Of a stretch of 64,000 bases of DNA, positions 1-64,000 are shown in pieces. The notes beneath the pieces are model-generated. The model saw only the letters and a list, made by a program, of their open reading frames with translations. It had not been told where the DNA came from and made no database searches. The stretch spans positions 42,874 to 106,873 of the forward strand of contig CAZEGD010000001.1 in NCBI GenBank assembly GCA_964512235.1, read 5' to 3'. The translations under genes were made by a program, and so were the position numbers. The stretch comes from an uncultured archaeon (lineage in GTDB: Archaea > Aenigmatarchaeota > Aenigmatarchaeia > CG10238-14 > SCSR01). Positions within the stretch are counted from its first letter, which is position 1, and every line of letters begins with the position of its first letter.

Positions 1-259
1 TGAAAACGCGCAAATGCTGTATGATTTTCTCTAAGGCAGACAGGACATTCTTTCTCGTCGCTTTAGATTTTATATTGCTTGCAGTACCCTGTTCATCCTT
101 GAGCTGGCCGATTACGTCTGTTACGCTATAGCCCGATGGTATGTACACTGAAACGAGCTCAGTATGCCTACCGCGTATGGCATCAAGCTCTTTCACAATC
201 TTCTTCAGTTTCAATGCATTATCAATATTTACACTTTTCTTAGCCATAGGAGCACCCAT
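1..259 (-). CDS. prf1: Peptide chain release factor aRF1, N-terminal part (gene runs off the left edge)
   Basis: My reverse-strand translation from ATG 257-259 (alternative ATG 245-247) reads MGAPMAKKSVNIDNALKLKKIVKELDAIRGRHTELVSVYIPSGYSVTDVIGQLKDEQGTASNIKSKATRKNVLSALEKIIQHLRVF. It contains the eRF1/aRF1 NIKS motif. It is absent from the ORF track because it is truncated by the window edge. Confidence 0.85.
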   Translation of the reverse strand, partial: MGAPMAKKSVNIDNALKLKKIVKELDAIRGRHTELVSVYIPSGYSVTDVIGQLKDEQGTASNIKSKATRKNVLSALEKIIQHLRVF

Positions 260-2590
260 TCATTTCTTACCTTTAGCCTTTATATTGTGCATTTCCTTCA
301 GATCTTTTTCAAACGGTTTTAGCTCTTTAGGTATTTCAATTTCTATTGAATCTTTCAGAGACAGTCCTTGCTCTTTCTTCGTATTCCATACTTTTGAATT
401 AAATCCAGTGAGTGCTTGAGTAATCTCTGTCGCAGATTCATTCCATTCGGGCTTTGGAAAACTTAGCATATGTATGCTCTCTTCATCGCCCACGTAAATC
501 TCTTGCCACAAATACTCTGTTACGAATGGTACTATTGGAGCGAGCAAGAGCAGCAGAGTACGCATGCATTTGTGCAGAGCATACCACGCTGATTTAGAGC
601 CGGCATATGCACGAATCTTCACCATCTCCACATAATGGGATGCAAATAGGTTCCATGCAAACTCCCTTATAGCATTTGCTACAGCATTGAATTCATACGC
701 AAGGGATTTTTCCTCTACAAGTTTGACAAGCTTAGACAGCTCTGCAAGTATCCATTCGTCAGTCTTTTCTAGCTTGACCTTTTTTGGTTCCGGAAACATT
801 GAGATGAACCGGGCTATGTTCCACAGCTTAGTGATGAACTTGTTCGTGCCTTCAATGCGTTCAAAACTGCAGCGTATATCACCTCTTGCAATATCCCCTT
901 CCAGGCAAGTCCATATCCTCAGGGCTTCAGCCCCATATTTCTTTAGCACGTCTTGCGGGTCTATGACATTGCCCATACTCTTGCTCATCTTTATGCCCGA
1001 CTCGTCCATGATGTGATGATTTATCCATACTTCGTTGAAAGCCCGCTTCTTCTCCAGCAGCCATGCCTTCAATAGTGTGAAATAAAGCCAAGTGCGCACT
1101 ATCTCTTTGCCCTGCGGCCTGAGTGAGCATGGCAAGTTTGACTGGAAGAATTCCTTGTCCCATAAATAGCCAAGTATGTAAAACTCAGAAGTGCTAGAAT
1201 CGAACCATGTATCAAATACTCTCGTCTCCCCTGTGAATTCGCTACCTCCGCACTTGGGACATTTCTTGATTGGTGGTCGCTTGAGCCAAGGCTGGTAGTA
1301 CTTTCCAGGCTCAGGTACGTACACATATCCGCACTTGCAGTACCATAATGGTATTTCCGTCCCGTAGTATCGCCTGCGCGAGATGACCCAGTCAATGTTT
1401 ATCGCATTTATCCAGTCTATCAGTATCTGCTTGCTCTCTGGTGCAAAGACCTTGATCTGCCTAGCCATTTCCAGCATATCATCCTTTGAATCTATCTGCT
1501 TGAGATAGAGCTCTTTCATCGGTACAAATTCTATGGGGTTCTTGCTGCGCCAGCATATGGGTTGCCTGTTTGTTATCTGCTCCTGCTTTTCAACCAAGCT
1601 AGCAGCTTGCAAGTCTTTAATGATTGCTTGTCTAGCTTCTTTTACAGTCATACCCTTATACTTGCCAGCATTCTCAGTCATCCTCCCCTTTTCGTCAATC
1701 GCATAAGTCGGTTCTATGTCCAACTCCCTGAGCAATCGCACATCTCCATAATCGCCAAAGCTGCACACCATCATCATACCGCTGCCAAATTCCATCTTAG
1801 CATAAGGATGCTCTATTATGCTGACTTCCTGGCCAAAGATTGGAACTATTGCTGTCTTGCCCTTCAGCTTCCTGTATCTGTCATCGTCTGGGTGATAGAG
1901 GACGACTTTGCACGTAGATAGCAATTCTGGTCTGGTGGTTGCTATTATTGCATCCTCGCCAGTCTCCTTTATCTTGAACTTTATGTAGTTCAACGCAGCC
2001 TTCTCTTCTTTGTATTCCACTTCTGCATCGGATATTGTAGTGCGACACACGGGGCAATAATTGGTTGGCTTTAGGTCCTCATAGACAAGTCCCTTATGCC
2101 ATAACTCGATAAATGTCTGCTGTGTCAGCCTTCTGAATTCTGGATCATCCGTATCATACCTGCCACCTATTGCATACTCCAGCTCCCAGCCGCTGAAGCT
2201 TATGCCAAGCCTGCGGAAGCTATCTAGGCTTGCATCTCCGCTTTTTGCAATCAGTTCTTTGCACCTCTTTAAGAATTCCTCTCTTGGCGTGTCGTGTATG
2301 CTTATGCCAAATTCTTTCTCCACCTGCACTTCTATAGGCAATCCATTCTTGTCCAATCCTACAGGAAAAAGTACGTTCCATCCCATCATCCGCCTGAAGC
2401 GGGCTATGATGTCCATGATTGTGTATGTGAACGCATGTCCCATGTGTATTGGTGCATTCACATAGGGTGGTGGCGTGTCTATGCTGAATAGCGGCTTGCG
2501 GTTGCGTTTGTCAAATTTATACAGTCCAAGCTCCTGCCATCGCTTGAATATATCTGGCTCTAAGTCTTTGCTCCATCTCTTCTCCTTTAT
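260..2590 (-). CDS. valS: Valyl-tRNA synthetase (class Ia); start codon unresolved
   Basis: IDTPPPYVNAPIHMGHA (HIGH-type motif). IKMSKSMGNVIDP (KMSKS motif). Editing-domain strings TTRPELL and FGSGMMMVCSFGD. The track ORF starts at an internal GTG (2459-2461). The frame stays open upstream to a stop at 2660-2662 and encodes KIKEKRWSKDLEPDIFKRWQELGLYKFD, which looks like a normal ValRS N-terminus. The 2590 end is a guess (ATA codon). Confidence 0.8.
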   Translation of the reverse strand: MKEKRWSKDLEPDIFKRWQELGLYKFDKRNRKPLFSIDTPPPYVNAPIHMGHAFTYTIMDIIARFRRMMGWNVLFPVGLDKNGLPIEVQVEKEFGISIHDTPREEFLKRCKELIAKSGDASLDSFRRLGISFSGWELEYAIGGRYDTDDPEFRRLTQQTFIELWHKGLVYEDLKPTNYCPVCRTTISDAEVEYKEEKAALNYIKFKIKETGEDAIIATTRPELLSTCKVVLYHPDDDRYRKLKGKTAIVPIFGQEVSIIEHPYAKMEFGSGMMMVCSFGDYGDVRLLRELDIEPTYAIDEKGRMTENAGKYKGMTVKEARQAIIKDLQAASLVEKQEQITNRQPICWRSKNPIEFVPMKELYLKQIDSKDDMLEMARQIKVFAPESKQILIDWINAINIDWVISRRRYYGTEIPLWYCKCGYVYVPEPGKYYQPWLKRPPIKKCPKCGGSEFTGETRVFDTWFDSSTSEFYILGYLWDKEFFQSNLPCSLRPQGKEIVRTWLYFTLLKAWLLEKKRAFNEVWINHHIMDESGIKMSKSMGNVIDPQDVLKKYGAEALRIWTCLEGDIARGDIRCSFERIEGTNKFITKLWNIARFISMFPEPKKVKLEKTDEWILAELSKLVKLVEEKSLAYEFNAVANAIREFAWNLFASHYVEMVKIRAYAGSKSAWYALHKCMRTLLLLLAPIVPFVTEYLWQEIYVGDEESIHMLSFPKPEWNESATEITQALTGFNSKVWNTKKEQGLSLKDSIEIEIPKELKPFEKDLKEMHNIKAKGKK

Positions 2591-2773
2591 CTTCGGTTTA
2601 AACTCTTGAGCTATACCATCACCACTAAAACTAATTTTAGAATTAGCACTAAATAAAAGTCAGGAATCGTTTCTGCTTTGAGTTCCAGGCATCAGAATTT
2701 TACTATGCATACGAACACCTAGAGAATAATTAAAATCCAATCATATTTAAATTTTGATTTTCTTCTTAATCTT

Positions 2774-3091
2774 ATGAGAATATGGGATACAGTGAAAGAT
2801 ACATACACGCAAGATGACATAGATTTAGCAATAATACGCTCGATATTAGACTATAAGTCACAATTCAAGACAAGGAGCGTTAGGAGAGATTTGAATCGAA
2901 AACTTAGGGATAGGGAATTTGACTCTCGACGCGTTAGCAGCTATTTAAAGAATCTCGTAAATGGAGACTTAAAAGGTCTTATAGAAATTGATAGGAGTTC
3001 TGGAACAATGGTATATATAATAAAAGATAAAGTCGGTATAAAAAAGGTGTATGATAGACTCTATGAACGGAATGCTCAGGAAAAAAAGTAA
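2774..3091 (+). CDS. Hypothetical protein (105 aa, basic)
   Basis: Non-overlapped ORF in an intergenic gap with an AT-rich upstream region. No motif recognised. Confidence 0.35.
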   Translation: MRIWDTVKDTYTQDDIDLAIIRSILDYKSQFKTRSVRRDLNRKLRDREFDSRRVSSYLKNLVNGDLKGLIEIDRSSGTMVYIIKDKVGIKKVYDRLYERNAQEKK

Positions 3092-3176
3092 GTAGGAACA
3101 AATCACTTTCTCAACTTGGTTTCTTAACGAAATTAAAATAGAACAGCTTAAATCTTTAACTCTGTTTTTATTTCAT

Positions 3177-3428
3177 ATGAGTTATCGCAGATGGGAATGG
3201 GGTACCAATAAAAAGAAATATTTATTTTCAATCGAAGTACATCCATACAAACTAAGCAAGCAGTCTAACATCATTACCAGCCGCGGAGGGAGTATGATGG
3301 GACATTACTCCCGTGGCGATTCTAGAGGTGTGTTTATGGTTATGATCAGCCACACTGATATGAACGAGCTTGAGAAAGAATTCGATTGGATTGAAGAATC
3401 CTATGTAGGACTTCCAACTCATAGATGA
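3177..3428 (+). CDS. Hypothetical protein (83 aa)
   Basis: ORF only. No motif recognised. Confidence 0.2.
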   Translation: MSYRRWEWGTNKKKYLFSIEVHPYKLSKQSNIITSRGGSMMGHYSRGDSRGVFMVMISHTDMNELEKEFDWIEESYVGLPTHR

Positions 3429-3434
3429 AAGATA

Positions 3435-3827
3435 TCATGCCATAGCATCGTAGAATCTTTTTGTTTCTATTGCCGTTTCAACCACTATACCAAATGTCTT
3501 TTTTCCATGGTCTGTAATTTCGTAGCGAGTGTCTTCTTGGTAAGGACGAGTAGATACCACTAAACCATTTCCTGCCATTTTGCTCAAATAACCCCCGAGA
3601 TTTCCAATCGGTATCTTCGTACGCTTACTGATTGTTCCCCTTGTACATCCTTGAGAGCTACGAGCAAGCACCCCTAGGATTTTGGCTCTATTTAGACCAT
3701 GTTGAAATTCTGTAGGTTTCAAATCATCTGGACATCTGGTATATAGCCACTCAACTAAATTATTTTGGTCCATACTAGCACTAAGAAGAATGAAGACATC
3801 AAAAGATTTAAGTCTTACACTAATCAA
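3435..3827 (-). CDS. Winged-helix (MarR/ArsR-like) transcriptional regulator
   Basis: LGVLARSSQGCTRGTISKRTKIPIGNLGGYLSKMAGNGLVVST...RYEITDHGKK has a helix-turn-helix plus wing pattern. The start may be the internal MDQNN. Confidence 0.5.
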   Translation of the reverse strand: MISVRLKSFDVFILLSASMDQNNLVEWLYTRCPDDLKPTEFQHGLNRAKILGVLARSSQGCTRGTISKRTKIPIGNLGGYLSKMAGNGLVVSTRPYQEDTRYEITDHGKKTFGIVVETAIETKRFYDAMA

Positions 3828-4109
3828 TTCTAAATTACGCCTTGTCCCTTAAGCCTCTGTTGAATTGTGATCCCGAAGGTGAGTAATGACTATAGAAGCA
3901 CAGGACAAGGTTACATAATTATTAACTACTCTAAGGTGACAAAGAATAGAAACATTTATATACTAACTAAACATAACTAAGAAAAAGTAAAAAAACAAGA
4001 AGTATAGAGTTGTGACAAATAGCATTAGTTGATTTCGACATTAAAGATGATTGAACGTGCTAATTCTATTGCTTATGTGACTTCTTTGAAATAAAGTGAG
4101 GAATATAAA

Positions 4110-5447
4110 ATGAAATTTGAAGAACTAGGTATAGAAGAAAGAATACTGGGATCCATGGGTGAAATGGGATTCAAGACACCCACCAGGATACAGACAGAAG
4201 CGATCCCTGTGATAAAGAAGGGTAGAGACGTTATAGGACAGTCCGAGACTGGGTCTGGAAAGACTGCTGCCTTCGGAGTACCTATCATAGAGAATGTGGA
4301 GAGGGGAAGGGGGATACAGGCACTGGTGCTTGCGCCCACTAGGGAGCTTGCAAAGCAGATAGCAGGCGACTTTGAGAACCTTTCAAAGTACAAGAAACTC
4401 TTTATCGAGGCTGTTTATGGCGGAACTTCAATGAACCCGCAGATAAGGAATCTGAGGAATGCTGACATTGTAGTTGGCACTCCCGGAAGGATAATGGATC
4501 ATATGAGAAGGGGTACGTTGATTACCGACAGAGTCAAGATTTTCGTTCTGGACGAGGCTGACAAGATGATAAGCATGGGCTTCATAAACGACATAAAGAC
4601 CATAGAGAGGCACATTCCCAGACAGAGGCAGACTCTGCTCTTCAGCGCTACTATGCATGAGAGCTTGCTTGGGATAGCCAGGAGCTTCACAAATGACGCG
4701 AAGAGGATAAAGACTGCCAATAAGGTCAGTGATGACGTGCTGAAGCAGTTCTACTATGACATCCACAGGCAGGAGAAGTTCTCTCTGCTTGTCCATCTGA
4801 TAAAGAATGAGAATCCTGACCGTTTCATAGTGTTCTGCAACACTAGGAGAGATGTTGATGGTGTGATAAACAACCTGAAGATACAGGGTATCAGGGGGGA
4901 TTTCCTTCATGGAGGGCTCACTCAGAACAGGAGAGAGGATGCTATGGAGAGGTTCCACAAGGGAGAGACAAGGTGCCTTATAGCGACTGACGTTGCCGCG
5001 AGGGGACTTGACATCAAGGACATCAGCCATATCTTCAACTACAGCATACCAAAGACTATCGACGACTACGCGAACAGAATCGGAAGGACTGCCAGAGCAG
5101 GGAAGACAGGCAAAGCAATCACACTGCTAAGCAAGGACGACCACATGTCGTTCGGCAGGATACTGAGAAAGTTCTCGTATGAGATAGAGAAAGTACCTTT
5201 GCCGCAGTTCGAGAGCCTACCTTTCAGCAGGAACAGGCAGGACAGATATGGAAGAAGTGGCAGATTCTCGCGACCGAGTGGACGTTCCGGAGGCAGGCGA
5301 TACGGCAGCTCAAGCAGAGGCCGTTCAAACTATGGAAGTGGCCGTTCAGGGTATAGAAACTCAAGGAACAGCCGTTCCAGAGGACGCGGTTCTATGGGAG
5401 GCCGTTCAAGAAGCGGCAACTCCGGAAGTTTTAGAAGAAGGCGTTGA
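4110..5447 (+). CDS. DEAD-box ATP-dependent RNA helicase with an RG/RS-rich C-terminal tail
   Basis: Q-motif region FKTPTRIQ. Motif I SETGSGKTAAF. Motif II VLDEADKM. Motif III SAT. ATDVAARGLDI. NRIGRTARAG. The last ~70 aa are GRSGRFSRPSGRSGGRRYGSSSRGRSNYGSGRSGYRNSRNSRSRGRG... Confidence 0.92.
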   Translation: MKFEELGIEERILGSMGEMGFKTPTRIQTEAIPVIKKGRDVIGQSETGSGKTAAFGVPIIENVERGRGIQALVLAPTRELAKQIAGDFENLSKYKKLFIEAVYGGTSMNPQIRNLRNADIVVGTPGRIMDHMRRGTLITDRVKIFVLDEADKMISMGFINDIKTIERHIPRQRQTLLFSATMHESLLGIARSFTNDAKRIKTANKVSDDVLKQFYYDIHRQEKFSLLVHLIKNENPDRFIVFCNTRRDVDGVINNLKIQGIRGDFLHGGLTQNRREDAMERFHKGETRCLIATDVAARGLDIKDISHIFNYSIPKTIDDYANRIGRTARAGKTGKAITLLSKDDHMSFGRILRKFSYEIEKVPLPQFESLPFSRNRQDRYGRSGRFSRPSGRSGGRRYGSSSRGRSNYGSGRSGYRNSRNSRSRGRGSMGGRSRSGNSGSFRRRR

Positions 5448-6398
5448 ATGTTGCACGTAACAGTCGGGATATTTGGTATGCGTGAGGATGCGAACAAACT
5501 TGCATCAAGTCTGGCTAAGAAAGGAACAATTAGTGATATCGCACTCTACAGTCATACCAGTTCGGAAGGCGTAGTTACATACGTCTGCCCCAATTCTGAG
5601 AGCAATAAGATACAGCCACTGCTAGAATGTTTAAACATGATAGACTTTCCTGTAATCGTCGTTAACGAGTTGACAAAGGAGATAGGTGAGATAATAATAG
5701 CCGTAAGTGAAATGGCATTCGACAAAGGATTCTTCATTGCAGCATCTGGGATGGACGAGCCGATAAGGAGTCTGACAAAGGGCACGGTACTTGAGAATTT
5801 CACATTTGTAGATGAGAACGCTCTGAGGGTAGAAATAATGAAGATTGGAAATGATATACGAAGACCTGACAAAGCAGAAGACCCGCTGATTATGCCCATA
5901 GACAACTGCTTCAAGGTGAAGGGTGTGGGGACTATCGCACTTGGAATTGTGAGAAGCGGTGTGATAAAGAAGCATGATAAAGTAATGATAGAACCGTTTG
6001 GAAAAGAAGCCACTGTGAAGGGTATACAGTCACAGGACAACAGTCTGGAAGAGGCAGTTGCCGGAATGAGACTTGGAGTCAACCTGAGGGGAGTAGAGCC
6101 TGAAGGAATAGACAGAGGCTTCATAATATGTGGCAAAGAAAACAAAATCATCAAGTCTTCAGAGCTGAAGGTAAATCTGAAGCGCAACAAATTCTTCAAG
6201 CAGGAGCTGAAAGAGAACGTGTCAGTCATGATAAACGTGGGTCTGCAGACAGTCTCCTGTGACGTAAAATCGGTCAACGGCGAGAAAATCGCACTTTCAG
6301 CTTCACAACCCGTAGCATATACGGATGGTCAAAGGTTCATACTGGCATCCAGCAATGATATAATGCCCAAAATAATCGGAAGCGGTCAAATAGAATGA
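5448..6398 (+). CDS. EF-Tu/SelB-like translation-factor paralogue with degenerate G domain
   Basis: Domain-II-like beta-barrel string IDNCFKVKGVGTIALGIVRSGVIKKHDKVMIEPFGKEATVKGIQSQDNSLEEAVAGMRLGVNLRGV. The N-terminus VGIFGMREDANKLASSLAKKGT sits where GHVDHGKT/S is expected. No NKxD motif seen. The start codon directly abuts the helicase stop. Confidence 0.6.
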   Translation: MLHVTVGIFGMREDANKLASSLAKKGTISDIALYSHTSSEGVVTYVCPNSESNKIQPLLECLNMIDFPVIVVNELTKEIGEIIIAVSEMAFDKGFFIAASGMDEPIRSLTKGTVLENFTFVDENALRVEIMKIGNDIRRPDKAEDPLIMPIDNCFKVKGVGTIALGIVRSGVIKKHDKVMIEPFGKEATVKGIQSQDNSLEEAVAGMRLGVNLRGVEPEGIDRGFIICGKENKIIKSSELKVNLKRNKFFKQELKENVSVMINVGLQTVSCDVKSVNGEKIALSASQPVAYTDGQRFILASSNDIMPKIIGSGQIE

Positions 6399-6427
6399 AT
6401 ACAGTTCAGCACAAGGCTATACTACTT

Positions 6428-6787
6428 TTATTGAACATATACTTTAGTCCCTAATTTGATTTTGTGTTTTTCCACAAATCCTGAGTTTACTTCCAGGACG
6501 TACTTTGCACGCTTCTTTGGAACGTAAGTCTTGCAAAAGAGCAGACATGGTTTGGCATCTTCTACTATGTCAACTACGCATCTATCATTTATCCATATGA
6601 TGTCTATGGAAAACTGCATCCCAAACATCCATATCGAGTAGTACCCATCTCTTTCAAAGGTAAGAAGCATCCCTTTATTCCTTTCCAATCCTTGTCTAAG
6701 CATCAATCCCCTCATTCTACTTAAGAACGAATCAGCTGTCTCTACATAAACAACAGTCTTCCCTATTTTGACCCTTGAATAACCCAT
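6428..6787 (-). CDS. DUF192-family protein
   Basis: RMRGLMLRQGLERNKGMLLTFERDGYYSIWMFGMQFSIDIIWIND...VLEVNSGF resembles DUF192/COG1430. I trimmed the start to MGYSRVKIG (6787) to remove the overlap with the 6836 gene. Confidence 0.6.
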   Translation of the reverse strand: MGYSRVKIGKTVVYVETADSFLSRMRGLMLRQGLERNKGMLLTFERDGYYSIWMFGMQFSIDIIWINDRCVVDIVEDAKPCLLFCKTYVPKKRAKYVLEVNSGFVEKHKIKLGTKVYVQ

Positions 6788-6835
6788 AGAAGCATATTTA
6801 ACTTTTAAACCAAAATATATTTTAGGGCAGATTGA

Positions 6836-8125
6836 ATGGTAGGGTACCTTACAGTGTTGGCAATATTTGCGCTGATGTCCGCGATTGGAGTTATGGTAAA
6901 GTCGAAGCTGCAAAGGACTGAAATCTCAAAATATCTCTTTTCTGGCCTGTTTGTCATGGTCATCGCACTCATAATTGACTACTTTGGGACTGCTTCAGGA
7001 GCTTGGACATACAATAATTCACTATCCATCATTCCCTTGGCTTCCGCTTCTATCCCCATAGAATCATTCCTATTGTTTTTCTCAATAGGTGTCTTGGCCA
7101 GATTCTTCATTTTGAACATGAAAGGTTTCAACCTTCCCATCAGCCATAATGTCATACTCTACATTCTTCTCATGGTCGTTCTCGTCCCTGTCATCTTAGG
7201 GTTGTCAGAGGGCAAGTTTCCCGACATGCTTCCATTGGCTGCGATAATCGGATTGTGGGGGGTGCTGAATGCATCGGGTGAAAACAGGAAAAATATCATA
7301 CTTTTGGCTGCTATGTTCATAGCAGCAGACTGGATGATCGAGTCCGCTATAATTGGCAAAGGCGGCTACAGCTTCAGTTCAGGCTTTTCAATATCTACAG
7401 CTATTACACACGGGCTGTTTGCACTTGGTTTCCTTACGGCATTGGATAAGCTGAAAGACAACACTCTAAGTATGCCTTTTACCCTGCCAAAAATTGGAAG
7501 GGGTCAGTGGTCAAGGGAATGGAAAGGACCAATGGGAAGAAGAAGTCCACCTAGAGTTAAAGCACCTTCTCCGTCTAGAGTCAGAATGCCTTCTACATCT
7601 AGAATTTCTAGGGAAGTCTTAGTTATAGTCGGTATAATCGGTGCATCGTCTATTGTAATTCTCTATTTGCTAGGATTCATAAACCCGTCAGGATGGTTAT
7701 CTGCCATCATACCAACCACTACTACAACGATACCTAATGAAACGACTACTACAATCGTGCCAACTACAACAACAGTACCAACCACCACTACTACAACAAC
7801 TACTACCACTACAACTACGACAACATTGCCACCCTGCTCAGGCAACTATTGTGTGTATATGAACAGTCTAAAATGCAGCAACAAAATATTAGTCGCCAAT
7901 CTTACCAATTCTGGCCCTAAAACAATTACAGAGTATGAGTTGTCATACTTCAAATTCTTAGTCAATGGTAATGAGACCAGCATTTTCATATGCTCACCAT
8001 CGGCTATTTCGCCCGGAGAAACTATGAAGTGTTCTTATCCTGCACCAAGTACGGGAACGTATGAAGTTGAAATCCGGGGATTGAGCCTCGGCAATATAGA
8101 AACAGCAAGTGCGTTCTGCAGTTGA
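6836..8125 (+). CDS. Polytopic membrane protein fused to a Thr-rich stalk and a Cys-containing C-terminal domain
   Basis: About 6 hydrophobic segments. Then an R/S/P-rich linker and a TM segment. Then TTTTIPNETTTTIVPTTTTVPTTTTTTTTTTTTTTTLPP. Then a ~95-aa domain with 5 Cys. Confidence 0.6.
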   Translation: MVGYLTVLAIFALMSAIGVMVKSKLQRTEISKYLFSGLFVMVIALIIDYFGTASGAWTYNNSLSIIPLASASIPIESFLLFFSIGVLARFFILNMKGFNLPISHNVILYILLMVVLVPVILGLSEGKFPDMLPLAAIIGLWGVLNASGENRKNIILLAAMFIAADWMIESAIIGKGGYSFSSGFSISTAITHGLFALGFLTALDKLKDNTLSMPFTLPKIGRGQWSREWKGPMGRRSPPRVKAPSPSRVRMPSTSRISREVLVIVGIIGASSIVILYLLGFINPSGWLSAIIPTTTTTIPNETTTTIVPTTTTVPTTTTTTTTTTTTTTTLPPCSGNYCVYMNSLKCSNKILVANLTNSGPKTITEYELSYFKFLVNGNETSIFICSPSAISPGETMKCSYPAPSTGTYEVEIRGLSLGNIETASAFCS

Positions 8126-8129
8126 TCTG

Positions 8130-8903
8130 TCAAAACATCAGAACAACTAATGCAGAAAATATTAACAGGCTTCCTAGATCCGCTATTGCCGTAGTCAATG
8201 GAATCAAAAAGTTGTTTGGGTCCATCTTCTTCTTATACAAGTACATGCCTACAATGACGGAAACAGAGAATATTATGCCAAACAGAGAAACTGCAGTGAT
8301 GATTGTTATCATTAAGACTTTCACCATTATGCTGCTGCTTGCAGGAAATCCCATCCAGTATGCGAGAATATTTGACATAAAACCGATGAATAGTGATGCG
8401 GCTATTGCTGCGACAAAGAGTATGATAAAAAGCTTTTGTAACTCCCTAGATTTCCACCATCGCTTTGTGACCATGTGGAAGAATAGCATATTTGTGAATT
8501 TTGAAGACGTTATAGTGCCAAAGCTCCCCACCATATCCATGAGAGCAGGCATGACTATGAGCAAAGGCATTATTGTGACAATATTCTCCCTTATGTAAGT
8601 GAGCCTTAGGCCGCCCAACGAGCTAAGTACTGCTGTAAGCACAAGGACTTTCCAACTCTCTTTAATTATTTTCAATGGCACATTAGACTTTGCACTGTAC
8701 TCTTTCATGTAAAAGAGCGTACGGTGCGATATCTTATACTCCCTGTGTATGCGGTGAGCCGTCCGGCTATGCTTGCTGCGTTTGTGTTTTATGACTTTTT
8801 TCAGCTTTCTCTTCAGCCTCTTTCCCGCTCCATCTTTCACTCCATCTATTCTATATAATATGTCATCCATTACTGTCCTTTCAGCCTTTCTCTTCTTTTT
8901 CAT
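8130..8903 (-). CDS. MgtE-type divalent-cation transporter domain protein (with basic N-terminal extension)
   Basis: C-terminal DPNNFLIPLTTAIADLGSLLIFSALVVLMF matches the MgtE/SLC41 membrane-domain signature. Multiple TM segments. Confidence 0.65.
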   Translation of the reverse strand: MKKKRKAERTVMDDILYRIDGVKDGAGKRLKRKLKKVIKHKRSKHSRTAHRIHREYKISHRTLFYMKEYSAKSNVPLKIIKESWKVLVLTAVLSSLGGLRLTYIRENIVTIMPLLIVMPALMDMVGSFGTITSSKFTNMLFFHMVTKRWWKSRELQKLFIILFVAAIAASLFIGFMSNILAYWMGFPASSSIMVKVLMITIITAVSLFGIIFSVSVIVGMYLYKKKMDPNNFLIPLTTAIADLGSLLIFSALVVLMF

Positions 8904-8907
8904 ACAA

Positions 8908-9444
8908 TCACACCAACATTACTGCCGCAAGCAGGGAGAGTATGCTTATTATGTCTCCCGTGACCGTCACATAGGGCCCGATTATGTTGTTCGGGTCGTT
9001 GCCTCGCTTGAAAAAGTAAAATACTGCAAAAACAGTCAAAGGTATGCTTATAGTACTTGACACTACACCAGCTATTACAGCAACGAACACTATCCTTAGT
9101 GAAAATTCACCAAAGACTGCAAAGTTCGCCACAGATGCAATGATACCTAGGCAAGAGCTAACTAGGATTGCAAGGAGGATGGCAGCTATTATGTTACCGT
9201 ATAGGATCCTGCTTTTCTTTATTTCAGGCTTTATTGCACGGACGAACAGTCCAGAAGTCAGCCTTGCTGCCAACGACCCGCTAATGCCGCCACGCATCTC
9301 TAGGAAGCCGGGGAGGAAGATGAATATTGCAGGCAGCAGATAGAGTTTATCTATAGCAGCCGATAACAGCGTACCTGCTATAAGTCCGCCGCATACTGAC
9401 AAGAATTCAGCCGTCAATATTTCCTTCAAAGTCTTGCTTTCCAT
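8908..9444 (-). CDS. MgtE-type divalent-cation transporter domain protein
   Basis: GNDPNNIIGPYVTVTGDIISILSLLAAVMLV. Tandem with 8130-8903, which is the usual paired arrangement of archaeal MgtE-domain genes. Confidence 0.65.
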   Translation of the reverse strand: MESKTLKEILTAEFLSVCGGLIAGTLLSAAIDKLYLLPAIFIFLPGFLEMRGGISGSLAARLTSGLFVRAIKPEIKKSRILYGNIIAAILLAILVSSCLGIIASVANFAVFGEFSLRIVFVAVIAGVVSSTISIPLTVFAVFYFFKRGNDPNNIIGPYVTVTGDIISILSLLAAVMLV

Positions 9445-9483
9445 TAATTAGAATTGGGTTTTGGCACAAAAATGTTTGCAGAG

Positions 9484-10194
9484 CTACTCTACAAACTTTG
9501 TCAACCCAGGCTTCAACTTCTCCGTATCAATCAGTACTATCTCATGCCATATCGGCAATGAAACGTTGAATACGGGCACTGTATCTATCCATGCCTGCTT
9601 CTTGCCACGGTGTGAATGGCTGTGAAGCACGAGGTCGGGCTTCTGACGGACGAGGACATTCTCATATACGTTCCAACCCATACTGCTGTAGAATCTTGGG
9701 TTCTCTCCCTCTAGAGTCTTGTAAGTGGGAGCATAGTGCATAAGCAGTATACGGAAGCCTACGCGCAGGTTCTGCAAATGTCTCTCTACGAAATCCACAC
9801 GCTCCTTGTATATCCTTTCTATGTTGGGTATGTTGTTCCTTTGCCAGGGTGTAGGCGTTTCCAAGCTTCCTGTGGTGCCTACTATACCCACCCCCATTCC
9901 ACCGATTTTGATGACAATGCTCTGATCGTCCAAGAATCTTATGTTGAGATATTTGCGCTTGAGCTCGCCACGCAGTTCTGTAAACTCATTATTGCCAAAG
10001 CAAGCCACTATCGGGCACTTGATCTTGCCAAATAGAGTATTATATACCTTCTCATACTCGTCAATGTCACCTCTATACACCATATCCCCAGTAATCAAAA
10101 AGAGGTCTGGATTATCTATAAGATTGTCTACAGCACGCACATATTCGTCAAAGTATCTGGGGCTATGCACGTCACCTGTTACAGCTATTAGCAT
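9484..10194 (-). CDS. Calcineurin-like metallophosphoesterase
   Basis: MLIAVTGDVHSP, LITGDMVYRGD, CFGNNEF and LHSHSH follow the DxH / GD / GNHE / H..H pattern. Confidence 0.8.
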   Translation of the reverse strand: MLIAVTGDVHSPRYFDEYVRAVDNLIDNPDLFLITGDMVYRGDIDEYEKVYNTLFGKIKCPIVACFGNNEFTELRGELKRKYLNIRFLDDQSIVIKIGGMGVGIVGTTGSLETPTPWQRNNIPNIERIYKERVDFVERHLQNLRVGFRILLMHYAPTYKTLEGENPRFYSSMGWNVYENVLVRQKPDLVLHSHSHRGKKQAWIDTVPVFNVSLPIWHEIVLIDTEKLKPGLTKFVE

Positions 10195-10235
10195 ACTATA
10201 TATTTTGGGGAATTAACGTAAGAATTTTATTGAAA

Positions 10236-10307
10236 TGGACCGACCGGGACTCGAACCCGAAACCTCTGCCTTGCGGAGGCAGCGATCTACCATTGATCTA
10301 TCGGCCC
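10236..10307 (-). tRNA. tRNA-Ala (anticodon CGC)
   Basis: Cloverleaf drawn by hand. Acceptor GGGCCGA/TCGGTCC with G3:U70. Anticodon stem CTGCC/GGCAG, loop TCCGCAA. T arm TCGGG-TTCGAGT-CCCGG. No encoded CCA. Position 33 reads C, not U. Confidence 0.8.
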
Positions 10308-10378
10308 ATGTAAAAATCTTAGCAAACCATAATAAAAAGCTTAAGTAAGAACAATTTAATATAAGTTACTGTTGTAAA

Positions 10379-10466
10379 GGGCCGGTAGCTTAGTTTGGTT
10401 GGAGCACTCGGCTGATAATCAAAATCAGATACCGAGCGGTCGCCGGTTCAAATCCGGCTCGGCCCA
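10379..10466 (+). tRNA. tRNA-Ile (anticodon GAU) with a 13-nt intron at 37/38
   Basis: Acceptor GGGCCGG/TCGGCCC. Anticodon stem CTCGG/CCGAG. Loop CTGATA + intron ATCAAAATCAGAT (10418-10430) + A. Intron UCAG pairs with CUGA (32-35), followed by the bulge AU|A. Confidence 0.85.
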
Positions 10467-10512
10467 CTCCAACGAAAAGATTAAAAATAGAGAGACTAAT
10501 GAAATATATTGG

Positions 10513-10634
10513 GCTCCCTTCGTCTAGTCCGGTCAAGGATCTCAGGCTTTCGGGTTATACTTAGAAAGCATTGAGCTGAAAAGCTGTGATAACGAAGATA
10601 CCTGATGACGCGGGTTCAAATCCCGCAGGGAGCA
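10513..10634 (+). tRNA. tRNA-Glu (anticodon UUC) with a 47-nt intron at 37/38
   Basis: Acceptor GCTCCCT/AGGGAGC. Anticodon stem TCAGG/CCTGA. Loop CTTTCG + intron 10553-10599 + A. Central helix CUUU/GAAG. Flanking 3-nt bulges. Inner helix GUUAU/AUAAC. This is a canonical BHB. Confidence 0.85.
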
Positions 10635-10712
10635 TCTTAAGATAAAGCCCATTCAAAACCTGATATGAGCCTAAAGGATAACAGTTATCGTTGAGTAAAT
10701 CTTAACTTATTC

Positions 10713-11249
10713 ATGAAATTTACGGTTCACAACATGGTAATTACGGTTGAATTTTCTGGTAAAATAGATCTTAACAAGCTATTCAAAAAACTCGAAAATT
10801 CTGAGTACGAACCAAAGCAGTTCCCCGGTTTGGTGTATAGGATGAAAAAGCCGAGAGTGAGCTTTTTAATATTCTCTTCTGGAAAGATGAACTGTACAGG
10901 CGCTACAAGCTTGAAAGAGGCAAAAAACGCGATAGGTAAGATGCTGAAAATATTCAGACAAACTGGAATAAAAACACACAAGCCGAGGATAGAAATTCAA
11001 AATATCGTCGCATCCGCCGAACTATATGCAAGGTTAAAACTCGATACCATAGCATTTAATTTGGAAAATTCTGAGTACGAACCAGAGCAGTTCCCTGGAC
11101 TAGTTTACAGAATAGCCAAGCCGAAGGTTGCATTTTTGCTGTTTGGTTCTGGGAAGATAGTATGTACTGGTGCAAGAAATACAAAGCAAATAGGGGAAGC
11201 TATCAACTACCTCACTAGGAAGTTGAAGAAAGTTCATGCTTTCAAATAA
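10713..11249 (+). CDS. tbp: TATA-box binding protein
   Basis: Two internal repeats: NSEYEPKQFPGLVYRMKKPRVSFLIFSSGKMNCTGA and NSEYEPEQFPGLVYRIAKPKVAFLLFGSGKIVCTGA. Confidence 0.95.
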   Translation: MKFTVHNMVITVEFSGKIDLNKLFKKLENSEYEPKQFPGLVYRMKKPRVSFLIFSSGKMNCTGATSLKEAKNAIGKMLKIFRQTGIKTHKPRIEIQNIVASAELYARLKLDTIAFNLENSEYEPEQFPGLVYRIAKPKVAFLLFGSGKIVCTGARNTKQIGEAINYLTRKLKKVHAFK

Positions 11250-11380
11250 TATTGACTTTTCAAGTCCCTATACTCAATTATAACGTATTATATAGTCCAC
11301 AATACTGCAACTCTTTTAAATCTTCCCCATTTTACACATCAAACTTATATCTCTTAATTTTCCCTATACAATTGGTAAGA

Positions 11381-11494
11381 ATGAGCGAGACGACCATAGG
11401 CGTAAGCAAAAGGCTCAAGCGAGAACTGAACAAGAAAAAGAAGCACAAAAAGGAAAGCTACGAGGAAGTCATCTGGTGTCTCATAAGAAAATAG
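11381..11494 (+). CDS. Small ribbon-helix-helix / VapB-like protein (37 aa)
   Basis: MSETTIGVSKRLKRELNKKKKHKKESYEEVIWCLIRK follows the I-x-V-S...L...K...ESY..VI..L pattern of short archaeal antitoxin-like proteins. The track ORF (11252) has an implausible N-terminal extension. Confidence 0.4.
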   Translation: MSETTIGVSKRLKRELNKKKKHKKESYEEVIWCLIRK

Positions 11495-11558
11495 TTTAGA
11501 ACAACCAATAACGTAACATTTAAATCCTCTGCACAACCCAACTAATTTTTAGAGAGAT

Positions 11559-11894
11559 ATGTCAAAAAGCATGTCGCTGTCTAGATTGAACAGGACATTA
11601 TATGCCAGGGTTGGCGGCAGAATCCCGAAATCTTGCATTCCCAGTAATCTTTTCGACTCAATTGAAAAGGCATTACATTTCCTCAAAGAGAGACTATCTT
11701 CAATTGACTTTAAATACGGGCCGTTGAAAGGTGACTTAAAGAGATGGAAAGATGTCCTACCTGAAGCCGAGAAGTTGATAGAAGAGCATAATGGAGGTAG
11801 CCCGAATTATGAAAGAGAACATGTGCTTGCATCACTCCAGATTTTGAACATTTACAACGGATATAAAGACCTTCTAGAGGCATACGATTCATAA
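11559..11894 (+). CDS. Hypothetical protein (111 aa)
   Basis: ORF only. Confidence 0.35.
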   Translation: MSKSMSLSRLNRTLYARVGGRIPKSCIPSNLFDSIEKALHFLKERLSSIDFKYGPLKGDLKRWKDVLPEAEKLIEEHNGGSPNYEREHVLASLQILNIYNGYKDLLEAYDS

Positions 11895-11944
11895 AGGCAT
11901 GACAGGAACAGAACTAATATACATGTTCTATCTAAGATAATTTT

Positions 11945-12748
11945 ATGGTTGACTTGAAGTTTGTGACAGATGTCTTTTCTGAAGAGGAGGCAAACGTCAT
12001 TGCAGTTAGGGTCAACTGTCCACAGTCTCTGATAGAAGCCAGTCGGATGGTCGAACCTTTTGACATTGACAGACAAAAGAATCTCTTAGAAGATGTGAAG
12101 ATTTTCGATGCGGGAGAAGCAGACTTAGACGGTGTATATAATGAGATCAAAGAAGTCATTACTGGAAAAAAGATTCCATTGATTCTTGCTGAAAGGCATA
12201 TTGCAAGCTTGGAAGCCATTCGGGCTTTACCAGAGGGTACAAAGATAGTAGTTTTTGATGCACATGCTGATCTGAAGGATGAATATTCAGAAGGCAATTA
12301 CAAACCTGTAGATGAGAAGAGAAATTATGCAACATGGCTTCGCAGAGCTTGTGAGATAATTGACCCGAAGAATGTATGCTTGATTGGAGTTAGATCGTGT
12401 GATGAGGATGAGTTTGAATTTATGAAAGACAGCGGGTTACTTTATTTTACAATTAATGATATTAAGAGTGGTGTGGAAAGCGTTAAGCAACGCCTGCAAA
12501 AATTTATAGGTGATTCATCAGTTTATGTGAGCATAGATATGGATGTATTTGACCCGTCGATTGTACCTGCTGTAGAGAATCCAGAGCCAAACGGTATATT
12601 ATATAGTGACTTTTTGCAGCTGAGTGAAGTCTTGGAGAAGATAATAGGAATAGACTTGGTCGAGATTCGACCATTAGCTAAAAACAGAGTTACAGAGTTC
12701 CTTGCAGTAAAGGTTATATTTAAGCTGTTGTCATTAATTTTTAGTTGA
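11945..12748 (+). CDS. speB: Ureohydrolase family (agmatinase/arginase-like)
   Basis: VVFDAHADLKDEY and YVSIDMDVFDPSIVPAVENPEPNGI are the Mn-binding DAHxD and SxDxDxxDP motifs. Confidence 0.8.
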   Translation: MVDLKFVTDVFSEEEANVIAVRVNCPQSLIEASRMVEPFDIDRQKNLLEDVKIFDAGEADLDGVYNEIKEVITGKKIPLILAERHIASLEAIRALPEGTKIVVFDAHADLKDEYSEGNYKPVDEKRNYATWLRRACEIIDPKNVCLIGVRSCDEDEFEFMKDSGLLYFTINDIKSGVESVKQRLQKFIGDSSVYVSIDMDVFDPSIVPAVENPEPNGILYSDFLQLSEVLEKIIGIDLVEIRPLAKNRVTEFLAVKVIFKLLSLIFS

Positions 12749-12757
12749 TTGTTAAAA

Positions 12758-12843
12758 GCGGGGGTCCGATAGTCTGGTCAATTCGGCTAGCTTGAGGTGC
12801 TAGTGGGTTAGTCCCTACGTGGGTTCAAATCCCACCTCCCGCA
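12758..12843 (+). tRNA. tRNA-Leu (anticodon GAG), type II with long variable arm
   Basis: Acceptor GCGGGGG/CTCCCGC. Anticodon stem CTAGC/GCTAG, loop TTGAGGT. Variable arm TGGGTTAGTCCCTAC. T arm GTGGG-TTCAAAT-CCCAC. Confidence 0.9.
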
Positions 12844-12897
12844 TTTAAAAAATCCCTTTGGAAAAGCTATAAATCTCTTCCCTTTCTCTATTATCTT

Positions 12898-13428
12898 ATG
12901 GTCAAAAAGGTAGCTGTATTAGGTCCATCTGGCTCGTTCTCAGAAGAGGCGGCTGTTGAGAGGTATGGGAAGGATATTATACTGGTCTATGGGAAGAAAT
13001 TTGATGACGTGTTAGATCTCGTGGAGATGGGAGAAGCGGACATTGCATTCCTTCCGGAACGGACTTCAGTGGGGGGACCAGTGTACCCGGTTCTTGATGC
13101 AATGTTGAACCATTCGCTTTTCATTACAGAAAAGTATGATTTCGAGCCGACATATTGCCTTGTTGGGAAGGGAGAGGAAAGTGACATTAAAAAGGTAGGT
13201 TCGCACCCACATGCATTGATTGCCATGAAAAAATATCTGGACAAAAACTTTCCAAATGCTGAAAGAGTGGAGACTCCGAGCACGTCCTTTGCTGCCCAGC
13301 TGGCATCAGAGAACCCGACATTCGGGGCCATAGCAAGCCGGACCGCGGCCAAGATATACAATCTGAAAGTGTTTTACAGTGTACAGTTCCCCCGGCCAAG
13401 GAATGGAAACGCACGCCTGAAGAGATAG
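12898..13428 (+). CDS. Prephenate dehydratase (PDT) domain protein, lacks ACT domain
   Basis: VAVLGPSGSFSEEAA...FLPERTSVGGPV...VGSHPHALIAMKKYL...FGAIASRTAAKIYNLKV resembles the PDT catalytic domain. The ORF ends ~15 aa after the PDT-like part with unrelated residues. Confidence 0.6.
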   Translation: MVKKVAVLGPSGSFSEEAAVERYGKDIILVYGKKFDDVLDLVEMGEADIAFLPERTSVGGPVYPVLDAMLNHSLFITEKYDFEPTYCLVGKGEESDIKKVGSHPHALIAMKKYLDKNFPNAERVETPSTSFAAQLASENPTFGAIASRTAAKIYNLKVFYSVQFPRPRNGNARLKR

Positions 13429-13497
13429 AATTTGGCATAAAGGTCAGATGAGTCTCAAAACATTTTTATAACTAAGAATTCCACCTCCCACATCATG

Positions 13498-14763
13498 TTA
13501 ATTTGCTTTTAATAGAATTCTTTTACCAGTGACATCATTTAGCAAATTTTGCAATTCTTTCAATTTTTCTTCTTTATCTTTTTGTAACCTTTTTCTTCTC
13601 TCTCCAATCATTTCATTCTCAATCTTAGTTTCTTCCATTCTTCTCTTTAGCTCATTAATCTCATTTTCCAATTTATTCTTTCTCTTTGGAACTTCCTGCA
13701 ATTCTATCCTTTCTTCTTGTCTTTCCAATTCCTCTGAAAGCCCTGAATATTCCTCAAGGATTTTTCCCATGGTATTGTCCTCTATCATCCTTTCAATAAC
13801 AGCCAAGAATTTGCCGCTATCCTTCAAATTCATCTTCCCCTCAATTATATTTGTTTTCATACCTTTGATGGCAGACATGAAAACTTCTCCCTTAGGATCT
13901 TTAGATAAAATGGATTCAAAGGAATGTTGTGCATAATCATCCAAAATTCTATTTTTAACAGACCATTTGTATTTCCTCAGGGGCTTTTCCACTTTTGCGA
14001 GAGATTGTATAAAGTCAGACTTTTTATTCTGCAGATTCATTTTCATTTCTTCTTTAATCCTCCGCATCTCTAAGAATGCCTTCCATTCATTGCCATCGAG
14101 TAATTTTTTCAACTCATCTTCAATTTTCTTATTCCTATCCTCCATTTCTTTCATTGTCTTCTCCAATTCCTTTGTTTCATCCTTCTTCAGCTCTTCTGTT
14201 AATCTTAATACTTCATTAGCAACCTCTTGCGTCCTTAGCAATTGCACGTTGGACTCTGCAAATTCTTTTACTATATTCCCCAGTCTCTTGTCTATTTCGA
14301 CTATCTGGCGGAAGCTCTCTATTACTTTATCTGCTTCCTTTTCGAACAATTCCTTCAAAAATGCATACTCTCTCACTGTTTTTGCGTTTATGATATTGAG
14401 TAATTTGGCAGTTTCATTATGGAAATTTAGGATAGAAGTCATGTCTTCTCCCATCGGTTTTTGTATTTGCTTGACCAGACTTTTCATCTTATTCGCAAAA
14501 CTCTTTCTGCTTCCCACAGCTTTTCTTATAAGCATGCGATCGTTTATTGTGGAATATGGAGCTTGTCCAAGAATTTCCAGTTGGTCTTGCATAGTATTGG
14601 CAGCCATCTGTAAGTTTGCATATTCCCTTTCAGCTGACTCTTTTAGAGGCTTGAAATCCTTTTTCATCTTCTCTGCTAGGAACCCTTCTACTTCTTTCAG
14701 CTGCATCTTCTCTTCTTCAAACTTTTCTTCTCTTTTTCCAAAAATTCTGTCTAACCAACCCAA
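13498..14763 (-). CDS. Long K/E-rich coiled-coil protein (421 aa)
   Basis: Heptad-like charged sequence throughout (e.g. EELERQEERIELQEVPKRKNKLENEINELKRRMEETKIENE). No enzymatic motif seen. Confidence 0.55.
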   Translation of the reverse strand: MGWLDRIFGKREEKFEEEKMQLKEVEGFLAEKMKKDFKPLKESAEREYANLQMAANTMQDQLEILGQAPYSTINDRMLIRKAVGSRKSFANKMKSLVKQIQKPMGEDMTSILNFHNETAKLLNIINAKTVREYAFLKELFEKEADKVIESFRQIVEIDKRLGNIVKEFAESNVQLLRTQEVANEVLRLTEELKKDETKELEKTMKEMEDRNKKIEDELKKLLDGNEWKAFLEMRRIKEEMKMNLQNKKSDFIQSLAKVEKPLRKYKWSVKNRILDDYAQHSFESILSKDPKGEVFMSAIKGMKTNIIEGKMNLKDSGKFLAVIERMIEDNTMGKILEEYSGLSEELERQEERIELQEVPKRKNKLENEINELKRRMEETKIENEMIGERRKRLQKDKEEKLKELQNLLNDVTGKRILLKAN

Positions 14764-14828
14764 TCCAATCAGAATTATGTAAGGTTATATAAAATAAAAG
14801 TTTATGTGTTCTGGAATGCTGTGTTGCA

Positions 14829-14852
14829 GGTTCAAATCCCACCTCCCACATT
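14829..14852 (+). repeat. Partial copy of the tRNA-Leu 3' end (T loop to acceptor end)
   Basis: ggttcaaatcccacctccc is identical to 12822-12840. One mismatch follows (a for g), then catt. Confidence 0.85.
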
Positions 14853-14932
14853 GTTTACAGCTGTAAATAAGAGTCCAATATTGCGGAAGGTAAGTTTGCT
14901 TTAAGATTCAAATTCAACTAATTAATAAGAAA

Positions 14933-15529
14933 TTAATTTCTAAAATTATATTTTTTTAAAAGTTCAGTATTTATACCTTCAATTAATAACTTTTCTTCCT
15001 CTGAAATTTCTCCTAATCTACCGATTTCAAAACTTAAAACAACTTTATTACCAACATATCTTTTAGGATGGTCAACAAATAAACTATAATATGAGAAAGA
15101 CGATGGAGAAGGCCAACTTAGTTGTTCATTTCTCGTCCTACAACTCAAAGTTACAAAAACATTTCCTCTATGCATTATAGCTTTAGCAATTTCTTCTGGA
15201 TTTTCTGTTTTAGCAGCCACATTTTTTATTTCAAAATTTACTTTTTCAAGATACTCTACAATTTCAAATAATTCATCTCGAAAATCTTTTTCTAATTCTT
15301 TTTGAACAGTTAATGCTGGAGTTGGCATACCTCTTGGACCAGGTGCATAAAGAACTCCGTCTTCAAATTTTATTAATTTCTCTGGTTCACCTTTTCCTCT
15401 TACATTAAAGCGTCCATACTGGAGAATGTCTGCAGAAAAATACCCAGATTTTCTACCTTCATATAAGATTTTAGGATATTCAACATGGCTTTGACCAGTA
15501 GTTAGTAAAGTACTTGTTTCTGCACCCAT
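14933..15529 (-). CDS. Hypothetical protein (198 aa) in a very AT-rich cassette
   Basis: ORF only. My hand count for 14941-15000 is 10 G+C of 60. Confidence 0.45.
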   Translation of the reverse strand: MGAETSTLLTTGQSHVEYPKILYEGRKSGYFSADILQYGRFNVRGKGEPEKLIKFEDGVLYAPGPRGMPTPALTVQKELEKDFRDELFEIVEYLEKVNFEIKNVAAKTENPEEIAKAIMHRGNVFVTLSCRTRNEQLSWPSPSSFSYYSLFVDHPKRYVGNKVVLSFEIGRLGEISEEEKLLIEGINTELLKKYNFRN

Positions 15530-15652
15530 ATTATCAAATTAATAAAGAACAGTTAAAGATTTATATATTTCCTCTAAGACCCCTTAGAGAAATCTTAAAT
15601 CTTTTCAAAACAATATAACAAAAAAGACGCACCGTACTTTTTGTTCTGTGCT

Positions 15653-15665
15653 CACCTCCCGCATT
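15653..15665 (+). repeat. Second partial copy of the tRNA-Leu 3' end
   Basis: cacctcccgcatt is identical to 12833-12845. The following gttt is shared with the flank of the 14829 copy. Confidence 0.7.
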
Positions 15666-15718
15666 GTTTTTTAGTTCTACATCAAGTTCAAGGTGGGCAT
15701 CCTAAAGAAAGTATCCTA

Positions 15719-16120
15719 TTATCCTTTCAATAGTATTTCCAACTTCATCCTTCTAAGCATCCTAGACCTTTTACCGGAGAAGATGTACAGTTCCTTTCCA
15801 TCATCAATTTCATAGAATCTGGTATTAGAGTAGTTCCCTATCACATGGTTCTGAGGATTATACTGGTTAAGGACCCTTTTGATTTTTTTGACTTCCTCGG
15901 GATACCTTGTTTTTTCTGAACCGAATCTAGGAAATGATACCTGATTTGTAGTGACGAGCAACTGAAAAGTGTACAAAAAATCTTCATCTGTAAAAGCCTT
16001 AAAAACTGAACTATCCCTGAAATCGGAATAACTTACCTCTAGATAATGTTTGTCCAGCTCATAGATTATTAGCCCCTTCAGGTCGAATATTTTATCTCCC
16101 ATATACGAGAATTCTTTCAA
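15719..16120 (-). CDS. Hypothetical protein (133 aa)
   Basis: ORF only. Confidence 0.4.
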   Translation of the reverse strand: MKEFSYMGDKIFDLKGLIIYELDKHYLEVSYSDFRDSSVFKAFTDEDFLYTFQLLVTTNQVSFPRFGSEKTRYPEEVKKIKRVLNQYNPQNHVIGNYSNTRFYEIDDGKELYIFSGKRSRMLRRMKLEILLKG

Positions 16121-16156
16121 TTAAATCTTAAATATGTAACATCCCTCGTAATATCT

Positions 16157-16882
16157 ATGCTGACCCAAGAAGAGTTGAATAAATCCTATATGAGGAGCGG
16201 TATATCCTCTGCTAAGATTTATGCACATATATGGGAATCTTTCTCAAGAGATAATGGAAAGACAAAACCAAGAGGATATTTGAGCCTATCACCTTCGATA
16301 GAGAGTTACGTTTTAGCGCAAGTTGGACATCTGAATAAGAAATTAGAGTGGAGTTCTATTGGTAAGGAAATCATGTCATTCTTCAAATGTTATCCATATT
16401 CTCCAGAGAATGTTCTAAGTTTGGGCTGTGGTATTGGCAATGGTTTAAAGACTGTGAAAAAATATGGAAGTAAACTACTTGTGGGAATTGACGTGGGTCT
16501 TCCGGTATTAAAATTGGCCAAGTCAAACTTGCCAGACGGAGATTTTGTATGTGCATCCTCCACTCATTTACCTTTTAGAGATTCAGTTTTCGACACGTTT
16601 ATAACTGGACATTTTTTTGAACCTATGACCAATCGGGAATCCAGATTTACATTTGAGGAAATCAAAAGATGCTCCATAAAAAATTGTCTATGGTTTGTTT
16701 CAGTCGAAGGGGAAGAGATTTTTGAAAGTTATCATATACAAAAATTCGGTAAGGGTGGGTGGGGTGTTATTCACAAACATCCATATATAAGCAAAGTTTC
16801 CCCAGTACCGGGTTCGGATTATAGACTGTGTGGTGCCGAATTTTTAGTCTTAAAGTCATTATACAGTGGTAATGATGAATGA
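16157..16882 (+). CDS. Class I SAM-dependent methyltransferase
   Basis: Motif I-like LSLGCGIGNG. Then GIDVGLPVLKLAK, then LPFRDSVFDTF (Methyltransf_11-like layout). Confidence 0.6.
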   Translation: MLTQEELNKSYMRSGISSAKIYAHIWESFSRDNGKTKPRGYLSLSPSIESYVLAQVGHLNKKLEWSSIGKEIMSFFKCYPYSPENVLSLGCGIGNGLKTVKKYGSKLLVGIDVGLPVLKLAKSNLPDGDFVCASSTHLPFRDSVFDTFITGHFFEPMTNRESRFTFEEIKRCSIKNCLWFVSVEGEEIFESYHIQKFGKGGWGVIHKHPYISKVSPVPGSDYRLCGAEFLVLKSLYSGNDE

Positions 16883-17222
16883 AAAGAAACTCATTCCAAT
16901 AGAGGACGCTTGGGACACCCCGCTCATATTTTATATTTACTTTGAGGGTGGAGTTGAAGAATACTACAATATTCCAAGGGACAAGAGAAGGGAATTCAAT
17001 AAAAAGTTTAAAAAAGAATATACCCCAAATTCAACCAGTTCAACTGTTCCAGACATTTCAATTGTCCGAAAGTTGTGTAGAAAATACGGGTCCTTTATGT
17101 TAAAGTCGCAGTTTGAAAAGCTGTCTACACTACCTGTAGGAATTTCGACTACTGGTAGAGAAGGGTATAGAAAATACGTAGTAATGGGATATAAAGTACC
17201 CAAAGATGAAGAAAACATTTGA
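16866..17222 (+). CDS. Hypothetical protein (118 aa)
   Basis: ORF only. Overlaps the preceding gene by 17 nt on the same strand. Confidence 0.35.
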   Translation: MVMMNEKKLIPIEDAWDTPLIFYIYFEGGVEEYYNIPRDKRREFNKKFKKEYTPNSTSSTVPDISIVRKLCRKYGSFMLKSQFEKLSTLPVGISTTGREGYRKYVVMGYKVPKDEENI

Positions 17223-17287
17223 ACATTACGAATGCTATGCAATCCTCAAAGGAACATATTTAAATCCAATGACTACTAGTTGATTTT

Positions 17288-17530
17288 ATGAAAGACGAGG
17301 AAAAAGAGAAAGATGTAAAACTGGGAGAGTTTCAACTCAAGCAAGATTCCGTCCTTGTGATAAAGAAGACCACATACAAAGGCAATGAAAGGATAGACTT
17401 TCGCGTGTGGAAGAACTCACCAACATACAAAGGCCCAACTAAGCAGGGGTTTGTTCTGCAGATGGACCAAATAGACGATTTCATAGAGATGATAGAAGAG
17501 ATGAAGGGAAAGTTGAAAGAAGTGGAATAA
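17288..17530 (+). CDS. PC4/Sub1-like ssDNA-binding fold protein (80 aa)
   Basis: VLVIKKTTYKGNERIDFRVWKNSPTYKGPTKQGFVLQMDQIDDFIEMIEEM follows the PC4 C-terminal-domain pattern (KG..hDhR.W....+PTKKGhsL...Q...h). Recognised by eye only. Confidence 0.45.
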   Translation: MKDEEKEKDVKLGEFQLKQDSVLVIKKTTYKGNERIDFRVWKNSPTYKGPTKQGFVLQMDQIDDFIEMIEEMKGKLKEVE

Positions 17531-17536
17531 ATCTGT

Positions 17537-18772
17537 CTAACGTTTTTTCTTCTTTGAATTGTTTGCATTTCTGTGATCCAACACAGCCCTGTATAAGCCA
17601 CGTCTTAGAAAAGCCACACCTACAGTCGTAATGACTATGCTCGTTATTATGACTATTATTATCAAATCCGTATAGGTCTCCGCATTGGCTATGCCGTAAT
17701 TGAGAGGTATCTGCGTAAGGACAGCTGCTGCCAGACCTCTAGGTATCAAAGCACTCATCAGCTTCTTCTCGGCGGAGAATATACCTGCTTTTATTGTTGA
17801 TGCATAGACTGCTAGGAATCGCATAACCAGCAAAGCAACAGTGAGGATTATGCCGAAAATTATTATATTCAAGCTTCCAACTGTCAACAGTACTCCCAAA
17901 TAGACGAAGAAGAATGTCCTTATCAGAAATGCAACTTCCCTGTGGAACCTTTGCACATTTTTGTCGATTATTATCTTTCTCCTTATCTTGAGCATCTTAG
18001 ATATGTTCAAAGGATTTGCAATCACAACTCCGAATATAAGTGCCGCTATCGCTCCGCTACCGCCTACGCTTTCAGTGAAAGAGTACAATAAAAGCAATAG
18101 TGCAAGAGTAAGCATGTATTCGAAAGGCTTTCTTTTGAATGTAGTAAGGAGGAATATTGCTACTATACCGGTGGCAAATCCCAGTATGGCACCTATGGAG
18201 AAAGAGCCCAGTATCCTGTTTGCAATCTCAGTAGGTACGTATGTCCCATACACTATCAATTCTGCCACTACAATTGCCAATATTATACAGAGAGCATCTG
18301 TAAGGGTGGATTCGATATTGAGAAGCGTCTTTACTTTTTCATCAGCCTTTACTTTAGAAGTTATGGAGAATATTATCGGCGAGCTCGATCCTCCGAGTAT
18401 TGCTCCAAGGAGAACTCCATTGAGCAAAGGCCACTCGAATGCATACATCATGAAAAACCCAGCTGCTGCCATGGAGAGCAAGATAGTCATTGTTGCGAGA
18501 AGTATTGAACGTGGCGATTCCCTTATGAGCATGAATATATTTGTATTCAAGCCACCCTCAAAAAGAATAATCATTATGGCAAGTGATGTAAAGAATGGTA
18601 TGGCAGCTGCGAACATAGATGGATCTATTACATTAAATACTGGGCCTAAAAATATGCCAAGAAGTACGAGCCATATTATGTCTGGTATCATAGTTTTTTG
18701 GAAGAAAAAATTGCCTGCAAATCCTAGGAGTATCACCAAAGCGACTGCTGCAAATGCAATAAGCACTATCAT
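17537..18772 (-). CDS. Cation:proton antiporter (Na+/H+ exchanger family)
   Basis: About 11-12 TM segments. The strings FEGGLNT and PRGLAAAVL are typical of CPA1 exchangers. Confidence 0.75.
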   Translation of the reverse strand: MIVLIAFAAVALVILLGFAGNFFFQKTMIPDIIWLVLLGIFLGPVFNVIDPSMFAAAIPFFTSLAIMIILFEGGLNTNIFMLIRESPRSILLATMTILLSMAAAGFFMMYAFEWPLLNGVLLGAILGGSSSPIIFSITSKVKADEKVKTLLNIESTLTDALCIILAIVVAELIVYGTYVPTEIANRILGSFSIGAILGFATGIVAIFLLTTFKRKPFEYMLTLALLLLLYSFTESVGGSGAIAALIFGVVIANPLNISKMLKIRRKIIIDKNVQRFHREVAFLIRTFFFVYLGVLLTVGSLNIIIFGIILTVALLVMRFLAVYASTIKAGIFSAEKKLMSALIPRGLAAAVLTQIPLNYGIANAETYTDLIIIVIITSIVITTVGVAFLRRGLYRAVLDHRNANNSKKKKR

Positions 18773-18872
18773 TTTATCAGCACTTTATCTTCTTATTGAA
18801 AATTTGTGAACGTTGGAATAAAAGCATGCCGAAATGTATTAAAGTCTCATATCACTCTTAATTCTTGGTAAT

Positions 18873-19358
18873 ATGCCAATACGAGATTATTGGAGAGGAA
18901 GAAAATTCTCAAAGAAGCCGCTCTGGTGGAGAGAAGAATTTCCAGATAAGCGACTTGGTAGAAAGTCATATAATAAGACTAAGAAAGAACAGCGTGAACG
19001 GGAAGTGAAGTATGAAGCCAACCCATACCTTCTTAGGAAATTCGGCATATTGTTTGGGGACAACCACGTAAAGTTTGAATATCTTTATTATTCTAAGCAC
19101 AGCATAGTTTCCGACACTGCAATAAAGTTATACGAGAGTTTCGTAGAGATGTATAGGGGTTCATCGACTCTGTCTACCAAGGACGTCAAGGAAAGGGCGC
19201 GCGAAATAATTGAAGGCGTGTCTGAAAATTTGGAAAACTTCAGGCTATGGCATTCTGACAATTGTAATACCTGCCCTGAAAACGCGTACAACTGCGAGGG
19301 TTGGCAATTGCTGCACCTGGTTAGGCACATATTTGACCAAGAAGAAAGTGACATATAG
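18873..19358 (+). CDS. Hypothetical protein (161 aa)
   Basis: ORF only. C-terminal CNTCPENAYNCEGW cluster. Confidence 0.35.
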   Translation: MPIRDYWRGRKFSKKPLWWREEFPDKRLGRKSYNKTKKEQREREVKYEANPYLLRKFGILFGDNHVKFEYLYYSKHSIVSDTAIKLYESFVEMYRGSSTLSTKDVKERAREIIEGVSENLENFRLWHSDNCNTCPENAYNCEGWQLLHLVRHIFDQEESDI

Positions 19359-19422
19359 AAAATGAATCAATTTTAGCTTCGTACACATTAACTTTTTAAA
19401 CCTCGACAAGCAAAGGATAATT

Positions 19423-19689
19423 ATGGCAGAAGGATCTGGGAAAAAGAAGCTTGTAGGCAAGATTGATCATTACTATACAAAGATAGGTGTTGCCGTAATC
19501 GAACTCAGCGGTGCTTTGGCAGTAGGCGACAAAATAAGCATAGAGGGTGCTACTACTAATCTGCAACAGGACATAGACTCTATGCAGGTAGAACATAAAT
19601 CTGTAGATTCTGCAAAGAAAGGCGACAGCATAGGATTGAAAGTTACCGATAGAGTAAGACCAGGTGACAATGTCTACAAAGTTGCTTAA
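19423..19689 (+). CDS. Small EF-Tu domain-2-like beta-barrel protein
   Basis: VGKIDHYYTKIGVAVIELSGALAVGDKISIEG...VDSAKKGDSIGLKVTDRVRPGDNVY resembles the translation-factor domain II fold. Confidence 0.5.
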   Translation: MAEGSGKKKLVGKIDHYYTKIGVAVIELSGALAVGDKISIEGATTNLQQDIDSMQVEHKSVDSAKKGDSIGLKVTDRVRPGDNVYKVA

Positions 19690-19795
19690 ATTTGCTCTAA
19701 AATAAGACCGAATTTCTAACTTGCTGAGTAGGAGAAAGTTTATTTACATTGTCTTCTATATTTATTTAAAACAGGTTGGTTTAACGTTTGAATAA

Positions 19796-20488
19796 GTGGT
19801 TACAGTGAAGATTGTGATTTCAATAGGCGGGTCGCTTCTGACTAGGAAGCTGAACGCAAAAAACTATAAAAAATACGCCAATGTCCTGCTGAAACTGTGG
19901 AAAAAAGGGCATAAAATCATAGTTGTGTGCGGTGCTGGCAAGTTAAAGGAATACATAAAAATAGCTAGAAAAATAGGTGCTGAAAAGTCTTTGCAGGACC
20001 GCATAGGGATTGATGGGACGCACATAAACGCAAAGATGCTCTTGGCTGCACTTGGTAAAGAAGGCCAATTGATACCATTGCAAACAGAGAGAGATGCGAT
20101 TAGAGAAGTGAAGAAAAAATTTGGAAGGAAAATCCTTGTTTGCGGCGGCTATGAAGCTGGTCACTCTACAGACTACGATGCTGCCATATTTGCAAAGGTC
20201 GTGAAAGCGGATTTAGTAATCAACGCAAGCAATGTCAGTGGAGTGTATGCCAGAGATCCGAAGAAGAAAGTTTTTGTAAAGAGATATAAGAAGCTGAGTT
20301 ACAAAGACTTTTTGAAAATTATAAGAAAGAATCCCCAGATACCAGGCGAATATAAGCTCTTTGATCTGCCTGGGGCAAAAGTGCTTGCAAAGACAAAAAT
20401 TAAACTGGTAATGATAAGCGGAAAAGATCCTAAAGAGATACTGCGTGCTGTAAAAGGCAAACATAAGGGAACAGTCGTGGAAGGGTAA
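19796..20488 (+). CDS. pyrH: Uridylate kinase, archaeal type
   Basis: ISIGGSLL, VVCGAGK, GIDGTHINAKML, GGYEAGHSTDYDAAIFA and NVSGVYARDPKK. GTG start. Confidence 0.85.
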   Translation: MVTVKIVISIGGSLLTRKLNAKNYKKYANVLLKLWKKGHKIIVVCGAGKLKEYIKIARKIGAEKSLQDRIGIDGTHINAKMLLAALGKEGQLIPLQTERDAIREVKKKFGRKILVCGGYEAGHSTDYDAAIFAKVVKADLVINASNVSGVYARDPKKKVFVKRYKKLSYKDFLKIIRKNPQIPGEYKLFDLPGAKVLAKTKIKLVMISGKDPKEILRAVKGKHKGTVVEG

Positions 20489-20539
20489 ACAACTATATTC
20501 TTTAAGCAACTATTTTTAACATATAGAATAATTAATCGT

Positions 20540-20633
20540 GCCTCAGTAGCTCAGTTAGTGAGAGCACCACACTGGTAATGTGGAGGTCGCGGGTGCGATT
20601 CCCGCCTGAAAGTCTGAGACTTGGTGAAAGGCT
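20540..20633 (+). tRNA. tRNA-Thr (anticodon GGU) whose 3' acceptor strand is interrupted by 20 nt
   Basis: GCCTCAG-TA-GCTC...GAGC-A-CCACA-CTGGTAA-TGTGG-AGGTC-GCGGG-TGCGATT-CCCGC-CTGA[aagtctgagacttggtgaaa]GGC-T. Without removal of 20610-20629 the acceptor stem cannot form. Confidence 0.7.
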
Positions 20634-20715
20634 CTCTCCGCGACTTTATTTAGTGGTTCAAATATCAACCTCGACGTAAGGAGGATTTAAATCTTTTGTT
20701 CTATTTAGTTTCTAT

Positions 20716-21066
20716 ATGAAAATCAGATGTTTGTATGGTTTGGCACCATTAGTAAAATTCAAATCTTATGCAGTTGCTCACCCAGAAACCAATACTATTG
20801 TTTTGTATGAACATTTGAGAGGATTACCAAAACCAATTAAAAAAGTTATTGTTGCGCATGAAGAAATTCATATAAGATTTCCATGGATAAAACATGAAGA
20901 ATTTGGAGATTTAGATCATATGTTAATAGAAACTATTGCATCATTAGATTCAACTAACCCTATAGATTATGTACATATGTCAAAGGTACTTAATGAAGAA
21001 CTTTTAGAATGGTGTTATAAAAAATACCAGCAAGATTTTAAATTTAATAAAAGCCCTCAAAAATAG
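20716..21066 (+). CDS. Small HExxH protein (116 aa, putative minimal metallopeptidase)
   Basis: VIVAHEEIHIRF contains HEEIH. It is the only ORF between the tRNA-Thr gene and the downstream copy of its 3' end. Confidence 0.4.
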   Translation: MKIRCLYGLAPLVKFKSYAVAHPETNTIVLYEHLRGLPKPIKKVIVAHEEIHIRFPWIKHEEFGDLDHMLIETIASLDSTNPIDYVHMSKVLNEELLEWCYKKYQQDFKFNKSPQK

Positions 21067-21079
21067 AACCTTTGTACAC

Positions 21080-21097
21080 ATTCCCGCCTGAGGCTCT
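21080..21097 (+). repeat. Uninterrupted copy of the tRNA-Thr 3' end
   Basis: attcccgcctgaggctct equals 20598-20609 plus 20630-20635, that is, the tRNA 3' end without the 20-nt insertion. Confidence 0.85.
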
Positions 21098-21103
21098 GTA
21101 AAT

Positions 21104-22528
21104 CTAAAGAATTTCTCTGGGTTCGTATTCAGCCTCTTTTGAATATCTGCCAATCAACTCGTTTGCTTTTTCGACCACTTTGTAGATTTGTCGTGCTGCA
21201 TTCCCAGTAAGGCGCATTTTTTCTTCCAATATATTCTTTATTTCCTCTTTGTTCAAAGGAAAGTCTGAGTCGTTCCCAAGCAATTCTGCCAAATTGTTGT
21301 CATAACTACCTTCCTGTCTCATTCTTAGAGCTTCCCCGACCGCATATTTCTTGATTATATCATGCGCATCTTCCCTTCCCATGCCTCTTTTAGTGGCAGC
21401 GTTCAGAAGCTCTGTCGTAGCTAGGAATGGCATGTGTCTATCATTCTCTGCTTCAATCGTTTTATCATATGCGCCCATTTCATTCAAGACAGTCAACATA
21501 GTCTCAACAAGACCGTCAGAAGCATAGGACATACCAGGAATAATCACCCTTCTAACGACAGAACAAGACACGTCACCCTCTTCCCACTGGTCCCCTGAAA
21601 TTAATGAGACTCCCATCGCAAACATCTTTAATAATTTAGCAAAACCTGAAACTCTCTCAGAGCTGCGTGTATTCATTTTGTGCGGCATTGCGCTAGAGCC
21701 TACTTGACCTGGTTTAAACCCCTCCGTCACAAGTCCAAGCCCAGACATCAATCGCATTGTTTTACTAAGATTCTCACATGACGCGCTGAGACTAGAAAGA
21801 TTTGACGCTAGTTTATAATCCAAAGACCTTGGATACACTTGACCAGGTGAAATGAGTATGTTTTCAAATCCGAGATGCTTGGCAATCATCTCCTCCAATT
21901 TCTCCACTTTTTCCTCACTGCATAGAAGGCTTAGCAGGTCAGATTGAGTACCAATAGCTCCCTTTAATCCCCTTAGCGGGTATGTCTGTATGAAATTCTC
22001 GAAATCAACCAAATGTCCGTAGAGTTCTTCTGCCCACATCGAGAATCTTCTTCCAAGTGTCGTTAGTTGTGCTACCTGATGATGGGTCCTTCCAGACATT
22101 ACTAAATCTGCATAGTGTTCTGCTTTTTCAACAAGATGTCTAAGCACAGAGACATATTTTCCAAAGATTATTTCGGCTGTTCTTTTGATTTGCATTTGTT
22201 CTACATTGTCTGAAAGATCTCTAGAAGTCATTGGTCTATGGATTAGTTGGTATTTTCCACCGGCAGCTTCGTTAAAGGCCTGAATCTTTGCTTTTATGTC
22301 GTGCTTTGTAACTCTTTCAATCTCTTTTATTCTCTCCAAATCAATATTTTCCTTAGCGTTTTCATATGCAGCTATTGCATCGTCCGGAATATCCACCCCT
22401 AAGTCTTTTTCACCCTTCAGAACAGCAATCCACAATTCCCTTTCAAAGAGATTTTTACCATACTCTGAAAAGATATAATTAATTTCATCTGTGGCATATC
22501 TTAGAGATAAAATATCTGGGTTTACCAC
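21104..22528 (-). CDS. purB: Adenylosuccinate lyase
   Basis: Fumarate-lyase signature GSSAMPHKMNTRSSE. N-terminus LSLRYATDEINYIFSE is typical of PurB. Confidence 0.9.
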   Translation of the reverse strand: MVNPDILSLRYATDEINYIFSEYGKNLFERELWIAVLKGEKDLGVDIPDDAIAAYENAKENIDLERIKEIERVTKHDIKAKIQAFNEAAGGKYQLIHRPMTSRDLSDNVEQMQIKRTAEIIFGKYVSVLRHLVEKAEHYADLVMSGRTHHQVAQLTTLGRRFSMWAEELYGHLVDFENFIQTYPLRGLKGAIGTQSDLLSLLCSEEKVEKLEEMIAKHLGFENILISPGQVYPRSLDYKLASNLSSLSASCENLSKTMRLMSGLGLVTEGFKPGQVGSSAMPHKMNTRSSERVSGFAKLLKMFAMGVSLISGDQWEEGDVSCSVVRRVIIPGMSYASDGLVETMLTVLNEMGAYDKTIEAENDRHMPFLATTELLNAATKRGMGREDAHDIIKKYAVGEALRMRQEGSYDNNLAELLGNDSDFPLNKEEIKNILEEKMRLTGNAARQIYKVVEKANELIGRYSKEAEYEPREIL

Positions 22529-23027
22529 AAAATCACTAAGAATACATTATAAGGAAAAATATTTATCATGCATAGAAACATTTATATACCACTCTCGAGT
22601 AGTGATAATTGTGAGACCTAAAGAACCTTATGCTGCTTGGTTGGATAGAACGTTGGGTAGGGAAATTCTGTTCACTGAATTAAAAAGTAACGGGAGTATC
22701 TTATGTTATACAAAAGATGGTACAGAACTAGATACTTCGATGTTGCAGCTGATAGCAGTTGGTTCTAATCATGATGCTATTCTCGGATATCGTCCACAGT
22801 TGAAAACAAAACTATTAGCAGAAAATTATCAATTATTCTTAGGTTCATTCTTTAAAAGAATGAAAAGTCGGGAAAGGAAAGTGGATAGATTCGAAAAACG
22901 TAAATTGGTCTCAAGTGGAAATAATGGATTTCCTCCAACACCTCCATCCTCTATAGGAGAGATAGCAGCAAATGAAATTTTTTACACCTATAAAGTGAGG
23001 GTACAACCTAGTGAGAGAATTAAATAA
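22491..23027 (+). CDS. Hypothetical protein; true start probably downstream (GTG near 22600)
   Basis: ORF only. The 5' part overlaps the purB start. The TATA-like atttatata at ~22585 suggests a shorter product. Confidence 0.3.
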   Translation: MAYLRDKISGFTTKSLRIHYKEKYLSCIETFIYHSRVVIIVRPKEPYAAWLDRTLGREILFTELKSNGSILCYTKDGTELDTSMLQLIAVGSNHDAILGYRPQLKTKLLAENYQLFLGSFFKRMKSRERKVDRFEKRKLVSSGNNGFPPTPPSSIGEIAANEIFYTYKVRVQPSERIK

Positions 23028-23029
23028 TT

Positions 23030-23548
23030 TCATTCTTCAATTTCTATTTTCGTCTTTGGCGCTAGTTTAGAACTAGCACGCTTTAGTGCATCCTTTGCAA
23101 TTTTTATACCTGCCTTCTTCGTTCTTACTGTAATAAGTCTCTGACCGGCTTTTACACTTGCAGCTATTCCAGCAGGCTTGCCAAAGGCATGAGCCATTCC
23201 CTGACTGTACCTGTCAGCGCCAGCACCCATTGCAATTGAATGCTCACGGAGAACTTGATGCGGGTATACAAGGATTTTCATAAAATAACCGCCCTCCCCG
23301 AGCTTGTTTGCCAAGTACTTTGATGCGACTATCCTAGCAGACTCTAGCGCGTTGTCCCTTATCTGCACTCCCTCTTTTGTAATTAGATGCAATGCTACAT
23401 TAAACTTTCCGTTCTTCTTTCCCATTTCAAACACATGTATCCTCGGGAAAGGAACGCCCACAACATAGCTCTTTCTCGGCTTCTTCTTCGACACTCTAGT
23501 GTAAGGCCTTTTCCTCTTTCTTATAGTTCTTCCTGGTCTAAGTCCCAT
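23030..23548 (-). CDS. rpl10e: Ribosomal protein L10e (uL16)
   Basis: MGLRPGRTIRKRKRPYTRVSKKKPRKSYVVGVPFPRIHVFEMG... Confidence 0.92.
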   Translation of the reverse strand: MGLRPGRTIRKRKRPYTRVSKKKPRKSYVVGVPFPRIHVFEMGKKNGKFNVALHLITKEGVQIRDNALESARIVASKYLANKLGEGGYFMKILVYPHQVLREHSIAMGAGADRYSQGMAHAFGKPAGIAASVKAGQRLITVRTKKAGIKIAKDALKRASSKLAPKTKIEIEE

Positions 23549-23584
23549 ACAATCACTTATCTTTATCTATCTAGAATAAAACAT

Positions 23585-24160
23585 TTAACTCTTTATTTTT
23601 TTAGCTTTGAATTCTTCACTTATCTTCGATACACCTGGCTCAGTCGCACCGACATACTTTCCGACTTTCTTGTAGCTGTGTTCTACGGGCGTGCTTGTCT
23701 TCTCGAAAATCAGACTGCAGAATTTCATCCCAGGATATAGTGCTACAGGTAGCTTGCCGATGTTGCTTATTTCTAGGGTGAGCTTGCCTGCAAACCCCGG
23801 GTCAACATGACCAGCTGTGCTATGGACTATAATGCCCAATCTCCCTAAGCTAGATCGCCCATCTATCCTCCCTGCAATATCATCAGGCAGTTCCACAAAT
23901 TCACGAGTGACACCAAGTATAAAGTCACCTGGATGTACCATAAATGGCTTGCCATCTTCTGCTTTGACAAGATATGTTGTGTCACCGACCTGCGGATTGG
24001 ATGGGTCTATATGAGATTTATGGTCCATTTTAAAGATTCTAAATTCATTACCCAAACGTAAGTCAACGCCTATTGGCATTACGTTCTCTTCTTCAAATGG
24101 CTTGATTTTTATCTTACCTTCTTTCACTGCAGCCAATACGTCTTTGTCTGATAAAATCAT
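23585..24160 (-). CDS. dcd: dCTP deaminase (possibly bifunctional dCTP deaminase/dUTPase)
   Basis: MILSDKDV, GVDLRLGNEF, GRIDGRSSLGRLGI, VHSTAGHVDPGF and LEISN. Confidence 0.88.
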   Translation of the reverse strand: MILSDKDVLAAVKEGKIKIKPFEEENVMPIGVDLRLGNEFRIFKMDHKSHIDPSNPQVGDTTYLVKAEDGKPFMVHPGDFILGVTREFVELPDDIAGRIDGRSSLGRLGIIVHSTAGHVDPGFAGKLTLEISNIGKLPVALYPGMKFCSLIFEKTSTPVEHSYKKVGKYVGATEPGVSKISEEFKAKKIKS

Positions 24161-24250
24161 TAAACCACTGAGGATTATTTGTTTTTTGGTATTTAATATA
24201 ATTAGGTGTAGGAAGGTTCGGTGAGAAACGCCCGGAATTTTAGGACTTAA

Positions 24251-25366
24251 TCATTTCAGTCTTTCCATATAGAGACAAGTCTCACATATTGGGAGCAGGT
24301 TGTTACTTAGAAGCTTCTTCCTGAATTCCTTCATCTCCTCTGAGTTCCACACTTCTTCAAACGACTTTTCCAAGAGGTTGCCAAATGCTTTCCTTATGGC
24401 ATGACAATGTATGAGGTTGCCCTGCGGATCAATCCTACCAACGAAAAGGAATTTACATAGGTATTTTCCATTCTCCCGCAAAGTCTCATTGTAGCAATTG
24501 TCCAAGTCTTTAAGCAAAAAGGATGGAAAAAGACCGACATTGACACCAAGACTTTTCCCAAGTCTCAAAGACTCTTCCAGCTTCTCTCTCAGTAATTCGG
24601 CTTTATAGCGGCGGCTACTATTTTTGCTGATTGATAATGGGAACGCCTCTTTGGGAAACCCCATAAGTCTAGAGGCTTCTTCCAATTCATCTTCGGTATA
24701 CTTCCTCTCGTATTCAAATGTAAGATTCTTGATCCCTACTTCGCCCATCAGTTTTACTATATTCGGGAGTTGCTCGACGTTGTCATCCATCACCACAGAC
24801 ACGACATATGTAGGGATTTTATCCTTGACGAGTTTCATACCCTGTATTGTATTGTCAAAAGCGAAATCAGTCCGCCTGATTGAATTATGAAGCTCTCTAT
24901 CACCGTCTATGGATGTGGTTATAGCTGTGATGTTCGGGTTTGACCTAAGCCTTTCAGCATTACTTTCATTTATCATCGTGGCATTTGTCCCCAATTGAAT
25001 CTCCACTCCAATGGATTTTAGGTAATCCATTATGTCAAAAATGTCTTTGCGGAGCATGACTTCGCCGCCTATCAAGTTTACAAATTTTGCAAATTTGATA
25101 CGATCAAATATCTTCTTAATCTCGTCAAGAGTCATTTCATTCGGCTTGACTGTCATATCCCTGTTGAAAAAACACATTTTACATCTCAAATTGCAACGCT
25201 GTGTCGGCTCGAAGAGTATCCTCTTCGGTAGAGGTGCTTCACCGGTTTCTTTCATTTTTTTGTAAGCTCTCTTTCTCTTCATTGAATTGTATCTGTTATA
25301 GAGAGATGCCGCAGGGTAGTAGAGCTTGGACTTCTTCAATAATTTCTTAAAAAGTTTCTCCGCCAA
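24251..25366 (-). CDS. Radical SAM enzyme with C-terminal SPASM/twitch-like Cys cluster
   Basis: FEPTQRCNLRCKMCFF (CxxxCxxC). The C-terminus has CKF...CHAIRKAFGNL...PICETC. Confidence 0.8.
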   Translation of the reverse strand: MAEKLFKKLLKKSKLYYPAASLYNRYNSMKRKRAYKKMKETGEAPLPKRILFEPTQRCNLRCKMCFFNRDMTVKPNEMTLDEIKKIFDRIKFAKFVNLIGGEVMLRKDIFDIMDYLKSIGVEIQLGTNATMINESNAERLRSNPNITAITTSIDGDRELHNSIRRTDFAFDNTIQGMKLVKDKIPTYVVSVVMDDNVEQLPNIVKLMGEVGIKNLTFEYERKYTEDELEEASRLMGFPKEAFPLSISKNSSRRYKAELLREKLEESLRLGKSLGVNVGLFPSFLLKDLDNCYNETLRENGKYLCKFLFVGRIDPQGNLIHCHAIRKAFGNLLEKSFEEVWNSEEMKEFRKKLLSNNLLPICETCLYMERLK

Positions 25367-25374
25367 ATCATCAC

Positions 25375-26397
25375 CTAGACTTTTACTTCTTTCTTTAACC
25401 TGGTAGATTCGTATATTGCATTAACTATCTTCAATGTCTTCAATCCTTCTTCACCATTGACTTTTATCTCTCCACCCTTTCTTATGGAGTTTACTATGTC
25501 TTCTAACTGCGTACGTATGCTTGCCTTTCTCATGGGAATGGCAGACTTTACTTTTGCCGTCGTCATCGATTTTAGTATGTTCTTCTTTGAATACCCGCCT
25601 ACATTCCATTCGACTATCCTGTCACCTTCTAGGATAGCCATACCGTTCTCACCGAAAAACTCTATTCTGTCCTCCAATGTCTTATTTGAAAAAGTCAATC
25701 CCTCTATCACTCCAATGGCACCATTCTTAAATTTCAGGATTGCAACTCCAATATCTTCCACATCAATATTATGCTTTAGTGTGCCAGCTCTCGCCATCAC
25801 CGAATCCACAGGCCCCATTAGCCACTGTGCAATGTCTATGTAGTGGATTGCCTGGAGCATAAGCGCTCCACCACCGGAAGTGTAAGCACAGCCCCGCCAT
25901 TTCGATTCTTTATAGTATCCTTCTGGCCTATGCCACCTCACGAAAAAATTGACTGCCAAAGGCTTTCCAAATATCCTAGCATCAATTGTATGCTTCAGCT
26001 TTTCCACATTACCCTTGTAGCGGTGCTGGGATATAACAGCAAGCTTCACGTTCTTGCTCTTGCAAACTTCCACCAGTTTTTCTGCCTTTTCTACAGACAC
26101 GTCAATCGGCTTTTCAACAATCACATTCTTACCACTAATAGCAGCTTTAATTCCCAAGTCAGCATGCAGATGGTTCGGACAGACTATATCCACGACATCT
26201 ATTTCCGGATCTTTCAAAATATCCTCATAGCTAGCATATGCTTTAGTTCCATACTTACGAGCGAATGCTTCGGCCCGATCGATAGAAATATCTTCAACTG
26301 CATACAACCTAGCACCTTTTATGTCCTTTATTGCCTTCGCATGTACATTGGCAATGATACCAGTACCGATTAGAGCAAAGTTTAACACATCTTTCAT
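25375..26397 (-). CDS. Gfo/Idh/MocA-family NAD(P)-dependent oxidoreductase
   Basis: N-terminal Rossmann FALIGTGIIANVHAKA. EKPI motif (VIVEKPIDVS). 8-nt gap to the radical SAM gene. Confidence 0.8.
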   Translation of the reverse strand: MKDVLNFALIGTGIIANVHAKAIKDIKGARLYAVEDISIDRAEAFARKYGTKAYASYEDILKDPEIDVVDIVCPNHLHADLGIKAAISGKNVIVEKPIDVSVEKAEKLVEVCKSKNVKLAVISQHRYKGNVEKLKHTIDARIFGKPLAVNFFVRWHRPEGYYKESKWRGCAYTSGGGALMLQAIHYIDIAQWLMGPVDSVMARAGTLKHNIDVEDIGVAILKFKNGAIGVIEGLTFSNKTLEDRIEFFGENGMAILEGDRIVEWNVGGYSKKNILKSMTTAKVKSAIPMRKASIRTQLEDIVNSIRKGGEIKVNGEEGLKTLKIVNAIYESTRLKKEVKV

Positions 26398-26547
26398 TTA
26401 AATCAATAATTGTTTTGTGTTTTTATATCTTATTTATGTGATATCCAAAAGCGCCTTTTTCAGCAGTTCTGAGCTATTCTAGAGCGGTATTTATATATAG
26501 GAAAAAATATGTTTAATTAACAATTTGCACACATTGGAGGTGTATGA

Positions 26548-26727
26548 ATGGCAAAAAGAAGGAAATCATTGGCTGTTAAATCTGCCGTGCGAGGTGTAGC
26601 CGGTAAGATGAGAGTGAGCGGTGACTTCTGGGGTGCTCTTGACGATAGGATAGAGTGGAAGGTCAATAATGCTGCTCGCAGAGCCAAGTCAAACGGAAGA
26701 AAGACTATAAGAGGAAATGACCTTTAA
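26548..26727 (+). CDS. Small basic histone-fold-like protein (59 aa), below the ORF-track threshold
   Basis: My translation is MAKRRKSLAVKSAVRGVAGKMRVSGDFWGALDDRIEWKVNNAARRAKSNGRKTIRGNDL. The RVS.D....L and A...GRKTI...D spacing recalls archaeal histone / DUF1931-type folds. GGAGGTG lies 6 nt upstream. Confidence 0.4.
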   Translation: MAKRRKSLAVKSAVRGVAGKMRVSGDFWGALDDRIEWKVNNAARRAKSNGRKTIRGNDL

Positions 26728-26860
26728 AGATTAATATACTCTTGGAAACTATTTTTTCCCTTTTTGGGTTTTTAGGGAATCTACACATTTTTATATAAAA
26801 ATATTTAAAATAGAAATTCGAATATAGAAAGATAAGAATCATGGTGTTTGGTGAATTGTA

Positions 26861-27430
26861 ATGAAAGTCGTAGGGTTGACTGGAACTTTAGGTGCTGGAA
26901 AAAACATCGTAAAGCAATTCTTGATTAAGAGCTTCAACTGCTAACATGTCACTCTTTCCGGTGTCATCCGAGGGGAGATAGAGAAAAAACGTGGCAACTT
27001 CATCCGTAAGACTATGCAGGACATGGGCAACGAGCTTAGAGAGAAGTATGGTGGGCATATTCTAGCCAAGCTGGCGATTGAATATCTGCCCAGAGACAAA
27101 GAGATGATAGTTATAGATGGGATACGCAATCCAGGAGAGGTGGAGTGGCTGAAAAAGGAGTTTGGCAGTAATTTTGTTCTTATAGCTGTAGATGCCCCGG
27201 CTGAGAAACGACTTAAATTCCTTCTCGAGCGAGGAGAGGAAAGGGACCCGAAGAGTGAAGAGGAGTTCCAAGCAATGGACGCACGCGACCGAGGAGCGGA
27301 CGAGACTCAAACAGGCCAGCAAGTCGACAAATGCATGGCAATAGCAGACCACAAAGTTATCAATGACGGCACTGTAGAAGAGCTTGAGAATAAATTGAGA
27401 GAAATTATGCAAAGGGTAATGTCGTCATAA
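26861..27430 (+). pseudogene. P-loop nucleotide kinase (dephospho-CoA kinase-like family) interrupted by an in-frame TAA
   Basis: ATG 26861 gives MKVVGLTGTLGAGKNIVKQFLIKSFNC, then TAA (26942-26944), then HVTLSGVIRGEIEKKRGNFIRKTMQDMGNELREKYG... The frame continues into track ORF 27014-27430 (27014-26861=153). The Walker A motif lies upstream of the stop. Confidence 0.7.
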
Positions 27431-27437
27431 TTAGAAA

Positions 27438-28220
27438 TCATTTTTCATAAAGTTCCTTTGCTTGATTGTACATATCCTTGTAGATGTTCATAGAGACGGA
27501 AAAGTGATTGTACGTGCCGACATCCACGCCTATTTCATTGGCCATATGTTCTTGCAATTTTACCATCGCGTATGCATTCAATGGCCATGCATTGAATAGG
27601 TCATTGGTTTTCATCACCACAAAGAAATGTAGTTTGCCATCTATAATCTGCGGCTGTATGTAGACTACGCACGGTGACCCGCTCTTCTCTCTCTTTGGCC
27701 CGAACTTTATTGAATCGCGGGAAGGAATCCAGCTCATTAGTACAATGCTACGACGTGTAGGATCGCGCTTCAGTGTGTCAATGGCAATCTGGACTTGGTC
27801 CATGACTTTTACTATGCATTTGCCTTCGCACAGCTTTTGCTTAAGCCCTTCAATTTCATCTTCACTAGTGACATTCGGCCAGTCCGCGCGCACTTCGCAG
27901 TCTGGATAGCACCTGAATCTACCGTGATAAGTATAGTCAAACTTATTCTCCACGTCCTTGTCTGGCACGCCAAATATCACATCGCGCACATAGTCCTTCT
28001 CCTGCCCGGAAACAATGGGTGCTTTAGGATGTAGCATAGGTTCTTTCAAAGGATTGGTAATGATCATAAAGACTGGAGCATCCCTTTGATATGTCAAATA
28101 ATCGGGCGCCTCTATCTTCCTTTCATGCCCATTTTTCATAAGAGCCTCCACTGATTTCTCCCATGCTTCAGCAAGAGTTTCAGCGCGAATGATTATCGGT
28201 TCGTAAGGCACCAGTCTCAC
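27438..28220 (-). CDS. thyA: Thymidylate synthase-like protein (archaeal ThyA type)
   Basis: SGSPCVVYIQPQIIDGKLHFFVVMKTNDLFNAWPLNAYAMVKLQEHMANEIGVDVGTYNHFSVSMNIY aligns by eye with the ThyA core (PC..., RSND..G.P.N, H.Y). Confidence 0.7.
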   Translation of the reverse strand: MRLVPYEPIIIRAETLAEAWEKSVEALMKNGHERKIEAPDYLTYQRDAPVFMIITNPLKEPMLHPKAPIVSGQEKDYVRDVIFGVPDKDVENKFDYTYHGRFRCYPDCEVRADWPNVTSEDEIEGLKQKLCEGKCIVKVMDQVQIAIDTLKRDPTRRSIVLMSWIPSRDSIKFGPKREKSGSPCVVYIQPQIIDGKLHFFVVMKTNDLFNAWPLNAYAMVKLQEHMANEIGVDVGTYNHFSVSMNIYKDMYNQAKELYEK

Positions 28221-28222
28221 CT

Positions 28223-29095
28223 TTAATCTTTCTTCTCTTTTAATTTACTTAAGTCTAGGTTGTTTTCCTGTTCATAAGGCAGATCATACCTAAGGGCAAT
28301 CTCAGCTTTCGCCAATTCCTTCCCCAGATATGCACCATGATAAGGAACTGTGACTAGCTTTCGCCTGGCAGCAGTCCCAGCTATGCTTTCAGCAGTCGTG
28401 CCGACTATGCGGCATTGTAGCTTTGAGTCAGTACCATATCCTATATAATAGTCTGCAACTATCAACTTCTTCGGCCGGTTGATGCTTATGGCAAACCATC
28501 CCTTGTCTTTCCGCTCGTCTGCCGTAAAGCCCTTACTCGGATCGTAGTCTGCATCTATAGTCTCTACATGGCTAATCTCCACTTTTGAGCGAAAGGGCTT
28601 TGGTTTGTTTTTATTGCACTCGTCTATGAAGTGCAATATCTCATCTATATCTTCGCATTCTATCAAATCTATAATCTCAACCTGCCGCCTGAACGTATCT
28701 ATTTCATCTTTTGTCAAGTTCTTCACGAGTGGCATCGGTCCCTTAGCACCGACTATTCTGCCTTCGTGCACGCCATCGGATATTATGGCTTTCAATGACT
28801 GTCCTACGAAATGTCCCTGACTCTCCCTGCCACACAGCAGAAGATAGCGTATGTTTGGGTTGCTGATGACATTCTGCACAATCTTTTCTATGCCTACGTT
28901 CTCAGTCACGATCTTGCCAACGATGGCTACCTTCTCCAAGAACTGCGGGTCATTGAACTGCTCTAGAAGGTCTACACTAGCCAGAGTACATACTGCTACG
29001 GCAGAATTTTTATTGCCCAAGTAGTACCTGCCTGATACAGGCGGCCATTCTTTTAGATTGTTCGACGGCTCTTCATTCTCAGAATTCATTATCAT
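28223..29095 (-). CDS. MtrA-like corrinoid-binding domain fused to an uncharacterised C-terminal domain (no TM anchor)
   Basis: [39 protein letters not shown]...[21 protein letters not shown] closely parallels MtrA ([35 protein letters not shown]...DGRIVGATGAIPYVENL). The C-terminal ~120 aa are unrelated to the MtrA membrane anchor. Confidence 0.8.
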   Translation of the reverse strand: [290 protein letters not shown]

Positions 29096-29148
29096 TATAT
29101 TGGATTTTACTTTAAAATATCTTCAGAAATGAAACTTTTATAATTATT

Positions 29149-30369
29149 TCAGCCACCAATTAGCCACTTGAGCATGCTCTTCTTTTCCTTCTTCTTTCTC
29201 GCTTTCACTATGCGCTGGATTTCTTTCGCTGCTTTCTCTGCATCTTTCACATCAGCCGCGCTGTTACCTATGCCCGAGCAGTTGCCTACGCCCACTACGA
29301 GTATGCTTCCTTTTTCCTTCGTGCTTGCGATGTTATCCTCCACGCGTTGGACTACATTCTTTGTTGCTGTGATAATCGATTCTAGCATCGGCTGTATTGC
29401 CTCTTCTTGGCTCATCTTTATTGCATAAGCGTCCAGCGGTATCTTCTTCTTCACAGCTATGTTTTCTATGACAAAACTATCCACGCCTATGCCACCTATT
29501 GCCACGCCCACAGCATCTGCTATGCTCCCCGTCTTCTCGCCCTCGAGCTTGGCTGCAGCATCAACTGTTATTATCTTTGCTATCTTATTCTTTTTCACTA
29601 TATCCACGACTGTATTGCCTAGGTCGCCAATTCTGCCACCAGGTCCCTTTGCACGCATTATGATGGCATTCCTGCCGCGAATCTTCTTTTTCACAACAAT
29701 TATCTCCTCTTCCTTATAGCTCTTTGAAATCTTAGAACCCCCTATCATCAAGCTAGCCACCATCGGTCCTGCACCATCCCCTACAGACCATCCATTTGTG
29801 AGTGCTTCCGTCCCATCTACAACAGCTTTGGCAATCCTCTCAATCAAAGGCAGCTGCATTTGCAGAACCATAGCTAGCTGCAAGTTCTTTGTTTTTCTTA
29901 TGAGTTCTACCCAATGCCGCACAATCTTGGCAATCTGGTTCATTGTTATCGCCCCAGACAGGCCGCCGACTAAGTTTGCTTTCTCCTCCTCTCCCATCTT
30001 AGGTGCGACTCCATTCACAAAATACTTGAACCGATTTCTATAGAGCTTGATTATGTGATCTAGTTTAGGGACTACGCCGTAAGGGTCCAAGTTATTTGGC
30101 ATAATCGGGACTGTCTCTAAGAAGTTTGACACAGAAGTACGCAGCTTCAAATCAGGCCGCTTGGATATCTTCTTCATCACAGTACTCTTGGTCTTCTTGG
30201 ACATATTCTCCATTCTAACGGCACTCTGCTCCAGCTTCCAAAGCATCTGAGTAATCATCAGCTTAGGGTAGAAGAGCATGAATACCATAAAGATTACTAG
30301 CCAGATTATGTTGTCTAATATGCCGCCAGTCTGTGCAAGGCGTACGGGGGGTGATATCATATTGACCAT
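29149..30369 (-). CDS. Conserved archaeal membrane-anchored protein (DUF1512-like)
   Basis: N-terminal TM followed by KLEQSAVRMENMSKK and a long soluble domain. The family was assigned from memory only. Confidence 0.45.
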   Translation of the reverse strand: MVNMISPPVRLAQTGGILDNIIWLVIFMVFMLFYPKLMITQMLWKLEQSAVRMENMSKKTKSTVMKKISKRPDLKLRTSVSNFLETVPIMPNNLDPYGVVPKLDHIIKLYRNRFKYFVNGVAPKMGEEEKANLVGGLSGAITMNQIAKIVRHWVELIRKTKNLQLAMVLQMQLPLIERIAKAVVDGTEALTNGWSVGDGAGPMVASLMIGGSKISKSYKEEEIIVVKKKIRGRNAIIMRAKGPGGRIGDLGNTVVDIVKKNKIAKIITVDAAAKLEGEKTGSIADAVGVAIGGIGVDSFVIENIAVKKKIPLDAYAIKMSQEEAIQPMLESIITATKNVVQRVEDNIASTKEKGSILVVGVGNCSGIGNSAADVKDAEKAAKEIQRIVKARKKKEKKSMLKWLIGG

Positions 30370-30522
30370 CCGATTCTTCTATATCCTCTTGAACACTTAT
30401 TTTTAAAGCTTTATTCGATTAATATATCTTTAGAATCTAATAAGTGTTTAGCACGTAATAATATATATAATATACTTGCTAACCAAGATTTAGAGGTATT
30501 AACTGGAGTTAAAGACCTTGAA

Positions 30523-31212
30523 GTGATGCAAATGAATTGGAAACCTTTGCTGGCCGTTTTCATTATTGTAGGCATAATAGGAATTCTAATGCTTACTAAT
30601 GTTGGAAGGGAGTATACGCAATTCTTAGGTACGAAAGTCGGCAATTTCCTTGCAACGATGTTGAATATGGACTTCTTCCAAAGTGGGGACAGTTTCAGGA
30701 TTCTCCTTGAAACAGACAAAGTTGCCTTCTATGGCCAAAGATATACTTTATCCAATTCGAGCCTGCGTGTTTCCGGCATATGCCAGAGCTCAGTCACTGT
30801 GGGAAAGACAATAATGCAGATGGCTGGGAAAAGATGTAGCGTTCAAGTCTACAACACGCAAGGCAAATTCGACTACACTGTAGGTGGCAGTGTAAAACTT
30901 ACAGGTACGGCAGACATGTTGACAGTGAATGAATATCCATTCCTATCGACTGGTACGCCATTTGAAGTGGGCTTTGAAGTGATTCCTATGGAGGATTTCA
31001 ATCTTATGGGAATTTTACAAGGCAAGATAGAACTTACTTCAGTGAGCGGAAGCATAAAGGGTTGGAAAGGTGAAACCACTCTGAACATTGACAATCTAGC
31101 GAATGACGAACTCACAATATCCAACTTCAACGGCGATATAAAGATGGATGGGAACTTTATTCTACTTGTAGGTCTGGCTACTTCTGTGAAAGGTGAAGAC
31201 TTCAGTTGGTAA
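30523..31212 (+). CDS. Membrane-anchored hypothetical protein (229 aa)
   Basis: N-terminal TM (LLAVFIIVGIIGILML) followed by a beta-rich sequence. Confidence 0.45.
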   Translation: MMQMNWKPLLAVFIIVGIIGILMLTNVGREYTQFLGTKVGNFLATMLNMDFFQSGDSFRILLETDKVAFYGQRYTLSNSSLRVSGICQSSVTVGKTIMQMAGKRCSVQVYNTQGKFDYTVGGSVKLTGTADMLTVNEYPFLSTGTPFEVGFEVIPMEDFNLMGILQGKIELTSVSGSIKGWKGETTLNIDNLANDELTISNFNGDIKMDGNFILLVGLATSVKGEDFSW

Positions 31213-31253
31213 CTCGATTTGGAAATTTAAAGTAGACTGAAGGAGTTGATACC

Positions 31254-31730
31254 ATGAATATGTATAGGCAGAGAAAGGATACTGCTAGAAGGCTCAGACC
31301 TAATAAAAGGATAGCCCTTTTTGTTGACGGGCCGAATATGCTCAGAAAGGAATTTATGATTGATCTGAGAGATTTGAAGAAGAGGGTGAAACGGCATGGC
31401 CGCGTAGTCATATCACGCGTTTACCTAAACCAATTCGCACCCGAAAAGCTGATAGAGGCTATAATCAACGAAGGCTTTGAAACTATAATAGTGCTTGCCG
31501 AACAGGAAGCTGAAAAGAATGATGTGGATGTGGCGATGGCTGTGGCTGCGGTAGAGGCAGCGATGGCAAAACCCGACATAGACATAGTCGCCATAGCGAC
31601 TAGGGATGCAGATTACCTGCCAGTGGTGCAGAAGATCAAGGAATACGGAAAGGAAGCAATAGTCGTTGGTGCGGAGCCAGGTTTCAGCAGTAGTTTGCAG
31701 AATGCAGCAGATTATGTGGAATGTTTGTAA
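31254..31730 (+). CDS. NYN/LabA-like (DUF88) domain protein
   Basis: IALFVDGPNMLRKEF, DVDVAMAVAAVE and IATRDADYLPVV. Confidence 0.7.
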   Translation: MNMYRQRKDTARRLRPNKRIALFVDGPNMLRKEFMIDLRDLKKRVKRHGRVVISRVYLNQFAPEKLIEAIINEGFETIIVLAEQEAEKNDVDVAMAVAAVEAAMAKPDIDIVAIATRDADYLPVVQKIKEYGKEAIVVGAEPGFSSSLQNAADYVECL

Positions 31731-31818
31731 GAACCCAGGCAGTTGCAGAACTCGTAGATTTATTTAAATCTATGAATTACCAAATTAATTACAAGTCCAA
31801 TTAATACAAAGTGGTTGA

Positions 31819-32145
31819 ATGGGTATAGGGGATATTTTCAAAAGAGTTGTACCAGAGGACGAATCTATAGAGTTGCCTATAGAGCAAGAAGAACCAACGG
31901 AAAAGATAATGGTAAGAGTAGAAAATCTGACTGGAATGATAGATGTAGAGCACATTGAGCGGCTGCTAAGGGAAGGCAACATACTATTGCTTAAAGTGAA
32001 AGAGTTGCAGACAAAGGACCTTGGTGAATTCAAGAATGCAGTGAGCAAACTCAAGCGACGCTGCATGCAGTATGGGTGGGACTTAGTTGCAATTTCAGAC
32101 GGTTATATCCTGATGGCTCCGAAATTTGCGAAGATTGTGAGATAG
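31819..32145 (+). CDS. sepF: SepF-like cell-division protein
   Basis: Short acidic N-terminus. Core IMVRVENLTGMIDVEHIERLLREGNILLLKVKEL...ISDGYILMAP follows the DUF552/SepF pattern. Confidence 0.55.
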   Translation: MGIGDIFKRVVPEDESIELPIEQEEPTEKIMVRVENLTGMIDVEHIERLLREGNILLLKVKELQTKDLGEFKNAVSKLKRRCMQYGWDLVAISDGYILMAPKFAKIVR

Positions 32146-32231
32146 CGATTTCTAAAAAGTTAGATTCAACTCAGCTACTATTTCCATAGGTTAAAATTTT
32201 AACTACGGTAAATACAATTTAATTAGATTGG

Positions 32232-34523
32232 ATGCCTTACAAATTTATAAAATGGTTCGACGAGCTGACAAAGAATGACGTACCTATAGTCGGTGGCAAG
32301 ACTGCGAACCTTGGAGAGATGATAAACAAGACTAAAGTGCCAGTACCGGCAGGGTTTGCAATCACTGCTAAAGCTTACCGCTTCCATATTCTATGCAACA
32401 ACCTTCAGACAAAGATGGAGAAAGCCCTCGAAGGATTGGATACGCATGACGTAAAAAATCTGGCTGAACGCGGACAGAAAATACGTAGACTCATAAGTGA
32501 TGCAGAATTGCCATTGCAATTGAAGAAAGAGATTATCAAAGCGTATGAAGAATTGGCGGAAAAACTGAAGGCCAAGAAACTCTATGTTGCAGTGCGTAGC
32601 TCGGCTACGGCAGAAGACCTGCCGGGTGCGAGCTTTGCTGGACAGCAGGAGACCTATCTGAATGTCACAGGCAAGGAATTGTTGCTTAAGCGCGTGAAGG
32701 ACTGCTTTGCCTCGCTATTTACAAATCGGGCAATAAGCTACCGTGAAGACAAAAGTTTTGACCATTTCAAAGTCGCTCTCAGCGTGGCTGTGCAGAAGAT
32801 GGTGAACAGCAAGTGCGCGGGCGTTGCATTCACAATCGACCCTGATAGCGGACATGAAAATTTTATCATGCTCAATGGCAGTTGGGGACTGGGTGAATAT
32901 ACAGTTCAAGGAAAGGTCAACCCGGACACATTTCTCGTTTTCAAACCGACTCTTGCAGTGATTGAGAAGAACCTGGGAGATAAAAAGCTGAAACTTGTGA
33001 GGGGAGACAAGGAGAATAAAGAAGAAAAAGTACCGGACTCAGATAGGAAAAGATTCGTGCTGAGCGATTATGAGATAAAAGGATTGGCAGAATACTGCAT
33101 GGCTATTGAAGACCACTATAAAATGCCCATGGACATAGAATGGGGCAAGGATGATGATGGCAAGATGTACATACTGCAGGCGAGGCCGGAGACTGTGCAT
33201 GCGATAAAGAAGAATATAATCGAAGTCTATGAACTGACAAGCCGTGGTAGTGTCTTGGTAAGGGGAGGAGCTGTCGGCCGCAAGATTGGTCAAGGTGTTG
33301 TAAACGTCATAGAGGATGCAGGCGATATTAGCAAATTCAAACCGAAACAAGTACTTGTGACTGACATGACCGATCCCGACTGGGAACCGATAATGAAGGT
33401 TGCTTCGGCAATTGTCACCAACCGCGGCGGTCGCACCTGCCATGCGGCAATCGTCTCACGGGAGCTTGGTATACCTTGCATAATCGGCACGCAGAATGCC
33501 ACTAAAGTCTTGAAAAACGGCCAAGAGGTAACAGTCGTATGCGCAGAAGGCGAAGGCAAGGTCTATGAAGGCTTGCTAAAATTCAAGAGAAGGGAGGTAG
33601 ACATAAAAGAGGTGCCAAAGACTAAGACTAAGATTTATGTAAACCTAGGCATACCCGACCAGGCTCTGAGTGTGGGGAGACTGCCCGTGGACGGTGTTGG
33701 TCTGGCCCGGCTGGAGTTCATAATCAATTCCTACATCGGCGTCCATCCGCTCCACATGATAAAAAACCGCAAGTCTCAGTTGTTCATAGACAAACTTGCT
33801 ACAGGTATAGCAAAGATCGCTGCCTCTTTCTATCCGCGGCCGGTGATTGTGAGGCTGAGCGATTTCAAGAGCAACGAATATGCCAATCTGGAAGGCGGTG
33901 AGAAGTACGAACCTCAAGAGAGCAATCCAATGCTTGGATGGAGGGGTGCGAGCCGCTACTACGATCCTAAATTTCTGCCCGCATTCAAACTAGAGTGCAA
34001 GGCATTAAAGAAAGTGAGGGATGAATACGGGTTGACAAACGTGAAAGCAATGGTGCCTTTTTGCAGGACACCTGAAGAAGGCAGGCGAGTGATTTCAATA
34101 ATGGAAGATGAGGGATTGAAGCGAGGCAAGAATGGCTTTGAAGTTTGGTGCATGGCCGAGATACCGAGCAATGTCATACTTGCGGACGAGTTCAGTAGAG
34201 TCTTTGACGGCTTCAGCATAGGCAGCAACGACCTTACACAGCTTACGCTTGGCTTAGACCGCGACAGTGAACAAGTTGCACACTTGTTTGACGAGCGTGA
34301 TGAAGCTGTAAAACAGATGGTGAGTCAGCTCATAAAGACTGCGCACAAGCATGGCAAACCTGTGAGCATTTGCGGGCAAGGCCCTAGCGATTTCCCAGAA
34401 TTTGCAGAATTTCTGGTGCAAGAAGGTATAGACAGCATTAGCCTGAATCCGGATGTTGCATTGCGGACTAAAATAGATGTAATTGCACCTGCTGAGAAAA
34501 AATTGGAAAAACGACCAATATAA
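32232..34523 (+). CDS. ppsA: Phosphoenolpyruvate synthase (pyruvate, water dikinase)
   Basis: GGKTANLGEM. Phosphohistidine segment TNRGGRTCHAAIVSRELGIPCIIG. C-terminal PEP-utilising domain GFSIGSNDLTQL. Confidence 0.93.
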   Translation: MPYKFIKWFDELTKNDVPIVGGKTANLGEMINKTKVPVPAGFAITAKAYRFHILCNNLQTKMEKALEGLDTHDVKNLAERGQKIRRLISDAELPLQLKKEIIKAYEELAEKLKAKKLYVAVRSSATAEDLPGASFAGQQETYLNVTGKELLLKRVKDCFASLFTNRAISYREDKSFDHFKVALSVAVQKMVNSKCAGVAFTIDPDSGHENFIMLNGSWGLGEYTVQGKVNPDTFLVFKPTLAVIEKNLGDKKLKLVRGDKENKEEKVPDSDRKRFVLSDYEIKGLAEYCMAIEDHYKMPMDIEWGKDDDGKMYILQARPETVHAIKKNIIEVYELTSRGSVLVRGGAVGRKIGQGVVNVIEDAGDISKFKPKQVLVTDMTDPDWEPIMKVASAIVTNRGGRTCHAAIVSRELGIPCIIGTQNATKVLKNGQEVTVVCAEGEGKVYEGLLKFKRREVDIKEVPKTKTKIYVNLGIPDQALSVGRLPVDGVGLARLEFIINSYIGVHPLHMIKNRKSQLFIDKLATGIAKIAASFYPRPVIVRLSDFKSNEYANLEGGEKYEPQESNPMLGWRGASRYYDPKFLPAFKLECKALKKVRDEYGLTNVKAMVPFCRTPEEGRRVISIMEDEGLKRGKNGFEVWCMAEIPSNVILADEFSRVFDGFSIGSNDLTQLTLGLDRDSEQVAHLFDERDEAVKQMVSQLIKTAHKHGKPVSICGQGPSDFPEFAEFLVQEGIDSISLNPDVALRTKIDVIAPAEKKLEKRPI

Positions 34524-34576
34524 AAATGTTAATTGCTATTCCTTTCATATGAGAAGAATCCTATCTCGATGGTGTA

Positions 34577-35008
34577 GTGATTCAATTGCCTGAAAGACGA
34601 GAAGTCCTTTGTAAGAAATTAGAATTAATTAAAGGTATTGTTGGAGAAGTCAATGGAACCCCTAGTCTAGAGTTAGGATTAGCAGACGGTGCACTTTCCA
34701 TAACCGAATACGTTGATGGGAGGAGACCTCTAAAGAGGAGATATGAAGTCAATGCGAGAGGGGATTATAAGATTGCGTACATACTCTTATCGATGCTCTA
34801 TGAGGTACTGAAAAATAAAGAATTTGATAGATGGGATATTAAAGATTCGATAGAAATTGGGCTTTTAAGAGAGTCTAATATCTATACAGATGGCGGTCAT
34901 ATAAATCAAGTTATTAGATCTTCTATTGAACAGTTTAAGATTTTTGAAGAGGATACAAAAATCAGAGCAACTTATGACCTCATGAATAAAGTATTGGTTA
35001 AATTTTAA
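34577..35008 (+). CDS. Hypothetical protein (143 aa)
   Basis: ORF only. Confidence 0.35.
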   Translation: MIQLPERREVLCKKLELIKGIVGEVNGTPSLELGLADGALSITEYVDGRRPLKRRYEVNARGDYKIAYILLSMLYEVLKNKEFDRWDIKDSIEIGLLRESNIYTDGGHINQVIRSSIEQFKIFEEDTKIRATYDLMNKVLVKF

Positions 35009-35056
35009 CCGTATTCCTGGAATCTAAAACTTATTTTCTAAAACCAAGTTATATTT

Positions 35057-35827
35057 ATGAAATTCAATAAGTTTTCCACTTTCATCTTTGACTTGGACGG
35101 TACAATGTGGAGATGGAATAAGCTAATACCAGGCGCTAAAGAGACTATTGAACAACTGCAGAAGCAAAAGAAGCAAGTCCTATTCATAACAAACAGTACT
35201 ATAGTCTCCCGGTACAAACTCGTAAAGAAGCTTTGGAAATTTGGCATTGACATAAGACATAATCAGCTTCTGAACTCGGGGCTTGTCGCTGCAAAATATT
35301 TTAAAAAGAGGGTGAAGAGAGGAGAGTGTGTCTTTGCAGTTGGTAAAGGATTGAGGGATGACTTAAAGGCTGGAAAAGTGAGGACTACAAGCAGAGTAAC
35401 GGCCGATTATGTAGTCGTTGGGCATGATTTGAAGTTTGATTTTATGAAACTTTTTACGGCAATAGAAGCCCTGCGCCGTGGTGCTAAGCTCTATACGACT
35501 GCGCGAGGCAGATATTTTGTCGCAGGCAATGACTTGTGGCCCGGTACTGGAGTGATGACAAAGGCTATAGAATACGGGAGTGGTAAAGAGGCAAAGCTTT
35601 TGGGCAAACCATCGATTTTTATGACTAGAGCTATTAAGTCCATGAATAAATCCAGACCAAGTAGGACTGTGCTCATCGGCGATAGTATTGGGACGGATAT
35701 AGCAGTCGGTAAAGAGTTGGGCTATTACACCGTCCTCGTGAAGACGGGTGTGAACAGGAGTACAAAAGTAAAGAGAAGGATGAGGCCGGATTTGGTGTTG
35801 AAGTCTGTTGCGGATATAAAAACGTAA
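35057..35827 (+). CDS. HAD-superfamily hydrolase, subfamily IIA (NagD-like)
   Basis: FIFDLDGTMW, FITNST and LIGDSIGTDI. Confidence 0.8.
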   Translation: MKFNKFSTFIFDLDGTMWRWNKLIPGAKETIEQLQKQKKQVLFITNSTIVSRYKLVKKLWKFGIDIRHNQLLNSGLVAAKYFKKRVKRGECVFAVGKGLRDDLKAGKVRTTSRVTADYVVVGHDLKFDFMKLFTAIEALRRGAKLYTTARGRYFVAGNDLWPGTGVMTKAIEYGSGKEAKLLGKPSIFMTRAIKSMNKSRPSRTVLIGDSIGTDIAVGKELGYYTVLVKTGVNRSTKVKRRMRPDLVLKSVADIKT

Positions 35828-35836
35828 ACTCGGTTT

Positions 35837-36511
35837 TTACAATTTAAGACTATCCATGATCATGCACAAAGAATCTGGGTCATGTTTTCTGAATGGTCTT
35901 TTCATTCCCCACCTTTCAGAGTATATTTTCCTAAAACTTCTGATATTATTTGGATTAAAATCTCTATAGTCCCTAGTTGCGAGGTTGAGACCAAGCACGT
36001 AAGCCGCTACTGCAACCGAGAAGTCACCATTGGAATTGAAAAGTCTGGAAATATTATCGTATTTTTTGCGAAAACTGTTGGCATCAAAGTCTATGTAGTA
36101 TAAATATTCCATTATATCGCCCATCCAATTTTTAGGGATATCGTACGTTGACCTAAAATTCCTCAAATCCCAAAGTTCAAGTTCAACTTGTCTAGTCATG
36201 GCCATATATAGCCCCCGCTTGGATAGACTGCCATCTTCAATTGCGTTAACTACGCGTATGCATTTTCTAAGTTCTCGCTCGCTCAACTTTCTTAGTATAT
36301 GTTTATCATCGCTTTCTCTCAACGGATTCAGTTTTTCCGAATATTTCCTTAAGGAATTTACATTCCTTTTATTTCTGGACAGTATCTCTGGAAAAAGCAC
36401 GCATGCATCGACAACTGTAATTTCTCTCGAGAATATCGGCCTAATGTCCCCTGTAGTAAAAATCTGGAGCCCGTGAAGATCATTGTACAGCTCAATTGAG
36501 TTCATTATCAC
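35837..36511 (-). CDS. Hypothetical protein (224 aa)
   Basis: ORF only. Confidence 0.4.
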   Translation of the reverse strand: MIMNSIELYNDLHGLQIFTTGDIRPIFSREITVVDACVLFPEILSRNKRNVNSLRKYSEKLNPLRESDDKHILRKLSERELRKCIRVVNAIEDGSLSKRGLYMAMTRQVELELWDLRNFRSTYDIPKNWMGDIMEYLYYIDFDANSFRKKYDNISRLFNSNGDFSVAVAAYVLGLNLATRDYRDFNPNNIRSFRKIYSERWGMKRPFRKHDPDSLCMIMDSLKL

Positions 36512-36598
36512 ACAACCCGAATAGATAGACTATCAATAAACAAAAAGGACTGTTAGATTTAAATACACTTATTCCAAACTTCTAAATTATCTATTAGG

Positions 36599-38254
36599 GT
36601 GATTGATTTCAAGGACGAAAAGGTAATTATCACATCTGGGTTGCCGTATGCAAACGGTGAGCTGCATCTAGGACATGTAACGTCTACATATTTACCGGCA
36701 GACATATTTGCACGCTACTGCAGGCTGAAAGGTAGAAGAGTAGTCTTTGTATGTGCGACCGACGATTTTGGAACACCGATTCTTATAAAAGCCGAGCAGG
36801 AAAAGAAGGAATTGAAGGACTTTGTTGCATATTGGAATAGGCATGATAGGGAAGATTTTGAAGCTCTGGGCATATCCTTTGATATTTTCGACAAGACTAG
36901 CTCGAAGGAGAATATAGAATTCGTACAGAGTTTTTTCCTTACGCTGAAAAAGAAAGGTTTCATATTCAAGCAGACAGTGCAACTACCTTACTGTGAAAAA
37001 TGCGGCAAATTCCTGCCTGATAGATATGTAAAAGGTACTTGCCCGTTCTGTGGGGCAGAAGAGCAGTACAGTGACTGGTGCGAGAAGTGTGGGAGAGTGT
37101 TCCAATCGGGGCAAATCAAAGACCCGCACTGTGCAATCTGCGGAACTACACCAGTGACAAAGATCAGCGATCATTACTTCTTTAAACTGTCTGCCTTTGC
37201 TAAGCAGCTTAATGAATGGTTCAACAAAAACAGCGATTTGCAGAGTGAAGTGAAAAATTATGTGCTTAGATGGATAGAGGATGGGTTGCTTGACTGGGAT
37301 ATTACACGGGATATGCATTGGGGTGTGCCGATTCCCTTGGAAGATGCGAAAGGCAAAGTGTTCTATGGCTGGTTTGACAACCAGTTGTGCTACATATCCA
37401 CAGCACTCAAGCATCTGGCAAGCAAGAAGATTGATGGTGAGAATTTCTGGAATTCCGCTCGCATCTACCACTTCATAGGCAAGGACATAGTATACCACCA
37501 CTATTTATTTTTGCCGGCTATGAGGATTGGTGAAGGCAGGTTCAAGCTGCCTGAATTCATACCCGTACGCGGTCATTTGTTGCTGCAGGGTAAGAAGTTT
37601 TCAAAGAGTAGGAACTGGTATGTAGGGTTGCATGACTTCTTGGATAGCTTTCCGGCAGATTATTTACGATATTATCTCTCAACCATTACAACTTACAGCC
37701 AGGCAGACATCAACTTCGATTGGAAAGATCTCCAAGCGAGGATAAACAACGAGCTAGTTGCGACTATAGGCAACTTTATTCATAGAGCCCTGACATTCAT
37801 TGACTCGAAATTCGACGGCAAAGTACCTGAGCCGGATGGATTTGATGATGTGGATAAGGAGTTTGAAGAAAGGATTAAGACTATTGCTACGGAAGTAAGT
37901 GAATTTATAGAAAATAATGAACTACATAGAGCATTGAAGAAGATAATAGAGTTTGCAGGCGCCTGCAACCAGTACTTCCAGAAAAAGGAGCCCTGGAAGG
38001 GCAATGCAAACAATTGTCTCTATCTCAGTATAAACGCAGTCCGTACTCTTGCCATCATACTAGAGCCGTACTTGCCTTTTGCAGCAGAAGATTTGTGGAA
38101 TCAGTTGAATCTCAAGGGATCTGTACACAAGCAAAAATGGGAATCTGCGAAAGAATTAAAGATTAAAACCGGTCACAAAATCAATAAGCCAAAAGTTCTT
38201 TTCAAGAAGATTGAAAACGAGGAGATAGAAAGAGAGATTAAGAAACTAAGGTAA
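36599..38254 (+). CDS. metG: Methionyl-tRNA synthetase
   Basis: LPYANGELHLGH. Zn knuckles CEKCGKF...CPFCG...CEKCG...CAICG. KFSKSRNW (KMSKS-type). GTG start. Confidence 0.92.
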   Translation: MIDFKDEKVIITSGLPYANGELHLGHVTSTYLPADIFARYCRLKGRRVVFVCATDDFGTPILIKAEQEKKELKDFVAYWNRHDREDFEALGISFDIFDKTSSKENIEFVQSFFLTLKKKGFIFKQTVQLPYCEKCGKFLPDRYVKGTCPFCGAEEQYSDWCEKCGRVFQSGQIKDPHCAICGTTPVTKISDHYFFKLSAFAKQLNEWFNKNSDLQSEVKNYVLRWIEDGLLDWDITRDMHWGVPIPLEDAKGKVFYGWFDNQLCYISTALKHLASKKIDGENFWNSARIYHFIGKDIVYHHYLFLPAMRIGEGRFKLPEFIPVRGHLLLQGKKFSKSRNWYVGLHDFLDSFPADYLRYYLSTITTYSQADINFDWKDLQARINNELVATIGNFIHRALTFIDSKFDGKVPEPDGFDDVDKEFEERIKTIATEVSEFIENNELHRALKKIIEFAGACNQYFQKKEPWKGNANNCLYLSINAVRTLAIILEPYLPFAAEDLWNQLNLKGSVHKQKWESAKELKIKTGHKINKPKVLFKKIENEEIEREIKKLR

Positions 38255-38293
38255 ATTAGATAAGTCCAGATTTGCAATTAATTATTGAGAAGT

Positions 38294-38773
38294 ATGAAAA
38301 AAGTAAAGGACTTTATGAACAAGAAAGTCGTTTCCTTCAAGCCTGAGGATTCTATATTCGATGTTGCCCAACTATTTTCAAGACTTAACATCTCCGGCGC
38401 GCCCGTGGTAAGCAGGGGTAAAGTGCTTGGTGTCGTAAGCGAAACAGACATTGTCAAATTTATGAGTATGAAATTGTCACAATCGCTCAATTCAAAGTCT
38501 CTGCCTCTACAGTCCCTAAGCATGATTTGTCTAAACTTAATCAAGACAGGGAAGAGTCATTTAGCCATAAAGGAAGATTTGGAGAGAATATCTAGGATAA
38601 AAGTCAAAAACGTTATGACAAAGGAGGCTGTGAGTGTGGGCCCGGATACGAACATATTCGATGCTGCTGCTATGATGGAAAGGCATGACATCAATAGGTT
38701 GCCTGTCGTGAGCAGGGGTAAACTCGTGGGTATAATCGCACGTGCGGATTTGATAAAGGCGCTTGTAGATTAG
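38294..38773 (+). CDS. CBS-domain pair protein
   Basis: Two CBS-like units: VKDFMNKKVVSFKPEDSIFDVAQLFSRLNISGAPVV and VKNVMTKEAVSVGPDTNIFDAAAMMERHDINRLPVV. Confidence 0.85.
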   Translation: MKKVKDFMNKKVVSFKPEDSIFDVAQLFSRLNISGAPVVSRGKVLGVVSETDIVKFMSMKLSQSLNSKSLPLQSLSMICLNLIKTGKSHLAIKEDLERISRIKVKNVMTKEAVSVGPDTNIFDAAAMMERHDINRLPVVSRGKLVGIIARADLIKALVD

Positions 38774-38821
38774 GACCTATGCAACTCAACGAACTTCTCT
38801 ATCGATCTATCGTATGTACGC

Positions 38822-39316
38822 TCATCTTTTCAAGACTTTCATAAATCTTTCAGGATGCGATGGCGTTATCAAATAATGCCTGCCGCCTTTTGCAGTTATT
38901 ATCAATCCGTCCCTTAAGTTTGTTATTATTGTCCTTGTCCATCCTAGACTTGGAATGTAAAATCTGCCAGAATAGAAGCTCGCACCGACTCTGAAATAGA
39001 ATGGGGTTAGAGTTCTTTCAACTTTTTTAATGTCTTTCAGCTTGAGTCTTATGATTGCAAATGGCGACCAGGACGTCAATATCCCGTCTTTCACGACATA
39101 CTTTGTTCTATAAAGACTTAGAGTCGTGGCGATTAGCAGTATTGTAGTGAAAGACATGACAGCTATGGTTATAACTTGTGATGGCATTGAGGAAGAATAA
39201 ATAAGAGTAAAGAGAGAAATCCCAAGAAATACGGAGATGACAAGAATTGATAATGTTATATACATGCCACCTATCCATTTACTGATGTATGGTTTGTTGA
39301 CAATTTTCTTTGGCAT
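38822..39316 (-). CDS. Membrane protein with bacterial-PH (DUF304-like) domain
   Basis: Two N-terminal TM segments, then YRTKYVVKDGILTSWSPFAIIRLKLKDIKKVE. Confidence 0.45.
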   Translation of the reverse strand: MPKKIVNKPYISKWIGGMYITLSILVISVFLGISLFTLIYSSSMPSQVITIAVMSFTTILLIATTLSLYRTKYVVKDGILTSWSPFAIIRLKLKDIKKVERTLTPFYFRVGASFYSGRFYIPSLGWTRTIITNLRDGLIITAKGGRHYLITPSHPERFMKVLKR

Positions 39317-39464
39317 AATTACTATATTCTAATAGGATTTTAAAAACGCCGAGGGTGGACGCTGTACAACTTGTACAGAGCCTAAAGTTCGGTGTAAAAT
39401 CAAAAAGAATATTAAATACAGAAAGATAATAAACTTTTTAAATTCAAAATCCACCTTCTTAAAT

Positions 39465-40589
39465 ATGGTGTTCACAACATTAGAAGATGGGAGGATAAAA
39501 TACCAAGGGAATAAGTTATTTCCACCTATCGATGATATAAAAAGTAGAAATTTAGCCGTAGAACATATAGAAAATAGAATACATAGTATAAAAACCAATC
39601 AAATGTGGGAAAAAATAACTCTTATAAATGACATTATCTTCAAATCTACAGTTGACTTTTTCTCTTCTATAGGAGCAAAATTCATTCCTTTACCACTTAC
39701 AACAAAAATGATATCTTCTCCGGGAGCTGTTTATGGAAAGAAAAAAATCAATTATACAACTGATACAAAACCAATAAAGTTAAAATGGTTCAATTTATCT
39801 GAACCTGTCTTTCTGTCAGAATCTTCACAAATATACCTAGAACTTGTTCTTCTACAAAATAATATCGACCATGTTTTTTCTATTTATAACTCTTTTAGGA
39901 AAGAAGAAGCAGATACTACTCACCTATCGGAGTTTCATCATATAGAATACGAAGGACACGTCACACAGGAAAAAAACTTGGAAACGATAGAAAGTCTTGT
40001 GAAAACTATTTTAAAAAATATTCTAAAGAAAAAATATCTTTTAGAGTTTTTCCTAGAAGAAGGGGATATAAGAAATTTGGAAATCCTTGCAAAGGATCAC
40101 TTTATCCAAATAAAATTTAAAGACGTTCTAAGAATGTTATACGAGGAGACAAAAGATGAAAAATACAAGAAATTTACAACTAAGTATTTTGGATTTTGGG
40201 AAGAAGTTAAGATCACAGAAATATTGGGTAATAAAATAGTAGTTATCAAAGAGTTTCCATTATTAGAAACGGCGTTCTACCATGCACCAAAAGTTGTTGA
40301 TGGAGTACAAGTTGCAAACAATGCTGATATAATATGGCCTAGTTATAAGGAATTTGTAGGAAGTGGACAACGTGTAGGAACACTAAAAGAACTGATGAAA
40401 AAAGCAAAATTTTTCACTCTACCAAAAAAAGATTATGAACCATATTTACAATCCAGAAGATACGATGACTATAAAATAAGTTCTGGATTTGGAATGGGCT
40501 GGGAAAGATTATTACAAGGTTTACTTAAAATGCCTACCATAATATCAGTTTGTCACTTTCCAAGAATCCACGATAAAATGATACCCTAA
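39465..40589 (+). CDS. AsnRS/AspRS-like class IIb catalytic core without anticodon-binding domain (AsnA-like)
   Basis: Motif 1 region GAKFIPLPLTT. LSESSQIYLEL. Motif 2 VFSIYNSFRKEEADTTHLSEFHHIEYE. EFVGSGQRVGTLKEL...YEPYLQSRRYDDYKISSGFGMGWERLL parallels the AsnRS pattern GEIIGGSQRE...YWWYLDLRRYG..PHSGFGLGFERL. No OB-fold N-domain. Confidence 0.7.
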   Translation: MVFTTLEDGRIKYQGNKLFPPIDDIKSRNLAVEHIENRIHSIKTNQMWEKITLINDIIFKSTVDFFSSIGAKFIPLPLTTKMISSPGAVYGKKKINYTTDTKPIKLKWFNLSEPVFLSESSQIYLELVLLQNNIDHVFSIYNSFRKEEADTTHLSEFHHIEYEGHVTQEKNLETIESLVKTILKNILKKKYLLEFFLEEGDIRNLEILAKDHFIQIKFKDVLRMLYEETKDEKYKKFTTKYFGFWEEVKITEILGNKIVVIKEFPLLETAFYHAPKVVDGVQVANNADIIWPSYKEFVGSGQRVGTLKELMKKAKFFTLPKKDYEPYLQSRRYDDYKISSGFGMGWERLLQGLLKMPTIISVCHFPRIHDKMIP

Positions 40590-40643
40590 TTAAGTTATTA
40601 TTTTTAACTATCAATTAATTATAATTCAGAGGATGATTATACT

Positions 40644-41684
40644 ATGAAATTGATTAAACCACCTTCATTGCAAAAAGGGGATAGTATAGCTATAGTAGCT
40701 CCCTCTTCTGGTTTAGCTGCTTTATTTCCTCATCGTTTGGAAAGAGCTGTAAAGTTTTTGGAAAAAATTGGTTATAAAATAAAGGTTTTTCCGACAGCTC
40801 GCTCTATAAAGAAATGGAGTTCGGGGAGTCCTAAGGAAAGGGCATGCGATATAAACAATGCATTTGAAGACAATGAGGTTAAAGCTATAATATGTTCCAT
40901 AGGAGGTATAGTCGCGAATCAGACACTCAAATACATTAATTTTGATATTATAAGGAAGAAGCCAAAAATATTTTGCGGGTACTCGGATATCTCAGTTCTA
41001 CATTATGCGTTTCATACAGTCGCCGGTTTAGTCACGTTCTACGGTCCTTGTGCAATGACCCAATTTGGTGAATATCCTGAACCATTAAAATATACAGTAA
41101 ACCACTTTGAAATGGCTGTAGGGAATAACAAACCTATCGGTAGAATAAACCCCTCTGAAAAATGGACAGATGAAGTGTTGGATTGGGCTAACAAGTTAGA
41201 TATTGAAAGACCAAGAGGGCTAAAGACTAACTCAGGATTTCAATGGTTACGTGAGGGTAAGGTTTCTGGCCGTGTAATGGGGGGGTGTATATCTTCTATT
41301 GTACATCTCCGTGGAACCAAATTCTGGCCGAATCAAAAAGACCGAATATTTTTTATAGAAATTTCAGAGGGTCAAGAGTCTTCTAGTGGTGAACCACTCT
41401 CATACGTGGATTCATATCTGACAAATCTTGAAATTTCAGGTGTCTTTCAAGATATAAATGGTCTTATAGTAGGTAGACCCTTCAGGTACACCAATGAAGA
41501 TACAGAGGAATTAAAAAGGATAATTTTAGAACAAACAAAAGAGTACGATTTCCCAATTTTATTTGGTGCGGACATTGGTCATACGGATCCAATGATAACA
41601 ATACCACTAGGAACTAAAGTAGAGTTAGATTCGAACTCTAATAGCTTTGTTTTTCTAGAATCTGGAACATCAAACAACCTTTGA
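40644..41684 (+). CDS. S66-family LD-carboxypeptidase / MccF-like serine peptidase
   Basis: GDSIAIVAPSS. Nucleophile elbow FCGYSDISVLH. C-terminal FGADIGHTDPMITIPLG (Ser-His-Glu family layout). Confidence 0.8.
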   Translation: MKLIKPPSLQKGDSIAIVAPSSGLAALFPHRLERAVKFLEKIGYKIKVFPTARSIKKWSSGSPKERACDINNAFEDNEVKAIICSIGGIVANQTLKYINFDIIRKKPKIFCGYSDISVLHYAFHTVAGLVTFYGPCAMTQFGEYPEPLKYTVNHFEMAVGNNKPIGRINPSEKWTDEVLDWANKLDIERPRGLKTNSGFQWLREGKVSGRVMGGCISSIVHLRGTKFWPNQKDRIFFIEISEGQESSSGEPLSYVDSYLTNLEISGVFQDINGLIVGRPFRYTNEDTEELKRIILEQTKEYDFPILFGADIGHTDPMITIPLGTKVELDSNSNSFVFLESGTSNNL

Positions 41685-41733
41685 CTCATGGGAATAGAAA
41701 GACATTAATCCTTTTGGGTATATGACTTAACTT

Positions 41734-42864
41734 ATGAGAGTTTCGAGTCTAATTGGACACAAAATAAAAACGAGGAAGAAGTTTGATGATCTTGCAGAGC
41801 TTTTGACCAGCAGTTTTTTAGTAGAAACCTCTTTTTTCGACAACGATGGCTACAAAGGCCTTATAAAATTATCCATTGAAAAGTCTGTAGAGAATAATCT
41901 AGAAGCGTTGTTGAAAGAGCTAATGCAGAGAAGTGGAATACAACCAATTGAGTTGCCTACACTTCAACCTTATAATATTTTTGAGACTACTGATAGGATA
42001 GAAAAGTTTGGTAGAGAATTTGTGTCCACTACAGACGATAGGGTAGTTTTTCCCACATCAGAAGAACCCATAATCAACTATCTGGGCCGATTTGCAAACT
42101 TGTCATACAGAGAATTACCGATGTTAGTTTACCAATTTAAAAACTTCTTCAGGGCAACAACTCCGAAAGCCCTTATACGTCTACAAGAGTTTAAAGTACT
42201 TGATATATACAGCTTGAATGAAACTGAGGACTCCCTGAGAGAAACAATAAAAACAATAATAGAACCGATGTTTTTCCAACTGTGGGAAAGGCTAAACCTC
42301 AAAACAATACAACTGAAGAAAGATGAAAACTACATAGACATAAAAGTAAAGACAGCAGAAGGAAATGATACGATACCTAAAACTGGCGAAAGATGTCTAG
42401 GAATTGGCGTAATAATGAACCTTGGCAACAACTATTCAAAAAAATTTGGATTGGGGGTTGCCGATTCTTCTAATAACCTAGTGTATCCGTATCTTGGATC
42501 CTACGCTATAGGGATAGAACGGTTGATTTATGCTATGGTAGACCAAGGAAGAACAAAATCAAAAGGGGTCAACACTATTAAATGGCCTGAAGGAATCGAA
42601 CCTGTAACTTATTATGTTATAAAAATAGGAGAAAGCAATTATGGTGAAAAAATATATAAAGAACTTATTTCTAGAAATAAAAGAGTTCTATTGGATGATA
42701 GTAAAGACACTTTAGGAACAAAATTCGCACGGGCCTATGCCATAGGAGCACCATACATCATTAGTGCTGGCCCAAAAGAAGAGTCTAGAAAGATTGTAGG
42801 TATTGAAGAAAGTTACACAGGTGAGAGATGGGAAATAGAGTTTGATAAACTATTGTGCATGTGA
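41734..42864 (+). CDS. Divergent ProRS-like class IIa paralogue (motif 2 degenerate)
   Basis: LPTLQP, FPTSEEPI, SYRELPMLVYQFKNFFRATTPKALIRLQEFKVLDIYSL (compare YQF..KYRDE..R.GLFRTKEFLMKDAYSF in the next gene), GSYAIGIERL, and a HGTP-type anticodon-binding domain YYVIKIGES...LLDDSKDTLGTKFARAYAIGAPYIISAGPKE. Confidence 0.6.
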   Translation: MRVSSLIGHKIKTRKKFDDLAELLTSSFLVETSFFDNDGYKGLIKLSIEKSVENNLEALLKELMQRSGIQPIELPTLQPYNIFETTDRIEKFGREFVSTTDDRVVFPTSEEPIINYLGRFANLSYRELPMLVYQFKNFFRATTPKALIRLQEFKVLDIYSLNETEDSLRETIKTIIEPMFFQLWERLNLKTIQLKKDENYIDIKVKTAEGNDTIPKTGERCLGIGVIMNLGNNYSKKFGLGVADSSNNLVYPYLGSYAIGIERLIYAMVDQGRTKSKGVNTIKWPEGIEPVTYYVIKIGESNYGEKIYKELISRNKRVLLDDSKDTLGTKFARAYAIGAPYIISAGPKEESRKIVGIEESYTGERWEIEFDKLLCM

Positions 42865-42869
42865 ATACT

Positions 42870-44132
42870 ATGAGAAGGTCACAACTTTTTACACCAACAG
42901 GCAAAGCCGATGAGAGAGAAATGCTTAGTCGAAGTCTGGAATTAAGTTTGAGGGGTGGCTTTGTTCGCCAGACAGGTTCTGGCCTTTATAGTTATACACC
43001 CACAGGTGTCAGGGTTCTTTATAATATATCATCTCTTGTCAGAAAGGAAATGAATAATATTAATGCACAGGAAGTACTTCTTCCATCCTTACAGCCAGCA
43101 GAGTTGTGGAAGGAGAGCGGTAGATGGGAAGTATACAAAGGTAGTATATTTACTATCCAAGATAGCCAAAACAAGAAGTATTGTCTAGCCCCAACATGCG
43201 AAGAAGCCATGGTAGATCTTGTGAGGGGTAATGTCAGATCATATAAGAACTTGCCACTAACCTTATATCAGTTCAGCCAGAAGTATAGGGATGAAAAGGT
43301 AAGACAGGGTCTCTTCAGAACAAAAGAATTCTTAATGAAAGATGCTTATAGCTTCCATTTTAGTGAGGATGACCTCGATAAGACGTATCAGAAGATGAGG
43401 CAGGCATATACTAACATCTTTGAAGAACTAGAACTGGATTTCTTCTTATCTTCAGCCGAGACTGGTGAGATGGGAGGGAAAAGGTCTGAAGAACTTATTG
43501 CCTTGACGGATGTTGGAACAGACAAGTTCGTTGTTTGTTCACAGAAGGAATGTCATTTTGGAAGCCCCATAGATAGTGGTATAAAAGAGTGTTCTATCTG
43601 TGGTAGAGACTTGCAACTGAAAACAGGTATTGAATTAGCTCACTTGTTCAAGTTGGGAGACCGATACAGTAAACAAATGGATCTAACCTTCGCTGACAGA
43701 GATGGTTCGATAAGATATATGGAAATGGGTTGTTATGGGATAGGGATTAGCAGACTAATCCCAACAATAATAGAACAGAACAATGACGAAAAAGGTATAA
43801 TATGGCCAGAAAATGTGGCTCCATTTAAAGAAGTTATTATTCCTACAAGCCAAAAGAAGTCAAATCTCGCTAGACTCTCTAATCAGTTATACTATGAGCT
43901 GAACGAAAAAAGATTAGATCCGTTGTTGGACGATAGAGATGTTTCAGCTGGCACAAAATTTGCTGAATCTGATTTGATGGGGATTCCAAGAAAAATAATT
44001 ATAGGTCCTAAATCCTTGGCCAAAGGTAAGATAGAGGTGGAGCATCGTAGAGGCGGTAAAGATTTTTTAGAAATTGAAAATTTCGTTGCAGAATATATAA
44101 AAAAGTATTATTTAGGACATACAACTGCCTAA
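42870..44132 (+). CDS. proS: Prolyl-tRNA synthetase, bacterial-type architecture without INS editing domain
   Basis: MRRSQLFTPTGK...GSGLYSYTPTGVRVL...LLPSLQPAELWKESGRWEVY...LAPTCEEAM...SYKNLPLTLYQFSQKYRDEKVRQGLFRTKEFLMKDAYSF...MGCYGIGISRL...DDRDVSAGTKFAESDLMGIPRKIIIGPK. The track start 42855 is a GTG 5 codons upstream. Confidence 0.75.
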   Translation: MRRSQLFTPTGKADEREMLSRSLELSLRGGFVRQTGSGLYSYTPTGVRVLYNISSLVRKEMNNINAQEVLLPSLQPAELWKESGRWEVYKGSIFTIQDSQNKKYCLAPTCEEAMVDLVRGNVRSYKNLPLTLYQFSQKYRDEKVRQGLFRTKEFLMKDAYSFHFSEDDLDKTYQKMRQAYTNIFEELELDFFLSSAETGEMGGKRSEELIALTDVGTDKFVVCSQKECHFGSPIDSGIKECSICGRDLQLKTGIELAHLFKLGDRYSKQMDLTFADRDGSIRYMEMGCYGIGISRLIPTIIEQNNDEKGIIWPENVAPFKEVIIPTSQKKSNLARLSNQLYYELNEKRLDPLLDDRDVSAGTKFAESDLMGIPRKIIIGPKSLAKGKIEVEHRRGGKDFLEIENFVAEYIKKYYLGHTTA

Positions 44133-44188
44133 GATGTTGATAAAGTAATAATAAATTTATTGTAAACTTACAAACTCATATTATAGAA

Positions 44189-45013
44189 ATGATAAATATG
44201 TCAAGAGAAATCACACCAGCTAGTATAAAGGACATGTCCTATATAGATTTTATGGCTTTTCTCAATGAGACCAACAAACCGCCAGGAGGAAAGAAATCAC
44301 TAATAGATGTAGCTCAACTATGCTTCTTGAATAAGGACAAGAAAGTTCTTCATGTAGGTTGTAGTACTGGATATTCGACCTTTGAACTTAACCGATTAAC
44401 AGGTTGTAAAATAGTAGGGATAGACATCAGTTCCAACATGATTAAAAGAGCCAATGAGAAAAGAGAGAAAGATATGAATAGAACCAATGTAACATTTCGA
44501 GTTGCCGATGCCACAAAATTTCCTTTCGAGGACAATACATTCGATGTTGTGTTTTCGGCGGGTGCTACAGCTTTCTTTGAGGACATACAAAAAGGAGTAG
44601 CTGAATGCAAACGTGTTGTTAAACCATGGGGCTTCATGGTCGATGTAAACTTCTATTATAAGAAAGACCCACCGCAGAGTTTGATAGATGAATTGAATAA
44701 GACTATGGATATCCACATAAAAAAACGGAGTAAGGAAGATTGGATAAGAATATACGAAGATGCCGACCTGGATGTTTATTATATTAAAGATGGAAAAACA
44801 AAAACTGTTACGAAAGAGCAAATAGAAGAATACGCAGAAAAAACCGCTAGGAGAGTGACCTCTGGTTCAGAAATCATAAAAACGATAAAGGAAAAACTGA
44901 TACCCATAATGGAGCTTTTCAATAGAAACAATGAGTACTTAGCATACTCGATATTCATCTTTCGCAAGCACCCTGACGAAGAGCCTAAAGATATCTACTT
45001 GTTTGAACCTTAA
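44189..45013 (+). CDS. Class I SAM-dependent methyltransferase
   Basis: Motif I VLHVGCSTGYST. GIDISSNMIKRANEK. FDVVFSAGA. Confidence 0.7.
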   Translation: MINMSREITPASIKDMSYIDFMAFLNETNKPPGGKKSLIDVAQLCFLNKDKKVLHVGCSTGYSTFELNRLTGCKIVGIDISSNMIKRANEKREKDMNRTNVTFRVADATKFPFEDNTFDVVFSAGATAFFEDIQKGVAECKRVVKPWGFMVDVNFYYKKDPPQSLIDELNKTMDIHIKKRSKEDWIRIYEDADLDVYYIKDGKTKTVTKEQIEEYAEKTARRVTSGSEIIKTIKEKLIPIMELFNRNNEYLAYSIFIFRKHPDEEPKDIYLFEP

Positions 45014-45132
45014 CCAAATATTTTTCAAGAATACAATTAGTTCAACGCCTACTCAACATTCTATTTCCAATTTTCAAAAAATTGAGCTAGATGCTGATTT
45101 GACAGCAAAAACTAAAGAATTGAAAAATTCTA

Positions 45133-45215
45133 CGCCGAGGGTGGGATTTGAACCCACATGGGCAAAGCCCGCTGGTTTTCAAGACCAGTGCACCACCTGG
45201 TTATGCGACCTCGGC
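45133..45215 (-). tRNA. tRNA-Ser (anticodon UGA), type II
   Basis: Acceptor GCCGAGG/CCTCGGC, discriminator G. Anticodon stem CTGGT/ACCAG, loop CTTGAAA. Long variable arm CGGGCTTTGCCCAT. T arm GTGGG-TTCAAAT-CCCAC. Confidence 0.9.
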
Positions 45216-45274
45216 ATACCTAAAGAATAATTCATAGAAATAAGATATAAAAGTACTCTCCCAATCCAATGAGC

Positions 45275-45577
45275 TTAGACATCTTTCACTGAGTTTACGA
45301 CTTCCAGCTTGCCTGACCTGGGTATGTTAAGCTGAATCTGGTCCCTGAACACAGTAATGTATGCCCCGGAGACTGTAACCATATCCCCTATCGCTATGGA
45401 CTTTATTTGATCTTCCCACAACGATAGCTTGATTTGGCCACTATCATCTTCTATTTCCGCATCAGCTACTTGCTTAGGGCCATATCGAGTGTTCACCTGT
45501 CTAGGCTCTGATATGTCTATCACTTTGCCTTCTACAGTTACGTTACTCATGCCCTGTTTAACTTCATTTATCTTCAT
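45275..45577 (-). CDS. Single OB-fold nucleic-acid-binding protein (SSB/RPA-like)
   Basis: VTVEGKVIDISEPRQVNTRYGPKQVADAEIEDDSGQIKLSLWEDQ...GDMVTVSGAYITVFRDQIQLNI has an OB-fold pattern. Confidence 0.6.
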   Translation of the reverse strand: MKINEVKQGMSNVTVEGKVIDISEPRQVNTRYGPKQVADAEIEDDSGQIKLSLWEDQIKSIAIGDMVTVSGAYITVFRDQIQLNIPRSGKLEVVNSVKDV

Positions 45578-45709
45578 GACTACAACCTAATAACACTTTT
45601 TTAACACACCAGTTTAAATATTTAACTTCTGTGTTGAAATGATTATGAGCAACTCCAATTTAACGGACTTAGACCCGCATACCTCTGAGTAGATATTATA
45701 GATGCATAT

Positions 45710-46690
45710 CTATCTAGACTTGACTTTCCATTTTGGATAAGTTTCTCTTTTCATAAAGACTCTGTCCGTTCTCACTGCTATGCCGCGTTTTGATTTAAAC
45801 ATCTCTTTGCTAGTCATTCTTGCTATGCCAATTGCGACAAGCTCGCCCTTCAGAGTATACACAGCTACAAGCTCGCCCTTTACTATGCCATCTTGGATTC
45901 TCGTGAGACCGGAAGCATAGACTGGCGAACCGTTGCATATGGCACCGACAGCTGAATCCTTCACGAGCACGCGCTTCACATGTAAAATAGCGTGATCTGT
46001 GGGGATTAGAATCTTTTTCAGTTTCTTCTCTTTGCCTTCTTGCCAGAATTCGTATGCATCCTTCACTTCCAGCAAACTATGGCTCTCCTCTTCCGTGAAT
46101 GGTCCCACTCTTGTCCTTCTGAGCTCAGCCATGTGCGCACCTATGCCCAAGCTCTGGCCGATGTCATGGCATAGCTTGCGTATGTACGTGCCTGCCTGGC
46201 ATCCTACTTTGAAGAGTACGTCTTTGCCATCTATTTCAAGAATATCGAAAAAGTAGATTTCGCGCACCCTGAGCCTCCTTGCAACGGCAGACTTCACAGG
46301 AGGCATCTGCTTAATCTTGCCTATGAATCTTTTCACTGCATCTTCTATGGCTTTCTTGGGCAGCTCCTTGTGCAAGTGCATTATGCCTACATATTCTTTA
46401 TCCAAGTTGGAGAGTGCAGGCATAGCCTTCGTAGCATTGTCCATAGCAATGGGTAGTACGCCTGTCACTGCAGGGTCGAGAGTGCCTGCATGCCCGCAAT
46501 TCTTCAGGGCAAAAATATCACACACCCATCTAGTCACTTGATGGCTAGTCGGTCCACTCTGCTTGTCTAGGATGATGACAGAATTGCTTATGTGTTCTTC
46601 AATAGTCCGCTGCTCCAACGGTTTGCCATAAGCCTCGTCAGTCTCTTCCTCAGATTTAATCAGCCATTTCGCTTTCTTTAAATTTGGCAT
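45710..46690 (-). CDS. cbf5: H/ACA RNP pseudouridine synthase Cbf5
   Basis: GPTSHQV, GHAGTLDPAVTGVLPI (TruB catalytic Asp motif), and a C-terminal PUA-like segment. Confidence 0.9.
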   Translation of the reverse strand: MPNLKKAKWLIKSEEETDEAYGKPLEQRTIEEHISNSVIILDKQSGPTSHQVTRWVCDIFALKNCGHAGTLDPAVTGVLPIAMDNATKAMPALSNLDKEYVGIMHLHKELPKKAIEDAVKRFIGKIKQMPPVKSAVARRLRVREIYFFDILEIDGKDVLFKVGCQAGTYIRKLCHDIGQSLGIGAHMAELRRTRVGPFTEEESHSLLEVKDAYEFWQEGKEKKLKKILIPTDHAILHVKRVLVKDSAVGAICNGSPVYASGLTRIQDGIVKGELVAVYTLKGELVAIGIARMTSKEMFKSKRGIAVRTDRVFMKRETYPKWKVKSR

Positions 46691-46729
46691 AAATAATGGT
46701 TGGTGTTGAGAATTAAATTAATTTGAGGT

Positions 46730-47482
46730 CTAATGCCTGCGAACCAGCCAGAATTTTACAATTGCTAGAATTGTTATGAGCGCGCATAGACCGATTATAA
46801 TCATCTCTAGCGGAGTGCACTCACATATACGCGTCAGTTTCTCAATCATCGCATTTACATAGGCGCTCAGTTGTGCCTCCGGGGAAGTCACATTGGTTAT
46901 CGGTATTTGGGTTGTAGTTGTTATAGGTATGACCGTGGTAGTTGTAGGTACAGTCGTGGTAGTCGTTCCAATCGTCGTAGATGTCAGACCCGCCCCAACC
47001 GATATGTCTTCTGATATAACTACATCGGTTTCTGGTGCATCTGCTTCGGATGTTATGTTTATCATTATGGGCTTGCTTGCGGAAGCTCTCAATTGGCCAT
47101 ACTCTCCATAGACATTAAGCGAATAGATAGCATATCCTGCCTGGGCCTCTGGGATTGTTATGTCGTAGTAGAGCTTACCGCTCTCCCCAAACTCCAGGGA
47201 TATGCTTTCATGCTGCCTGAGCCAATCTTCAGGGATTTTTGAAACGCCTACATATATTGGATCAAGCTCAAGCACACCTGTGTTTTTCACTTCCACCCAG
47301 TACGTTGCTGTAGTGCCGGGTGGCTGAAGTACGTAGGAGTCATAGTCAACAATCTCTACGTCAACTATAAAGGGGATGGACTGCGCAAGCGCTGTAGCTG
47401 CAAAGATTGAAAACATAGTTAGAAACGTAATTGTGACTGCATAAACTCTTAAAGCCGTTGCAACTTTCGTCGAATCTTCCAT
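46730..47482 (-). CDS. Secreted/surface protein with Thr-rich stalk and C-terminal TM anchor
   Basis: N-terminal hydrophobic signal. Ig/CARDB-like core (VEVKNTGVLELDPIYVGVSKIPEDW). TSTTIGTTTTTVPTTTTVIPITTTTQIPIT. C-terminal TM IIIGLCALITILAIVKFWLV. Confidence 0.6.
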   Translation of the reverse strand: MEDSTKVATALRVYAVTITFLTMFSIFAATALAQSIPFIVDVEIVDYDSYVLQPPGTTATYWVEVKNTGVLELDPIYVGVSKIPEDWLRQHESISLEFGESGKLYYDITIPEAQAGYAIYSLNVYGEYGQLRASASKPIMINITSEADAPETDVVISEDISVGAGLTSTTIGTTTTTVPTTTTVIPITTTTQIPITNVTSPEAQLSAYVNAMIEKLTRICECTPLEMIIIGLCALITILAIVKFWLVRRH

Positions 47483-47630
47483 TAAAACAACCTAATACTA
47501 GTTTGTTTTGAAAACTTTAATTTCTGAGACGGAAAATGATAATCTTAAATCCTTTTGCATAAAAAATGCAAAAAGTTTAAAAACCTTTTCGGCGAATAGC
47601 ATAAAAGCTTACACGGACTTGTATAGATAA

Positions 47631-48761
47631 GTGAACATGAAAATGAAACTGCTTTTTCAGGAGAAATTGTTTTTAGTATCCGTATTTGCTTTAGCTATCT
47701 CAGTTATCGTACTCAGCTCTATTGCCGTATCGAGGATGACATTCTACAGCTTCTCGATTAGCTTGCCAGATGAAGTGATAGCCAAGCCAGGGGAGGCTGT
47801 GACTATAGACGGTGACATCCAAGTGACTGGATTTTATTGGCTGCATCGGTTTGAGCTGGTAATGGATGGGATAGATTACGATTATGAGATTGATCCAGAA
47901 TATTGGCAGGACATACGCATAATCCGGGAATGGAACCCCCGAGATGGCGTCTATCGTATACCAGAGACTTTTTCAATAACTATCAATGTACCGGAAGATG
48001 CAAGCGGGTTGTATATAGCCACAGTCACCGGCCAAGAGCATCACTCTTGGAGAGAAGTTTCGAACTCGACTTTCTTCGTTCTAAAGATAGAAGGTGTGCC
48101 TCCTGTGGAAGAGCCTGAAAAGGTCATTAACGTCACGGACATACTCGTTCCTGAAGAGATAGAATCGGGTGAGCAATTCAGCATAACATTCCGCGTAGAT
48201 AATTATGGGGAAGAAAAGACTGCTGTTGAGGTATCTATTCTCGCTCCAGAAGACTGGGATATTGAACAGGAGTCACAGTATTTGGATGTAGCTGCCGGAG
48301 AGTCGGCAGCAGGAATGTTCAAACTGACACCGACAGAATCTGCAGGAACAATTTCGCTCTATCTTGAATATCCATACAGAGAAGAAATCATAAACTTCAC
48401 GCGGGTAGGGCCATACTTGCAACCTGTCACTACGACTACAACAACCACTACAACTGTTGTTGAGAAGCCGTTTATAGTCGAGATTTATGATAGCATTGTG
48501 AATACCATCGGCAATGTTTGGAACAGTATTAAAGTGGTTGTTGGTGGAGATGGGGATGCAGTCGATACATTCACGCCACTGACTTTAGGCATAATCGGAG
48601 TCCTGATTGTCGTAATCATTTGGCTTGTATGGGGCATAGTAAAAGACATCGGTAAGGGTGGCAGTAAGAAACCGGAGACCATGAAAAAGGAAATGCCAGC
48701 TACTGCAGAAGTAGGCGTCGTTAGCGAATCAGGTACCTTCGATGGAGTAGATAAATTATAA
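47631..48761 (+). CDS. Secreted/surface protein with Thr-rich stalk and C-terminal TM anchor
   Basis: Signal-like LFLVSVFALAISVIVL. CARDB/NEW3-like FSITFRVDNYGEEKTAVEVSILAPEDW. VTTTTTTTTTVV. TM LTLGIIGVLIVVIIWLVWGIV. The start may be ATG 47637. Confidence 0.6.
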   Translation: MNMKMKLLFQEKLFLVSVFALAISVIVLSSIAVSRMTFYSFSISLPDEVIAKPGEAVTIDGDIQVTGFYWLHRFELVMDGIDYDYEIDPEYWQDIRIIREWNPRDGVYRIPETFSITINVPEDASGLYIATVTGQEHHSWREVSNSTFFVLKIEGVPPVEEPEKVINVTDILVPEEIESGEQFSITFRVDNYGEEKTAVEVSILAPEDWDIEQESQYLDVAAGESAAGMFKLTPTESAGTISLYLEYPYREEIINFTRVGPYLQPVTTTTTTTTTVVEKPFIVEIYDSIVNTIGNVWNSIKVVVGGDGDAVDTFTPLTLGIIGVLIVVIIWLVWGIVKDIGKGGSKKPETMKKEMPATAEVGVVSESGTFDGVDKL

Positions 48762-48778
48762 TCTTGTTCTATGCAACT

Positions 48779-49162
48779 TTACTTCTTTTTCTTAGAAACC
48801 TTCTTTGATTCCTTCTTTTTTGGTTTCTTCTCGACTTTCTTCTCTTCTTTCTTTACTTCCTTCTGTTTCTCTGATTTTATCTGAGCTATAGATGGTTTCT
48901 TCAAATTGAGCTTATTTGTAAGTCCTGCCACGTCGAATGCTGTAATTACATCCTCGTCGCTAGTATTTTCTTTTACGTCAAGCATATGCTCAGTAGGATT
49001 CAGATGATTGACATTACACCTTCGTCTCTTAATCCCAGTGAGCAACTTCGGACCTGTGACTAGGACGAAGCTTTGTTTTTCTTTATTCAGGATCACACAA
49101 TATTTTCCCGCTTCACGCCCAACATTCTTTATACACACGCGCCCTATTTCAAATACTACCAT
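48779..49162 (-). CDS. rpl14e: Ribosomal protein L14e (eL14) with Lys-rich tail
   Basis: MVVFEIGRVCIKNVGREAGKYCVILNKEKQSFVLVTGPKLLTGIKRRRCNVNHLNPT. Confidence 0.88.
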   Translation of the reverse strand: MVVFEIGRVCIKNVGREAGKYCVILNKEKQSFVLVTGPKLLTGIKRRRCNVNHLNPTEHMLDVKENTSDEDVITAFDVAGLTNKLNLKKPSIAQIKSEKQKEVKKEEKKVEKKPKKKESKKVSKKKK

Positions 49163-49178
49163 TTAATTACCTCCGTGA

Positions 49179-49700
49179 CTAATCAAAGCCTAACAACTTT
49201 CTCAAGACCCAGCCGATTGTAAATGATACAAGTATATACCACATTATCCAAGCACTTATCTCCGACCCTAGGATGGGTATTGTGATGCTTTTGATTGCAT
49301 TTCCTACAAAAGGTATGTTTAGCTCCATATTTCCATATCTAAAGCCCACCCAAGGCAAAAACAGCATGACTACGACCATAGAGACGATGAGGGATTTGTA
49401 AGTCTGCCTGAAGTATTTGCTGTTCAACTTCATGATTTCACTCATCATCTTTGTCACCTGCTCTGTATCTCCCAATTTCTGTGCTTTAGTCATGGCTTCG
49501 CGCAGTTCTTCCATTCCATCCTTTATCCCTCTCACCATCTTCTTGTTAATCAGCAATATATTGAAAAAGATTATTATCAGTGATATTATCAGCGATACTG
49601 TAAATAGAGAAAGGACTGGACTAAGCATAATCAGGGGTGCAAATACAACATCAAACCCACTAACTAATGCCCCTGTTATTTGTTCTAACATCTTTCGCAC
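49179..49700 (-). CDS. DUF106 / Oxa1-superfamily (YidC-like) membrane protein
   Basis: TM, then a coiled basic segment (KKMVRGIKDGMEELREAMTKAQKLGD), then TM-TM. Located directly downstream of secY, as in many archaea. Confidence 0.65.
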   Translation of the reverse strand: MRKMLEQITGALVSGFDVVFAPLIMLSPVLSLFTVSLIISLIIIFFNILLINKKMVRGIKDGMEELREAMTKAQKLGDTEQVTKMMSEIMKLNSKYFRQTYKSLIVSMVVVMLFLPWVGFRYGNMELNIPFVGNAIKSITIPILGSEISAWIMWYILVSFTIGWVLRKLLGFD

Positions 49701-51119
49701 CTATTCTCCGAATACGCCACGTATCAATGGATGAGCCTCTTCAAGCCTCTGACCCCGTAGCTCTTCGTAATAATTATACACAATCATAACAGTTAAAAGC
49801 ATACCGGTTCCAGTGCCTATAGCGCCCGTGAAGTCGGCAAACGCTGCAAGTATACCTATGCACAATCCGCCTACAACGGCAAGCGCAGGTATATAACGGT
49901 TAAGCACGCTTTCCATTATCCTCTTGTCTTTTCTATAGCCAGGTATCTGCATGCCTATGCTGTCTATCTGGTCAGCTACAGAGCCAGCATCCATGCCAGA
50001 CGTACTGACCCAAAAAATAGAGAATATCATTGCTAGTATTGCCATGAATAACGTGTATGTCACAGCACGTACTATCTCTAATGCTGACACAGTGGAGGAT
50101 ATGATATTTATAATTAGATTCCTCGGTGCAGTGAGGTAGTAGATTATACCACTGATGGGATTGCCTTGCCCGTCAAAACAACCAAGTAAGCCGCAAACAC
50201 CGTCGCCTACAGGTGTAGCCCCGATTCTACCAAAAAGCTGAAGATTTGCTATTAATGCTGCTGTCAGTATTACGGGTATGTTGCTCGTGTAGAAGAGCTT
50301 GAGAGACCATGACCGGCCAAAGCCACGCAAGGCTGCAAAGCTGAGCGGTATGTCGATACTTATGTCTTGTGCATACACGACTAGGCAGAATACTGCAGCC
50401 GTGGCAATTATCGGTGTGATAAATACGATTGCCTGAAAGTTGTTAGCGGCGAAGATGCTGATTATGAAATTCCAGAAGAGGCCGGTTGGTGGACTGCCAA
50501 CAGTTGGCAGGCAGCTGCCTATGTTTCCTGGTATGCATGCCGTGGTGAATGGGGAGAACATGCGCACTAGTATTTGACTGGTAACGCCTGCAGCTATGAA
50601 TAGGCTTATACCAGAACCGAATCCCCACTTGCTGACTAAATCATCTAGCATTATTGTAATGATTCCGCCTGCTGCAAGCTGCAGGATTACAACCGTTAAA
50701 ATGAATGCACCGCCCGCTACAGGCACAGCCCCTGTAAAAACGAATATGAATGCCTCTGCAAAGCAGAGGATGACAGCGAGGAGTTTGTTCCAGCTCTGGA
50801 ATTTCTTACGACCTTCTTCTTGAGTGGTATCCCAGTTTATTATCTTCGACCCCACAAGCAGCTGCAGCAATATACCTGCTGTAACTATTGGTCCTATACC
50901 TAGCGTCATCAAACTGCCAAACTTTGAGCCGAGAACGATTTCAAAGAAGCGAAACTGCTCAAAGCCTCCAGTTTCTATTCCGTATACCGTTACAGAGGAT
51001 AGAATGAAATAGAGCAGTAGTGCAATACCAGTCCATTTTATGCGCGTATTGAATGGCTGTTTGTAAGTTGGCTTTTCTACTGCAGGTACATAATTTGCAA
51101 TCTTTGATACGTCTACCAT
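49701..51119 (-). CDS. secY: Preprotein translocase subunit SecY
   Basis: 10-TM protein. KWTGIALLLYFILS...GIGPIVTAGILLQLL...GSGISLFI. Confidence 0.93.
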   Translation of the reverse strand: MVDVSKIANYVPAVEKPTYKQPFNTRIKWTGIALLLYFILSSVTVYGIETGGFEQFRFFEIVLGSKFGSLMTLGIGPIVTAGILLQLLVGSKIINWDTTQEEGRKKFQSWNKLLAVILCFAEAFIFVFTGAVPVAGGAFILTVVILQLAAGGIITIMLDDLVSKWGFGSGISLFIAAGVTSQILVRMFSPFTTACIPGNIGSCLPTVGSPPTGLFWNFIISIFAANNFQAIVFITPIIATAAVFCLVVYAQDISIDIPLSFAALRGFGRSWSLKLFYTSNIPVILTAALIANLQLFGRIGATPVGDGVCGLLGCFDGQGNPISGIIYYLTAPRNLIINIISSTVSALEIVRAVTYTLFMAILAMIFSIFWVSTSGMDAGSVADQIDSIGMQIPGYRKDKRIMESVLNRYIPALAVVGGLCIGILAAFADFTGAIGTGTGMLLTVMIVYNYYEELRGQRLEEAHPLIRGVFGE

Positions 51120-51139
51120 TCACTCCCCTTAAACTCTAA

Positions 51140-51571
51140 TTATTCTTTCTCTTTTTTAATTTCAGGTTTGACTATCTTGCCGCCTGCGGCTTCAATCTTT
51201 TCTATCGATTTCTTTGAAAATAATTTAGCTTTGACTGTTAGAGCTGCAGTCAGCTTGCCTGTACCAAGCACTTTTTCATACCCGAGTTCGGCCAAATCAA
51301 TATTTTTTTTACCCAACTCTTTCGCTAGCATGTCCAATTCTTTCAAGTTTATAGCTTTCGGTCTTCTACCCTTTGCAAAAGCTCTCTTAAATCCTCTCTT
51401 CCCAAAATGATCAGGCTCGTACTTCACAGTATAGCTCCATTTGTGCTTGTGCATGCCAGCATTGCCCCTACCGCCTCGGCTACCTCCGCCTCTATGTTTT
51501 TTATGGCTGCCATACCCGTAGCTGCGGTGCCCTCGGAACTTTCGAACTTTTTTCTTCTTTCTGACAACCAT
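51140..51571 (-). CDS. rpl15: Ribosomal protein L15 (uL15)
   Basis: KKVRKFRGHRSYGYGSHKKHRGGGSRGGRGNAGMHKHKW. Confidence 0.92.
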   Translation of the reverse strand: MVVRKKKKVRKFRGHRSYGYGSHKKHRGGGSRGGRGNAGMHKHKWSYTVKYEPDHFGKRGFKRAFAKGRRPKAINLKELDMLAKELGKKNIDLAELGYEKVLGTGKLTAALTVKAKLFSKKSIEKIEAAGGKIVKPEIKKEKE

Positions 51572-51581
51572 TTATTTCACC

Positions 51582-52037
51582 TTAAACCATCTTCTCTATA
51601 AGTTCGCTGATTGCTTCCTTGCGATTGCCCAAATCACCCTTTGGATATTGCTTGCGTGTGGATTTGAAGCCGTGTTTTGGCGGTCTGAGTCTGAACGTCC
51701 GCTTCAATTTCGTATCATTCATCTTTAGTTTGCCTTCAAAGATTGCATTAGCAAGCTCCTTCACATCTTTATAGCCCCCCATAGATTTCAGCACTTCCCC
51801 AGTCAGCTTTTTATCACCTTCTATTCTACCGCGCTTCTCAAGCATCGCTGTAAGGGCTTCTAAGCTTATGGTGCCGTATGTCACATAATCCTTTACTTTA
51901 TCTATCATACCCTTGTAACTGGGTGTCTCTGGAAGGACTGTACAATTGTTCGCAGCCTTCAGTCCGAGCATCTTCAACGTATCCTTTATCTTCTTGTTTA
52001 CTCCAACATTACCTGTCAGTCTGATTACAGCAAACAT
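51582..52037 (-). CDS. rpl30: Ribosomal protein L30 (uL30)
   Basis: MFAVIRLTGNVGVNKKIKDTLKMLGL. Confidence 0.9.
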   Translation of the reverse strand: MFAVIRLTGNVGVNKKIKDTLKMLGLKAANNCTVLPETPSYKGMIDKVKDYVTYGTISLEALTAMLEKRGRIEGDKKLTGEVLKSMGGYKDVKELANAIFEGKLKMNDTKLKRTFRLRPPKHGFKSTRKQYPKGDLGNRKEAISELIEKMV

Positions 52038-52049
52038 TTTTTTTTCACC

Positions 52050-52844
52050 TTAGCGCTCATAAATGTAAAGATTCTTTAAAGCATTGAAACCAGCCTGTAT
52101 CAAATTCAGACGCATGCCCGTATTGCCGTAAGTATTTACCCACGCGTCCTTTATCCCAGCCAGTCTTAATATCTTCTTCGTTTCATCGTCTGCAGCCAAG
52201 CCCAGGCCTTTTGGTGCAGGCATTATCACCACACGGACTGAGCCAGACTTTCCTTCCGTCTTGTAGGGTATGCTATGGTCGCCATCGCAACCACACTCCC
52301 AGCTACCGCATCCGCGCTTTATTCTTATCACATTCATCTTTGCCTTTCCTATAGCTTTTTCTATAGCGCCACGGCTCTCTAGGCTAGAAGCTTTGCTTAT
52401 TCCTATCAAGCCATTTCCATCTCCTACTGCAACAAAAGCATTCATCTTAAATCTTCTCCCAGATCTATGCATAGTCGCAGTAATCTTCACTGGTATCCTT
52501 TTGATACCTCCGCCTTTGCCAGACCTTCCACCTATAAGTATCAATTCACTCTTCAAATCTGGAACAAGCATATCGACTATTTCCGATTCCATTATTCTTT
52601 TGCCAGAATTCAGAATTTCATCTATACTTTTTATTTTGCCTTCAAGCACATCCCTACCCATTTTTGTCTTTGGCTTCCACCCCATAAACTCTCTGCGCTC
52701 TTCAGCCTTGCCTACAACTGTTGGCGTCTCGCCAGGCTTTATAACTTTTCCCGTTTCTTCTGCCCTTTTCTCTGTCTTTACATCTTCTTCCACTTTCTTT
52801 ACATTTACCTCTTCAACATTTTTTTCACTCTTCTCTTCTACCAT
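52050..52844 (-). CDS. rps5: Ribosomal protein S5 (uS5) with K/E-rich N-terminal extension
   Basis: GRSGRRFKMNAFVAVGDGNGLIGISKASSLESRGAIEKA. Confidence 0.92.
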   Translation of the reverse strand: MVEEKSEKNVEEVNVKKVEEDVKTEKRAEETGKVIKPGETPTVVGKAEERREFMGWKPKTKMGRDVLEGKIKSIDEILNSGKRIMESEIVDMLVPDLKSELILIGGRSGKGGGIKRIPVKITATMHRSGRRFKMNAFVAVGDGNGLIGISKASSLESRGAIEKAIGKAKMNVIRIKRGCGSWECGCDGDHSIPYKTEGKSGSVRVVIMPAPKGLGLAADDETKKILRLAGIKDAWVNTYGNTGMRLNLIQAGFNALKNLYIYER

Positions 52845-52853
52845 ATTCTCACC

Positions 52854-53402
52854 CTATTTCTCCTTCTTTGCCTTTAAGACTTGTCTGCCTACAATTGTTC
52901 CCCTTGTTTTTTCAAATTGAGTAAGTATATCTTTAAACTTTTCCTGAGTTGCTATATGTTTGCCCGCTATTCTATCTTCACTTGGAAACATTTTTTCGTC
53001 CACATTAATCTGAAGCCCACCATCTCTTACACCCTTCACCACTGCATAAATGCGTGAGCCTTTTGTAGATGTGTACAATCCTGTGTCGAGCACGACTTCT
53101 TTAATCTTCTTTTCACCTGCTTTTTTTGCAATCAACATCCCTGTCAAATATGCTGCAGGTATATTATCGCATGAAAACTGCCATCCAAAAGACCTGAGTT
53201 GCTTGGAGCTTACACTTACCACAGTTCTATCTCCGACTTCATCGTATCCGATTATCTGTACGGTTATGTACTTCAGACTCTTGCGTACTACAAGTCTGTG
53301 CTTGCCCGATTTCAATAGGGCCAGCCTTTTTCTATAGTTTGTCTTTCCTTCTCTACGCCTGCGGAAAGGCATCTTGTATGTCGGCTTTAGTCTTTTTGAC
53401 AT
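52854..53402 (-). CDS. rpl18: Ribosomal protein L18 (uL18)
   Basis: FRRRREGKTNYRKRLALLKSGKHRLVVRKSLKYITVQII. Confidence 0.92.
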   Translation of the reverse strand: MSKRLKPTYKMPFRRRREGKTNYRKRLALLKSGKHRLVVRKSLKYITVQIIGYDEVGDRTVVSVSSKQLRSFGWQFSCDNIPAAYLTGMLIAKKAGEKKIKEVVLDTGLYTSTKGSRIYAVVKGVRDGGLQINVDEKMFPSEDRIAGKHIATQEKFKDILTQFEKTRGTIVGRQVLKAKKEK

Positions 53403-53406
53403 TCAA

Positions 53407-53844
53407 TCACTTCTTCTCCTTCAATATCCCACGCTGCTTCAGGTATATGCGCAAGTGCGAGCGATTACGGAACTGTCCGCCCTTCACGAGCATGTACAGC
53501 TTGCGATATGTGCGATTGTCTATCTGACCACTCTCTTTCAATTCTTTAAGCATCCTCCTCAACGGACGCACTGTGTTTATCCACCTTCTCTTCTTCGGAA
53601 GCCTTGCGTGCTTAGACCCTTTTCTGCTCCCAGGTCCACGCTTTCTTTTCTTCTTCTCTTTTGGCATCTTCACCTTTCCCGGTATCTTTTTGATTACGCC
53701 TTGATTTATCAGCTTTTTCACGTCTATCCTTGTGATTGCAGTTTGCGCATCTTTAATCCTAGCTGAATCTATCCATATCTTGCTCTTGCCTACTTTCAGT
53801 ATCTTTGCTGCCAATCGTCTTTGCAATGTAAGTCTTGATGCCAT
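53407..53844 (-). CDS. rpl19e: Ribosomal protein L19e (eL19)
   Basis: LTLQRRLAAKILKVGKSKIWID. Confidence 0.92.
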   Translation of the reverse strand: MASRLTLQRRLAAKILKVGKSKIWIDSARIKDAQTAITRIDVKKLINQGVIKKIPGKVKMPKEKKKRKRGPGSRKGSKHARLPKKRRWINTVRPLRRMLKELKESGQIDNRTYRKLYMLVKGGQFRNRSHLRIYLKQRGILKEKK

Positions 53845-53849
53845 AACTA

Positions 53850-54197
53850 TTACCTCGGATTCAAAATTTTGACCTTCAGCTCCTTCGCCTTTTCAATTAT
53901 TTCTGCACGCTTTTTCTTTCCAATTTTTGCTGCTATTCTTGCAGCTTCCTTTTTTACATCGATTTTTTGCAATTCAACTGCATTGTGTATGATTACTTCC
54001 CTCAATCCAGACGGATGCAGACCGCGTATGCGTCTAGCTGCACTGTAGCCTATGTGTGGCATTTTTGCCTTTCCCTTCTCGCCTCTGCGCATCTTGCTTT
54101 GACTGCCTTTAGTCTTGCGCCACTTGACTCTCTTCAGCCTCTTTAGCGAGCGCCAGTCCTGACGTTTGAATTTTGGCTTCTTTTTCCTCTTTGCCAT
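53850..54197 (-). CDS. rpl32e: Ribosomal protein L32e (eL32)
   Basis: KFKRQDWRSLKRLKRVKWRKTKGSQSKMR...GYSAARRIRGLHPSG. Confidence 0.9.
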   Translation of the reverse strand: MAKRKKKPKFKRQDWRSLKRLKRVKWRKTKGSQSKMRRGEKGKAKMPHIGYSAARRIRGLHPSGLREVIIHNAVELQKIDVKKEAARIAAKIGKKKRAEIIEKAKELKVKILNPR

Positions 54198-54210
54198 AAA
54201 GCTTCACCCT

Positions 54211-54759
54211 TCAATCCTTTCCTCTTTCCCTTGTCACACGATAGATGCCATCTTGAAAGACTTTTCTGTCATGCTTCTTTATCTTCGTGGCCTGCTCGAG
54301 GTTTGCAGATGTCTGTGCGACATCTTCCACGTCTATTCCCGTCACAGTTATGTCCGCGCCCTTTACTTCCACTTTTGTGTCACCGACTATCTTTCCTACA
54401 CGTGGTATCTTTTCGCCAAGGAAATTTTGCACGAACACTTGTTTGTTCGCATCATCGACTTTTATAGTCACTGGAAAATGAGAGTAGACTACTTTCAGCG
54501 TATATGTATACCCTTTAGTTACGCCATGTATCATATTCCTCACATGCGCAATTATCGTACCCACTAGAGCTTTGACTTTTCTGCGCTCCGATTCTGAAGA
54601 TACTTTCAATTTGTTGCCCGCAATTTCAATCTTCACACTACCATTTCCGAATTCCCTCTCCAAGCTGCCCTTCTCTCCAGATATCTTTATTTTTCTCCCT
54701 TGCAGCTCAGCCGTAACGCCTTCTGGAATCTTAATCTCTTTCGAATACATAGCCATCAC
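54211..54759 (-). CDS. rpl6: Ribosomal protein L6 (uL6)
   Basis: IKIPEGVTAELQGRKIKISGEKGSLEREF...GYTYTLKVVYSHFP. Confidence 0.92.
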   Translation of the reverse strand: MMAMYSKEIKIPEGVTAELQGRKIKISGEKGSLEREFGNGSVKIEIAGNKLKVSSESERRKVKALVGTIIAHVRNMIHGVTKGYTYTLKVVYSHFPVTIKVDDANKQVFVQNFLGEKIPRVGKIVGDTKVEVKGADITVTGIDVEDVAQTSANLEQATKIKKHDRKVFQDGIYRVTRERGKD

Positions 54760-55146
54760 TCAATACACAAACGCCAATATCTTCCCACCTATCTGCAACT
54801 GCTTAGCTTTTTTATGTTCCATTATGCCTTTAGGCGTGCTCAGAATCAGCAGCCCAAACTCCCTCGCAGGCAGAAAACGCTTCTCCCATTTTTCAAATTC
54901 CGCAGCCTTCACAGAGAATCTCGGCTTGACGACGTTGCAATCTATTATTTTTCCTTTGAGCTCTATTTTGTACTTACCGCCCCTACCATCTTCCACATAT
55001 TCATAAGTCCCTATGTAGCCCGATTCTTGCAGAATCTTAAGCACTTCACCAATAACTTTAGAAGCAGTAGTGATACAGCTAACTTTCCCTGTATGTTCAG
55101 CATTTTTTATTGTACTCAATACATCAGCCAACGGGTCATGGAGCAT
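54760..55146 (-). CDS. rps8: Ribosomal protein S8 (uS8)
   Basis: DPLADVLSTIKNAEHTGK...ILKILQESGYIG. Confidence 0.92.
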   Translation of the reverse strand: MLHDPLADVLSTIKNAEHTGKVSCITTASKVIGEVLKILQESGYIGTYEYVEDGRGGKYKIELKGKIIDCNVVKPRFSVKAAEFEKWEKRFLPAREFGLLILSTPKGIMEHKKAKQLQIGGKILAFVY

Positions 55147-55293
55147 TTGTATTCACCTTCCTTTCTATTGTTTTTATTCTTAAATAGTTGCGGCCAAAGC
55201 CGCTCCCATTCCAAATACGACTCTAACTACCCATTCCACATTATAATGTAAAGGATATTATAATTTAAAAGGTTTAAATGTTTTTTGAGAAAA

Positions 55294-55367
55294 TGCGTCG
55301 AGCGGGATTTGAACCCGCGTTGCGAGCTTGGAAGGCTCGAGTCTTAGCCAGGCTGGACCATCGACGC
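55294..55367 (-). tRNA. tRNA-Trp (anticodon CCA), intronless
   Basis: Acceptor GCGTCGA/TCGACGC. Anticodon stem GAGCC/GCTCG, loop TTCCAAG. T arm GCGGG-TTCAAAT-CCCGC. Confidence 0.9.
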
Positions 55368-55410
55368 ATGTCAAGTCTCTAAATAGACTTTATGATTAAT
55401 AAATCTTAAG

Positions 55411-55935
55411 CTATTGGCTATACAACTCTTTGATTCTTTTAACGCCGTTGAACTCTAAGATTTTTTCACGCACTTGATCGGGGACCATCTTCTTCCAGTC
55501 TTCATCCCCGACTGCAATCATATCCCTTACTTTTCCGCCCGAAATTCTTGCTTCGTCTCTTTCCATCAGAGTTTTTATGACTCTGTACCCTTCATTTTCG
55601 AATAGTTTTTTGATTGAGCCGTTAGCATAGATTATATCGAACTTTGGTGTAAGTCTCTTTACATTAGACATCCATATCGAATCAGAATTCACATCGTTGA
55701 TGGCTACAATGCTGTATTTCACTCCAATATCTTTCAGGACAGATTCAACTATTTCTTTCCTTTCATTTATGGTAAATGGATCTCCTTTTGTATGCGAATA
55801 CTGCGCACTTCCAATAACAATGACGATTTCTTCAATCCCATCTCTTCTCATTCTCTCTAAAACTGTAAGATGCCCGGAATGAAAGGGTTGGAACCTACCT
55901 ACAAACAAAGCTCTCCTCATAACTCCTATCACCAA
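55411..55935 (-). CDS. nadM: Nicotinamide-nucleotide adenylyltransferase (archaeal NadM type)
   Basis: RALFVGRFQPFHSGHL (the H/TxGH cytidylyltransferase motif). Confidence 0.85.
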   Translation of the reverse strand: MVIGVMRRALFVGRFQPFHSGHLTVLERMRRDGIEEIVIVIGSAQYSHTKGDPFTINERKEIVESVLKDIGVKYSIVAINDVNSDSIWMSNVKRLTPKFDIIYANGSIKKLFENEGYRVIKTLMERDEARISGGKVRDMIAVGDEDWKKMVPDQVREKILEFNGVKRIKELYSQ

Positions 55936-56004
55936 AGTCTATACATTCTACTATATCTCTAAAAAGCATTTTTAAAAGTTTAATCGTCCAAGGCTTGGAA
56001 GTGC

Positions 56005-57333
56005 CTATTTAGATTTCTTCTTTTTCCATTTCTTAATTACATCATTTAGCTTCAGCCTGCTCACTTCATTCAGTGTATATTGCACACGAACAGTAGGTTT
56101 GTTGAGTTTCATAAACCTGCACAGATCGATTGGTGTCCCCATTAGCACAAAGTCGCACTTCACAGCATTTATAGTCTTTTCAAGCTCGCGTATCTGTTTT
56201 TTGCTATATCCCATTGCCGGGAGCACCGGACCCAGATGCTTGAATTCTTCATAGACCTTTTCTATAGACCCTACGTCGTATTTTCTTGGATTGACTATTT
56301 TGCAGCGATTTTCTTTTGCTATTATATAGGCCGCACCCGTAGGTAGTCCTCCATGTGTAAGCGTCGGTCCATCTTCCACACAGAGCACGCGCTTTCCCCT
56401 AATCAGCTTAAGGACTTCAGGTTTCTTTACGCCAACTTTCATATCAGCGTATATTATCTTTGCCTTTGGGTTCGATGCACGCACATTCTTCCTCACAATT
56501 TCCACATCTTTCACTTTGGCTGAATAGATTTTGTTTATTATCACAACATCAGCCATTCTCAAATTTGTTTCACCTGGATGGTATGTGAGCTCGTGCCCGG
56601 GCCTTCTTGCATCTGCAACTACTATTAAGAGGTCTGGTTTGTAAAAGGAGAAATCGTTATTGCCACCATCCCATACGATGATGTCTGCTTCACGCTCGGC
56701 AGCACGCAGAATCTTTTCATAATCCACACCGGAATAGATGACTATGCCAATATCTATAAACGGTTCATACTCCTCCCGTTCTTCTATAGTACATTTGTAT
56801 CTGTCCAGACCATCGTAGCTGTCATATTTCTCCACAGTCTTCTTAGCTAGCATGCCATATGCCATAGGATGGCGGATGGCAACGACTCTGTAGCCACGGT
56901 CTTTCAGTAGTTTGCATATCTTTCTAGAAGTCGGGCTCTTGCCCGCGCCCGTGCGCACTGAACATACTGCAATCAATGGCTTCTTTGACTTTATCATCGT
57001 CTCCTTTGGCCCGAGGAGTCTAAAGCTAGCGCCTGTTGCTAGAACGATGGATGCTTTGTGCATTACATACTCATGCGATACATCGCTATACGAGAAAACT
57101 ACTTCGTCCACATCAAATTTTTTAATCAACTCTTGTAGCTTTGATTCAGGATATATTGGAATGCCATGAGGGTACAGCTTGCCAGCGAGCTTCTTCGGAT
57201 ATTTGCGTCTTGCTATGCCAGGAATTTGTGTCGCAGTAAAAGCTACGACTCTGTATTTTTTGTTATTGCGAAAATATACATTGAAGTTATGGAAGTCCCT
57301 GCCAGCGGCGCCCATTATGATGACTCTTTTCAT
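56005..57333 (-). CDS. COG2403-type P-loop protein (predicted GTPase / cyclic 2,3-diphosphoglycerate synthetase-like)
   Basis: RVIIMGAAGRDFHNFN and AVCSVRTGAGKSPTSR (P-loop). The family was assigned from memory. Confidence 0.5.
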   Translation of the reverse strand: MKRVIIMGAAGRDFHNFNVYFRNNKKYRVVAFTATQIPGIARRKYPKKLAGKLYPHGIPIYPESKLQELIKKFDVDEVVFSYSDVSHEYVMHKASIVLATGASFRLLGPKETMIKSKKPLIAVCSVRTGAGKSPTSRKICKLLKDRGYRVVAIRHPMAYGMLAKKTVEKYDSYDGLDRYKCTIEEREEYEPFIDIGIVIYSGVDYEKILRAAEREADIIVWDGGNNDFSFYKPDLLIVVADARRPGHELTYHPGETNLRMADVVIINKIYSAKVKDVEIVRKNVRASNPKAKIIYADMKVGVKKPEVLKLIRGKRVLCVEDGPTLTHGGLPTGAAYIIAKENRCKIVNPRKYDVGSIEKVYEEFKHLGPVLPAMGYSKKQIRELEKTINAVKCDFVLMGTPIDLCRFMKLNKPTVRVQYTLNEVSRLKLNDVIKKWKKKKSK

Positions 57334-57336
57334 ATG

Positions 57337-57900
57337 TTATAGTTTGTTTCTGTGCAATAAATTTTTCAATTTTTTGAAATCCTGCTGTAGCTTCACTTTG
57401 TTCCTTGTAGCTCGTATGCCAGCGGCCGGGTGGAATGTGAGAAAATATAGACTGCCATCTCTACGGACAGTCTTGCCATGGATTTTGTTTATGCCATCCA
57501 TCTTGCCGAGGATTGTCTTTATCGCAGTGTTGCCAAGGAGGACAATGACTTTCGGTTTGATAATTTTAATCTGTTTTTCAAGATAAGGCATGCATGTGTC
57601 GATCTCTTTTTGCTTAGGCTTCCTGTTTTTAGGCGGCCTGCATTTTACTGGGCTTGTGATGAATGTACTTTTTCGCTTCAATCCCATGGATTCTATCAAT
57701 TCAGTCAGAAGCTTTCCACAACGGCCAATAAACGGCCTACCTGTTTCATCTTCTGTGCGTCCGGGAGCTTCGCCTATAAACATTATTTTAGCTCTACTCA
57801 ATCCTTCGCCTGGTACTGCATGCGTACGCGTCTTATACAAACCGCATTTTTTACAAACTCTAGTTTTCCTATGTAATTGATTCAATCTTTTATTGTCCAA
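57337..57900 (-). CDS. udg: Uracil-DNA glycosylase, family 4
   Basis: CKKCGLYKTRTHAVPGEG...IMFIGEAPGRTEDETGRPFIGRCGKLL. Confidence 0.88.
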   Translation of the reverse strand: MDNKRLNQLHRKTRVCKKCGLYKTRTHAVPGEGLSRAKIMFIGEAPGRTEDETGRPFIGRCGKLLTELIESMGLKRKSTFITSPVKCRPPKNRKPKQKEIDTCMPYLEKQIKIIKPKVIVLLGNTAIKTILGKMDGINKIHGKTVRRDGSLYFLTFHPAAGIRATRNKVKLQQDFKKLKNLLHRNKL

Positions 57901-57973
57901 AAATTACAACCCCAAATATTTACTTATATTTTGCAACGCCTCTAAATCACTTAAAATTAACTATAAAACAAAA

Positions 57974-58501
57974 TCAGCCTAATTCCATTTCTCTCTTCAT
58001 CCAATAAACATCTTCTTTGCTGCGCTTTGTTTCTTTAACTTCTTCCTTGGGTTCTTCGATCTTTGGTTCTTCCTTGGGTTGCGTCTGTATTTCTCCTATT
58101 GCCGACTTAATTCTATTCATTATCTCAGTCAACTGCTCTTTTGTCATCTTCTTGATTTTAGTTCTGTCCGGAAGGGACGGGTGTCCGTCATTCTCAAACC
58201 TCGGCAGCACGTGTATATGCGCGTGCTCCACCGCCATTTCTCCAAAGCCCATTGTAAAGAAGTTTACTGTGGATGCGTCAAGAACTTTAATTGCAGCAAG
58301 CGCAACCCCTTTTGCAACTTCCCAGTATTCGCCGAATTCTTCCACTTCAAAAGTCCATCTTTTGTGCTGTTTGGGTATAACTAACATATGGCCGGGATTA
58401 AGCGGGTTTATGTCTAGAAAAGCGAGAAATTTGTCATCTTCATACACAGTAAAAGTTGGCATCTGCTTTGCTGCAATCTTGCAGAATATGCACTCTCCCA
58501 T
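57974..58501 (-). CDS. HIT-family nucleotide hydrolase/transferase with K/E-rich tail
   Basis: CIFCKI, NPGHMLVIPKQH and HAHIHVLPR (histidine triad). Confidence 0.88.
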   Translation of the reverse strand: MGECIFCKIAAKQMPTFTVYEDDKFLAFLDINPLNPGHMLVIPKQHKRWTFEVEEFGEYWEVAKGVALAAIKVLDASTVNFFTMGFGEMAVEHAHIHVLPRFENDGHPSLPDRTKIKKMTKEQLTEIMNRIKSAIGEIQTQPKEEPKIEEPKEEVKETKRSKEDVYWMKREMELG

Positions 58502-58535
58502 ACTCTATTTTTCTATGGGAGGAATTTAAGTTTGT

Positions 58536-59519
58536 TTATTTACTCAGCTGTTCGTAAACCAGAATGGCCGTAATAAGATCTTCGTGTGCGACTCCTGTCG
58601 ATTTGAAGAATGTTATTTCTTTGTCATTGGTCCTGCCCTTTGCTTTTCCTATTAGTACGTTGCCTATGGGTGTAAGATTGGACTTTTTTATAATCTTCTT
58701 TGTCAGCCCTTGGCAGACTTCACCAGAGTTTATGCACTGCTCCATATCATCTACGAAAATTTTTGATTTCTTAAGCACTTCTGGTTCAAACTCGATTTTG
58801 TGTTTGGAGTCTGCGCCTACGCCGTTGACATGCATGCCATTAGTGATGAGTTTGGATGATATGAATGGTTCTGTGGTTGGAGTCAGAGTCGTCACTATAT
58901 CCGAGTCATTTATCGCTTCTTCCACAGAGTTCGATATAACTATCTCAACGCCAAATTCTTTCTCATAACTCTTGAAATTCTCCATAGCGTCTTTCGAAGT
59001 GTCAAATATTTTTATCTTATCTATCGACGGTCTGACTGTGAGAATGCCTTTAACTTGGTAGAATGCCTGCTTGCCAATGCCAATTATGCACATCGTCTTG
59101 ACGTCTTTTCTTGCCAAAGCGTCTGTTGCGACCGCTGTTGCCGCTCCAGTTCGGTAAGCAGTAAGCTCTTCTGCCTGCATGATTGCAAGGAGCTTTTGCG
59201 TTTCTGCATCCCTCAGGATGTATTCACCAATCACCGTAGGTATACCCTTGCCAATGTTCTTTGGCGCGACACAGACTACTTTCACACCGCAGTATTTTCC
59301 GCCTTTGTATTCTGTAAGATATGCCGGCATGCACCGCATATCAGACTCAAAAGGAGTATTCACATATATTTTGTGCGGTATGTCTGCTTTGCCTGCTGCA
59401 CTCTGTTCAAACCCCTTTCTTATCTCTTCTATGTACTTTTTCCAGCCAATCTTTTCTATGAGTGTACGCACGTCATCATTAGTAAAAATGGGTATACCAA
59501 GCTCTCCTGAGACTTTCAT
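58536..59519 (-). CDS. Ornithine cyclodeaminase / mu-crystallin family (archaeal alanine dehydrogenase-like)
   Basis: TAYRTGAATAVATDALARKD and IIGIGKQAF (Rossmann). Confidence 0.75.
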   Translation of the reverse strand: MKVSGELGIPIFTNDDVRTLIEKIGWKKYIEEIRKGFEQSAAGKADIPHKIYVNTPFESDMRCMPAYLTEYKGGKYCGVKVVCVAPKNIGKGIPTVIGEYILRDAETQKLLAIMQAEELTAYRTGAATAVATDALARKDVKTMCIIGIGKQAFYQVKGILTVRPSIDKIKIFDTSKDAMENFKSYEKEFGVEIVISNSVEEAINDSDIVTTLTPTTEPFISSKLITNGMHVNGVGADSKHKIEFEPEVLKKSKIFVDDMEQCINSGEVCQGLTKKIIKKSNLTPIGNVLIGKAKGRTNDKEITFFKSTGVAHEDLITAILVYEQLSK

Positions 59520-59571
59520 AATGTTAATTAGAGAGCGCGAAATTTAAACTTTCAGTAGTTATTTAAAGATT

Positions 59572-59579
59572 TTTATATA
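59572..59579 (+). promoter_or_regulatory. Candidate TATA box for the L3 operon
   Basis: tttatata preceded by aaag (BRE-like), ~92 nt upstream of the L3 ATG. This implies a ~65-nt leader. Confidence 0.3.
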
Positions 59580-59670
59580 ATGTTATTAAATTGAATATAG
59601 TCGATAACCGGCGGTCGACGGGCAGGAATGGGTTAAAACAGATATTTGACCCGTTTAGAAGGTGTAGTAG

Positions 59671-60654
59671 ATGGTAAGGCATTCGAAGCCTAGAGAAGGC
59701 AGTAAAGCATATTGGCCAAGGAAGCGAGTTAGACGTATTTATCCACGGATGAAAAGGTATCCAAAGTCAGACGAAGCTAAGCCCCTTACGTTTGCCGGAT
59801 ACAAGGCTGGAATGCTGCATGCGATCGTGGTAGACAACAAAAAAGGCTCACCGAGCTTTGGACAGGAAATCAGCATACCTATAACCGTTCTCGATTGCCC
59901 GCCATTGTTCGCTGTTGGTATGCGTGCCTATAAAATGACTCCTAAGGGTTTGGTAGTTTTGAATGAAACTTGGGCGAGCAAGATCCCGAAAGACGTTGCA
60001 AGTTCTCTAGAGAGGAAAGTGAAGACGAAGGGTGTGAAAACTGATGAAAAATTGGCTGAGATTGAAAAGGTAATTGATTCTGCGCATACGATAAGGATGA
60101 TTGTTGCGACTCAACCGAAGCTTGCTGCCGTGGGAAAGAAAAGGCCGGAATTGTTTGAGATTGAAGTTGCCGGCAAGGCTGCAAAAGAAAAGTTTGAATT
60201 TGCAAAATCCATTCTAGGCAAGGAAATCAAAGCGAATGAGGTTGTAAAAGAAGGCGAACTTGTGGATGCCATAGCCATAACCACGGGCAAAGGTACAGTC
60301 GGACCAGTGAAGAGATTCGGAATCAAAATCCAGAATAGACATGCTAAAGGAAAAAGAAGGCACACAGGAACACTGGGACAGGAAAGACCGGGAAAGGTCA
60401 GGACTACTGTTCCCATGGCAGGTCAGATGGGAATGTTTAGACGTACGGAGATAAACAAGCGCGTATTGAAAATCGGTTCTGCTGATATCACGCCAGTATC
60501 TGGTTTCAATAGATATGGCATTGTAAAGGGAGATTATGTAATTATTGAAGGTTCGGTACCTGGACCGAAGAAGAGATTGGTGTTTATGCGGTCTGCTATA
60601 AGACCTAGAGGGGTAAAAATTGCTGTAAAAGAAGTGAAGAAGATTGTGAAGTGA
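59671..60654 (+). CDS. rpl3: Ribosomal protein L3 (uL3)
   Basis: SKPREGSKAYWPRKR...FAGYKAGMLH...GKGTVGPVKRFG. Confidence 0.93.
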   Translation: MVRHSKPREGSKAYWPRKRVRRIYPRMKRYPKSDEAKPLTFAGYKAGMLHAIVVDNKKGSPSFGQEISIPITVLDCPPLFAVGMRAYKMTPKGLVVLNETWASKIPKDVASSLERKVKTKGVKTDEKLAEIEKVIDSAHTIRMIVATQPKLAAVGKKRPELFEIEVAGKAAKEKFEFAKSILGKEIKANEVVKEGELVDAIAITTGKGTVGPVKRFGIKIQNRHAKGKRRHTGTLGQERPGKVRTTVPMAGQMGMFRRTEINKRVLKIGSADITPVSGFNRYGIVKGDYVIIEGSVPGPKKRLVFMRSAIRPRGVKIAVKEVKKIVK

Positions 60655-61457
60655 TGTGTATGGCAAAAGTGAACGTGTATAATATAGATGGAAAAGCTGT
60701 GGGAACGGTAGACTTGCCTAAAGTTTTCAATACTGATTTGAGAGAGGACTTGATTCTACGCGCGGTACTCACTTCACAGAGCAATCGCAGGCAACCGTAT
60801 GGAACGGATGTGACAGCTGGCATGAAGACATCTGCACACTATCATGGCCGTCGTAGACGTGTTAGATGGAGTATGATGGGCAAGGAAATGGCGAGGATGA
60901 GCAGGTTGCATGGTAAAATACCTGGTTATCTGATGTACCGTGCAAGGAGAGTCCCGCAGTCAGTAAAGGGGAGGAGCGCACATCCTCCATTGGTTGAAAA
61001 GATATGGAAGCAGGGTATAAACAAAAAAGAGCGCAAGCTCGCAATAAAATCTGCTATTGCAGCTACAGCTGACAAAGATTTAGTAGCGCAACGTGGCCAT
61101 AAAATCAAAAATGTGAAAGAACTCCCAATAATTGTAAGTGATGCCATAGAAGAAATCAAAAAGACCGCTGACGTGAAGAAAGCTTTGGAGGCTTTAGGAC
61201 TTAATGATGAGTTGAAGAGAATCGGAAAGAGAAAAATCCGTGCAGGTAAGGGTAAAGCACGCGGTAGGAAGTATAGAAAGAAAGTGGGACCGTTGATTGT
61301 TGTCGTGAATGACAAGGGAATAAGCAAAGCTGTGAAGAGTATGAGTGGTGTGGATGCCGTAAGAATTGGAGAGCTCTCAGCAGAGGCATTGGCACCTGGA
61401 ACGATGCCTGGCAGAGTGACGATATGGAGTAAGGGAGCTGTTGAAAAATTGAAATAA
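60654..61457 (+). CDS. rpl4: Ribosomal protein L4 (uL4)
   Basis: AKVNVYNIDGKAVGTVDLPKVF...RRQPYG. ATG 60654 overlaps the L3 stop (TGATG). An alternative ATG lies at 60660. Confidence 0.9.
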   Translation: MCMAKVNVYNIDGKAVGTVDLPKVFNTDLREDLILRAVLTSQSNRRQPYGTDVTAGMKTSAHYHGRRRRVRWSMMGKEMARMSRLHGKIPGYLMYRARRVPQSVKGRSAHPPLVEKIWKQGINKKERKLAIKSAIAATADKDLVAQRGHKIKNVKELPIIVSDAIEEIKKTADVKKALEALGLNDELKRIGKRKIRAGKGKARGRKYRKKVGPLIVVVNDKGISKAVKSMSGVDAVRIGELSAEALAPGTMPGRVTIWSKGAVEKLK

Positions 61458-61470
61458 TTGTGTGGTATGT

Positions 61471-61794
61471 ATGGCTGCAAAAATAAAAAAAGCTGCAAGG
61501 AAGAAGCTGGTTAAAGCTGTAAAAGTCAAAGTCAAGGACCCGTGGAAGGTATTGAAGTATTCATACCTGACGGAAAAATCGATGAGTCTGGTGGAACGTG
61601 CCAATACCATAGTCTTTATCGTCGACCAGAAAGCGACTAAGCACCAAATCAAGCAGGCATTCGAGCAGGTATTCGAGGTGAAGGTGGACAGGGTGAATAC
61701 GATGATAACATCAGATGCGGAGAAGAAAGCATTTATAAAATTGAAGAAGGGGTACAAAGCTGCAGATGTTGCAGTAAAGCTTGGAGCAATATGA
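61471..61794 (+). CDS. rpl23: Ribosomal protein L23 (uL23)
   Basis: DPWKVLKYSYLTEKSMSLVERANTIVFIVDQKATKHQIKQAFEQVFEVKVDRVNT. Confidence 0.9.
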   Translation: MAAKIKKAARKKLVKAVKVKVKDPWKVLKYSYLTEKSMSLVERANTIVFIVDQKATKHQIKQAFEQVFEVKVDRVNTMITSDAEKKAFIKLKKGYKAADVAVKLGAI

Positions 61795-61808
61795 TTGGGT
61801 GATATGAT

Positions 61809-62057
61809 ATGTATTCAAGTTGTAGCATGAATATTCCAAGAATGCATGTTGGACATCTTATATTAGATGAACTAAAAAAAGATGGTATTGAAGAGTCGGA
61901 GTATGTGATAGACATAATTAACAATGTGTTAGATAAGTACAATTTAAATGCTGTTATTAGAGGTCTTAAATTAGTTGCAAATGTACCGGACCTTCCAGAA
62001 ATGTGTACAATTTATAGAGAAGTCAAATCAAAAATAGATTCGAAACAGGTGTCTTAA
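61809..62057 (+). CDS. ORFan (82 aa or shorter) inserted between L23 and L2
   Basis: ORF only. Its TAA overlaps the L2 ATG (TAATG at 62055-62059). It is AT-rich compared with its neighbours. Confidence 0.35.
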   Translation: MYSSCSMNIPRMHVGHLILDELKKDGIEESEYVIDIINNVLDKYNLNAVIRGLKLVANVPDLPEMCTIYREVKSKIDSKQVS

Positions 62058-62761
62058 TGGGAAAAAGAATAATTGCACGTGCGAGGGGAAAGGGTGGTCC
62101 GCGCTACCGCGCACCTAGCCATCGGTATCGTGGAAAAGTAGAGTATGCCAAAGCCAAAAAGGCAAAAGGCGTAGTGGTAGATATAGTACACGATCCTGGT
62201 CGCAGTGCACCCGTTGCAATCATAAAATTCGAAAGCGGTGAGAAACTTTTGCATGTGGCTCCAGAAGGCATGTATGTGGGTGATATTGTGGAATATAGGG
62301 GAAAGGTAAAAGTTGGGAATGTATTAAATTTGTCTGACCTACCAGTTGGCACGCGCGTGTCTGGGGTAGAGAGCTATTATGGATCTGGGCCTAAGTTCTG
62401 CCGCAGCTCAGGTTCGTTCGCAACAGTTGCAAACGTCGCTGCGGACACAGTCACTTTGAAATTTTCATCTGGTAAGCTCAAAAGTTTTAAGGGCACTTGT
62501 AGAGCTACAATAGGTGTACCTGCAGGTGGTGGTAGACTCGAGAAGCCATGGGCCAAGGCAGGCAAGCGCTCGCATGCAATGCTGGCACGCGGCAAGCTCT
62601 ATCCGCGCACAGTTGGTGTGGCTATGACAGCGACAGACCATCCATTTGGTGGAAGCAGGAAAGCGCCAAGGCCATCTGGGAATGTGAGTAGGCATGCGCC
62701 ACCGGGAGCCAAAGTCGGTAGCATATCACCTAGACGTACAGGTAGGAGAAAGAGGAAGTGA
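62057..62761 (+). CDS. rpl2: Ribosomal protein L2 (uL2)
   Basis: GKRIIARARGKGGPRYRAPSHRY...MTATDHPFGGS. Confidence 0.93.
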   Translation: MGKRIIARARGKGGPRYRAPSHRYRGKVEYAKAKKAKGVVVDIVHDPGRSAPVAIIKFESGEKLLHVAPEGMYVGDIVEYRGKVKVGNVLNLSDLPVGTRVSGVESYYGSGPKFCRSSGSFATVANVAADTVTLKFSSGKLKSFKGTCRATIGVPAGGGRLEKPWAKAGKRSHAMLARGKLYPRTVGVAMTATDHPFGGSRKAPRPSGNVSRHAPPGAKVGSISPRRTGRRKRK

Positions 62762-62765
62762 TTAG

Positions 62766-63149
62766 ATGCCAAAAAAATTCAGTTACAGAGGTTATAGCTT
62801 AGAAGAATTGAGAAAGCTCAGTATAGATGAATTTACAAAACTTGTGAAGAGCAGGGAAAGACGTGCACTCAAACGGGGCCTGACTGATGCGCAGAAGAAG
62901 TTGCTAGAGAATGTACGTAAGAATCCGAAAGGATTTCACAAGACGCACGAGCGTGATATGATAATTTTACCGGAGATGGTTGATGTAAAGTTCGGTGTGT
63001 ACAACGGCAAAGAATGGATTACTGTAGAAGTGAAACCAGAAATGATCGGTCATCGACTGGGTGAATTTTCACTCACTAGACAGCGCATAAAGCACAGCGC
63101 TCCGGGTGTAGGCGCTTCCAGAAGCAGTAAGCACGTATCAATCAAATAA
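62766..63149 (+). CDS. rps19: Ribosomal protein S19 (uS19)
   Basis: FSYRGYSLEEL...VYNGKEWITVEVKPEMIGHRLGEFSLTR. Confidence 0.92.
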   Translation: MPKKFSYRGYSLEELRKLSIDEFTKLVKSRERRALKRGLTDAQKKLLENVRKNPKGFHKTHERDMIILPEMVDVKFGVYNGKEWITVEVKPEMIGHRLGEFSLTRQRIKHSAPGVGASRSSKHVSIK

Positions 63150-63158
63150 AGTGGTTAG

Positions 63159-63527
63159 ATGAAAAAACGAAAGACGGCAACGGCAAGAGCGACAGAAGCT
63201 AGGATTTCGCTAAAGCACAGTGTAATAATATGCAAAGCACTCAAAGGAAAACGATTGGAGAAAGCAATAGACTTGCTTGAAGGCATGTCCATGGGCAAGC
63301 TCGACTTGGATGGTAAGTACTATACGAGTGCATCAAAGAAGTTGCTTGAGATGCTTAATGCTGCAGGAGCAAATGCTGCGCAGAAAGGCATGGACTCTAC
63401 TAAGCTCTTTGTAGCAGCGGCAAAGCCGAATAAAGGTAGGGGTTTTATGAGACCAAGAAGCCGTGCAAAGCTACGAGGAAGATATGCAAAATCCACAAAC
63501 ATTGAAATAATTTTGGAGGAACGATAA
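63159..63527 (+). CDS. rpl22: Ribosomal protein L22 (uL22)
   Basis: ARISLKHSVIICKALKGKRLEKAIDLLE...RGRYAKSTNIEIIL. Confidence 0.85.
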   Translation: MKKRKTATARATEARISLKHSVIICKALKGKRLEKAIDLLEGMSMGKLDLDGKYYTSASKKLLEMLNAAGANAAQKGMDSTKLFVAAAKPNKGRGFMRPRSRAKLRGRYAKSTNIEIILEER

Positions 63528-64000
63528 TGGCGATAGAAAAGACATTTGTCAAAGAGGGGATAAAAGAATCGCAAGTTGAAAACTTCCTTCGAAAAGAGTT
63601 CGACCGCGCAGGATATAGCCGTACTGAGATACAGCGCACACCTGTAGGCACGAGGATAGTAGTGCATGTGCATAAGCCAGGCTTAGTCATTGGACGCAGT
63701 GGCAGGAGGGTGAATGAAATCACTAAAAAACTAAAGGAAAATTTTGGTTTTGAAAATCCTCTGATAGATGTGCGAGAAGTACGAGAGCCGATGCTAGATG
63801 CGAATATAGTTGCATCCAGAGTGGCATCTTCCCTAGAACGCGGCATACACTACAAGAGAGTGTGTAATTTCTATCTGAGTAAAGTGATGCAAGCGGGTGC
63901 GGTGGGCATACAGATAAACGTCTCAGGTAAGCTTGTTGGCGTACAGCGCTCACGCTTTCAAAAATTCCGTGAGGGCTTTGTAGCTCATAGTGGTGACTAT
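63527..64000 (+). CDS. rps3: Ribosomal protein S3 (uS3), N-terminal part (runs off the right edge)
   Basis: ATG overlaps the L22 stop (TAATG). My translation is MAIEKTFVKEGIKESQVENFLRKEFDRAGYSRTEIQRTPVGTRIVVHVHKPGLVIGRSGRRVNEI (KH domain). Confidence 0.9.
   Translation, partial: MAIEKTFVKEGIKESQVENFLRKEFDRAGYSRTEIQRTPVGTRIVVHVHKPGLVIGRSGRRVNEITKKLKENFGFENPLIDVREVREPMLDANIVASRVASSLERGIHYKRVCNFYLSKVMQAGAVGIQINVSGKLVGVQRSRFQKFREGFVAHSGDY

Follow-up and report, generated by a model that had tools for sequence, protein, structure and literature searches.

Downstream of an intact tRNA-Leu(GAG) gene, the archaeal locus analysed here carries repeated copies of that gene's own 3' end, which raises the question of whether these copies are scars of inserted DNA and, if so, what was inserted and by which route. 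The locus belongs to an uncultured archaeon (Aenigmatarchaeota; Aenigmatarchaeia; CG10238-14; SCSR01; assembly GCA_964512235.1, 677 kb, 89% complete; coded G000). The window, i.e. the whole stretch of DNA that was analysed, comprises 64,000 nt of contig CAZEGD010000001.1 (positions 42,874-106,873, forward strand). DPANN archaea, including the Aenigmatarchaeota, have tiny, strongly reduced genomes of a symbiotic type. They are believed to acquire genes chiefly from their hosts and neighbours, by an uptake route that is poorly known. The insertion of mobile DNA at tRNA genes is well known, and the locus is a miniature form of it. On the evidence below, we consider it probable that the tail copies are scars of at least two insertions of small single-gene cassettes without a recombinase, which would have been moved in trans and now flank a resident gene.

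Three tail copies downstream of tRNA-Leu(GAG)

The tail of tRNA-Leu(GAG) has three downstream copies on the same strand, DR0, DR1 and DR2 (Table 1). The preliminary description had reported two partial copies, and both are real: copy 1 (DR1) matches over 19 nt, followed by one mismatch (G to A) and CATT, copy 2 (DR2) matches exactly over its 13 nt, and GTTT follows both, whereas TAAA follows the tRNA. The third copy, DR0, had been missed. With at most one mismatch allowed, the core CACCTCCCRCAT occurs four times in the window, always on the + strand and inside 3 kb; the expected number is 0.24, and four were reached in none of 100 shuffles.

Table 1. Features of the tRNA-Leu(GAG) locus (positions in the window)
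Feature	Position	Strand	Remarks
Agmatinase/arginase-family gene	11945-12748	+	Pfam Arginase, E=1e-44; conserved upstream anchor of the locus
tRNA-Leu(GAG), intact	12758-12843	+	ARAGORN; Rfam RF00005, 45.6 bits
Cassette A1 (PDT block), 633 bp, 44.7% GC	12844-13476	+	promoter-like TATAAATCT box at 12868; one gene
PDT-like protein, short, 176 aa	12898-13428	+	Pfam PDT, positions 1-159 of 181
DR0 (third copy)	13477-13493	+	AATtCCACCTCCCaCAT; 4 nt beyond the stop codon of the coiled-coil gene
cc421, 421-aa all-helical coiled-coil protein	13498-14763	-	AlphaFold pLDDT 88
cc421 upstream region	14764-14828	-	block of ~45 nt conserved across genera, ATAAACTTTTATTTTATATAACCTTACATAATTCTGATTG
DR1 (24 nt, T loop to 3' end, one G to A)	14829-14852	+	left edge of cassette B
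Left arm L2 of cassette B	14853-14870	+	perfect 14-nt palindrome TTTACAGCTGTAAA at 14854-14867
Cargo of cassette B, 198-aa protein, 30.7% GC	14933-15529	-	without Pfam or PHROG match
Right arm R1 of cassette B	15568-15652	+	hairpin CTCTAAG-N4-CTTAGAG at 15572-15589
DR2	15653-15665	+	CACCTCCCGCATT, 13 nt exact; right edge of cassette B

Individual alignments of the copies showed 15 of 17 matching positions for the tRNA tail and DR0, with similar values for DR1/DR2 and other pairs. DR0 and DR1 are identical at 13 of 13 positions and have a private G to A change in common, and the DR1 24-mer equals the exact 3' end of the tRNA-Leu(CAG) of another genus (G010). The T-loop part of DR1 lies 25 nt from the promoter block of cc421, and a T-loop-like 12-mer occurs at equal offset in G010 and in contig L200; as judged from these sequences, part of DR1 may predate cassette B.

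The comparators of the locus come from other genera, and the same species is represented only by contig L037, whose layout is identical. This contig, from an independent JGI metagenome, is 99.8% identical and differs only at 11732-11930. Because it reproduces the joins from the tRNA to the PDT gene, DR0 and the coiled-coil gene, an assembly artefact is unlikely for that part; block B comes from one assembly. Linkage of the agmatinase gene to tRNA-Leu(GAG) was also found in G010, G069, L041, L042, L044 and L083. A search of positions 12600-16300 against Rfam revealed no RNA family besides the tRNA. Between tRNA-Leu and o88-UMPK, G010 and L044 have a completely different content, but one made up of normal cellular genes (Ogg, ThiI, glycosyltransferases), and the difference is therefore no proof of an island that takes in the whole interval.

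The PDT block and the coiled-coil gene

The segment 12844-14828 had been described as one unit, cassette A, which DR0 splits into a PDT block (A1) and a coiled-coil block. A natural empty site for A1 is found in G069, where the agmatinase gene (64% identity) is followed by tRNA-Leu(GAG), 24 nt and a convergent gene of the cc421 family. The position of DR0 past the cc421 stop codon (4 nt) matches that of the tRNA end in G069 (24 nt past the stop). By this sequence comparison the PDT block is a true insertion, because G069 carries the locus without it, and the earlier view of the repeats as insertion scars at a tRNA attachment site is upheld. The higher GC content of A1 and the patchy distribution of its gene were likewise counted for insertion.

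The PDT-like protein of A1 has neither an ACT domain nor a TRF motif. Among 69 family genomes, no more than 5 contain PDT, with identities of 26-37%. The closest relatives anywhere showed 46-52% identity at a length of 203-225 aa, again without ACT domain and TRF motif; they came from an exhaustive search, whereas a word-based homology search returned only the query itself.

For cc421, 49 homologues were found at 23-75% identity, and an exact-protein look-up gave no match. A hidden recombinase was considered and rejected for this protein, which is an all-helical coiled coil and whose AlphaFold model has no fold or sequence match in the PDB.

A cassette family with common ends and different cargo

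Block B (14853-15652) is 800 bp long. Its extreme AT-richness had been illustrated by 10 G+C in 14941-15000, and this count is right; the block has 29.9% GC compared with 41% for the window. Its 198-aa protein, formerly called an ORFan, belongs with two clusters of homologues at 56-60% identity, which lie in unrelated chromosomal contexts with no repeats there; an exact-protein look-up revealed no match. A conserved gene pair across DR2 was considered and dropped, as the 133-aa gene beside a 198-aa homologue in L024 is unrelated to the 133-aa gene of the window. Within R1, a promoter-like CTTAAATCT box is located at 15594, and the block GACGCACCGTACTTTTTGTTCTGTGCT abuts DR2.

Both ends of B recur on another contig of the same genome. 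The left end (14828-14867) is 87.5% identical to G000:C3:88757-88796 and a 103-nt stretch of the R1 region is 90% identical to G000:C3:88117-88219, so that G000:C3:88117-88796 has both B ends around an unrelated wHTH gene. This second copy lies between yjbQ and Hef. In six genera (G010, G015, G083, G007, G082, G081) the two genes are separated by an uninterrupted spacer of 25-75 nt, and the alignment of the G000 spacer with that of G010 resumes directly past the right repeat. The empty site of G010 contains no tRNA-like sequence, and therefore both repeats at the yjbQ-Hef locus lie inside the inserted DNA. On its sequence, this second B-type copy does not fit a simple att duplication. A third, short R1 (C3:865-890) closes a cassette with a 165-aa wHTH protein directly after tRNA-Leu(CAG), and the left arm of that cassette (L1) recurs exactly on contig C2. 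In two cassette pairs both non-coding ends are 87.5-100% identical and the cargo is unrelated.

Outside this genome the conserved arms were not detected. Searches with the R1 arm (113 nt) gave only short matches at chance level in 69 other family genomes, and scans of viral contigs with the R1 arm, the 22-mer, the A-variant 21-mer and the L1 arm gave no match. By these alignments, block B is a member of a cassette family in which the ends are conserved while the cargo genes are unrelated. The preliminary description had explained the locus by serial integrations at one tRNA att site; the insertions stand, but B-type cassettes can occur far from any tRNA. Since they carry their own tRNA-like ends, serial integration at one att site is not a sufficient description.

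Acceptor-specific downstream direct repeats were found for tRNA-Leu(GAG), Thr(GGT), Ser(TGA), Val(CAC) and Ser(CGA), with 0-1 direct-repeat matches in each of three control compartments. A block of identity measures 22-26 nt where it begins in the T loop and runs to the 3' end, and 12-18 nt where it is confined to the acceptor tail. A compact format with a promoter-like box and one intact ORF in 0.5-1.1 kb is displayed by at least six blocks in G000, and the compact single-gene format was also found in three blocks of two other Aenigmatarchaeota lineages. In another genus (L041), tRNA-Leu(GAG) is followed by one gene for 301 aa and an exact 23-nt copy starting with GGTTC. In contigs from three samples (L199, L210, L212), 26-nt tRNA-Leu tails bracket a single-gene block of 24-28% GC. 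Three apparent partial copies at 215-nt spacing in G001 proved to be whole intron-containing tRNA-Leu genes, not scars. Another block of G000, 5.8 kb long, is delimited by 13 nt of a tRNA-Ser tail.

Recombinases, competing explanations and known systems

Pfam and PHROG searches detected a recombinase in none of the blocks, in agreement with the earlier account of the cassettes. Genome-wide, one XerA-like tyrosine recombinase of 282 aa (C2:62.5 kb) is the sole PF00589 match, and no SSV-type integrase (PF16795), Y1 transposase or serine recombinase was detected; the best PF16795 match was the XerA-like gene itself, below cut-off. Six-frame searches of the genome with PF00589 and PF16795 likewise returned the XerA-like gene only and no integrase pseudogene fragment. 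The blocks are not flanked by int(N) or int(C) fragments, and no ORF crosses the repeats. With regard to IS200/IS605-type or PATE elements, a search with PF01797 (Y1/HUH transposase) gave no match at E<=1; B-type ends have a palindrome on the left and, on the right, a hairpin whose distance from the right arm end is about 65 nt. With regard to MITEs, no terminal inverted repeats occur at the block ends, which are direct repeats. The cassette boundaries CATT/GTTTACA and CATT/GTTTTTT do not fit the attC core GTTRRRY. In the 89% complete assembly, no free or circular form and no R1-core-L2 junction (core CACCTCCCGCAT) was seen.

The cassettes are most likely small non-autonomous integrative elements moved in trans; how they recombined, which helper took part and in what order the events occurred we infer as follows. 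The recombination partner of A1 would have been the final ~17 nt of the tRNA gene, with the present tRNA tail as attL. The tRNA end would thereby have been rebuilt from A1 DNA and the old end displaced downstream as DR0 (attR). Site-specific integration into a tRNA 3' end classically has this result. The B-type cassettes form a local family; each begins on the left with a tRNA-Leu 23/24-mer that reaches from T loop to 3' end, followed by the palindrome, and ends on the right with an arm of ~100 nt and a 12/13-nt tRNA-Leu tail, the cargo between being interchangeable. Cassette B lies at the tRNA-like sequence upstream of the coiled-coil gene. Movement would have to rely on an enzyme provided in trans, either the chromosomal XerA-like recombinase or the integrase of a helper virus or plasmid outside the assembly. 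An integron-like gene capture in Aenigmatarchaeota is a tentative reading to which we give a weight well below even: promoter-bearing single-gene mini-cassettes would recombine at the T-loop-to-3'-end segment of tRNA-Leu or at other tRNA tails by means of a recombinase acting in trans. Some cassettes may then carry a copy of the tRNA segment as their own end, and the recombinase, possibly XerA-like, may shuffle cassettes among tRNA genes, old scars and plain spacers.

Alternatively, the model of the preliminary description might be extended to three integrations in series at a single tRNA att site, so that all three intervals would be foreign cassettes, cc421 included; we regard this as unlikely. 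DR0 and DR1, alike in their private change, bracket cc421 tightly, the one just past its stop codon and the other beyond its promoter block. Moreover, the cc421 tree is incongruent with agmatinase: between G000 and G010 cc421 is 75% identical and agmatinase 59%, between G000 and G069 cc421 is 35% and agmatinase 64%. The gene contexts of cc421 differ among G010, L200, L199 and G012, and a T-loop-like relic accompanies its upstream region in three genera (the upstream comparison took in G000, G010, G012, L200 and L199). However, in G069 the corresponding place beside agmatinase and tRNA-Leu(GAG) is held by a cc421-family gene, and relatives adjoin o88-UMPK in G070 and lie near PC4 in G021 and G024, both of which are also neighbours in the window. 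These contexts point to an ancestral resident gene; in addition, cc421 is single-copy in G000 and its GC content of 35% is not extreme. Judged by its relatives, cc421 is probably an old resident neighbour of the tRNA with a history that is not cleanly vertical, and not cassette cargo as it had been described.

It is less probable still that the repeats are remains of larger viruses or plasmids that had an integrase and were deleted to one gene per element. The 5.8-kb block with its tRNA-Ser tail and the strong reduction of DPANN genomes would agree with such decay. tRNA fragments left by archaeal elements of 9-23 kb are well documented in a review of integrative elements at tRNA 3' ends (PMC9897764). 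Against decay stand the one compact format of at least six blocks here and three in two lineages, the absence of integrase fragments from the six-frame search, and the common ends of 87.5-100% identity around unrelated cargo, a pattern of ends that related elements would not acquire by random decay. That the repeats are no scars at all, and reflect chance, an assembly artefact or short tRNA-like motifs with a function of their own, for instance as terminators or small RNAs, appears very improbable. The shuffling statistics, the layout of L037 and the empty sites in relatives argue against it. One could conceive of a small transcript with a tRNA-Leu tail at its end, as the promoter-like box of R1 lies ~25 nt upstream of the 45 nt with the highest conservation and the repeat is followed by a T-run. 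Compared with shuffled sequences, the 111-nt arm has the better fold (z = -3.25 and -2.0), but its core of 56 nt has not (z = -0.5), and no Rfam family was matched.

Trans-mobilised cassettes, the reading we prefer, would share features with several known systems. SSV-type 'suicidal' archaeal integrases target tRNA genes, and integration splits their gene. The inserts described here are similarly archaeal, tRNA-targeting and apparently integrase-less, but PF16795 and PF00589 revealed no int(N)/int(C) fragments. IMEX are non-autonomous, trans-mobilised elements that exploit Xer and integrate at dif. Like them, the cassettes have no recombinase of their own, in a genome whose sole tyrosine recombinase is the XerA-like host enzyme; IMEX, however, use dif and not tRNA ends, and no likeness of the present repeats to a dif site was established. 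With elements that target tRNA genes by a tyrosine integrase, the locus has in common the intact tRNA, same-strand copies of its 3' end, foreign composition and empty sites in relatives; sublocation classes of such integration were reportedly distinguished by Williams in 2002. Here, in contrast, the inserts are 0.5-1.1 kb long with a single gene and no own integrase, several are stacked or scattered, one family combines fixed ends with swapped cargo, and one B-type member occupies a spacer where no tRNA has ever been present. Integrons and CALINs (attC clusters without integrase) have been reported in Archaea (Ghaly et al. 2022, bioRxiv 10.1101/2022.02.06.479319 / PMC9668308). They resemble the cassettes as arrays of single genes of ~0.5-1 kb with a recombination site at each boundary, no recombinase inside, a conserved site and variable cargo. 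The present genome has no IntI-type integrase, however, the boundaries are tRNA-Leu tails and not attC hairpins with GTTRRRY cores, and the cassettes carry their own promoter-like boxes, one of them being inverted.

The cassettes recur at several tRNAs, and three or more lineages have them. If this explanation is true, they represent a concrete, testable route of gene gain in DPANN and a small model for trans-mobilised integration. For annotation, the locus shows that tRNA fragments may be misread, and that a resident gene can pass for cargo when insertions flank it on both sides.

Tail copies of tRNA-Leu(GAG) and block A1

The window covers C1:42874-106873 of the 677-kb source assembly G000 (16 contigs, 89% complete). 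The assembly has about 46 tRNA genes, introns allowed, and its relatives and homologues bear Aenigmatarchaeota names. The preliminary description reported tRNA-Leu followed by two partial copies of its own 3' end, here DR1 and DR2. The position of the tRNA, the 19 exact nt of DR1 followed by G->A and CATT, the 13 exact nt of DR2 and the GTTT after both copies were all confirmed. Both copies are present, but the count was short by one. A search with the core CACCTCCCRCAT (at most one mismatch) revealed four matches within 3 kb, all on the plus strand, where 0.24 are expected and four were reached in no shuffle; the fourth is the overlooked DR0 (AATtCCACCTCCCaCAT).

Coordinates of the features (bare numbers, window positions; C, contigs of G000; + offsets, distance of the repeat from the tRNA)
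Feature	Location	Strand	Remark
tRNA-Leu(GAG)	12758-12843	+	acceptor-specific same-strand downstream repeats
Block A1	12844-13476		633 bp
PDT-like protein	12898-13428
DR0	13477-13493	+	tail copy
Block upstream of cc421	14764-14808		~45 nt, non-coding
DR1	14829-14852	+	tail copy
Block B	14853-15652		198-aa gene
DR2	15653-15665	+	tail copy
PC4-like gene	17288-17530		80 aa
25-nt tRNA-Leu(GAG) tail copy	C1:143838-143862 (L014 5839-5863)
B-type left end	C3:88757-88796		87.5% to 14828-14867
B-type right end	C3:88117-88219		90% to 15568-15670
Cassette after tRNA-Leu(CAG)	C3:865-1430 (site C3:865-1517)		165-aa gene
Second copy of its left arm	C2:168510-168556		155-aa gene
tRNA-Val(CAC) site	C3:47570-48218	-	repeat 16 nt at +546
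tRNA-Thr(GGT)			repeat 12 nt at +463
tRNA-Ser(TGA)			repeat 13 nt at +5771
tRNA-Ser(CGA)			repeat 12 nt at +4206
tRNA-Leu(CAG) of G010	L242 2301-2386 (G010:C29)
tRNA-Leu(GAG) block, another genus	L041 11670-12800		301-aa gene
Flavoprotein blocks	L199 11910-13079; L210/L211 9918-11700		353-aa gene
Tandem tRNA-Leu genes	G001:C4 (L016 1660-2260)

DR0 and DR1 are identical at 13 of 13 positions, including a private G->A change. The 3' end of tRNA-Leu(CAG) in the family genome G010 equals the DR1 24-mer at every position, so the A-variant exists as a real tRNA end within the family; this tRNA ends in ...CCCACCTCCCACA, and its acceptor stem consequently has a C2:A71 mismatch. DR0, DR1 and DR2 set three intervals, namely A1 (44.7% GC), the interval of the 421-aa coiled-coil gene cc421 (35%) and B (29.9%), compared with 41% in the window. 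An independent JGI contig of the same species (99.8% identical) has the order tRNA, A1, DR0 and cc421; block B is represented by the G000 assembly alone.

In G069, which belongs to another genus, an agmatinase gene (64% identical) is followed by tRNA-Leu(GAG), 24 nt and a convergent cc421-family gene. The order in the window is identical except for 633 bp of extra sequence separating the tRNA from DR0, and DR0 lies 4 nt past the cc421 stop codon, which marks DR0 as the displaced old tRNA end. By this comparison with an empty site, A1 is an insertion into the tRNA-Leu(GAG) tail. It carries a promoter-like TATAAATCT box 25 nt past the tRNA and the PDT-like gene. PDT was found in just 5 of 69 family genomes (26-37% identity). 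The closest relatives, from a search of 1.8 billion representatives, share 46-52% identity, measure 203-225 aa and are, as is the PDT-like protein, devoid of an ACT domain and TRF motif, which places the protein in a non-canonical short clade, mildly truncated at most. Probably, judged from these sequences, neither it nor its closest relatives are prephenate dehydratases.

Cassettes with the ends of block B

When the region was compared by BLAST with the whole G000 genome, the two ends of B were both recovered on contig C3. On the left, G(G/A)TTCAAATCCCACCTCCC..AT precedes a palindrome, which in the window reads TTTACAGCTGTAAA. The right end is formed by an arm of about 100 nt that adjoins CACCTCCCGCAT and contains GACGCACCGTACTTTTTGTTCTGTGCT as well as a promoter-like box and a hairpin. 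The cargo on C3, a wHTH-like gene of 160 aa, is unrelated, and its orientation relative to the ends is opposite. The alignments identify B as a member of a cassette family with conserved ends and interchangeable cargo.

A yjbQ-like (UPF0047) gene lies on one side of the C3 copy and a gene for a Hef-type helicase on the other. In six genomes (G010, G015, G083, G007, G082 and G081) the spacer between these genes measures merely 25-75 nt and contains no tRNA-like sequence, and directly past the right repeat the G000 spacer again aligns with that of G010. The entire C3 unit, including both tRNA-like repeats, is therefore inserted DNA relative to these comparators, all of which, as for A1, belong to other genera. 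B-type cassettes are thus mobile, and a plain duplication of the att site at a tRNA cannot account for every copy. In two further genomes (G023, G080; L235, L237) an insert of roughly 920 nt, unrelated and with a single antisense ORF, occupies this spacer, which seems prone to insertions.

Another cassette, with a wHTH-like gene, directly follows tRNA-Leu(CAG) on C3 and is closed by a shortened form of R1, the right arm of B, plus CACCTCCTGCA. The left arm of this cassette, 30 nt long (CTTAAATCTCTAACTTCTTTTAAAATAACC), has an exact second copy on C2, after the 11-mer CACCTCCTGCA and ahead of a different, unrelated gene. R1 was not found among family genomes beyond G000. Next to the C3 site and the C2 site alike is a 13-nt motif, TGTAGAAAAATCC, in opposite orientation.

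Other tRNA-tail blocks in G000 and related lineages

Acceptor-specific, same-strand repeats downstream of tRNA genes were counted in G000 and found at five tRNAs; upstream and antisense controls gave 0-1 matches each. At tRNA-Val(CAC), the tRNA is followed by a 553-bp block with a promoter-like AATAAATCT box and one gene (148 aa, CX5R phosphatase-like motif CESGTSRS), closed by an exact tail copy, TCTCCTCGGGCCCATA. Some 88 kb off and about 37 kb past the window end, a 199-aa ORF rich in AT and in lysine contains, within its 3' end, an exact copy of the tRNA-Leu(GAG) 3' end. The ORF has a 2-oxoacid:ferredoxin oxidoreductase gene on one side and a glutamate-synthase-like gene on the other; a repeat that could pair with the copy was not found.

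On a 783-kb contig of a family relative from another genus (L041), an agmatinase-linked tRNA-Leu(GAG), missed by ARAGORN because of an insert in its D-arm region, is followed by one membrane-protein gene and an exact 23-nt tail copy starting at GGTTC. In three samples of another Aenigmatarchaeota lineage (L199, L210, L212), two perfect 26-nt tRNA-Leu tails bracket a flavoprotein gene (24-28% GC), near which no tRNA gene was called. Past this block, a second one with a 166-aa gene and a T-arm copy that has diverged lies between RNA cyclase and enolase genes. Most family genomes have just 0-2 copies of the 22-mer, none clustered, which counts against generality, as does the restriction of R1 to G000. 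In G001, three tandem intron-containing tRNA-Leu genes with 215-nt spacing, all missed by ARAGORN, precede a small wHTH gene.

Origin of the blocks

No recombinase was found in any block, in agreement with the preliminary description. Six-frame searches of the G000 assembly (89% complete) revealed one tyrosine recombinase, a 282-aa XerA-like protein encoded among housekeeping genes, and no SSV-type integrase, Y1 transposase or serine recombinase. Scans of viral contigs gave no matches to the repeats and arms. The cc421 protein was rejected as a recombinase, since it is modelled with confidence as an all-helical coiled coil and neither a fold match nor a sequence match was found for it.

We consider it rather probable that the blocks are small non-autonomous integrative cassettes. 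They would recombine site-specifically into tRNA tails and older scars, with an enzyme supplied in trans from outside the cassettes; both mechanism and helper we infer. The variant bases adjoining each arm make it plausible that DR1 came first, B then entered DR1 and A1 entered the tRNA last. Integrases targeting tRNA genes reportedly use two att formats, which the repeats of 22-26 nt starting at the T loop and the tail-only repeats of 12-18 nt match.

It is unlikely that all three intervals, cc421 included, are cassettes. The cc421 family (49 homologues of about 420 aa) adjoins agmatinase and tRNA-Leu in G069 and o88-UMPK in G070 and lies close to PC4 in G021 and G024, all neighbours of cc421 in the window too, and cc421 is probably a resident gene. 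Its history, judged by identities, is not cleanly vertical: G000 and G010 share 75% in cc421 and 59% in agmatinase, G000 and G069 35% and 64%, and gene contexts vary among genomes. A 45-nt block upstream of cc421 is nearly identical across genera, and exactly 25 nt beyond it a T-loop-like 12-mer occurs in G000 (within DR1), G010 and L200, with differing acceptor parts. These incongruities and the 12-mer keep the third cassette as a rival. Less likely still are decayed remnants of larger elements, against which the uniform one-gene format and the shared ends with swapped cargo speak. That the repeats are non-recombinational motifs or artefacts is very improbable.

The upstream block, directly 5' of the cc421 start, also occurs in L214, L215, L200 and L199, almost identical though the proteins are only about 60% identical, and is possibly a leader or regulatory element that has been conserved. 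The PC4-like gene recurs near this neighbourhood in G010, G021 and G024 (64-76% identity) and is thus resident, not an island portion past DR2.

In archaea, tRNA fragments left by integration are well documented, with elements of 9-23 kb (PMC9897764), and the present case is of this known kind; however, the blocks here are miniature and without any integrase. Integrons and CALINs are on record from Archaea as well, but the IntI and attC features that define them are not seen here. Distinctive in combination are the miniature size, the lack of any integrase, the conserved ends around interchangeable cargo, the transfer of tRNA-like ends to a non-tRNA site and the recurrence in a DPANN lineage.

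The low-GC contig C9 of G000 (6.9 kb, 35.5% GC) may be part of a mobile element. It has small ORFs of RHH- and wHTH-like type, and a repeat of about 45 nt occurs on it three times (4072, 4988, 5231), with one more copy on C8. A tRNA 3' fragment stands alone near 5601 on the minus strand.

Follow-up and report, generated by a model that had tools for sequence, protein, structure and literature searches.

Cargo that is bounded by recombination sites and arranged in tandem units without a recombinase in cis is known from bacteria, namely from CIMEs and CALIN attC arrays. The sites are att sites of ICEs or attC sites of integrons, and both kinds of element have been shown to be mobilised in trans. 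The archaeal DNA analysed here, a stretch of 64 kb referred to as the window, shares with CIMEs and CALINs the site-bounded tandem units without a cis recombinase; the demonstration of trans mobilisation, however, holds for CIMEs and CALINs only.

In archaea, tRNA fragments are known as integration scars, with examples in the Thermococcaceae (PMC9897764). The sublocations of tRNA genes that serve as targets go back to Williams 2002 and Reiter 1989, insofar as PMC9897764 cites them. The units in the window resemble archaeal SSV-type and pNOB8-type integrants in that the whole tRNA gene forms one border and a same-strand 3' copy the other, and also in the tandem accretion at one tRNA and the atypical composition of the cargo (PMC9897764). 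In contrast to these integrants, they contain neither an integrase, whole or split, nor a mobile-element hallmark gene. They are also smaller (0.44-5.8 kb versus about 9-23 kb), and their repeats are shorter (13-24 nt versus about 44 nt; PMC9897764). A further precedent is the tRNA-Thr(GGU) of Caldiarchaeum subterraneum, for which intron gain through integration was described (Sugahara et al. 2012; PMC3293823). According to that proposal, an intron-bearing attP recombined with an intron-less attB, which protects the gene from further integration (PMC3293823).

Displaced tRNA 3' ends in the window

When ARAGORN was run with introns allowed, seven tRNA genes were found in the 64-kb window (Table 1); tRNA-Glu is absent from the default ARAGORN output and from that of Rfam. 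Three of the seven (Leu-GAG, Thr-GGU and Ser-UGA) are followed downstream by cargo and then by a same-strand copy of their own 3' end, so that the geometry described in the first-pass annotation was found again. At all three loci the tRNA gene is proximal and the copy distal, the arrangement expected of a tRNA-targeted integrative element. The cargo measures 0.63, 1.34 and 0.80 kb at tRNA-Leu, 0.44 kb at tRNA-Thr and 5.77 kb at tRNA-Ser. The repeats end at the tRNA 3' end or 1-3 nt beyond it, or 6 nt beyond in the two distal Leu copies, and at none of the three tRNAs do they lie upstream or on the opposite strand. For the other four tRNAs, a scan of the whole window gave no copy of the terminal 13-mer with at most two mismatches.

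Table 1. Features of the 64-kb window (positions counted from its first nucleotide)
Feature	Position	Strand	Basis or remark
tRNA-Ala	10235-10308	-	ARAGORN
tRNA-Ile	10379-10467	+	ARAGORN
tRNA-Glu	10513-10634	+	ARAGORN; 47-nt intron
tRNA-Leu(GAG), intact	12758-12843	+	ARAGORN, Rfam
Reference repeat	12822-12845	+	Repeat search; last 22 nt of tRNA-Leu and 2 trailer nt
Leu cassette 1	12846-13476	+	Truncated prephenate dehydratase, ORF 12898-13428
Leu 3'-end copy 0, AATTCCACCTCCCACAT	13477-13493	+	Repeat search; in gap between two ORFs
Leu cassette 2	13494-14828	-	421-aa coiled-coil ORFan, 13498-14763
Leu 3'-end copy 1, GGTTCAAATCCCACCTCCCaCATTGTTT	14829-14856	+	T-arm to 3' end, 1 mismatch
Leu cassette 3	14857-15652	-	198-aa ORFan, 14933-15529
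Leu 3'-end copy 2, CACCTCCCGCATTGTTT	15653-15669	+	Most distal, most decayed copy
tRNA-Thr(GGU) exon 1	20540-20608	+	ARAGORN
Non-canonical 20-nt intron, tRNA position 68/69	20609-20628	+	Predicted BHB-like fold
tRNA-Thr exon 2, AGGCT	20629-20633	+	Spliced-sequence call
Thr cargo, 444 nt	20636-21079	+	116-aa ORF and tRNA-Ser-like fragment
116-aa ORF with HExxH motif	20716-21066	+	GC3 0.17
Displaced intron-less tRNA-Thr 3'-end copy, ATTCCCGCCTGAGGCTCT	21080-21097	+	18/18 to spliced sequence
Displaced 13-nt tRNA-Ser 3'-end copy, CCACCCTCGGCGT	39346-39358	-	Exact repeat of 45132-45144 (-), 5.77 kb downstream
Ser island, 5.77 kb	39359-45131	+	5 genes, GC3 0.24-0.37
AsnRS-like catalytic core	39465-40589		Ser island gene 1
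S66/MccF-like peptidase	40644-41684		Ser island gene 2
Divergent ProRS paralogue	41734-42864		Ser island gene 3
Bacterial-type ProRS	42855-44132		Ser island gene 4
SAM methyltransferase	44189-45013		Ser island gene 5
tRNA-Ser(UGA), intact	about 45132-45216	-	ARAGORN, Rfam
tRNA-Gly	55293-55368	-	ARAGORN

In this window a random 11-mer is met again on the same strand in the next 10 kb downstream at a rate of 0.0075, and a 13-mer at a rate of 0.001. An exact match of the terminal 11-mer in three of seven tRNAs is thus expected by chance with a probability of about 35 x 0.0075^3, i. e. roughly 1.5e-5. Stray matches of 11-13 nt to inner parts of the tRNAs are also present, among them an Ala 13-mer at 33814; hence what makes the copies at Ser and at the distal end of the Leu array significant is their position and strand and not their length. 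A 13-mer match at 52298 with two mismatches is clearly due to chance. The tRNA 3'-end copies are confirmed as real.

At tRNA-Leu, downstream of an agmatinase gene, three copies bound three single-gene cassettes. Two copies had been claimed before; copy 0 was overlooked. It agrees with tRNA-Leu in 15/17 positions and with copy 1 in 16/17, and copy 1 is identical to the tRNA-Leu 3' end in 23/24 positions over 14829-14852. Copy 2, aligned in register (15642-15665), matches in 18/24 positions, with an exact stretch of 13 nt at 15653-15665; to copy 1 it matches in 16/17, trailer included. The exchange of G71 to A is common to copies 0 and 1 and absent from tRNA-Leu and copy 2, and the trailer TTGTTT is common to copies 1 and 2. 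This sharing pattern is consistent with serial recombination in which the attP variants had diverged, and not with duplication in place. The prephenate dehydratase of cassette 1 consists of the PDT domain only and has no ACT domain. An integron-like cassette array was considered for this locus and rejected: no intI is present at the array, and the repeats are tRNA ends, not structured attC hairpins.

At tRNA-Ser the one copy claimed earlier was recovered with 13/13 nt. It sits in the intergenic gap between a PH-domain (bPH) gene and the island, and is only 13 nt long. It is supported by the drop in third-codon-position G+C (GC3) across the island, whose GC3 boundary coincides with it, and by the alternative junction of a metagenome contig described below. 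The ProRS at 42855-44132 is of the bacterial type, within an archaeal chromosome. A tblastn search of plasmids with the ProRS paralogue gave generic ProRS matches only.

The interrupted tRNA-Thr gene

The tRNA-Thr locus likewise has the one downstream copy that had been claimed. Joined together, ATTCCCGCCTG (20598-20608) and AGGCTCT (20629-20635) correspond to the contiguous sequence at 21080-21097 in 18/18 positions, so that the 20-nt intron interrupts the 18-nt att core. The displaced copy and the adenylosuccinate lyase stop codon are 6 nt apart.

The predicted bulge-helix-bulge (BHB) comprises a 4-bp helix CGCC/GGUG between two 3-nt bulges on opposite strands, UGA and AAA, and an inner helix AAGUC/GACUU; the splice sites fall inside the bulges. 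The predicted outer helix is weak, which corresponds to the relaxed form. The BHB cleavage rule predicts exactly the joining of CCUG to AGGCU, and the 74-nt sequence spliced in silico was recognised as a complete tRNA-Thr(GGT) that has a canonical cloverleaf and an acceptor stem of 7 bp. Judged by this predicted fold, the 20 nt appear to be an archaeal BHB tRNA intron. With an intron between its halves the gene would be intact; its earlier description as near-intact or damaged does not agree with this, nor with the perfect match of the spliced sequence to the downstream copy.

The likeness to Caldiarchaeum lies in the tRNA species, in an extra non-canonical intron in the att region and in an intron-less fragment beyond a short insert (PMC3293823). 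The two loci differ in the fragment, which in Caldiarchaeum is a 5' fragment located upstream and here a 3' fragment located downstream, and in the intron site, 24/25 there and 68/69, in the acceptor stem, here (PMC3293823). Moreover, the insert of Caldiarchaeum has 1.8 kb and includes a recombinase (PMC3293823), whereas the 444 nt found here do not. The mechanism with an intron-bearing attP fits the Thr locus as well. The locus may be a second natural case of an intron in an att core beside its intron-less twin, mirrored to the 3' side. It bears on the old idea that archaeal tRNA introns arise via mobile-element integration or guard against integration.

The Thr cargo also contains a degenerate tRNA-Ser-like 3' fragment (20654-20677).

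Cargo genes, recombinase searches and relatives

The cargo differs in composition from its host. GC3 is 0.12 for the 198-aa ORF, which is strongly atypical for the window, 0.17 for the 116-aa ORF and 0.24-0.37 for the Ser island, whereas the flanking housekeeping genes have values of about 0.36-0.57, mostly above 0.40. The exception among the cargo is the prephenate dehydratase fragment with a host-like GC3 of 0.51, which counts against the mobile-element reading.

The cargo ORFs were scanned against Pfam, PHROGs, NCBIfam and PADLOC, and the approximately 66 ORFs of the window against Pfam. Neither set yielded a tyrosine or serine recombinase, a transposase or Cas1, in line with the first-pass annotation, which had called the cargo integrase-less and had proposed the search of the cassette ORFs against recombinase profiles. 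Genes for replication, conjugation or capsid and virion proteins were absent from the cargo (Pfam, PHROGs) and from the window ORFs (Pfam). Neither a pNOB8-type integrase beside a tRNA nor an SSV-type int split across the repeats was found among the cargo and window ORFs. The cargos contained no int(N) or int(C) fragments, and the ORFs that span or adjoin each repeat are short and resemble no integrase, even with a cut-off as lax as E<=10. As the cargos are almost wholly covered by the scanned ORFs, i. e. filled by other genes, a split int could persist only as a tiny remnant.

Four ORFans (421, 198, 133 and 116 aa) had no family-library match that reached the curated cut-off, and no similarity was detected among them. 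The 421-aa protein is coiled-coil over its full length. The 198-aa ORFan has only three relatives among 1.84 billion representatives; its AlphaFold model, with a pLDDT of 43, is unusable. The Ser island contains no credible ORFan. For the 116-aa ORFan one homologue was found, on contig L026, where it follows PRC and PqqD-like genes and is not located at a tRNA. The gene recurs there together with its own promoter region (GGATTTAAATCTTTT...) in a different context, and the homology ends before the att sequences are reached. Viral contigs contained no match to two of the ORFans or to the Leu att sequence; the Thr att 18-mer matched unrelated GC-rich viral contigs only, none with a matching attP. 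A candidate motif at the cassette ends (TTGTACA and CTGTAAA palindromes) was discarded, since a shared 7-mer is expected by chance (roughly p = 0.1).

In the population one alternative junction was found. Metagenome contig L002 agrees with the window at 99.8% identity across the SSB-like OB-fold gene (SSB) and tRNA-Ser. Within about 10 nt of the end of the tRNA the agreement ceases, and L002 continues with different DNA that carries a radical-SAM gene. A homologue search with this partial radical-SAM protein returned nothing. All other metagenome contigs match the window, and the junctions at Leu and Thr do not vary among the contigs recovered. In this presence/absence comparison, of the kind suggested earlier, no true empty site was present at any of the three loci among these contigs. 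Matches of the bPH protein, the agmatinase, the 116-aa ORF, the 241-aa methyltransferase and the 88-aa protein came only from contigs essentially identical to the window (at least 99.8% identity). Exact-protein matching of pyrH, adenylosuccinate lyase and the 198-aa ORF yielded none, probably owing to start-codon choice or fragmentary contigs.

More distant relatives were also compared. The scan of genome contigs with pyrH gave relatives at 51-53% identity only, the closest genomes being Aenigmatarchaeota MAGs (about 52%). The synteny from pyrH to tRNA-Thr is retained in them, the DNA downstream of tRNA-Thr differs, and their tRNA-Thr genes are intron-less. The metagenome scan with Cbf5 led to relatives of 65-71% identity, in which the order Cbf5-SSB-tRNA-Ser is kept and the downstream DNA differs. 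Past tRNA-Ser in these relatives, neither an empty site nor an integrase was seen; the spans are too short or too divergent.

Origin of the units

Probably, the repeats are relic attR-type scars of successive site-specific integrations, and the recombination modules were lost or are encoded elsewhere. We infer this mechanism of integration, and that the integrases were lost, from the repeats, their position and order, the absence of recognisable recombinases, the composition, the intron geometry and the one population variant; what points to a mobile-element origin as such are the scars and the composition. The bacterial-type ProRS of the Ser island and the DNA that differs between relatives behind a conserved synteny also speak for integration. 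Elements with an attP matching the 3' part of a tRNA gene would have integrated by site-specific recombination, each integration rebuilding the tRNA and displacing the old 3' end downstream. At least three successive integrations at tRNA-Leu would have led to the tandem array, in which the oldest and most decayed copy lies farthest away, and one each would have taken place at tRNA-Thr and tRNA-Ser. What remained as cargo would be mostly single genes and one five-gene operon. The recombination modules would have been deleted or never carried in cis, and in either case the units would not be autonomous now. The Thr intron may have arrived with an intron-bearing attP or may have been gained later; as it is present in one copy of the att core only, attL and attR would no longer match, which would lock the insert and remove the target. 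Several observations count against the relic reading. No integrase, int fragment or hallmark gene was found in the cargo or the window ORFs, and no true empty site was recovered. Four of the five units are compact single genes, and a series of deletions that each left a single gene is conceivable without being an obvious expectation. Furthermore, the repeat cores are short compared with the 44-bp archaeal examples.

Alternatively, the units could be active att-bounded cassettes without an integrase, which a recombinase acting in trans, encoded by a helper element or elsewhere in the genome, inserts, excises or swaps at tRNA 3' ends. The different cargo behind tRNA-Ser in a 99.8%-identical background, the compactness of the units, with the 116-aa gene and its promoter region recurring elsewhere, the three single-gene units in tandem at tRNA-Leu and 64 kb without an integrase would all suit this interpretation. 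We nevertheless consider it unlikely, as the att pairs are imperfect (mismatched at Leu, split by the intron at Thr), no arm-type motif is common to the unit ends above chance, the similarity with L026 does not extend to the att sequences, and no circular form, empty site, helper element or attP on viral contigs was found. Less likely still is its extension to a tRNA-anchored integron-like system of a DPANN-type archaeon, in which live single-gene cassettes with their own promoters are stacked and swapped by a trans recombinase and introns are imported or selected to lock or shield the sites. An origin from SSV-type elements specifically, whose int was split on integration (gene capture) and whose halves have since eroded, had been proposed earlier. 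A tRNA 3'-end target and a locked state without integrase are what SSV-type partitioning predicts, a mechanism summarised in PMC3293823 and PMC7253208. However, SSV-type proviruses have their repeats within the int(N) and int(C) frames, while those found here neighbour a dehydratase fragment, a coiled-coil protein, ORFans, a methyltransferase and an AsnRS-like protein, so that this origin appears quite improbable.

The earlier idea of an unrecognised recombinase among the ORFans, here taken to act in cis, could draw on the lack of significant family matches for all four. It is very improbable because the ORFans are mutually dissimilar and the Ser island has no credible one; besides, the 198-aa protein has no more than three relatives among the 1.84 billion representatives, the 116-aa homologue does not lie at a tRNA and the 421-aa protein is entirely coiled-coil. 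Chance matches, finally, would have to account at least for the 13-nt copy at Ser and the distal one at Leu. Unrelated matches of 11-13 nt to internal parts of tRNAs and the hit with two mismatches at 52298 would suit this, but the matches in question are terminal, on the same strand and downstream (joint probability about 1e-5), the Ser copy coincides with both the GC3 boundary and the alternative junction of L002, and the distal Leu copy shares even its trailer with copy 1. Chance is thus hardly credible here, and for the Leu and Thr copies it was already refuted.

As relic scars of past integration the repeats are a feature of a known kind. Scars of tRNA ends without an integrase are a routine trace of integration, and the core finding is therefore ordinary. 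For a little-studied archaeal lineage, it fixes the borders of five captured units to the base. The tRNA-Ser island appears to be polymorphic in the population, and its unusual aminoacyl-tRNA-synthetase paralogues and its MccF-like peptidase merit a study of their own.

Displaced copies of tRNA 3' ends

Seven tRNA genes were found in the window by ARAGORN with introns allowed, and six by default ARAGORN and Rfam. The additional one, tRNA-Glu(UUC) (10513-10634), is interrupted at the canonical position by a 47-nt intron and was missed by default ARAGORN and by Rfam at the gathering threshold. A 13-nt intron is present in tRNA-Ile(GAU) (10379-10467). Three of the seven tRNAs (Leu, Thr and Ser) have copies of their own 3' ends, all on the same strand and only downstream, whereas the Ala, Ile, Glu and Gly tRNAs have no 3'-end copy at up to two mismatches in the window. 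The first-pass annotation had described this geometry for the same three tRNAs, which holds; it had counted two tRNA-Leu copies, however, and there are three. The copy missing from its list (copy 0) lies in a 69-nt intergenic gap and matches copy 1 exactly over 13 nucleotides, among them the change G71->A, which the tRNA lacks. The trailer TTGTTT is common to copies 1 and 2, and decay is greatest in the copy farthest from the tRNA.

Coordinates of tRNA features, displaced 3'-end copies and the cargo units between them
Feature	Position	Description
tRNA-Leu(GAG)	12758-12843	repeat reference 12822-12845; three copies by repeat search
Leu unit 1	12846-13476	truncated prephenate dehydratase; GC3 0.51, host-like
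Leu copy 0	13477-13493	AATTCCACCTCCCACAT
Leu unit 2	13494-14828	coiled-coil ORFan, 421 aa; GC3 0.38, borderline
Leu copy 1	14829-14852	23/24 identity to reference
Leu unit 3	14857-15652	ORFan, 198 aa; GC3 0.12
Leu copy 2	15642-15665	18/24 in register; 13 nt exact (15653-15665)
tRNA-Thr intron	20609-20628	20 nt, AAAGTCTGAGACTTGGTGAA
Thr unit	20636-21079	116-aa ORF with HExxH motif; GC3 0.17
tRNA-Thr(GGU) copy	21080-21097	18-mer ATTCCCGCCTGAGGCTCT; equals 11 nt (20598-20608) plus 7 nt (20629-20635) of the tRNA, with 20 nt between
tRNA-Ser(UGA) copy	39346-39358, minus	CCACCCTCGGCGT; 5.77 kb downstream of the tRNA
Ser unit	39359-45131	five genes on one strand (39465-45013); GC3 0.24-0.37

Stray matches of 11-13 nt to internal tRNA segments exist in the window (an Ala 13-mer at 33814), as does a Leu-like 13-mer with two mismatches at 52298. 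Thus length alone is not convincing for the Ser copy and the distal Leu copy, but their position is. Recurrence on the same strand within 10 kb downstream in the window is 0.0075 per random 11-mer and 0.001 per 13-mer, and the chance of an exact terminal 11-mer match in three of seven tRNAs is about 1.5e-5. The duplication geometry is thus confirmed as real, and chance matches are an unlikely explanation.

The displaced copies are best interpreted as attR scars from elements that integrated site-specifically at tRNA 3' ends, a process that is general in archaea and leaves such fragments (PMC9897764). At tRNA-Leu, three stacked integration events would have occurred, and the G71->A variant and the trailer fit recombination with diverged attP sites. 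Local duplication as the origin of the Leu copies does not fit with the shared A variant and trailer.

An intron within the tRNA-Thr repeat

The tRNA-Thr gene had been taken as near-intact, but it is intact and interrupted by an intron. Together with its flanks the intron folds into a 4-bp helix (CGCC/GGUG) that separates two 3-nt bulges, UGA on the 5' strand and AAA on the 3' strand, and an inner helix of 5 bp (AAGUC/GACUU). The predicted fold is a bulge-helix-bulge, the substrate type of the archaeal splicing endonuclease, with a weak outer helix. The endonuclease cuts following the second nucleotide of each bulge. By this rule, predicted splicing joins ...CCUG to AGGCU, so that the acceptor stem pairs perfectly over 7 bp, and the resulting 74-mer is recognised by ARAGORN as a complete tRNA-Thr(GGT). 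The intron would thus be at position 68/69, within the 18-nt repeat.

The displaced copy is intron-less. In two related MAG contigs the pyrH->tRNA-Thr synteny is kept and tRNA-Thr has no intron, which makes the intron a derived trait of this lineage. The arrangement parallels a model proposed for Caldiarchaeum tRNA-Thr(GGU), in which recombination between an attP that bears an intron and an attB without one gives the rebuilt tRNA its intron and leaves an intron-less fragment on the other side of the insert (PMC3293823). Here the intron may have come with attP or may have been gained later; either way the att pair would now be mismatched.

In the T-loop of this tRNA-Thr (20593-20599), TGCGATT, the normally invariant U55 is replaced by G; the tRNA-Thr T-loop of one related MAG contig (L010, near 6330) reads TCCAAAT, with C55. 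Both are unusual for a tRNA-Thr isoacceptor in the lineage.

Cargo and the search for recombinases

The surrounding housekeeping genes have a GC3 of about 0.36-0.57, mostly above 0.40, and most of the cargo is set apart from its flanks by this measure. In the Thr unit, the HExxH motif of the 116-aa ORF (20716-21066) lies within VAHEEIHI. Its single homologue (66% identity; contig L026, 7362-7691) belongs to another organism and sits downstream of PRC-barrel and PqqD-like genes; DNA homology covers the promoter region and ends short of the att sequences. The neighbours of the homologue hint at a small metallopeptidase tied to peptide maturation. At its left end, the Thr cargo has a stretch (20654-20677, GGTTCAAATATCAACCTCGACG) with 18/22 identity to the tRNA-Ser 3' end on the cargo strand, which may be a relic att of a former residence at a tRNA-Ser gene (whole-window chance about 0.03).

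The first two genes of the Ser unit encode an AsnRS-like catalytic core without anticodon-binding domain and an S66/MccF-like peptidase. They are followed by a divergent ProRS paralogue, an overlapping bacterial-type ProRS (TIGR00409, 473 bits, over the cut-off) and a SAM methyltransferase. The bacterial-type ProRS (425 aa) matches a short 437-aa ProRS model and seems to be without the editing insertion. The tandem of ProRS paralogue and ProRS is also found in a metagenome contig (L029) at 41% identity. One may speculate that the operon confers immunity to, or synthesizes, a synthetase inhibitor of the aminoacyl-adenylate type.

Past the last Leu copy (15719-17530) there are further ORFans (133 and 118 aa), a PC4-like 80-aa protein and a methyltransferase (16157-16882) of low GC3 (0.31). 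This region could represent an older island that has lost any detectable distal border. Between two small ORFs, a weak C/D-box snoRNA-like Rfam match (17202-17286, plus strand; 29.6 bits, E = 0.72) could be an archaeal C/D sRNA.

The earlier description of the cargos as integrase-less was borne out by profile searches. No tyrosine or serine recombinase, transposase or Cas1 was found with Pfam in the approximately 66 ORFs of the whole window, nor in the cargo with PHROGs, NCBIfam and PADLOC. With Pfam relaxed to E<=10, no recombinase appeared among the ORFans or the small ORFs that span the repeats. The genes listed fill the cargos almost fully, so that little room is left for a decayed int gene.

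Variation behind tRNA-Ser and origin of the islands

The window junctions were reproduced at 99.8-100% identity in short metagenome contigs from several samples. One contig (L002, Ga0315537_1156238) matches the window at 99.8% identity up to and including the SSB-like OB-fold gene (SSB) and tRNA-Ser, and at most about 10 nt past the tRNA end it passes into unrelated DNA (529-1030). Thus the site behind tRNA-Ser is polymorphic in the population. Starting 200 nt past the tRNA, this contig carries a radical-SAM gene (CxxxCxxC), and a homologue search with the partial protein gave no matches. Within the spacer, GTTCAAAT may be another T-loop relic. In relatives at 65-71% Cbf5 identity, Cbf5-SSB-tRNA-Ser is kept and the downstream DNA is different. 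Neither an empty site nor an integrase-bearing occupant was found at any of the three loci among the metagenome contigs and relatives recovered.

If the scars arose by integration, the integrase modules would have been deleted or never have been present in cis. A rival reading is mobilisation of minimal cassettes in trans; the compact, single-gene units and the variant behind tRNA-Ser speak for this, yet we consider it improbable. An SSV-type origin is a sub-case of integration, but the diagnostic int halves are missing. The first-pass suggestion of a recombinase family hidden among the ORFans is unlikely, since these are mutually unrelated, the 198-aa protein has three relatives among 1.84 billion representatives (its structure model was unusable) and the 116-aa protein has a single homologue. 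The feature is real and of an already known kind, relic tRNA-linked islands; what it adds is an example of an intron within an att site and an unusual polymorphic cargo.

Perfect palindromes lie directly after Leu copy 1 (TTTACAGCTGTAAA, 14854-14867) and 3 nt ahead of the Ser copy (CTGTACAAGTTGTACAG, 39362-39378), and TTGTACA also occurs ahead of the Thr copy. Sharing of a 7-mer among these unit ends does not reach significance (p about 0.1).

Follow-up and report, generated by a model that had tools for sequence, protein, structure and literature searches.

Non-canonical archaeal tRNA introns of the hBHBh' type were reportedly described by Marck and Grosjean in 2003 and by Sugahara in 2008, and Randau and Söll are said to have hypothesized in 2008 that introns and split genes shield tRNA att sites from integrating elements. 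The origin of archaeal tRNA introns at odd positions is still debated, between this protection of att sites and delivery by mobile elements, for which there is one population study. Archaeal bulge-helix-bulge (BHB) introns at non-canonical positions have been reviewed and the positions listed reach 59/60 'etc.' (PMC4090602, PMC4033280). Introns in acceptor stem regions are known, though the review that mentions them does so in general terms only (PMC12397907), and DPANN endonucleases go together with a greater number of disrupted tRNA genes (PMC5829648). Closest to the locus considered here is the proposed gain of a tRNA-Thr(GGU) intron in Caldiarchaeum subterraneum via a mobile element with an intron-bearing attP (Sugahara 2012, PMC3293823). 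A review asks for more 'snapshots' of insertion events (PMC4033280). The present locus appears to be one such, with an intron in the gene, none in the orthologues of sister lineages and none in a second copy of the 18 nt, located in cis beyond foreign DNA, and it gives a rare view of the link between tRNA introns and integrating DNA.

The locus is a tRNA-Thr(GGU) gene in a stretch of 64,000 nucleotides, hereafter the window, from an Aenigmatarchaeota-like DPANN archaeon. We consider it likely, on the basis of predicted structure, that the gene carries a functional non-canonical BHB intron within an att-type direct repeat left by an insertion at the tRNA 3' end. The sequence reads GCCTCAG...GCGGGTGCGATTCCCGC CTGA, then aagtctgagacttggtgaaa, then GGCT CT, and the coordinates agree with those of the earlier note. 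Exon 1 (20540-20608, forward strand) corresponds to Sprinzl positions 1-68, has the 3' end ...CCCGC CUG and is detected both by ARAGORN and by the Rfam tRNA model. Exon 2 (20629-20633, forward strand) supplies A69, G70, G71, C72 and the discriminator U73. ARAGORN calls tRNA-Thr(ggt) at 20540-20614 and draws three mismatched pairs atop the acceptor stem, while the Rfam match (55 bits) is confined to model positions 4-67, equivalent to 20543-20609. The 3' strand of the acceptor stem is therefore genuinely interrupted, and the 20-nt split described in the earlier note stands. The flanking adenines permit two registers for the insert, 20610-20629 or 20609-20628, and only from the second does a splice motif arise.

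Could the 20 nt, or the repeat discussed below, be an artefact of chimeric assembly of strain variants or of binning? The source is a metagenome, and the contig of one relative (L131) ends within the tRNA, at GATTCCC, a hint that the assembly graph may be heterogeneous at this point. However, run SRR9705735 as assembled independently by Logan (L001, 959 bp) agrees letter for letter over the entire length, covering the tRNA, the insert, the downstream ORF116 and the 18-nt copy, so a one-off assembly slip is unlikely. A precise splice motif, moreover, would not arise from an artefact, and we regard this explanation as extremely improbable.

The insert is predicted to fold as an archaeal splicing signal, and in all likelihood the gene is interrupted, not broken. 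The earlier note had suggested a computational BHB search after failing to draw a convincing motif by hand. This search yields a strict hBHBh' structure in one of 15 possible excisions, CTG-A...AA-AGGC (hyphens mark the cuts), with the intron AAAGUCUGAGACUUGGUGAA at 20609-20628 on the forward strand. The motif places the 20-nt intron at Sprinzl 68/69, a non-canonical position, and not at 69/70 as initially thought; the latter register is rejected on account of two mismatches in the central helix.

On the exon side (20601-20608, cleavage after 20608) the motif comprises the 5' strand of the outer helix h (CC, 20601-20602), the 5' strand of the central helix H (CGCC, 20603-20606, being T-stem bases 63-65 and acceptor C66) and the first two bases of bulge 1 (U and G, 20607-20608). 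Within the intron, 20609 is the third base of bulge 1, the hairpin h' pairs 20610-20614 with 20618-20622 (5 bp) around a 3-nt loop (20615-20617), GGUG at 20623-20626 is the 3' strand of helix H, and 20627-20628 open bulge 2. A69 completes that bulge as its third base, and G70 and G71 pair with 20602 and 20601 in helix h. Helix H thus has 4 bp, three G-C and one G-U; the 3-nt bulges (UG-A, 20607-20609, and AA-A, 20627-20629) lie on opposite strands; and helix h, with 2 bp (CC/GG, 20601-20602 with 20630-20631), is of the minimum length. The hairpin AGTC-TGA-GACT recognized at the outset is present, and is in fact helix h' of the motif, extended to 5 bp. The near-copy of the acceptor strand within the insert, CTGAGAC, plays no role. 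As an alternative acceptor strand it would give an 8-nt bulge between T-stem and acceptor stem together with a C-A mismatch.

In the proposed mechanism CGCC, from the 3' strand of the T-stem and the first acceptor base, would pair in the precursor with GGUG near the 3' end of the intron to create the 4-bp central helix, flanked by the two bulges, the intron hairpin and the outer helix. The splicing endonuclease would cut each bulge after its second base, and ligation would give ...CUG-AGGC-U, a normal tRNA-Thr with G1-C72, C2-G71 and U73. Cutting in this way restores CUGAGGC exactly. The spliced sequence, 20608 joined to 20629, is predicted to fold as a normal cloverleaf tRNA-Thr with a perfect 7-bp acceptor stem, and the junction is the same as in intronless orthologues at that point. 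That the 20 nt are removed by splicing is what we infer from this structure.

A motif with h of at least 2 bp, H of 4 bp and h' of at least 3 bp occurs by chance in 6.5e-5 of trials with random 20-mers and 1.8e-4 with shuffles of the intron; for a motif equal to that observed (h' of 5 bp) the values are 2.5e-6 and 2.5e-5. These figures bear on whether the gene is a pseudogene, killed by a junk 20-nt insertion such as a recombination scar at the att crossover, with a fortuitous BHB and the tRNA supplied from elsewhere. The acceptor stem is certainly broken in the genomic sequence, the insert is located inside a recombination core, and our coverage of the genome is 64 kb. On the other hand, a strict BHB in the sole register that restores the tRNA has a chance probability of about 1e-4 or less, the body differs from that of the orthologues at two D-loop bases only, and the upstream box or promoter is conserved in relatives. 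The unusual T-loop TGCGATT is likewise common to the tRNA-Thr of the window and of two relatives. The gene therefore shows neither a decayed body nor the loss of its promoter, and a route to a product is available. Archaeal genomes usually contain one gene per anticodon (PMC3293823), and we judge it very unlikely that this one is dead.

The BHB conformer is energetically accessible: the predicted energies are -28.3 kcal/mol with the BHB enforced, -30.8 for the minimum free energy structure and -26.0 for a cloverleaf with the hairpin bulged out. In the precursor, BHB and T-stem are mutually exclusive. Since the central helix is built from a T-stem strand, the tRNA body must partly unfold ahead of cleavage. 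If splicing does occur, the gene would be a natural substrate in which a BHB competes against the T-arm, useful for the study of substrate recognition by DPANN endonucleases. No homologous intron was found in relatives, in viral contigs or in the 39 metagenome loci described below, so that the helices draw no support from covariation.

Other genes suggest that the host employs BHB splicing. Introns are present in three of the seven tRNAs of the window. Besides tRNA-Thr these are tRNA-Ile, with an intron of 13 nt, and a hidden tRNA-Glu, with one of 47 nt and a strict BHB (h of 5 bp, h' of 5 bp), both following the same cutting rule. A splicing endonuclease gene was not seen in the 64-kb window. 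The tRNA-Glu gene is overlooked by ARAGORN in default mode and by Rfam at the gathering threshold; with this gene missed and the 3'-acceptor intron of tRNA-Thr miscalled, it is evident that standard tRNA finders under-report DPANN tRNA genes.

The second feature of the locus is the repeat. The sequence ATTCCCGCCTGAGGCTCT has one exact occurrence, at 21080-21097 (forward strand), where shuffled sequence gives 0.01 matches at up to three mismatches; the intact downstream copy of the tRNA 3' end claimed in the earlier note is thereby established. It spans A58 to C72, the discriminator U73 and two trailer bases, and identity ends sharply on both sides, with nothing tRNA-like upstream of 21080. The copy had been described as directly abutting the purB stop. 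The two are adjacent, but 6 nt separate the copy from the stop codon (21104-21106). At the tRNA the same core occupies 20598-20635 (forward strand) as ATTCCCGCCTG, the 20-nt intron and AGGCTCT. Thus 20 nt break up the attL-like copy, the attR-like copy has no interruption, and the direct repeat is exact over 18 nt once the intron is taken out.

A further alternative is a very large intron that contains an ORF, or else a trans arrangement, in which the downstream copy would be the functional 3' end and some 482 nt, ORF116 included, would be removed. That copy, in the same orientation as the tRNA, is indeed perfect and unbroken as a 3' end. However, none of the 13 tRNA-restoring 482-nt excisions gives a BHB, each having one to four mismatches in the central helix; a T-rich, terminator-like stretch follows the local 3' end; and the local 20-nt intron already suffices. 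There is hardly any likelihood that this arrangement is real.

Between the core copies lies a 444-bp insert (20636-21079) of low GC content, 29.8%, where the window as a whole has 41% and purB has 40.7%, and the orthologous loci of relatives have different DNA at this position. Its sole ORF is ORF116 (20716-21066, forward strand), an orphan gene with an HEEIH motif that has its own TATA-like box GGATTTAAATC upstream at about 20684; the first description of the interval, as holding nothing else, was accurate. Family assignments for ORF116 are lacking: Pfam gives one sub-threshold match (15.3 bits against a cut-off of 23.7), PHROGs two weak matches (E 0.06 and 0.14) and NCBIfam none. A single homologue (P0002, 66% identity) was found among 5.8 billion sequences and 1.8 billion representatives, in an unrelated context without a tRNA, and an exhaustive profile search added nothing to it. 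Differences between the two genes fall 28, 19 and 44 on the three codon positions, which indicates that ORF116 is coding. The AlphaFold model has a pLDDT of 39.

Composition and absence from the orthologous sites are what is expected of a tRNA-integrated element. Neither the insert nor its surroundings to about 10 kb contain an integrase or recombinase (ORFs scanned over approximately 8.1-31.7 kb). With 444 bp, one orphan gene and no integrase, the insert is a remnant or non-autonomous, and the lack of an integrase means that it cannot be classified as an autonomous element. The integrating element envisaged in the earlier note is thus borne out as foreign DNA between the repeats, but not as more than this small segment. 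An 11-nt repeat, GAAAGTCTGAG at 21259, was discarded, as chance alone would yield roughly one repeat of this kind in 3 kb.

Orthologous loci were identified by way of the UMP kinase gene (19796-20488, forward strand, Pfam AA_kinase), whose homologues are named uridylate kinase and come in many cases from Aenigmatarchaeota. It is directly upstream of tRNA-Thr in three relatives also (L088, L089 and L131), which serves to identify the tRNA loci as orthologous. The UMP kinases of L088 and L089 are 80% and 78% identical to that of the window. In both contigs the tRNA-Thr has neither the 20-nt intron nor the downstream block, so that comparison with relatives, as the earlier note advised, finds intronless genes that also lack the insert. 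We caution that L088 and L089 are sisters (89%) with the window outside (79%), and the pattern fits intron gain or loss alike.

The purB gene (adenylosuccinate lyase; 21104-22528, reverse strand, Pfam Lyase_1 and ADSL_C) is convergent with the tRNA and belongs to a 1.94-kb block missing from L089. In L089 the tRNA is followed after 4-5 nt by a promoter-like segment that matches the window from 22575 (blastn, L089 1372-1406 against 22575-22609, 91% identity). The corresponding segment of the window, GAAACATTTATATACCAC... (22571-22609, forward strand), delimits the extra DNA on its distal side. The distal edge of the purB block was searched for a third att copy, and none was found. In a second case within the window, copies of the 3' end of tRNA-Leu are located downstream of that gene at 14829-14851 and 15653-15668, edging DNA missing from L088.

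Several further comparisons were set aside. The closest purB homologue (70% identity) adjoins a histone gene and not tRNA-Thr, with no shared context; the best matches in GTDB genomes are 55-61% identical, with no nearby tRNA in the eight closest loci (L002-L009). Exact-protein look-ups of purB and UMP kinase, made for strain variants or an empty site, returned no other contigs of the organism. A candidate outgroup, L090, has a Thr-like tRNA whose 3' end is unbroken, but orthology is uncertain because the anticodon region is so odd. A metagenome scan with a T-arm 20-mer gave 39 loci, all unrelated tRNAs with the same T-arm.

How might the intron have come to lie inside the repeat? The downstream copy would be the distal, attR-like repeat produced when foreign DNA, now the low-GC remnant, inserted into the tRNA 3' end, with the intron in the proximal, attL-like repeat. 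Given this anatomy, our tentative preference is for the route of Sugahara 2012, in which attP, itself a tRNA-Thr 3' end, was already intron-bearing. A crossover in ATTCCCGCCTG would then endow the host with the intron and displace the original intronless 3' end to the purB side. The attP would read ...TTGTACAC-ATTCCCGCCTG-(same intron)-AGGCTCT-CTCCGCG, the circular junction TTGTACAC-ATTCCCGCCTG(+/-intron)AGGCTCT-CTCCGCGAC, and the empty site of an intronless host allele GCGATTCCCGCCTGAGGCTCTGTAAATCTAAAG. With the two repeats now unlike, we propose that the insert is locked in and the site spoiled for further integration. On the same premise it is possible that the intron was gained afterwards, in attL, and rather unlikely that it was already in the host with the crossover falling in AGGCTCT.

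It should also be considered that intron and integration are independent, the BHB intron being gained by other means, intron transposition for example, either earlier or later than an unrelated insertion at the 3' end. The position within the core would then reflect coincidence or later selection for blocking of the att site, leaving the anatomy unchanged and only the history different. The 18-nt core makes up about a quarter of the tRNA, so that an intron has a chance of roughly one in four of falling in it; such overlap is not rare, and intron and att site could have come together by accident. The genome is rich in introns, as noted, and intron transposition is documented in Thermoproteales (Fujishima 2010, as relayed in PMC4033280). 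Searches of IMG/VR gave no matches to either reconstructed attP junction, including the circular form, and none in its viral contigs to the intron or to the T-arm with a variable gap; the 18-mer matched only a GC-rich, bacterial-type tRNA-like RNA. Against independence, the GGUG of the intron is tailored to the CGCC of tRNA-Thr, which requires a donor with the same exon sequence, and the 20-nt sequence is unique in the window, with nothing resembling it elsewhere. In addition, the attP model (PMC3293823) predicts both a copy in cis that lacks the intron and relatives that lack it, as seen here. On balance independent events are a plausible minority view.

The two readings offered in the earlier note can now be weighed together. 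The first, a non-canonical intron with an att-like duplication left by an integrating element, is favoured by the BHB, the repeat and the foreign insert. From the second, the downstream copy may well be the original 3' end of the host, but the proposed disruption of the gene is at odds with the intact body, promoter and splice motif. We would go further only speculatively, in suggesting that an element delivered a ready-made BHB intron through the att site into what is supposed to be the sole tRNA-Thr(GGU) of the host, fixing its cargo and spoiling the site. If true, this would be the second natural snapshot of tRNA intron gain by way of a mobile element; neither DPANN nor the 3' acceptor strand would have provided one before. 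More boldly still, integrase-less, single-gene cassettes bounded by tRNA-end repeats might be a recurring route of gene acquisition in these reduced genomes. ORF116 would be one candidate cassette, with the purB block and the tRNA-Leu array (12.8-15.7 kb) as possible others.

Comparison with described systems shows in which respects the locus is familiar. Like tRNA-integrated elements of the pNOB8 and SSV type, the insert has a reconstituted tRNA at its near border, differs in composition from its surroundings and is missing in relatives. Unlike these it has no integrase, intact or split, one copy of the repeat contains a 20-nt insertion, and its length is roughly a tenth of that of the smallest elements of this type. 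The connection drawn at the outset to the idea of Randau and Söll is apt, as the intron breaks exactly the 18-nt recombination core. Here, however, integration evidently occurred, and the intron may have arrived with the invader or may lock it in.

The case reported by Sugahara in 2012 is a still closer precedent. Both concern tRNA-Thr(GGU), both have a reconstituted gene with an intron that is missing from the duplicated tRNA fragment, and in both the insert is bounded by a direct repeat of tRNA sequence and relatives have intron-free alleles. In Caldiarchaeum the fragment derives from the 5' end, the intron interrupts position 24/25, the insert is 1.8 kb with a recombinase gene, and the variants occur within one population. 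In the window the fragment is 18 nt from the 3' end, the intron is at 68/69, the insert is 444 bp without a recombinase, and the intronless versions are in other species-level lineages.

With respect to archaeal hBHBh' introns the predicted structure follows the established pattern: two 3-nt bulges either side of a 4-bp helix, further helices flanking these, and cleavage after the second base of each bulge. It is also short (20 nt), recruits exon bases into the motif and has further BHB introns for company in the genome. It differs in its position, in the 3' acceptor strand, in the use of the 3' strand of the T-stem for the central helix, and in a host that is an Aenigmatarchaeota-like DPANN archaeon and not one of the Thermoproteales. 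On structural prediction, the tRNA-Thr(GGU) intron would accordingly be a further case of a known class, the archaeal BHB tRNA introns, at the unusual position 68/69.

The tRNA-Thr(GGU) gene starts with GCCTCAG and has a normal D-arm, anticodon arm (CTGGTAA, anticodon GGT) and T-arm. On the 3′ side of the T-stem the order is CTGA, a 20-nt insert (aagtctgagacttggtgaaa) and GGCT, exactly as given in an earlier note on this DNA. ARAGORN calls tRNA-Thr(ggt) at 20540-20614 but draws three mismatched pairs at the top of the acceptor stem, and the Rfam tRNA model scores 55 bits with an alignment limited to model positions 4-67. The Logan assembly of run SRR9705735, made independently, gives the same sequence, with the 20 nt retained, across the whole stretch from the tRNA to the downstream 18-nt repeat. 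The interruption is therefore not one assembler's slip and an assembly artefact is unlikely. The T-loop in this lineage (window 20593-20599 and three relatives, contigs L088, L089 and L131) reads UGCGAUU, with G replacing the near-universal U55. The D-loop (window 20553-20561) is without GG, being AGUUAGUGA in the window and AGUCAGUUA in two relatives. These oddities could be a compensating change in the D-loop/T-loop tertiary contact. The identical T-arm sequence is also present in unrelated metagenomic tRNAs.

Flanking adenines permit two registers for the insert, and a complete bulge-helix-bulge (BHB) splicing motif of the strict hBHBh′ form results when the intron is 20609-20628. The outer helix h comprises C20601-G20631 and C20602-G20630; the central helix H comprises C20603-G20626, G20604-U20625, C20605-G20624 and C20606-G20623; helix h′ pairs 20610-20614 with 20618-20622 around a UGA loop. 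Bulge 1 consists of U20607, G20608 and A20609, with the predicted cut after G20608, and bulge 2 of A20627, A20628 and A20629, with the predicted cut after A20628. Joining 20608 to 20629 produces CUG-AGGC-U, a perfect 7-bp acceptor stem followed by discriminator U73. The earlier note had placed an intron at 69/70 and drawn no convincing BHB at either junction; the motif is there, and its register puts the intron at 68/69 (Sprinzl numbering). Fifteen excisions restore a mature tRNA-Thr, 2 of them local and 13 using the downstream copy of the 3′ end, and 20609-20628 is the only one with a BHB. A giant intron reaching to the downstream copy is thus unlikely.

The standard BHB has a 4-bp central helix, in which the final bases of the exon pair with the 3′ portion of the intron, and 3-nt bulges, each cut after its second base. 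Two other tRNA introns in the window, both at 37/38, fit this geometry, so the rule is used in the correct register for tRNA-Thr. One, of 13 nt, is in tRNA-Ile(GAT) at 10379-10467. The other, of 47 nt (10553-10599), lies in tRNA-Glu(TTC) at approximately 10513-10627 on the forward strand and forms a strict hBHBh′ with h = 5 and h′ = 5; this gene is overlooked by ARAGORN in default mode and by the Rfam gathering threshold, and is recovered in ARAGORN intron mode. The window carries archaeal core genes (TBP, ribosomal protein L10e, an MtrA-like protein and dCTP deaminase), and the named relatives of its UMP kinase are mainly Candidatus Aenigmatarchaeota. In DPANN, an extra loop in the endonuclease goes together with a larger number of disrupted tRNA genes (PMC5829648).

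When random 20-mers were put at the insert site, a strict motif (h of at least 2, H of 4, h′ of at least 3, tRNA restored) arose in 6.5e-5 of trials at the base composition of the window; when the real 20 nt were shuffled, the rate was 1.8e-4. For a motif equal to that observed, the rates were 2.5e-6 and 2.5e-5, respectively. The T-stem 3′ strand serves in helix H, making BHB and T-arm mutually exclusive. Folding energies are -28.3 kcal/mol with the BHB enforced, -30.8 kcal/mol for the unconstrained minimum and -26.0 kcal/mol for a cloverleaf with the intron bulged from the acceptor stem; the energy cost of the BHB conformer is small. We infer that the 20 nt form a BHB intron that is removed by splicing. 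It belongs to a known class of introns, at an uncommon position. The alternative raised earlier, a disrupted and dead gene, is unlikely with a strict BHB present, and the competing suggestion of a non-canonical intron combined with an att-like duplication is strengthened.

The 18-mer ATTCCCGCCTGAGGCTCT runs from A58 through U73 and takes in two bases of the trailer. It has one further exact copy, intact at 21080-21097 as previously reported and separated by 6 nt from the stop codon of purB, and similarity stops abruptly on both sides. Shuffled sequence gives 0.01 matches with three mismatches tolerated. GC-rich IMG/VR viral contigs (L082 1622-1748, L083 and L084) encode a ~125-nt tRNA-like RNA that ARAGORN fails to call. 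Its acceptor pair is GCCTCAG/CTGAGGC and its 3′ end equals the 18-mer; it bears no relation to the archaeal locus. GC content is 29.8% in the 444 bp separating the repeats, against 41% for the window and 40.7% for purB. As the earlier note stated, this interval holds a single ORF of 116 codons (ORF116, 20716..21066, forward strand). ORF116 has one homologue in a database of 5.8 billion sequences, and an exhaustive profile search of 1.8 billion representatives returned the same single match. This protein (66% identity, motif HEEVH in place of HEEIH) is encoded on an unrelated contig after PRC and PqqD-like genes, with no tRNA. Homology runs from a TATA-like GGATTTAAATC box to the stop codon and the differences by codon position, 28/19/44, indicate a real gene. 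The homologue's three assemblies (L085 7691-7750, L086 and L087) all end 59 bp past its stop codon, perhaps because a repeat or strain variation follows.

Metagenomic contigs L088 and L089 encode UMP kinases 80% and 78% identical to that of the window, each with tRNA-Thr(GGT) immediately downstream. The acceptor stem, anticodon arm, T-loop TGCGATT and upstream box are common to all three loci and two D-loop bases differ in the window. In both relatives the 3′ end is unbroken (...GATTCCCGCCTGAGGCT), so the 20-nt insert is lineage-specific. These contigs are sisters (89%) with the window outside the pair (79%), and alone they leave gain versus loss undecided. In the more distant L090 (UMP kinase 59% identical), a tRNA near the kinase shares this acceptor stem and its 3′ end, ATTCCCaCCTGAGGCTCT, is unbroken; because its anticodon region is aberrant, it lends weak support to intron gain. 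ARAGORN calls this gene (5291-5386) tRNA-Tyr; its acceptor stem is Thr-type (GCCTCAG/CTGAGGC plus U73). The anticodon-loop region is 29 nt long and contains ACTGC...GCAGT twice, as an internal duplication; none of the splice options yields U33, and a strict BHB was not found there. A closer relative, L131, has a kinase in the at least 90%-identity cluster of the window kinase. The contig (1..1175) stops within tRNA-Thr at GATTCCC, ...GCGATTCCC, the start of the 18-nt core, and is uninformative; the break may reflect assembly-graph heterogeneity at the att core.

In L089 the tRNA-Thr is followed by 4-5 nt and then GAAACATTTATATACCAC..., a segment found in the window at 22575-22609, with L10e next in both. 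The window therefore has approximately 1.94 kb extra, beginning exactly at the tRNA 3′ end and comprising the low-GC ORF116 module, the 18-nt copy and purB. In L088 a different gene occupies the position, and the differing content marks the 3′ flank of tRNA-Thr as an insertion hotspot. Within the extra DNA the 18-mer marks a boundary such as site-specific integration into the 3′ end of a tRNA leaves behind. Among the ORFs scanned in the window from ~8.1 to 31.7 kb there is no integrase, so the insert is a remnant or non-autonomous piece and we describe the locus as an integration footprint, not as an autonomous integrative element. The purB gene (21104-22528, reverse strand) has no homologue above 70% identity among 5.8 billion proteins; by contrast the UMP kinase has relatives at ~80% and within its own cluster of at least 90% identity. 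The nearest purB relatives are from DPANN, Bathyarchaeota and bacterial bins, and the purB-tRNA adjacency is lineage-specific. ORF178 (22491-23027, forward strand), without a family match, overlaps the purB start; a promoter-like box at 22580-22590, common to L089, suggests that its real start is near 22610.

A second att-like array occurs at tRNA-Leu(GAG), 12758-12843, the 3′ end of which (GGTTCAAATCCCACCTCCCGCATT) is repeated twice downstream in the same orientation, at 14829-14851 (22/23 bases) and 15653-15668 (a 14-nt exact match). L088 joins the homologue of ~14809 directly to ~17247, so that window 14810-17246 (2.4 kb) is extra and starts at the first copy. Between the copies are a gene for prephenate dehydratase and uncharacterized ORFs, and no integrase is encoded there.

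How did the intron enter tRNA-Thr? Splicing would make the attL-like copy identical to the attR-like one; in DNA the break is in the tRNA-proximal copy only. We favour delivery on the attP of an element, a model proposed by Sugahara et al. for Caldiarchaeum tRNA-Thr(GGU) (PMC3293823). The attP would have been a tRNA-Thr 3′ end with the intron already inside, and crossover in ATTCCCGCCTG would give the host gene its intron and leave the original 3′ end abutting purB. A tRNA-Thr(GGU) gene is normally single-copy and essential, so the intron must have worked from the moment it arrived; this, with the fit of the intron's GGUG to the tRNA's CGCC, is why attP delivery is preferred. No such attP was found in IMG/VR viral contigs. 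The intron may instead have been gained in attL after integration, selected perhaps for blocking excision and re-invasion; PMC4090602 credits Randau and Söll with the idea of introns as a block to att-site invasion. A pre-existing host intron is a possible history if crossover was confined to AGGCTCT. It is also possible that the intron arose independently and overlaps the core by coincidence, as the chance of landing in the 18 nt is about 1 in 4.

The locus is no new kind of system; it is a clean, testable snapshot for the open question of tRNA intron gain. Compared with the Caldiarchaeum case (PMC3293823), the other tRNA end is duplicated, the insert size is different and there is no recombinase here. 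The two are alike in that an intron-split att core is paired with an intronless copy in cis.
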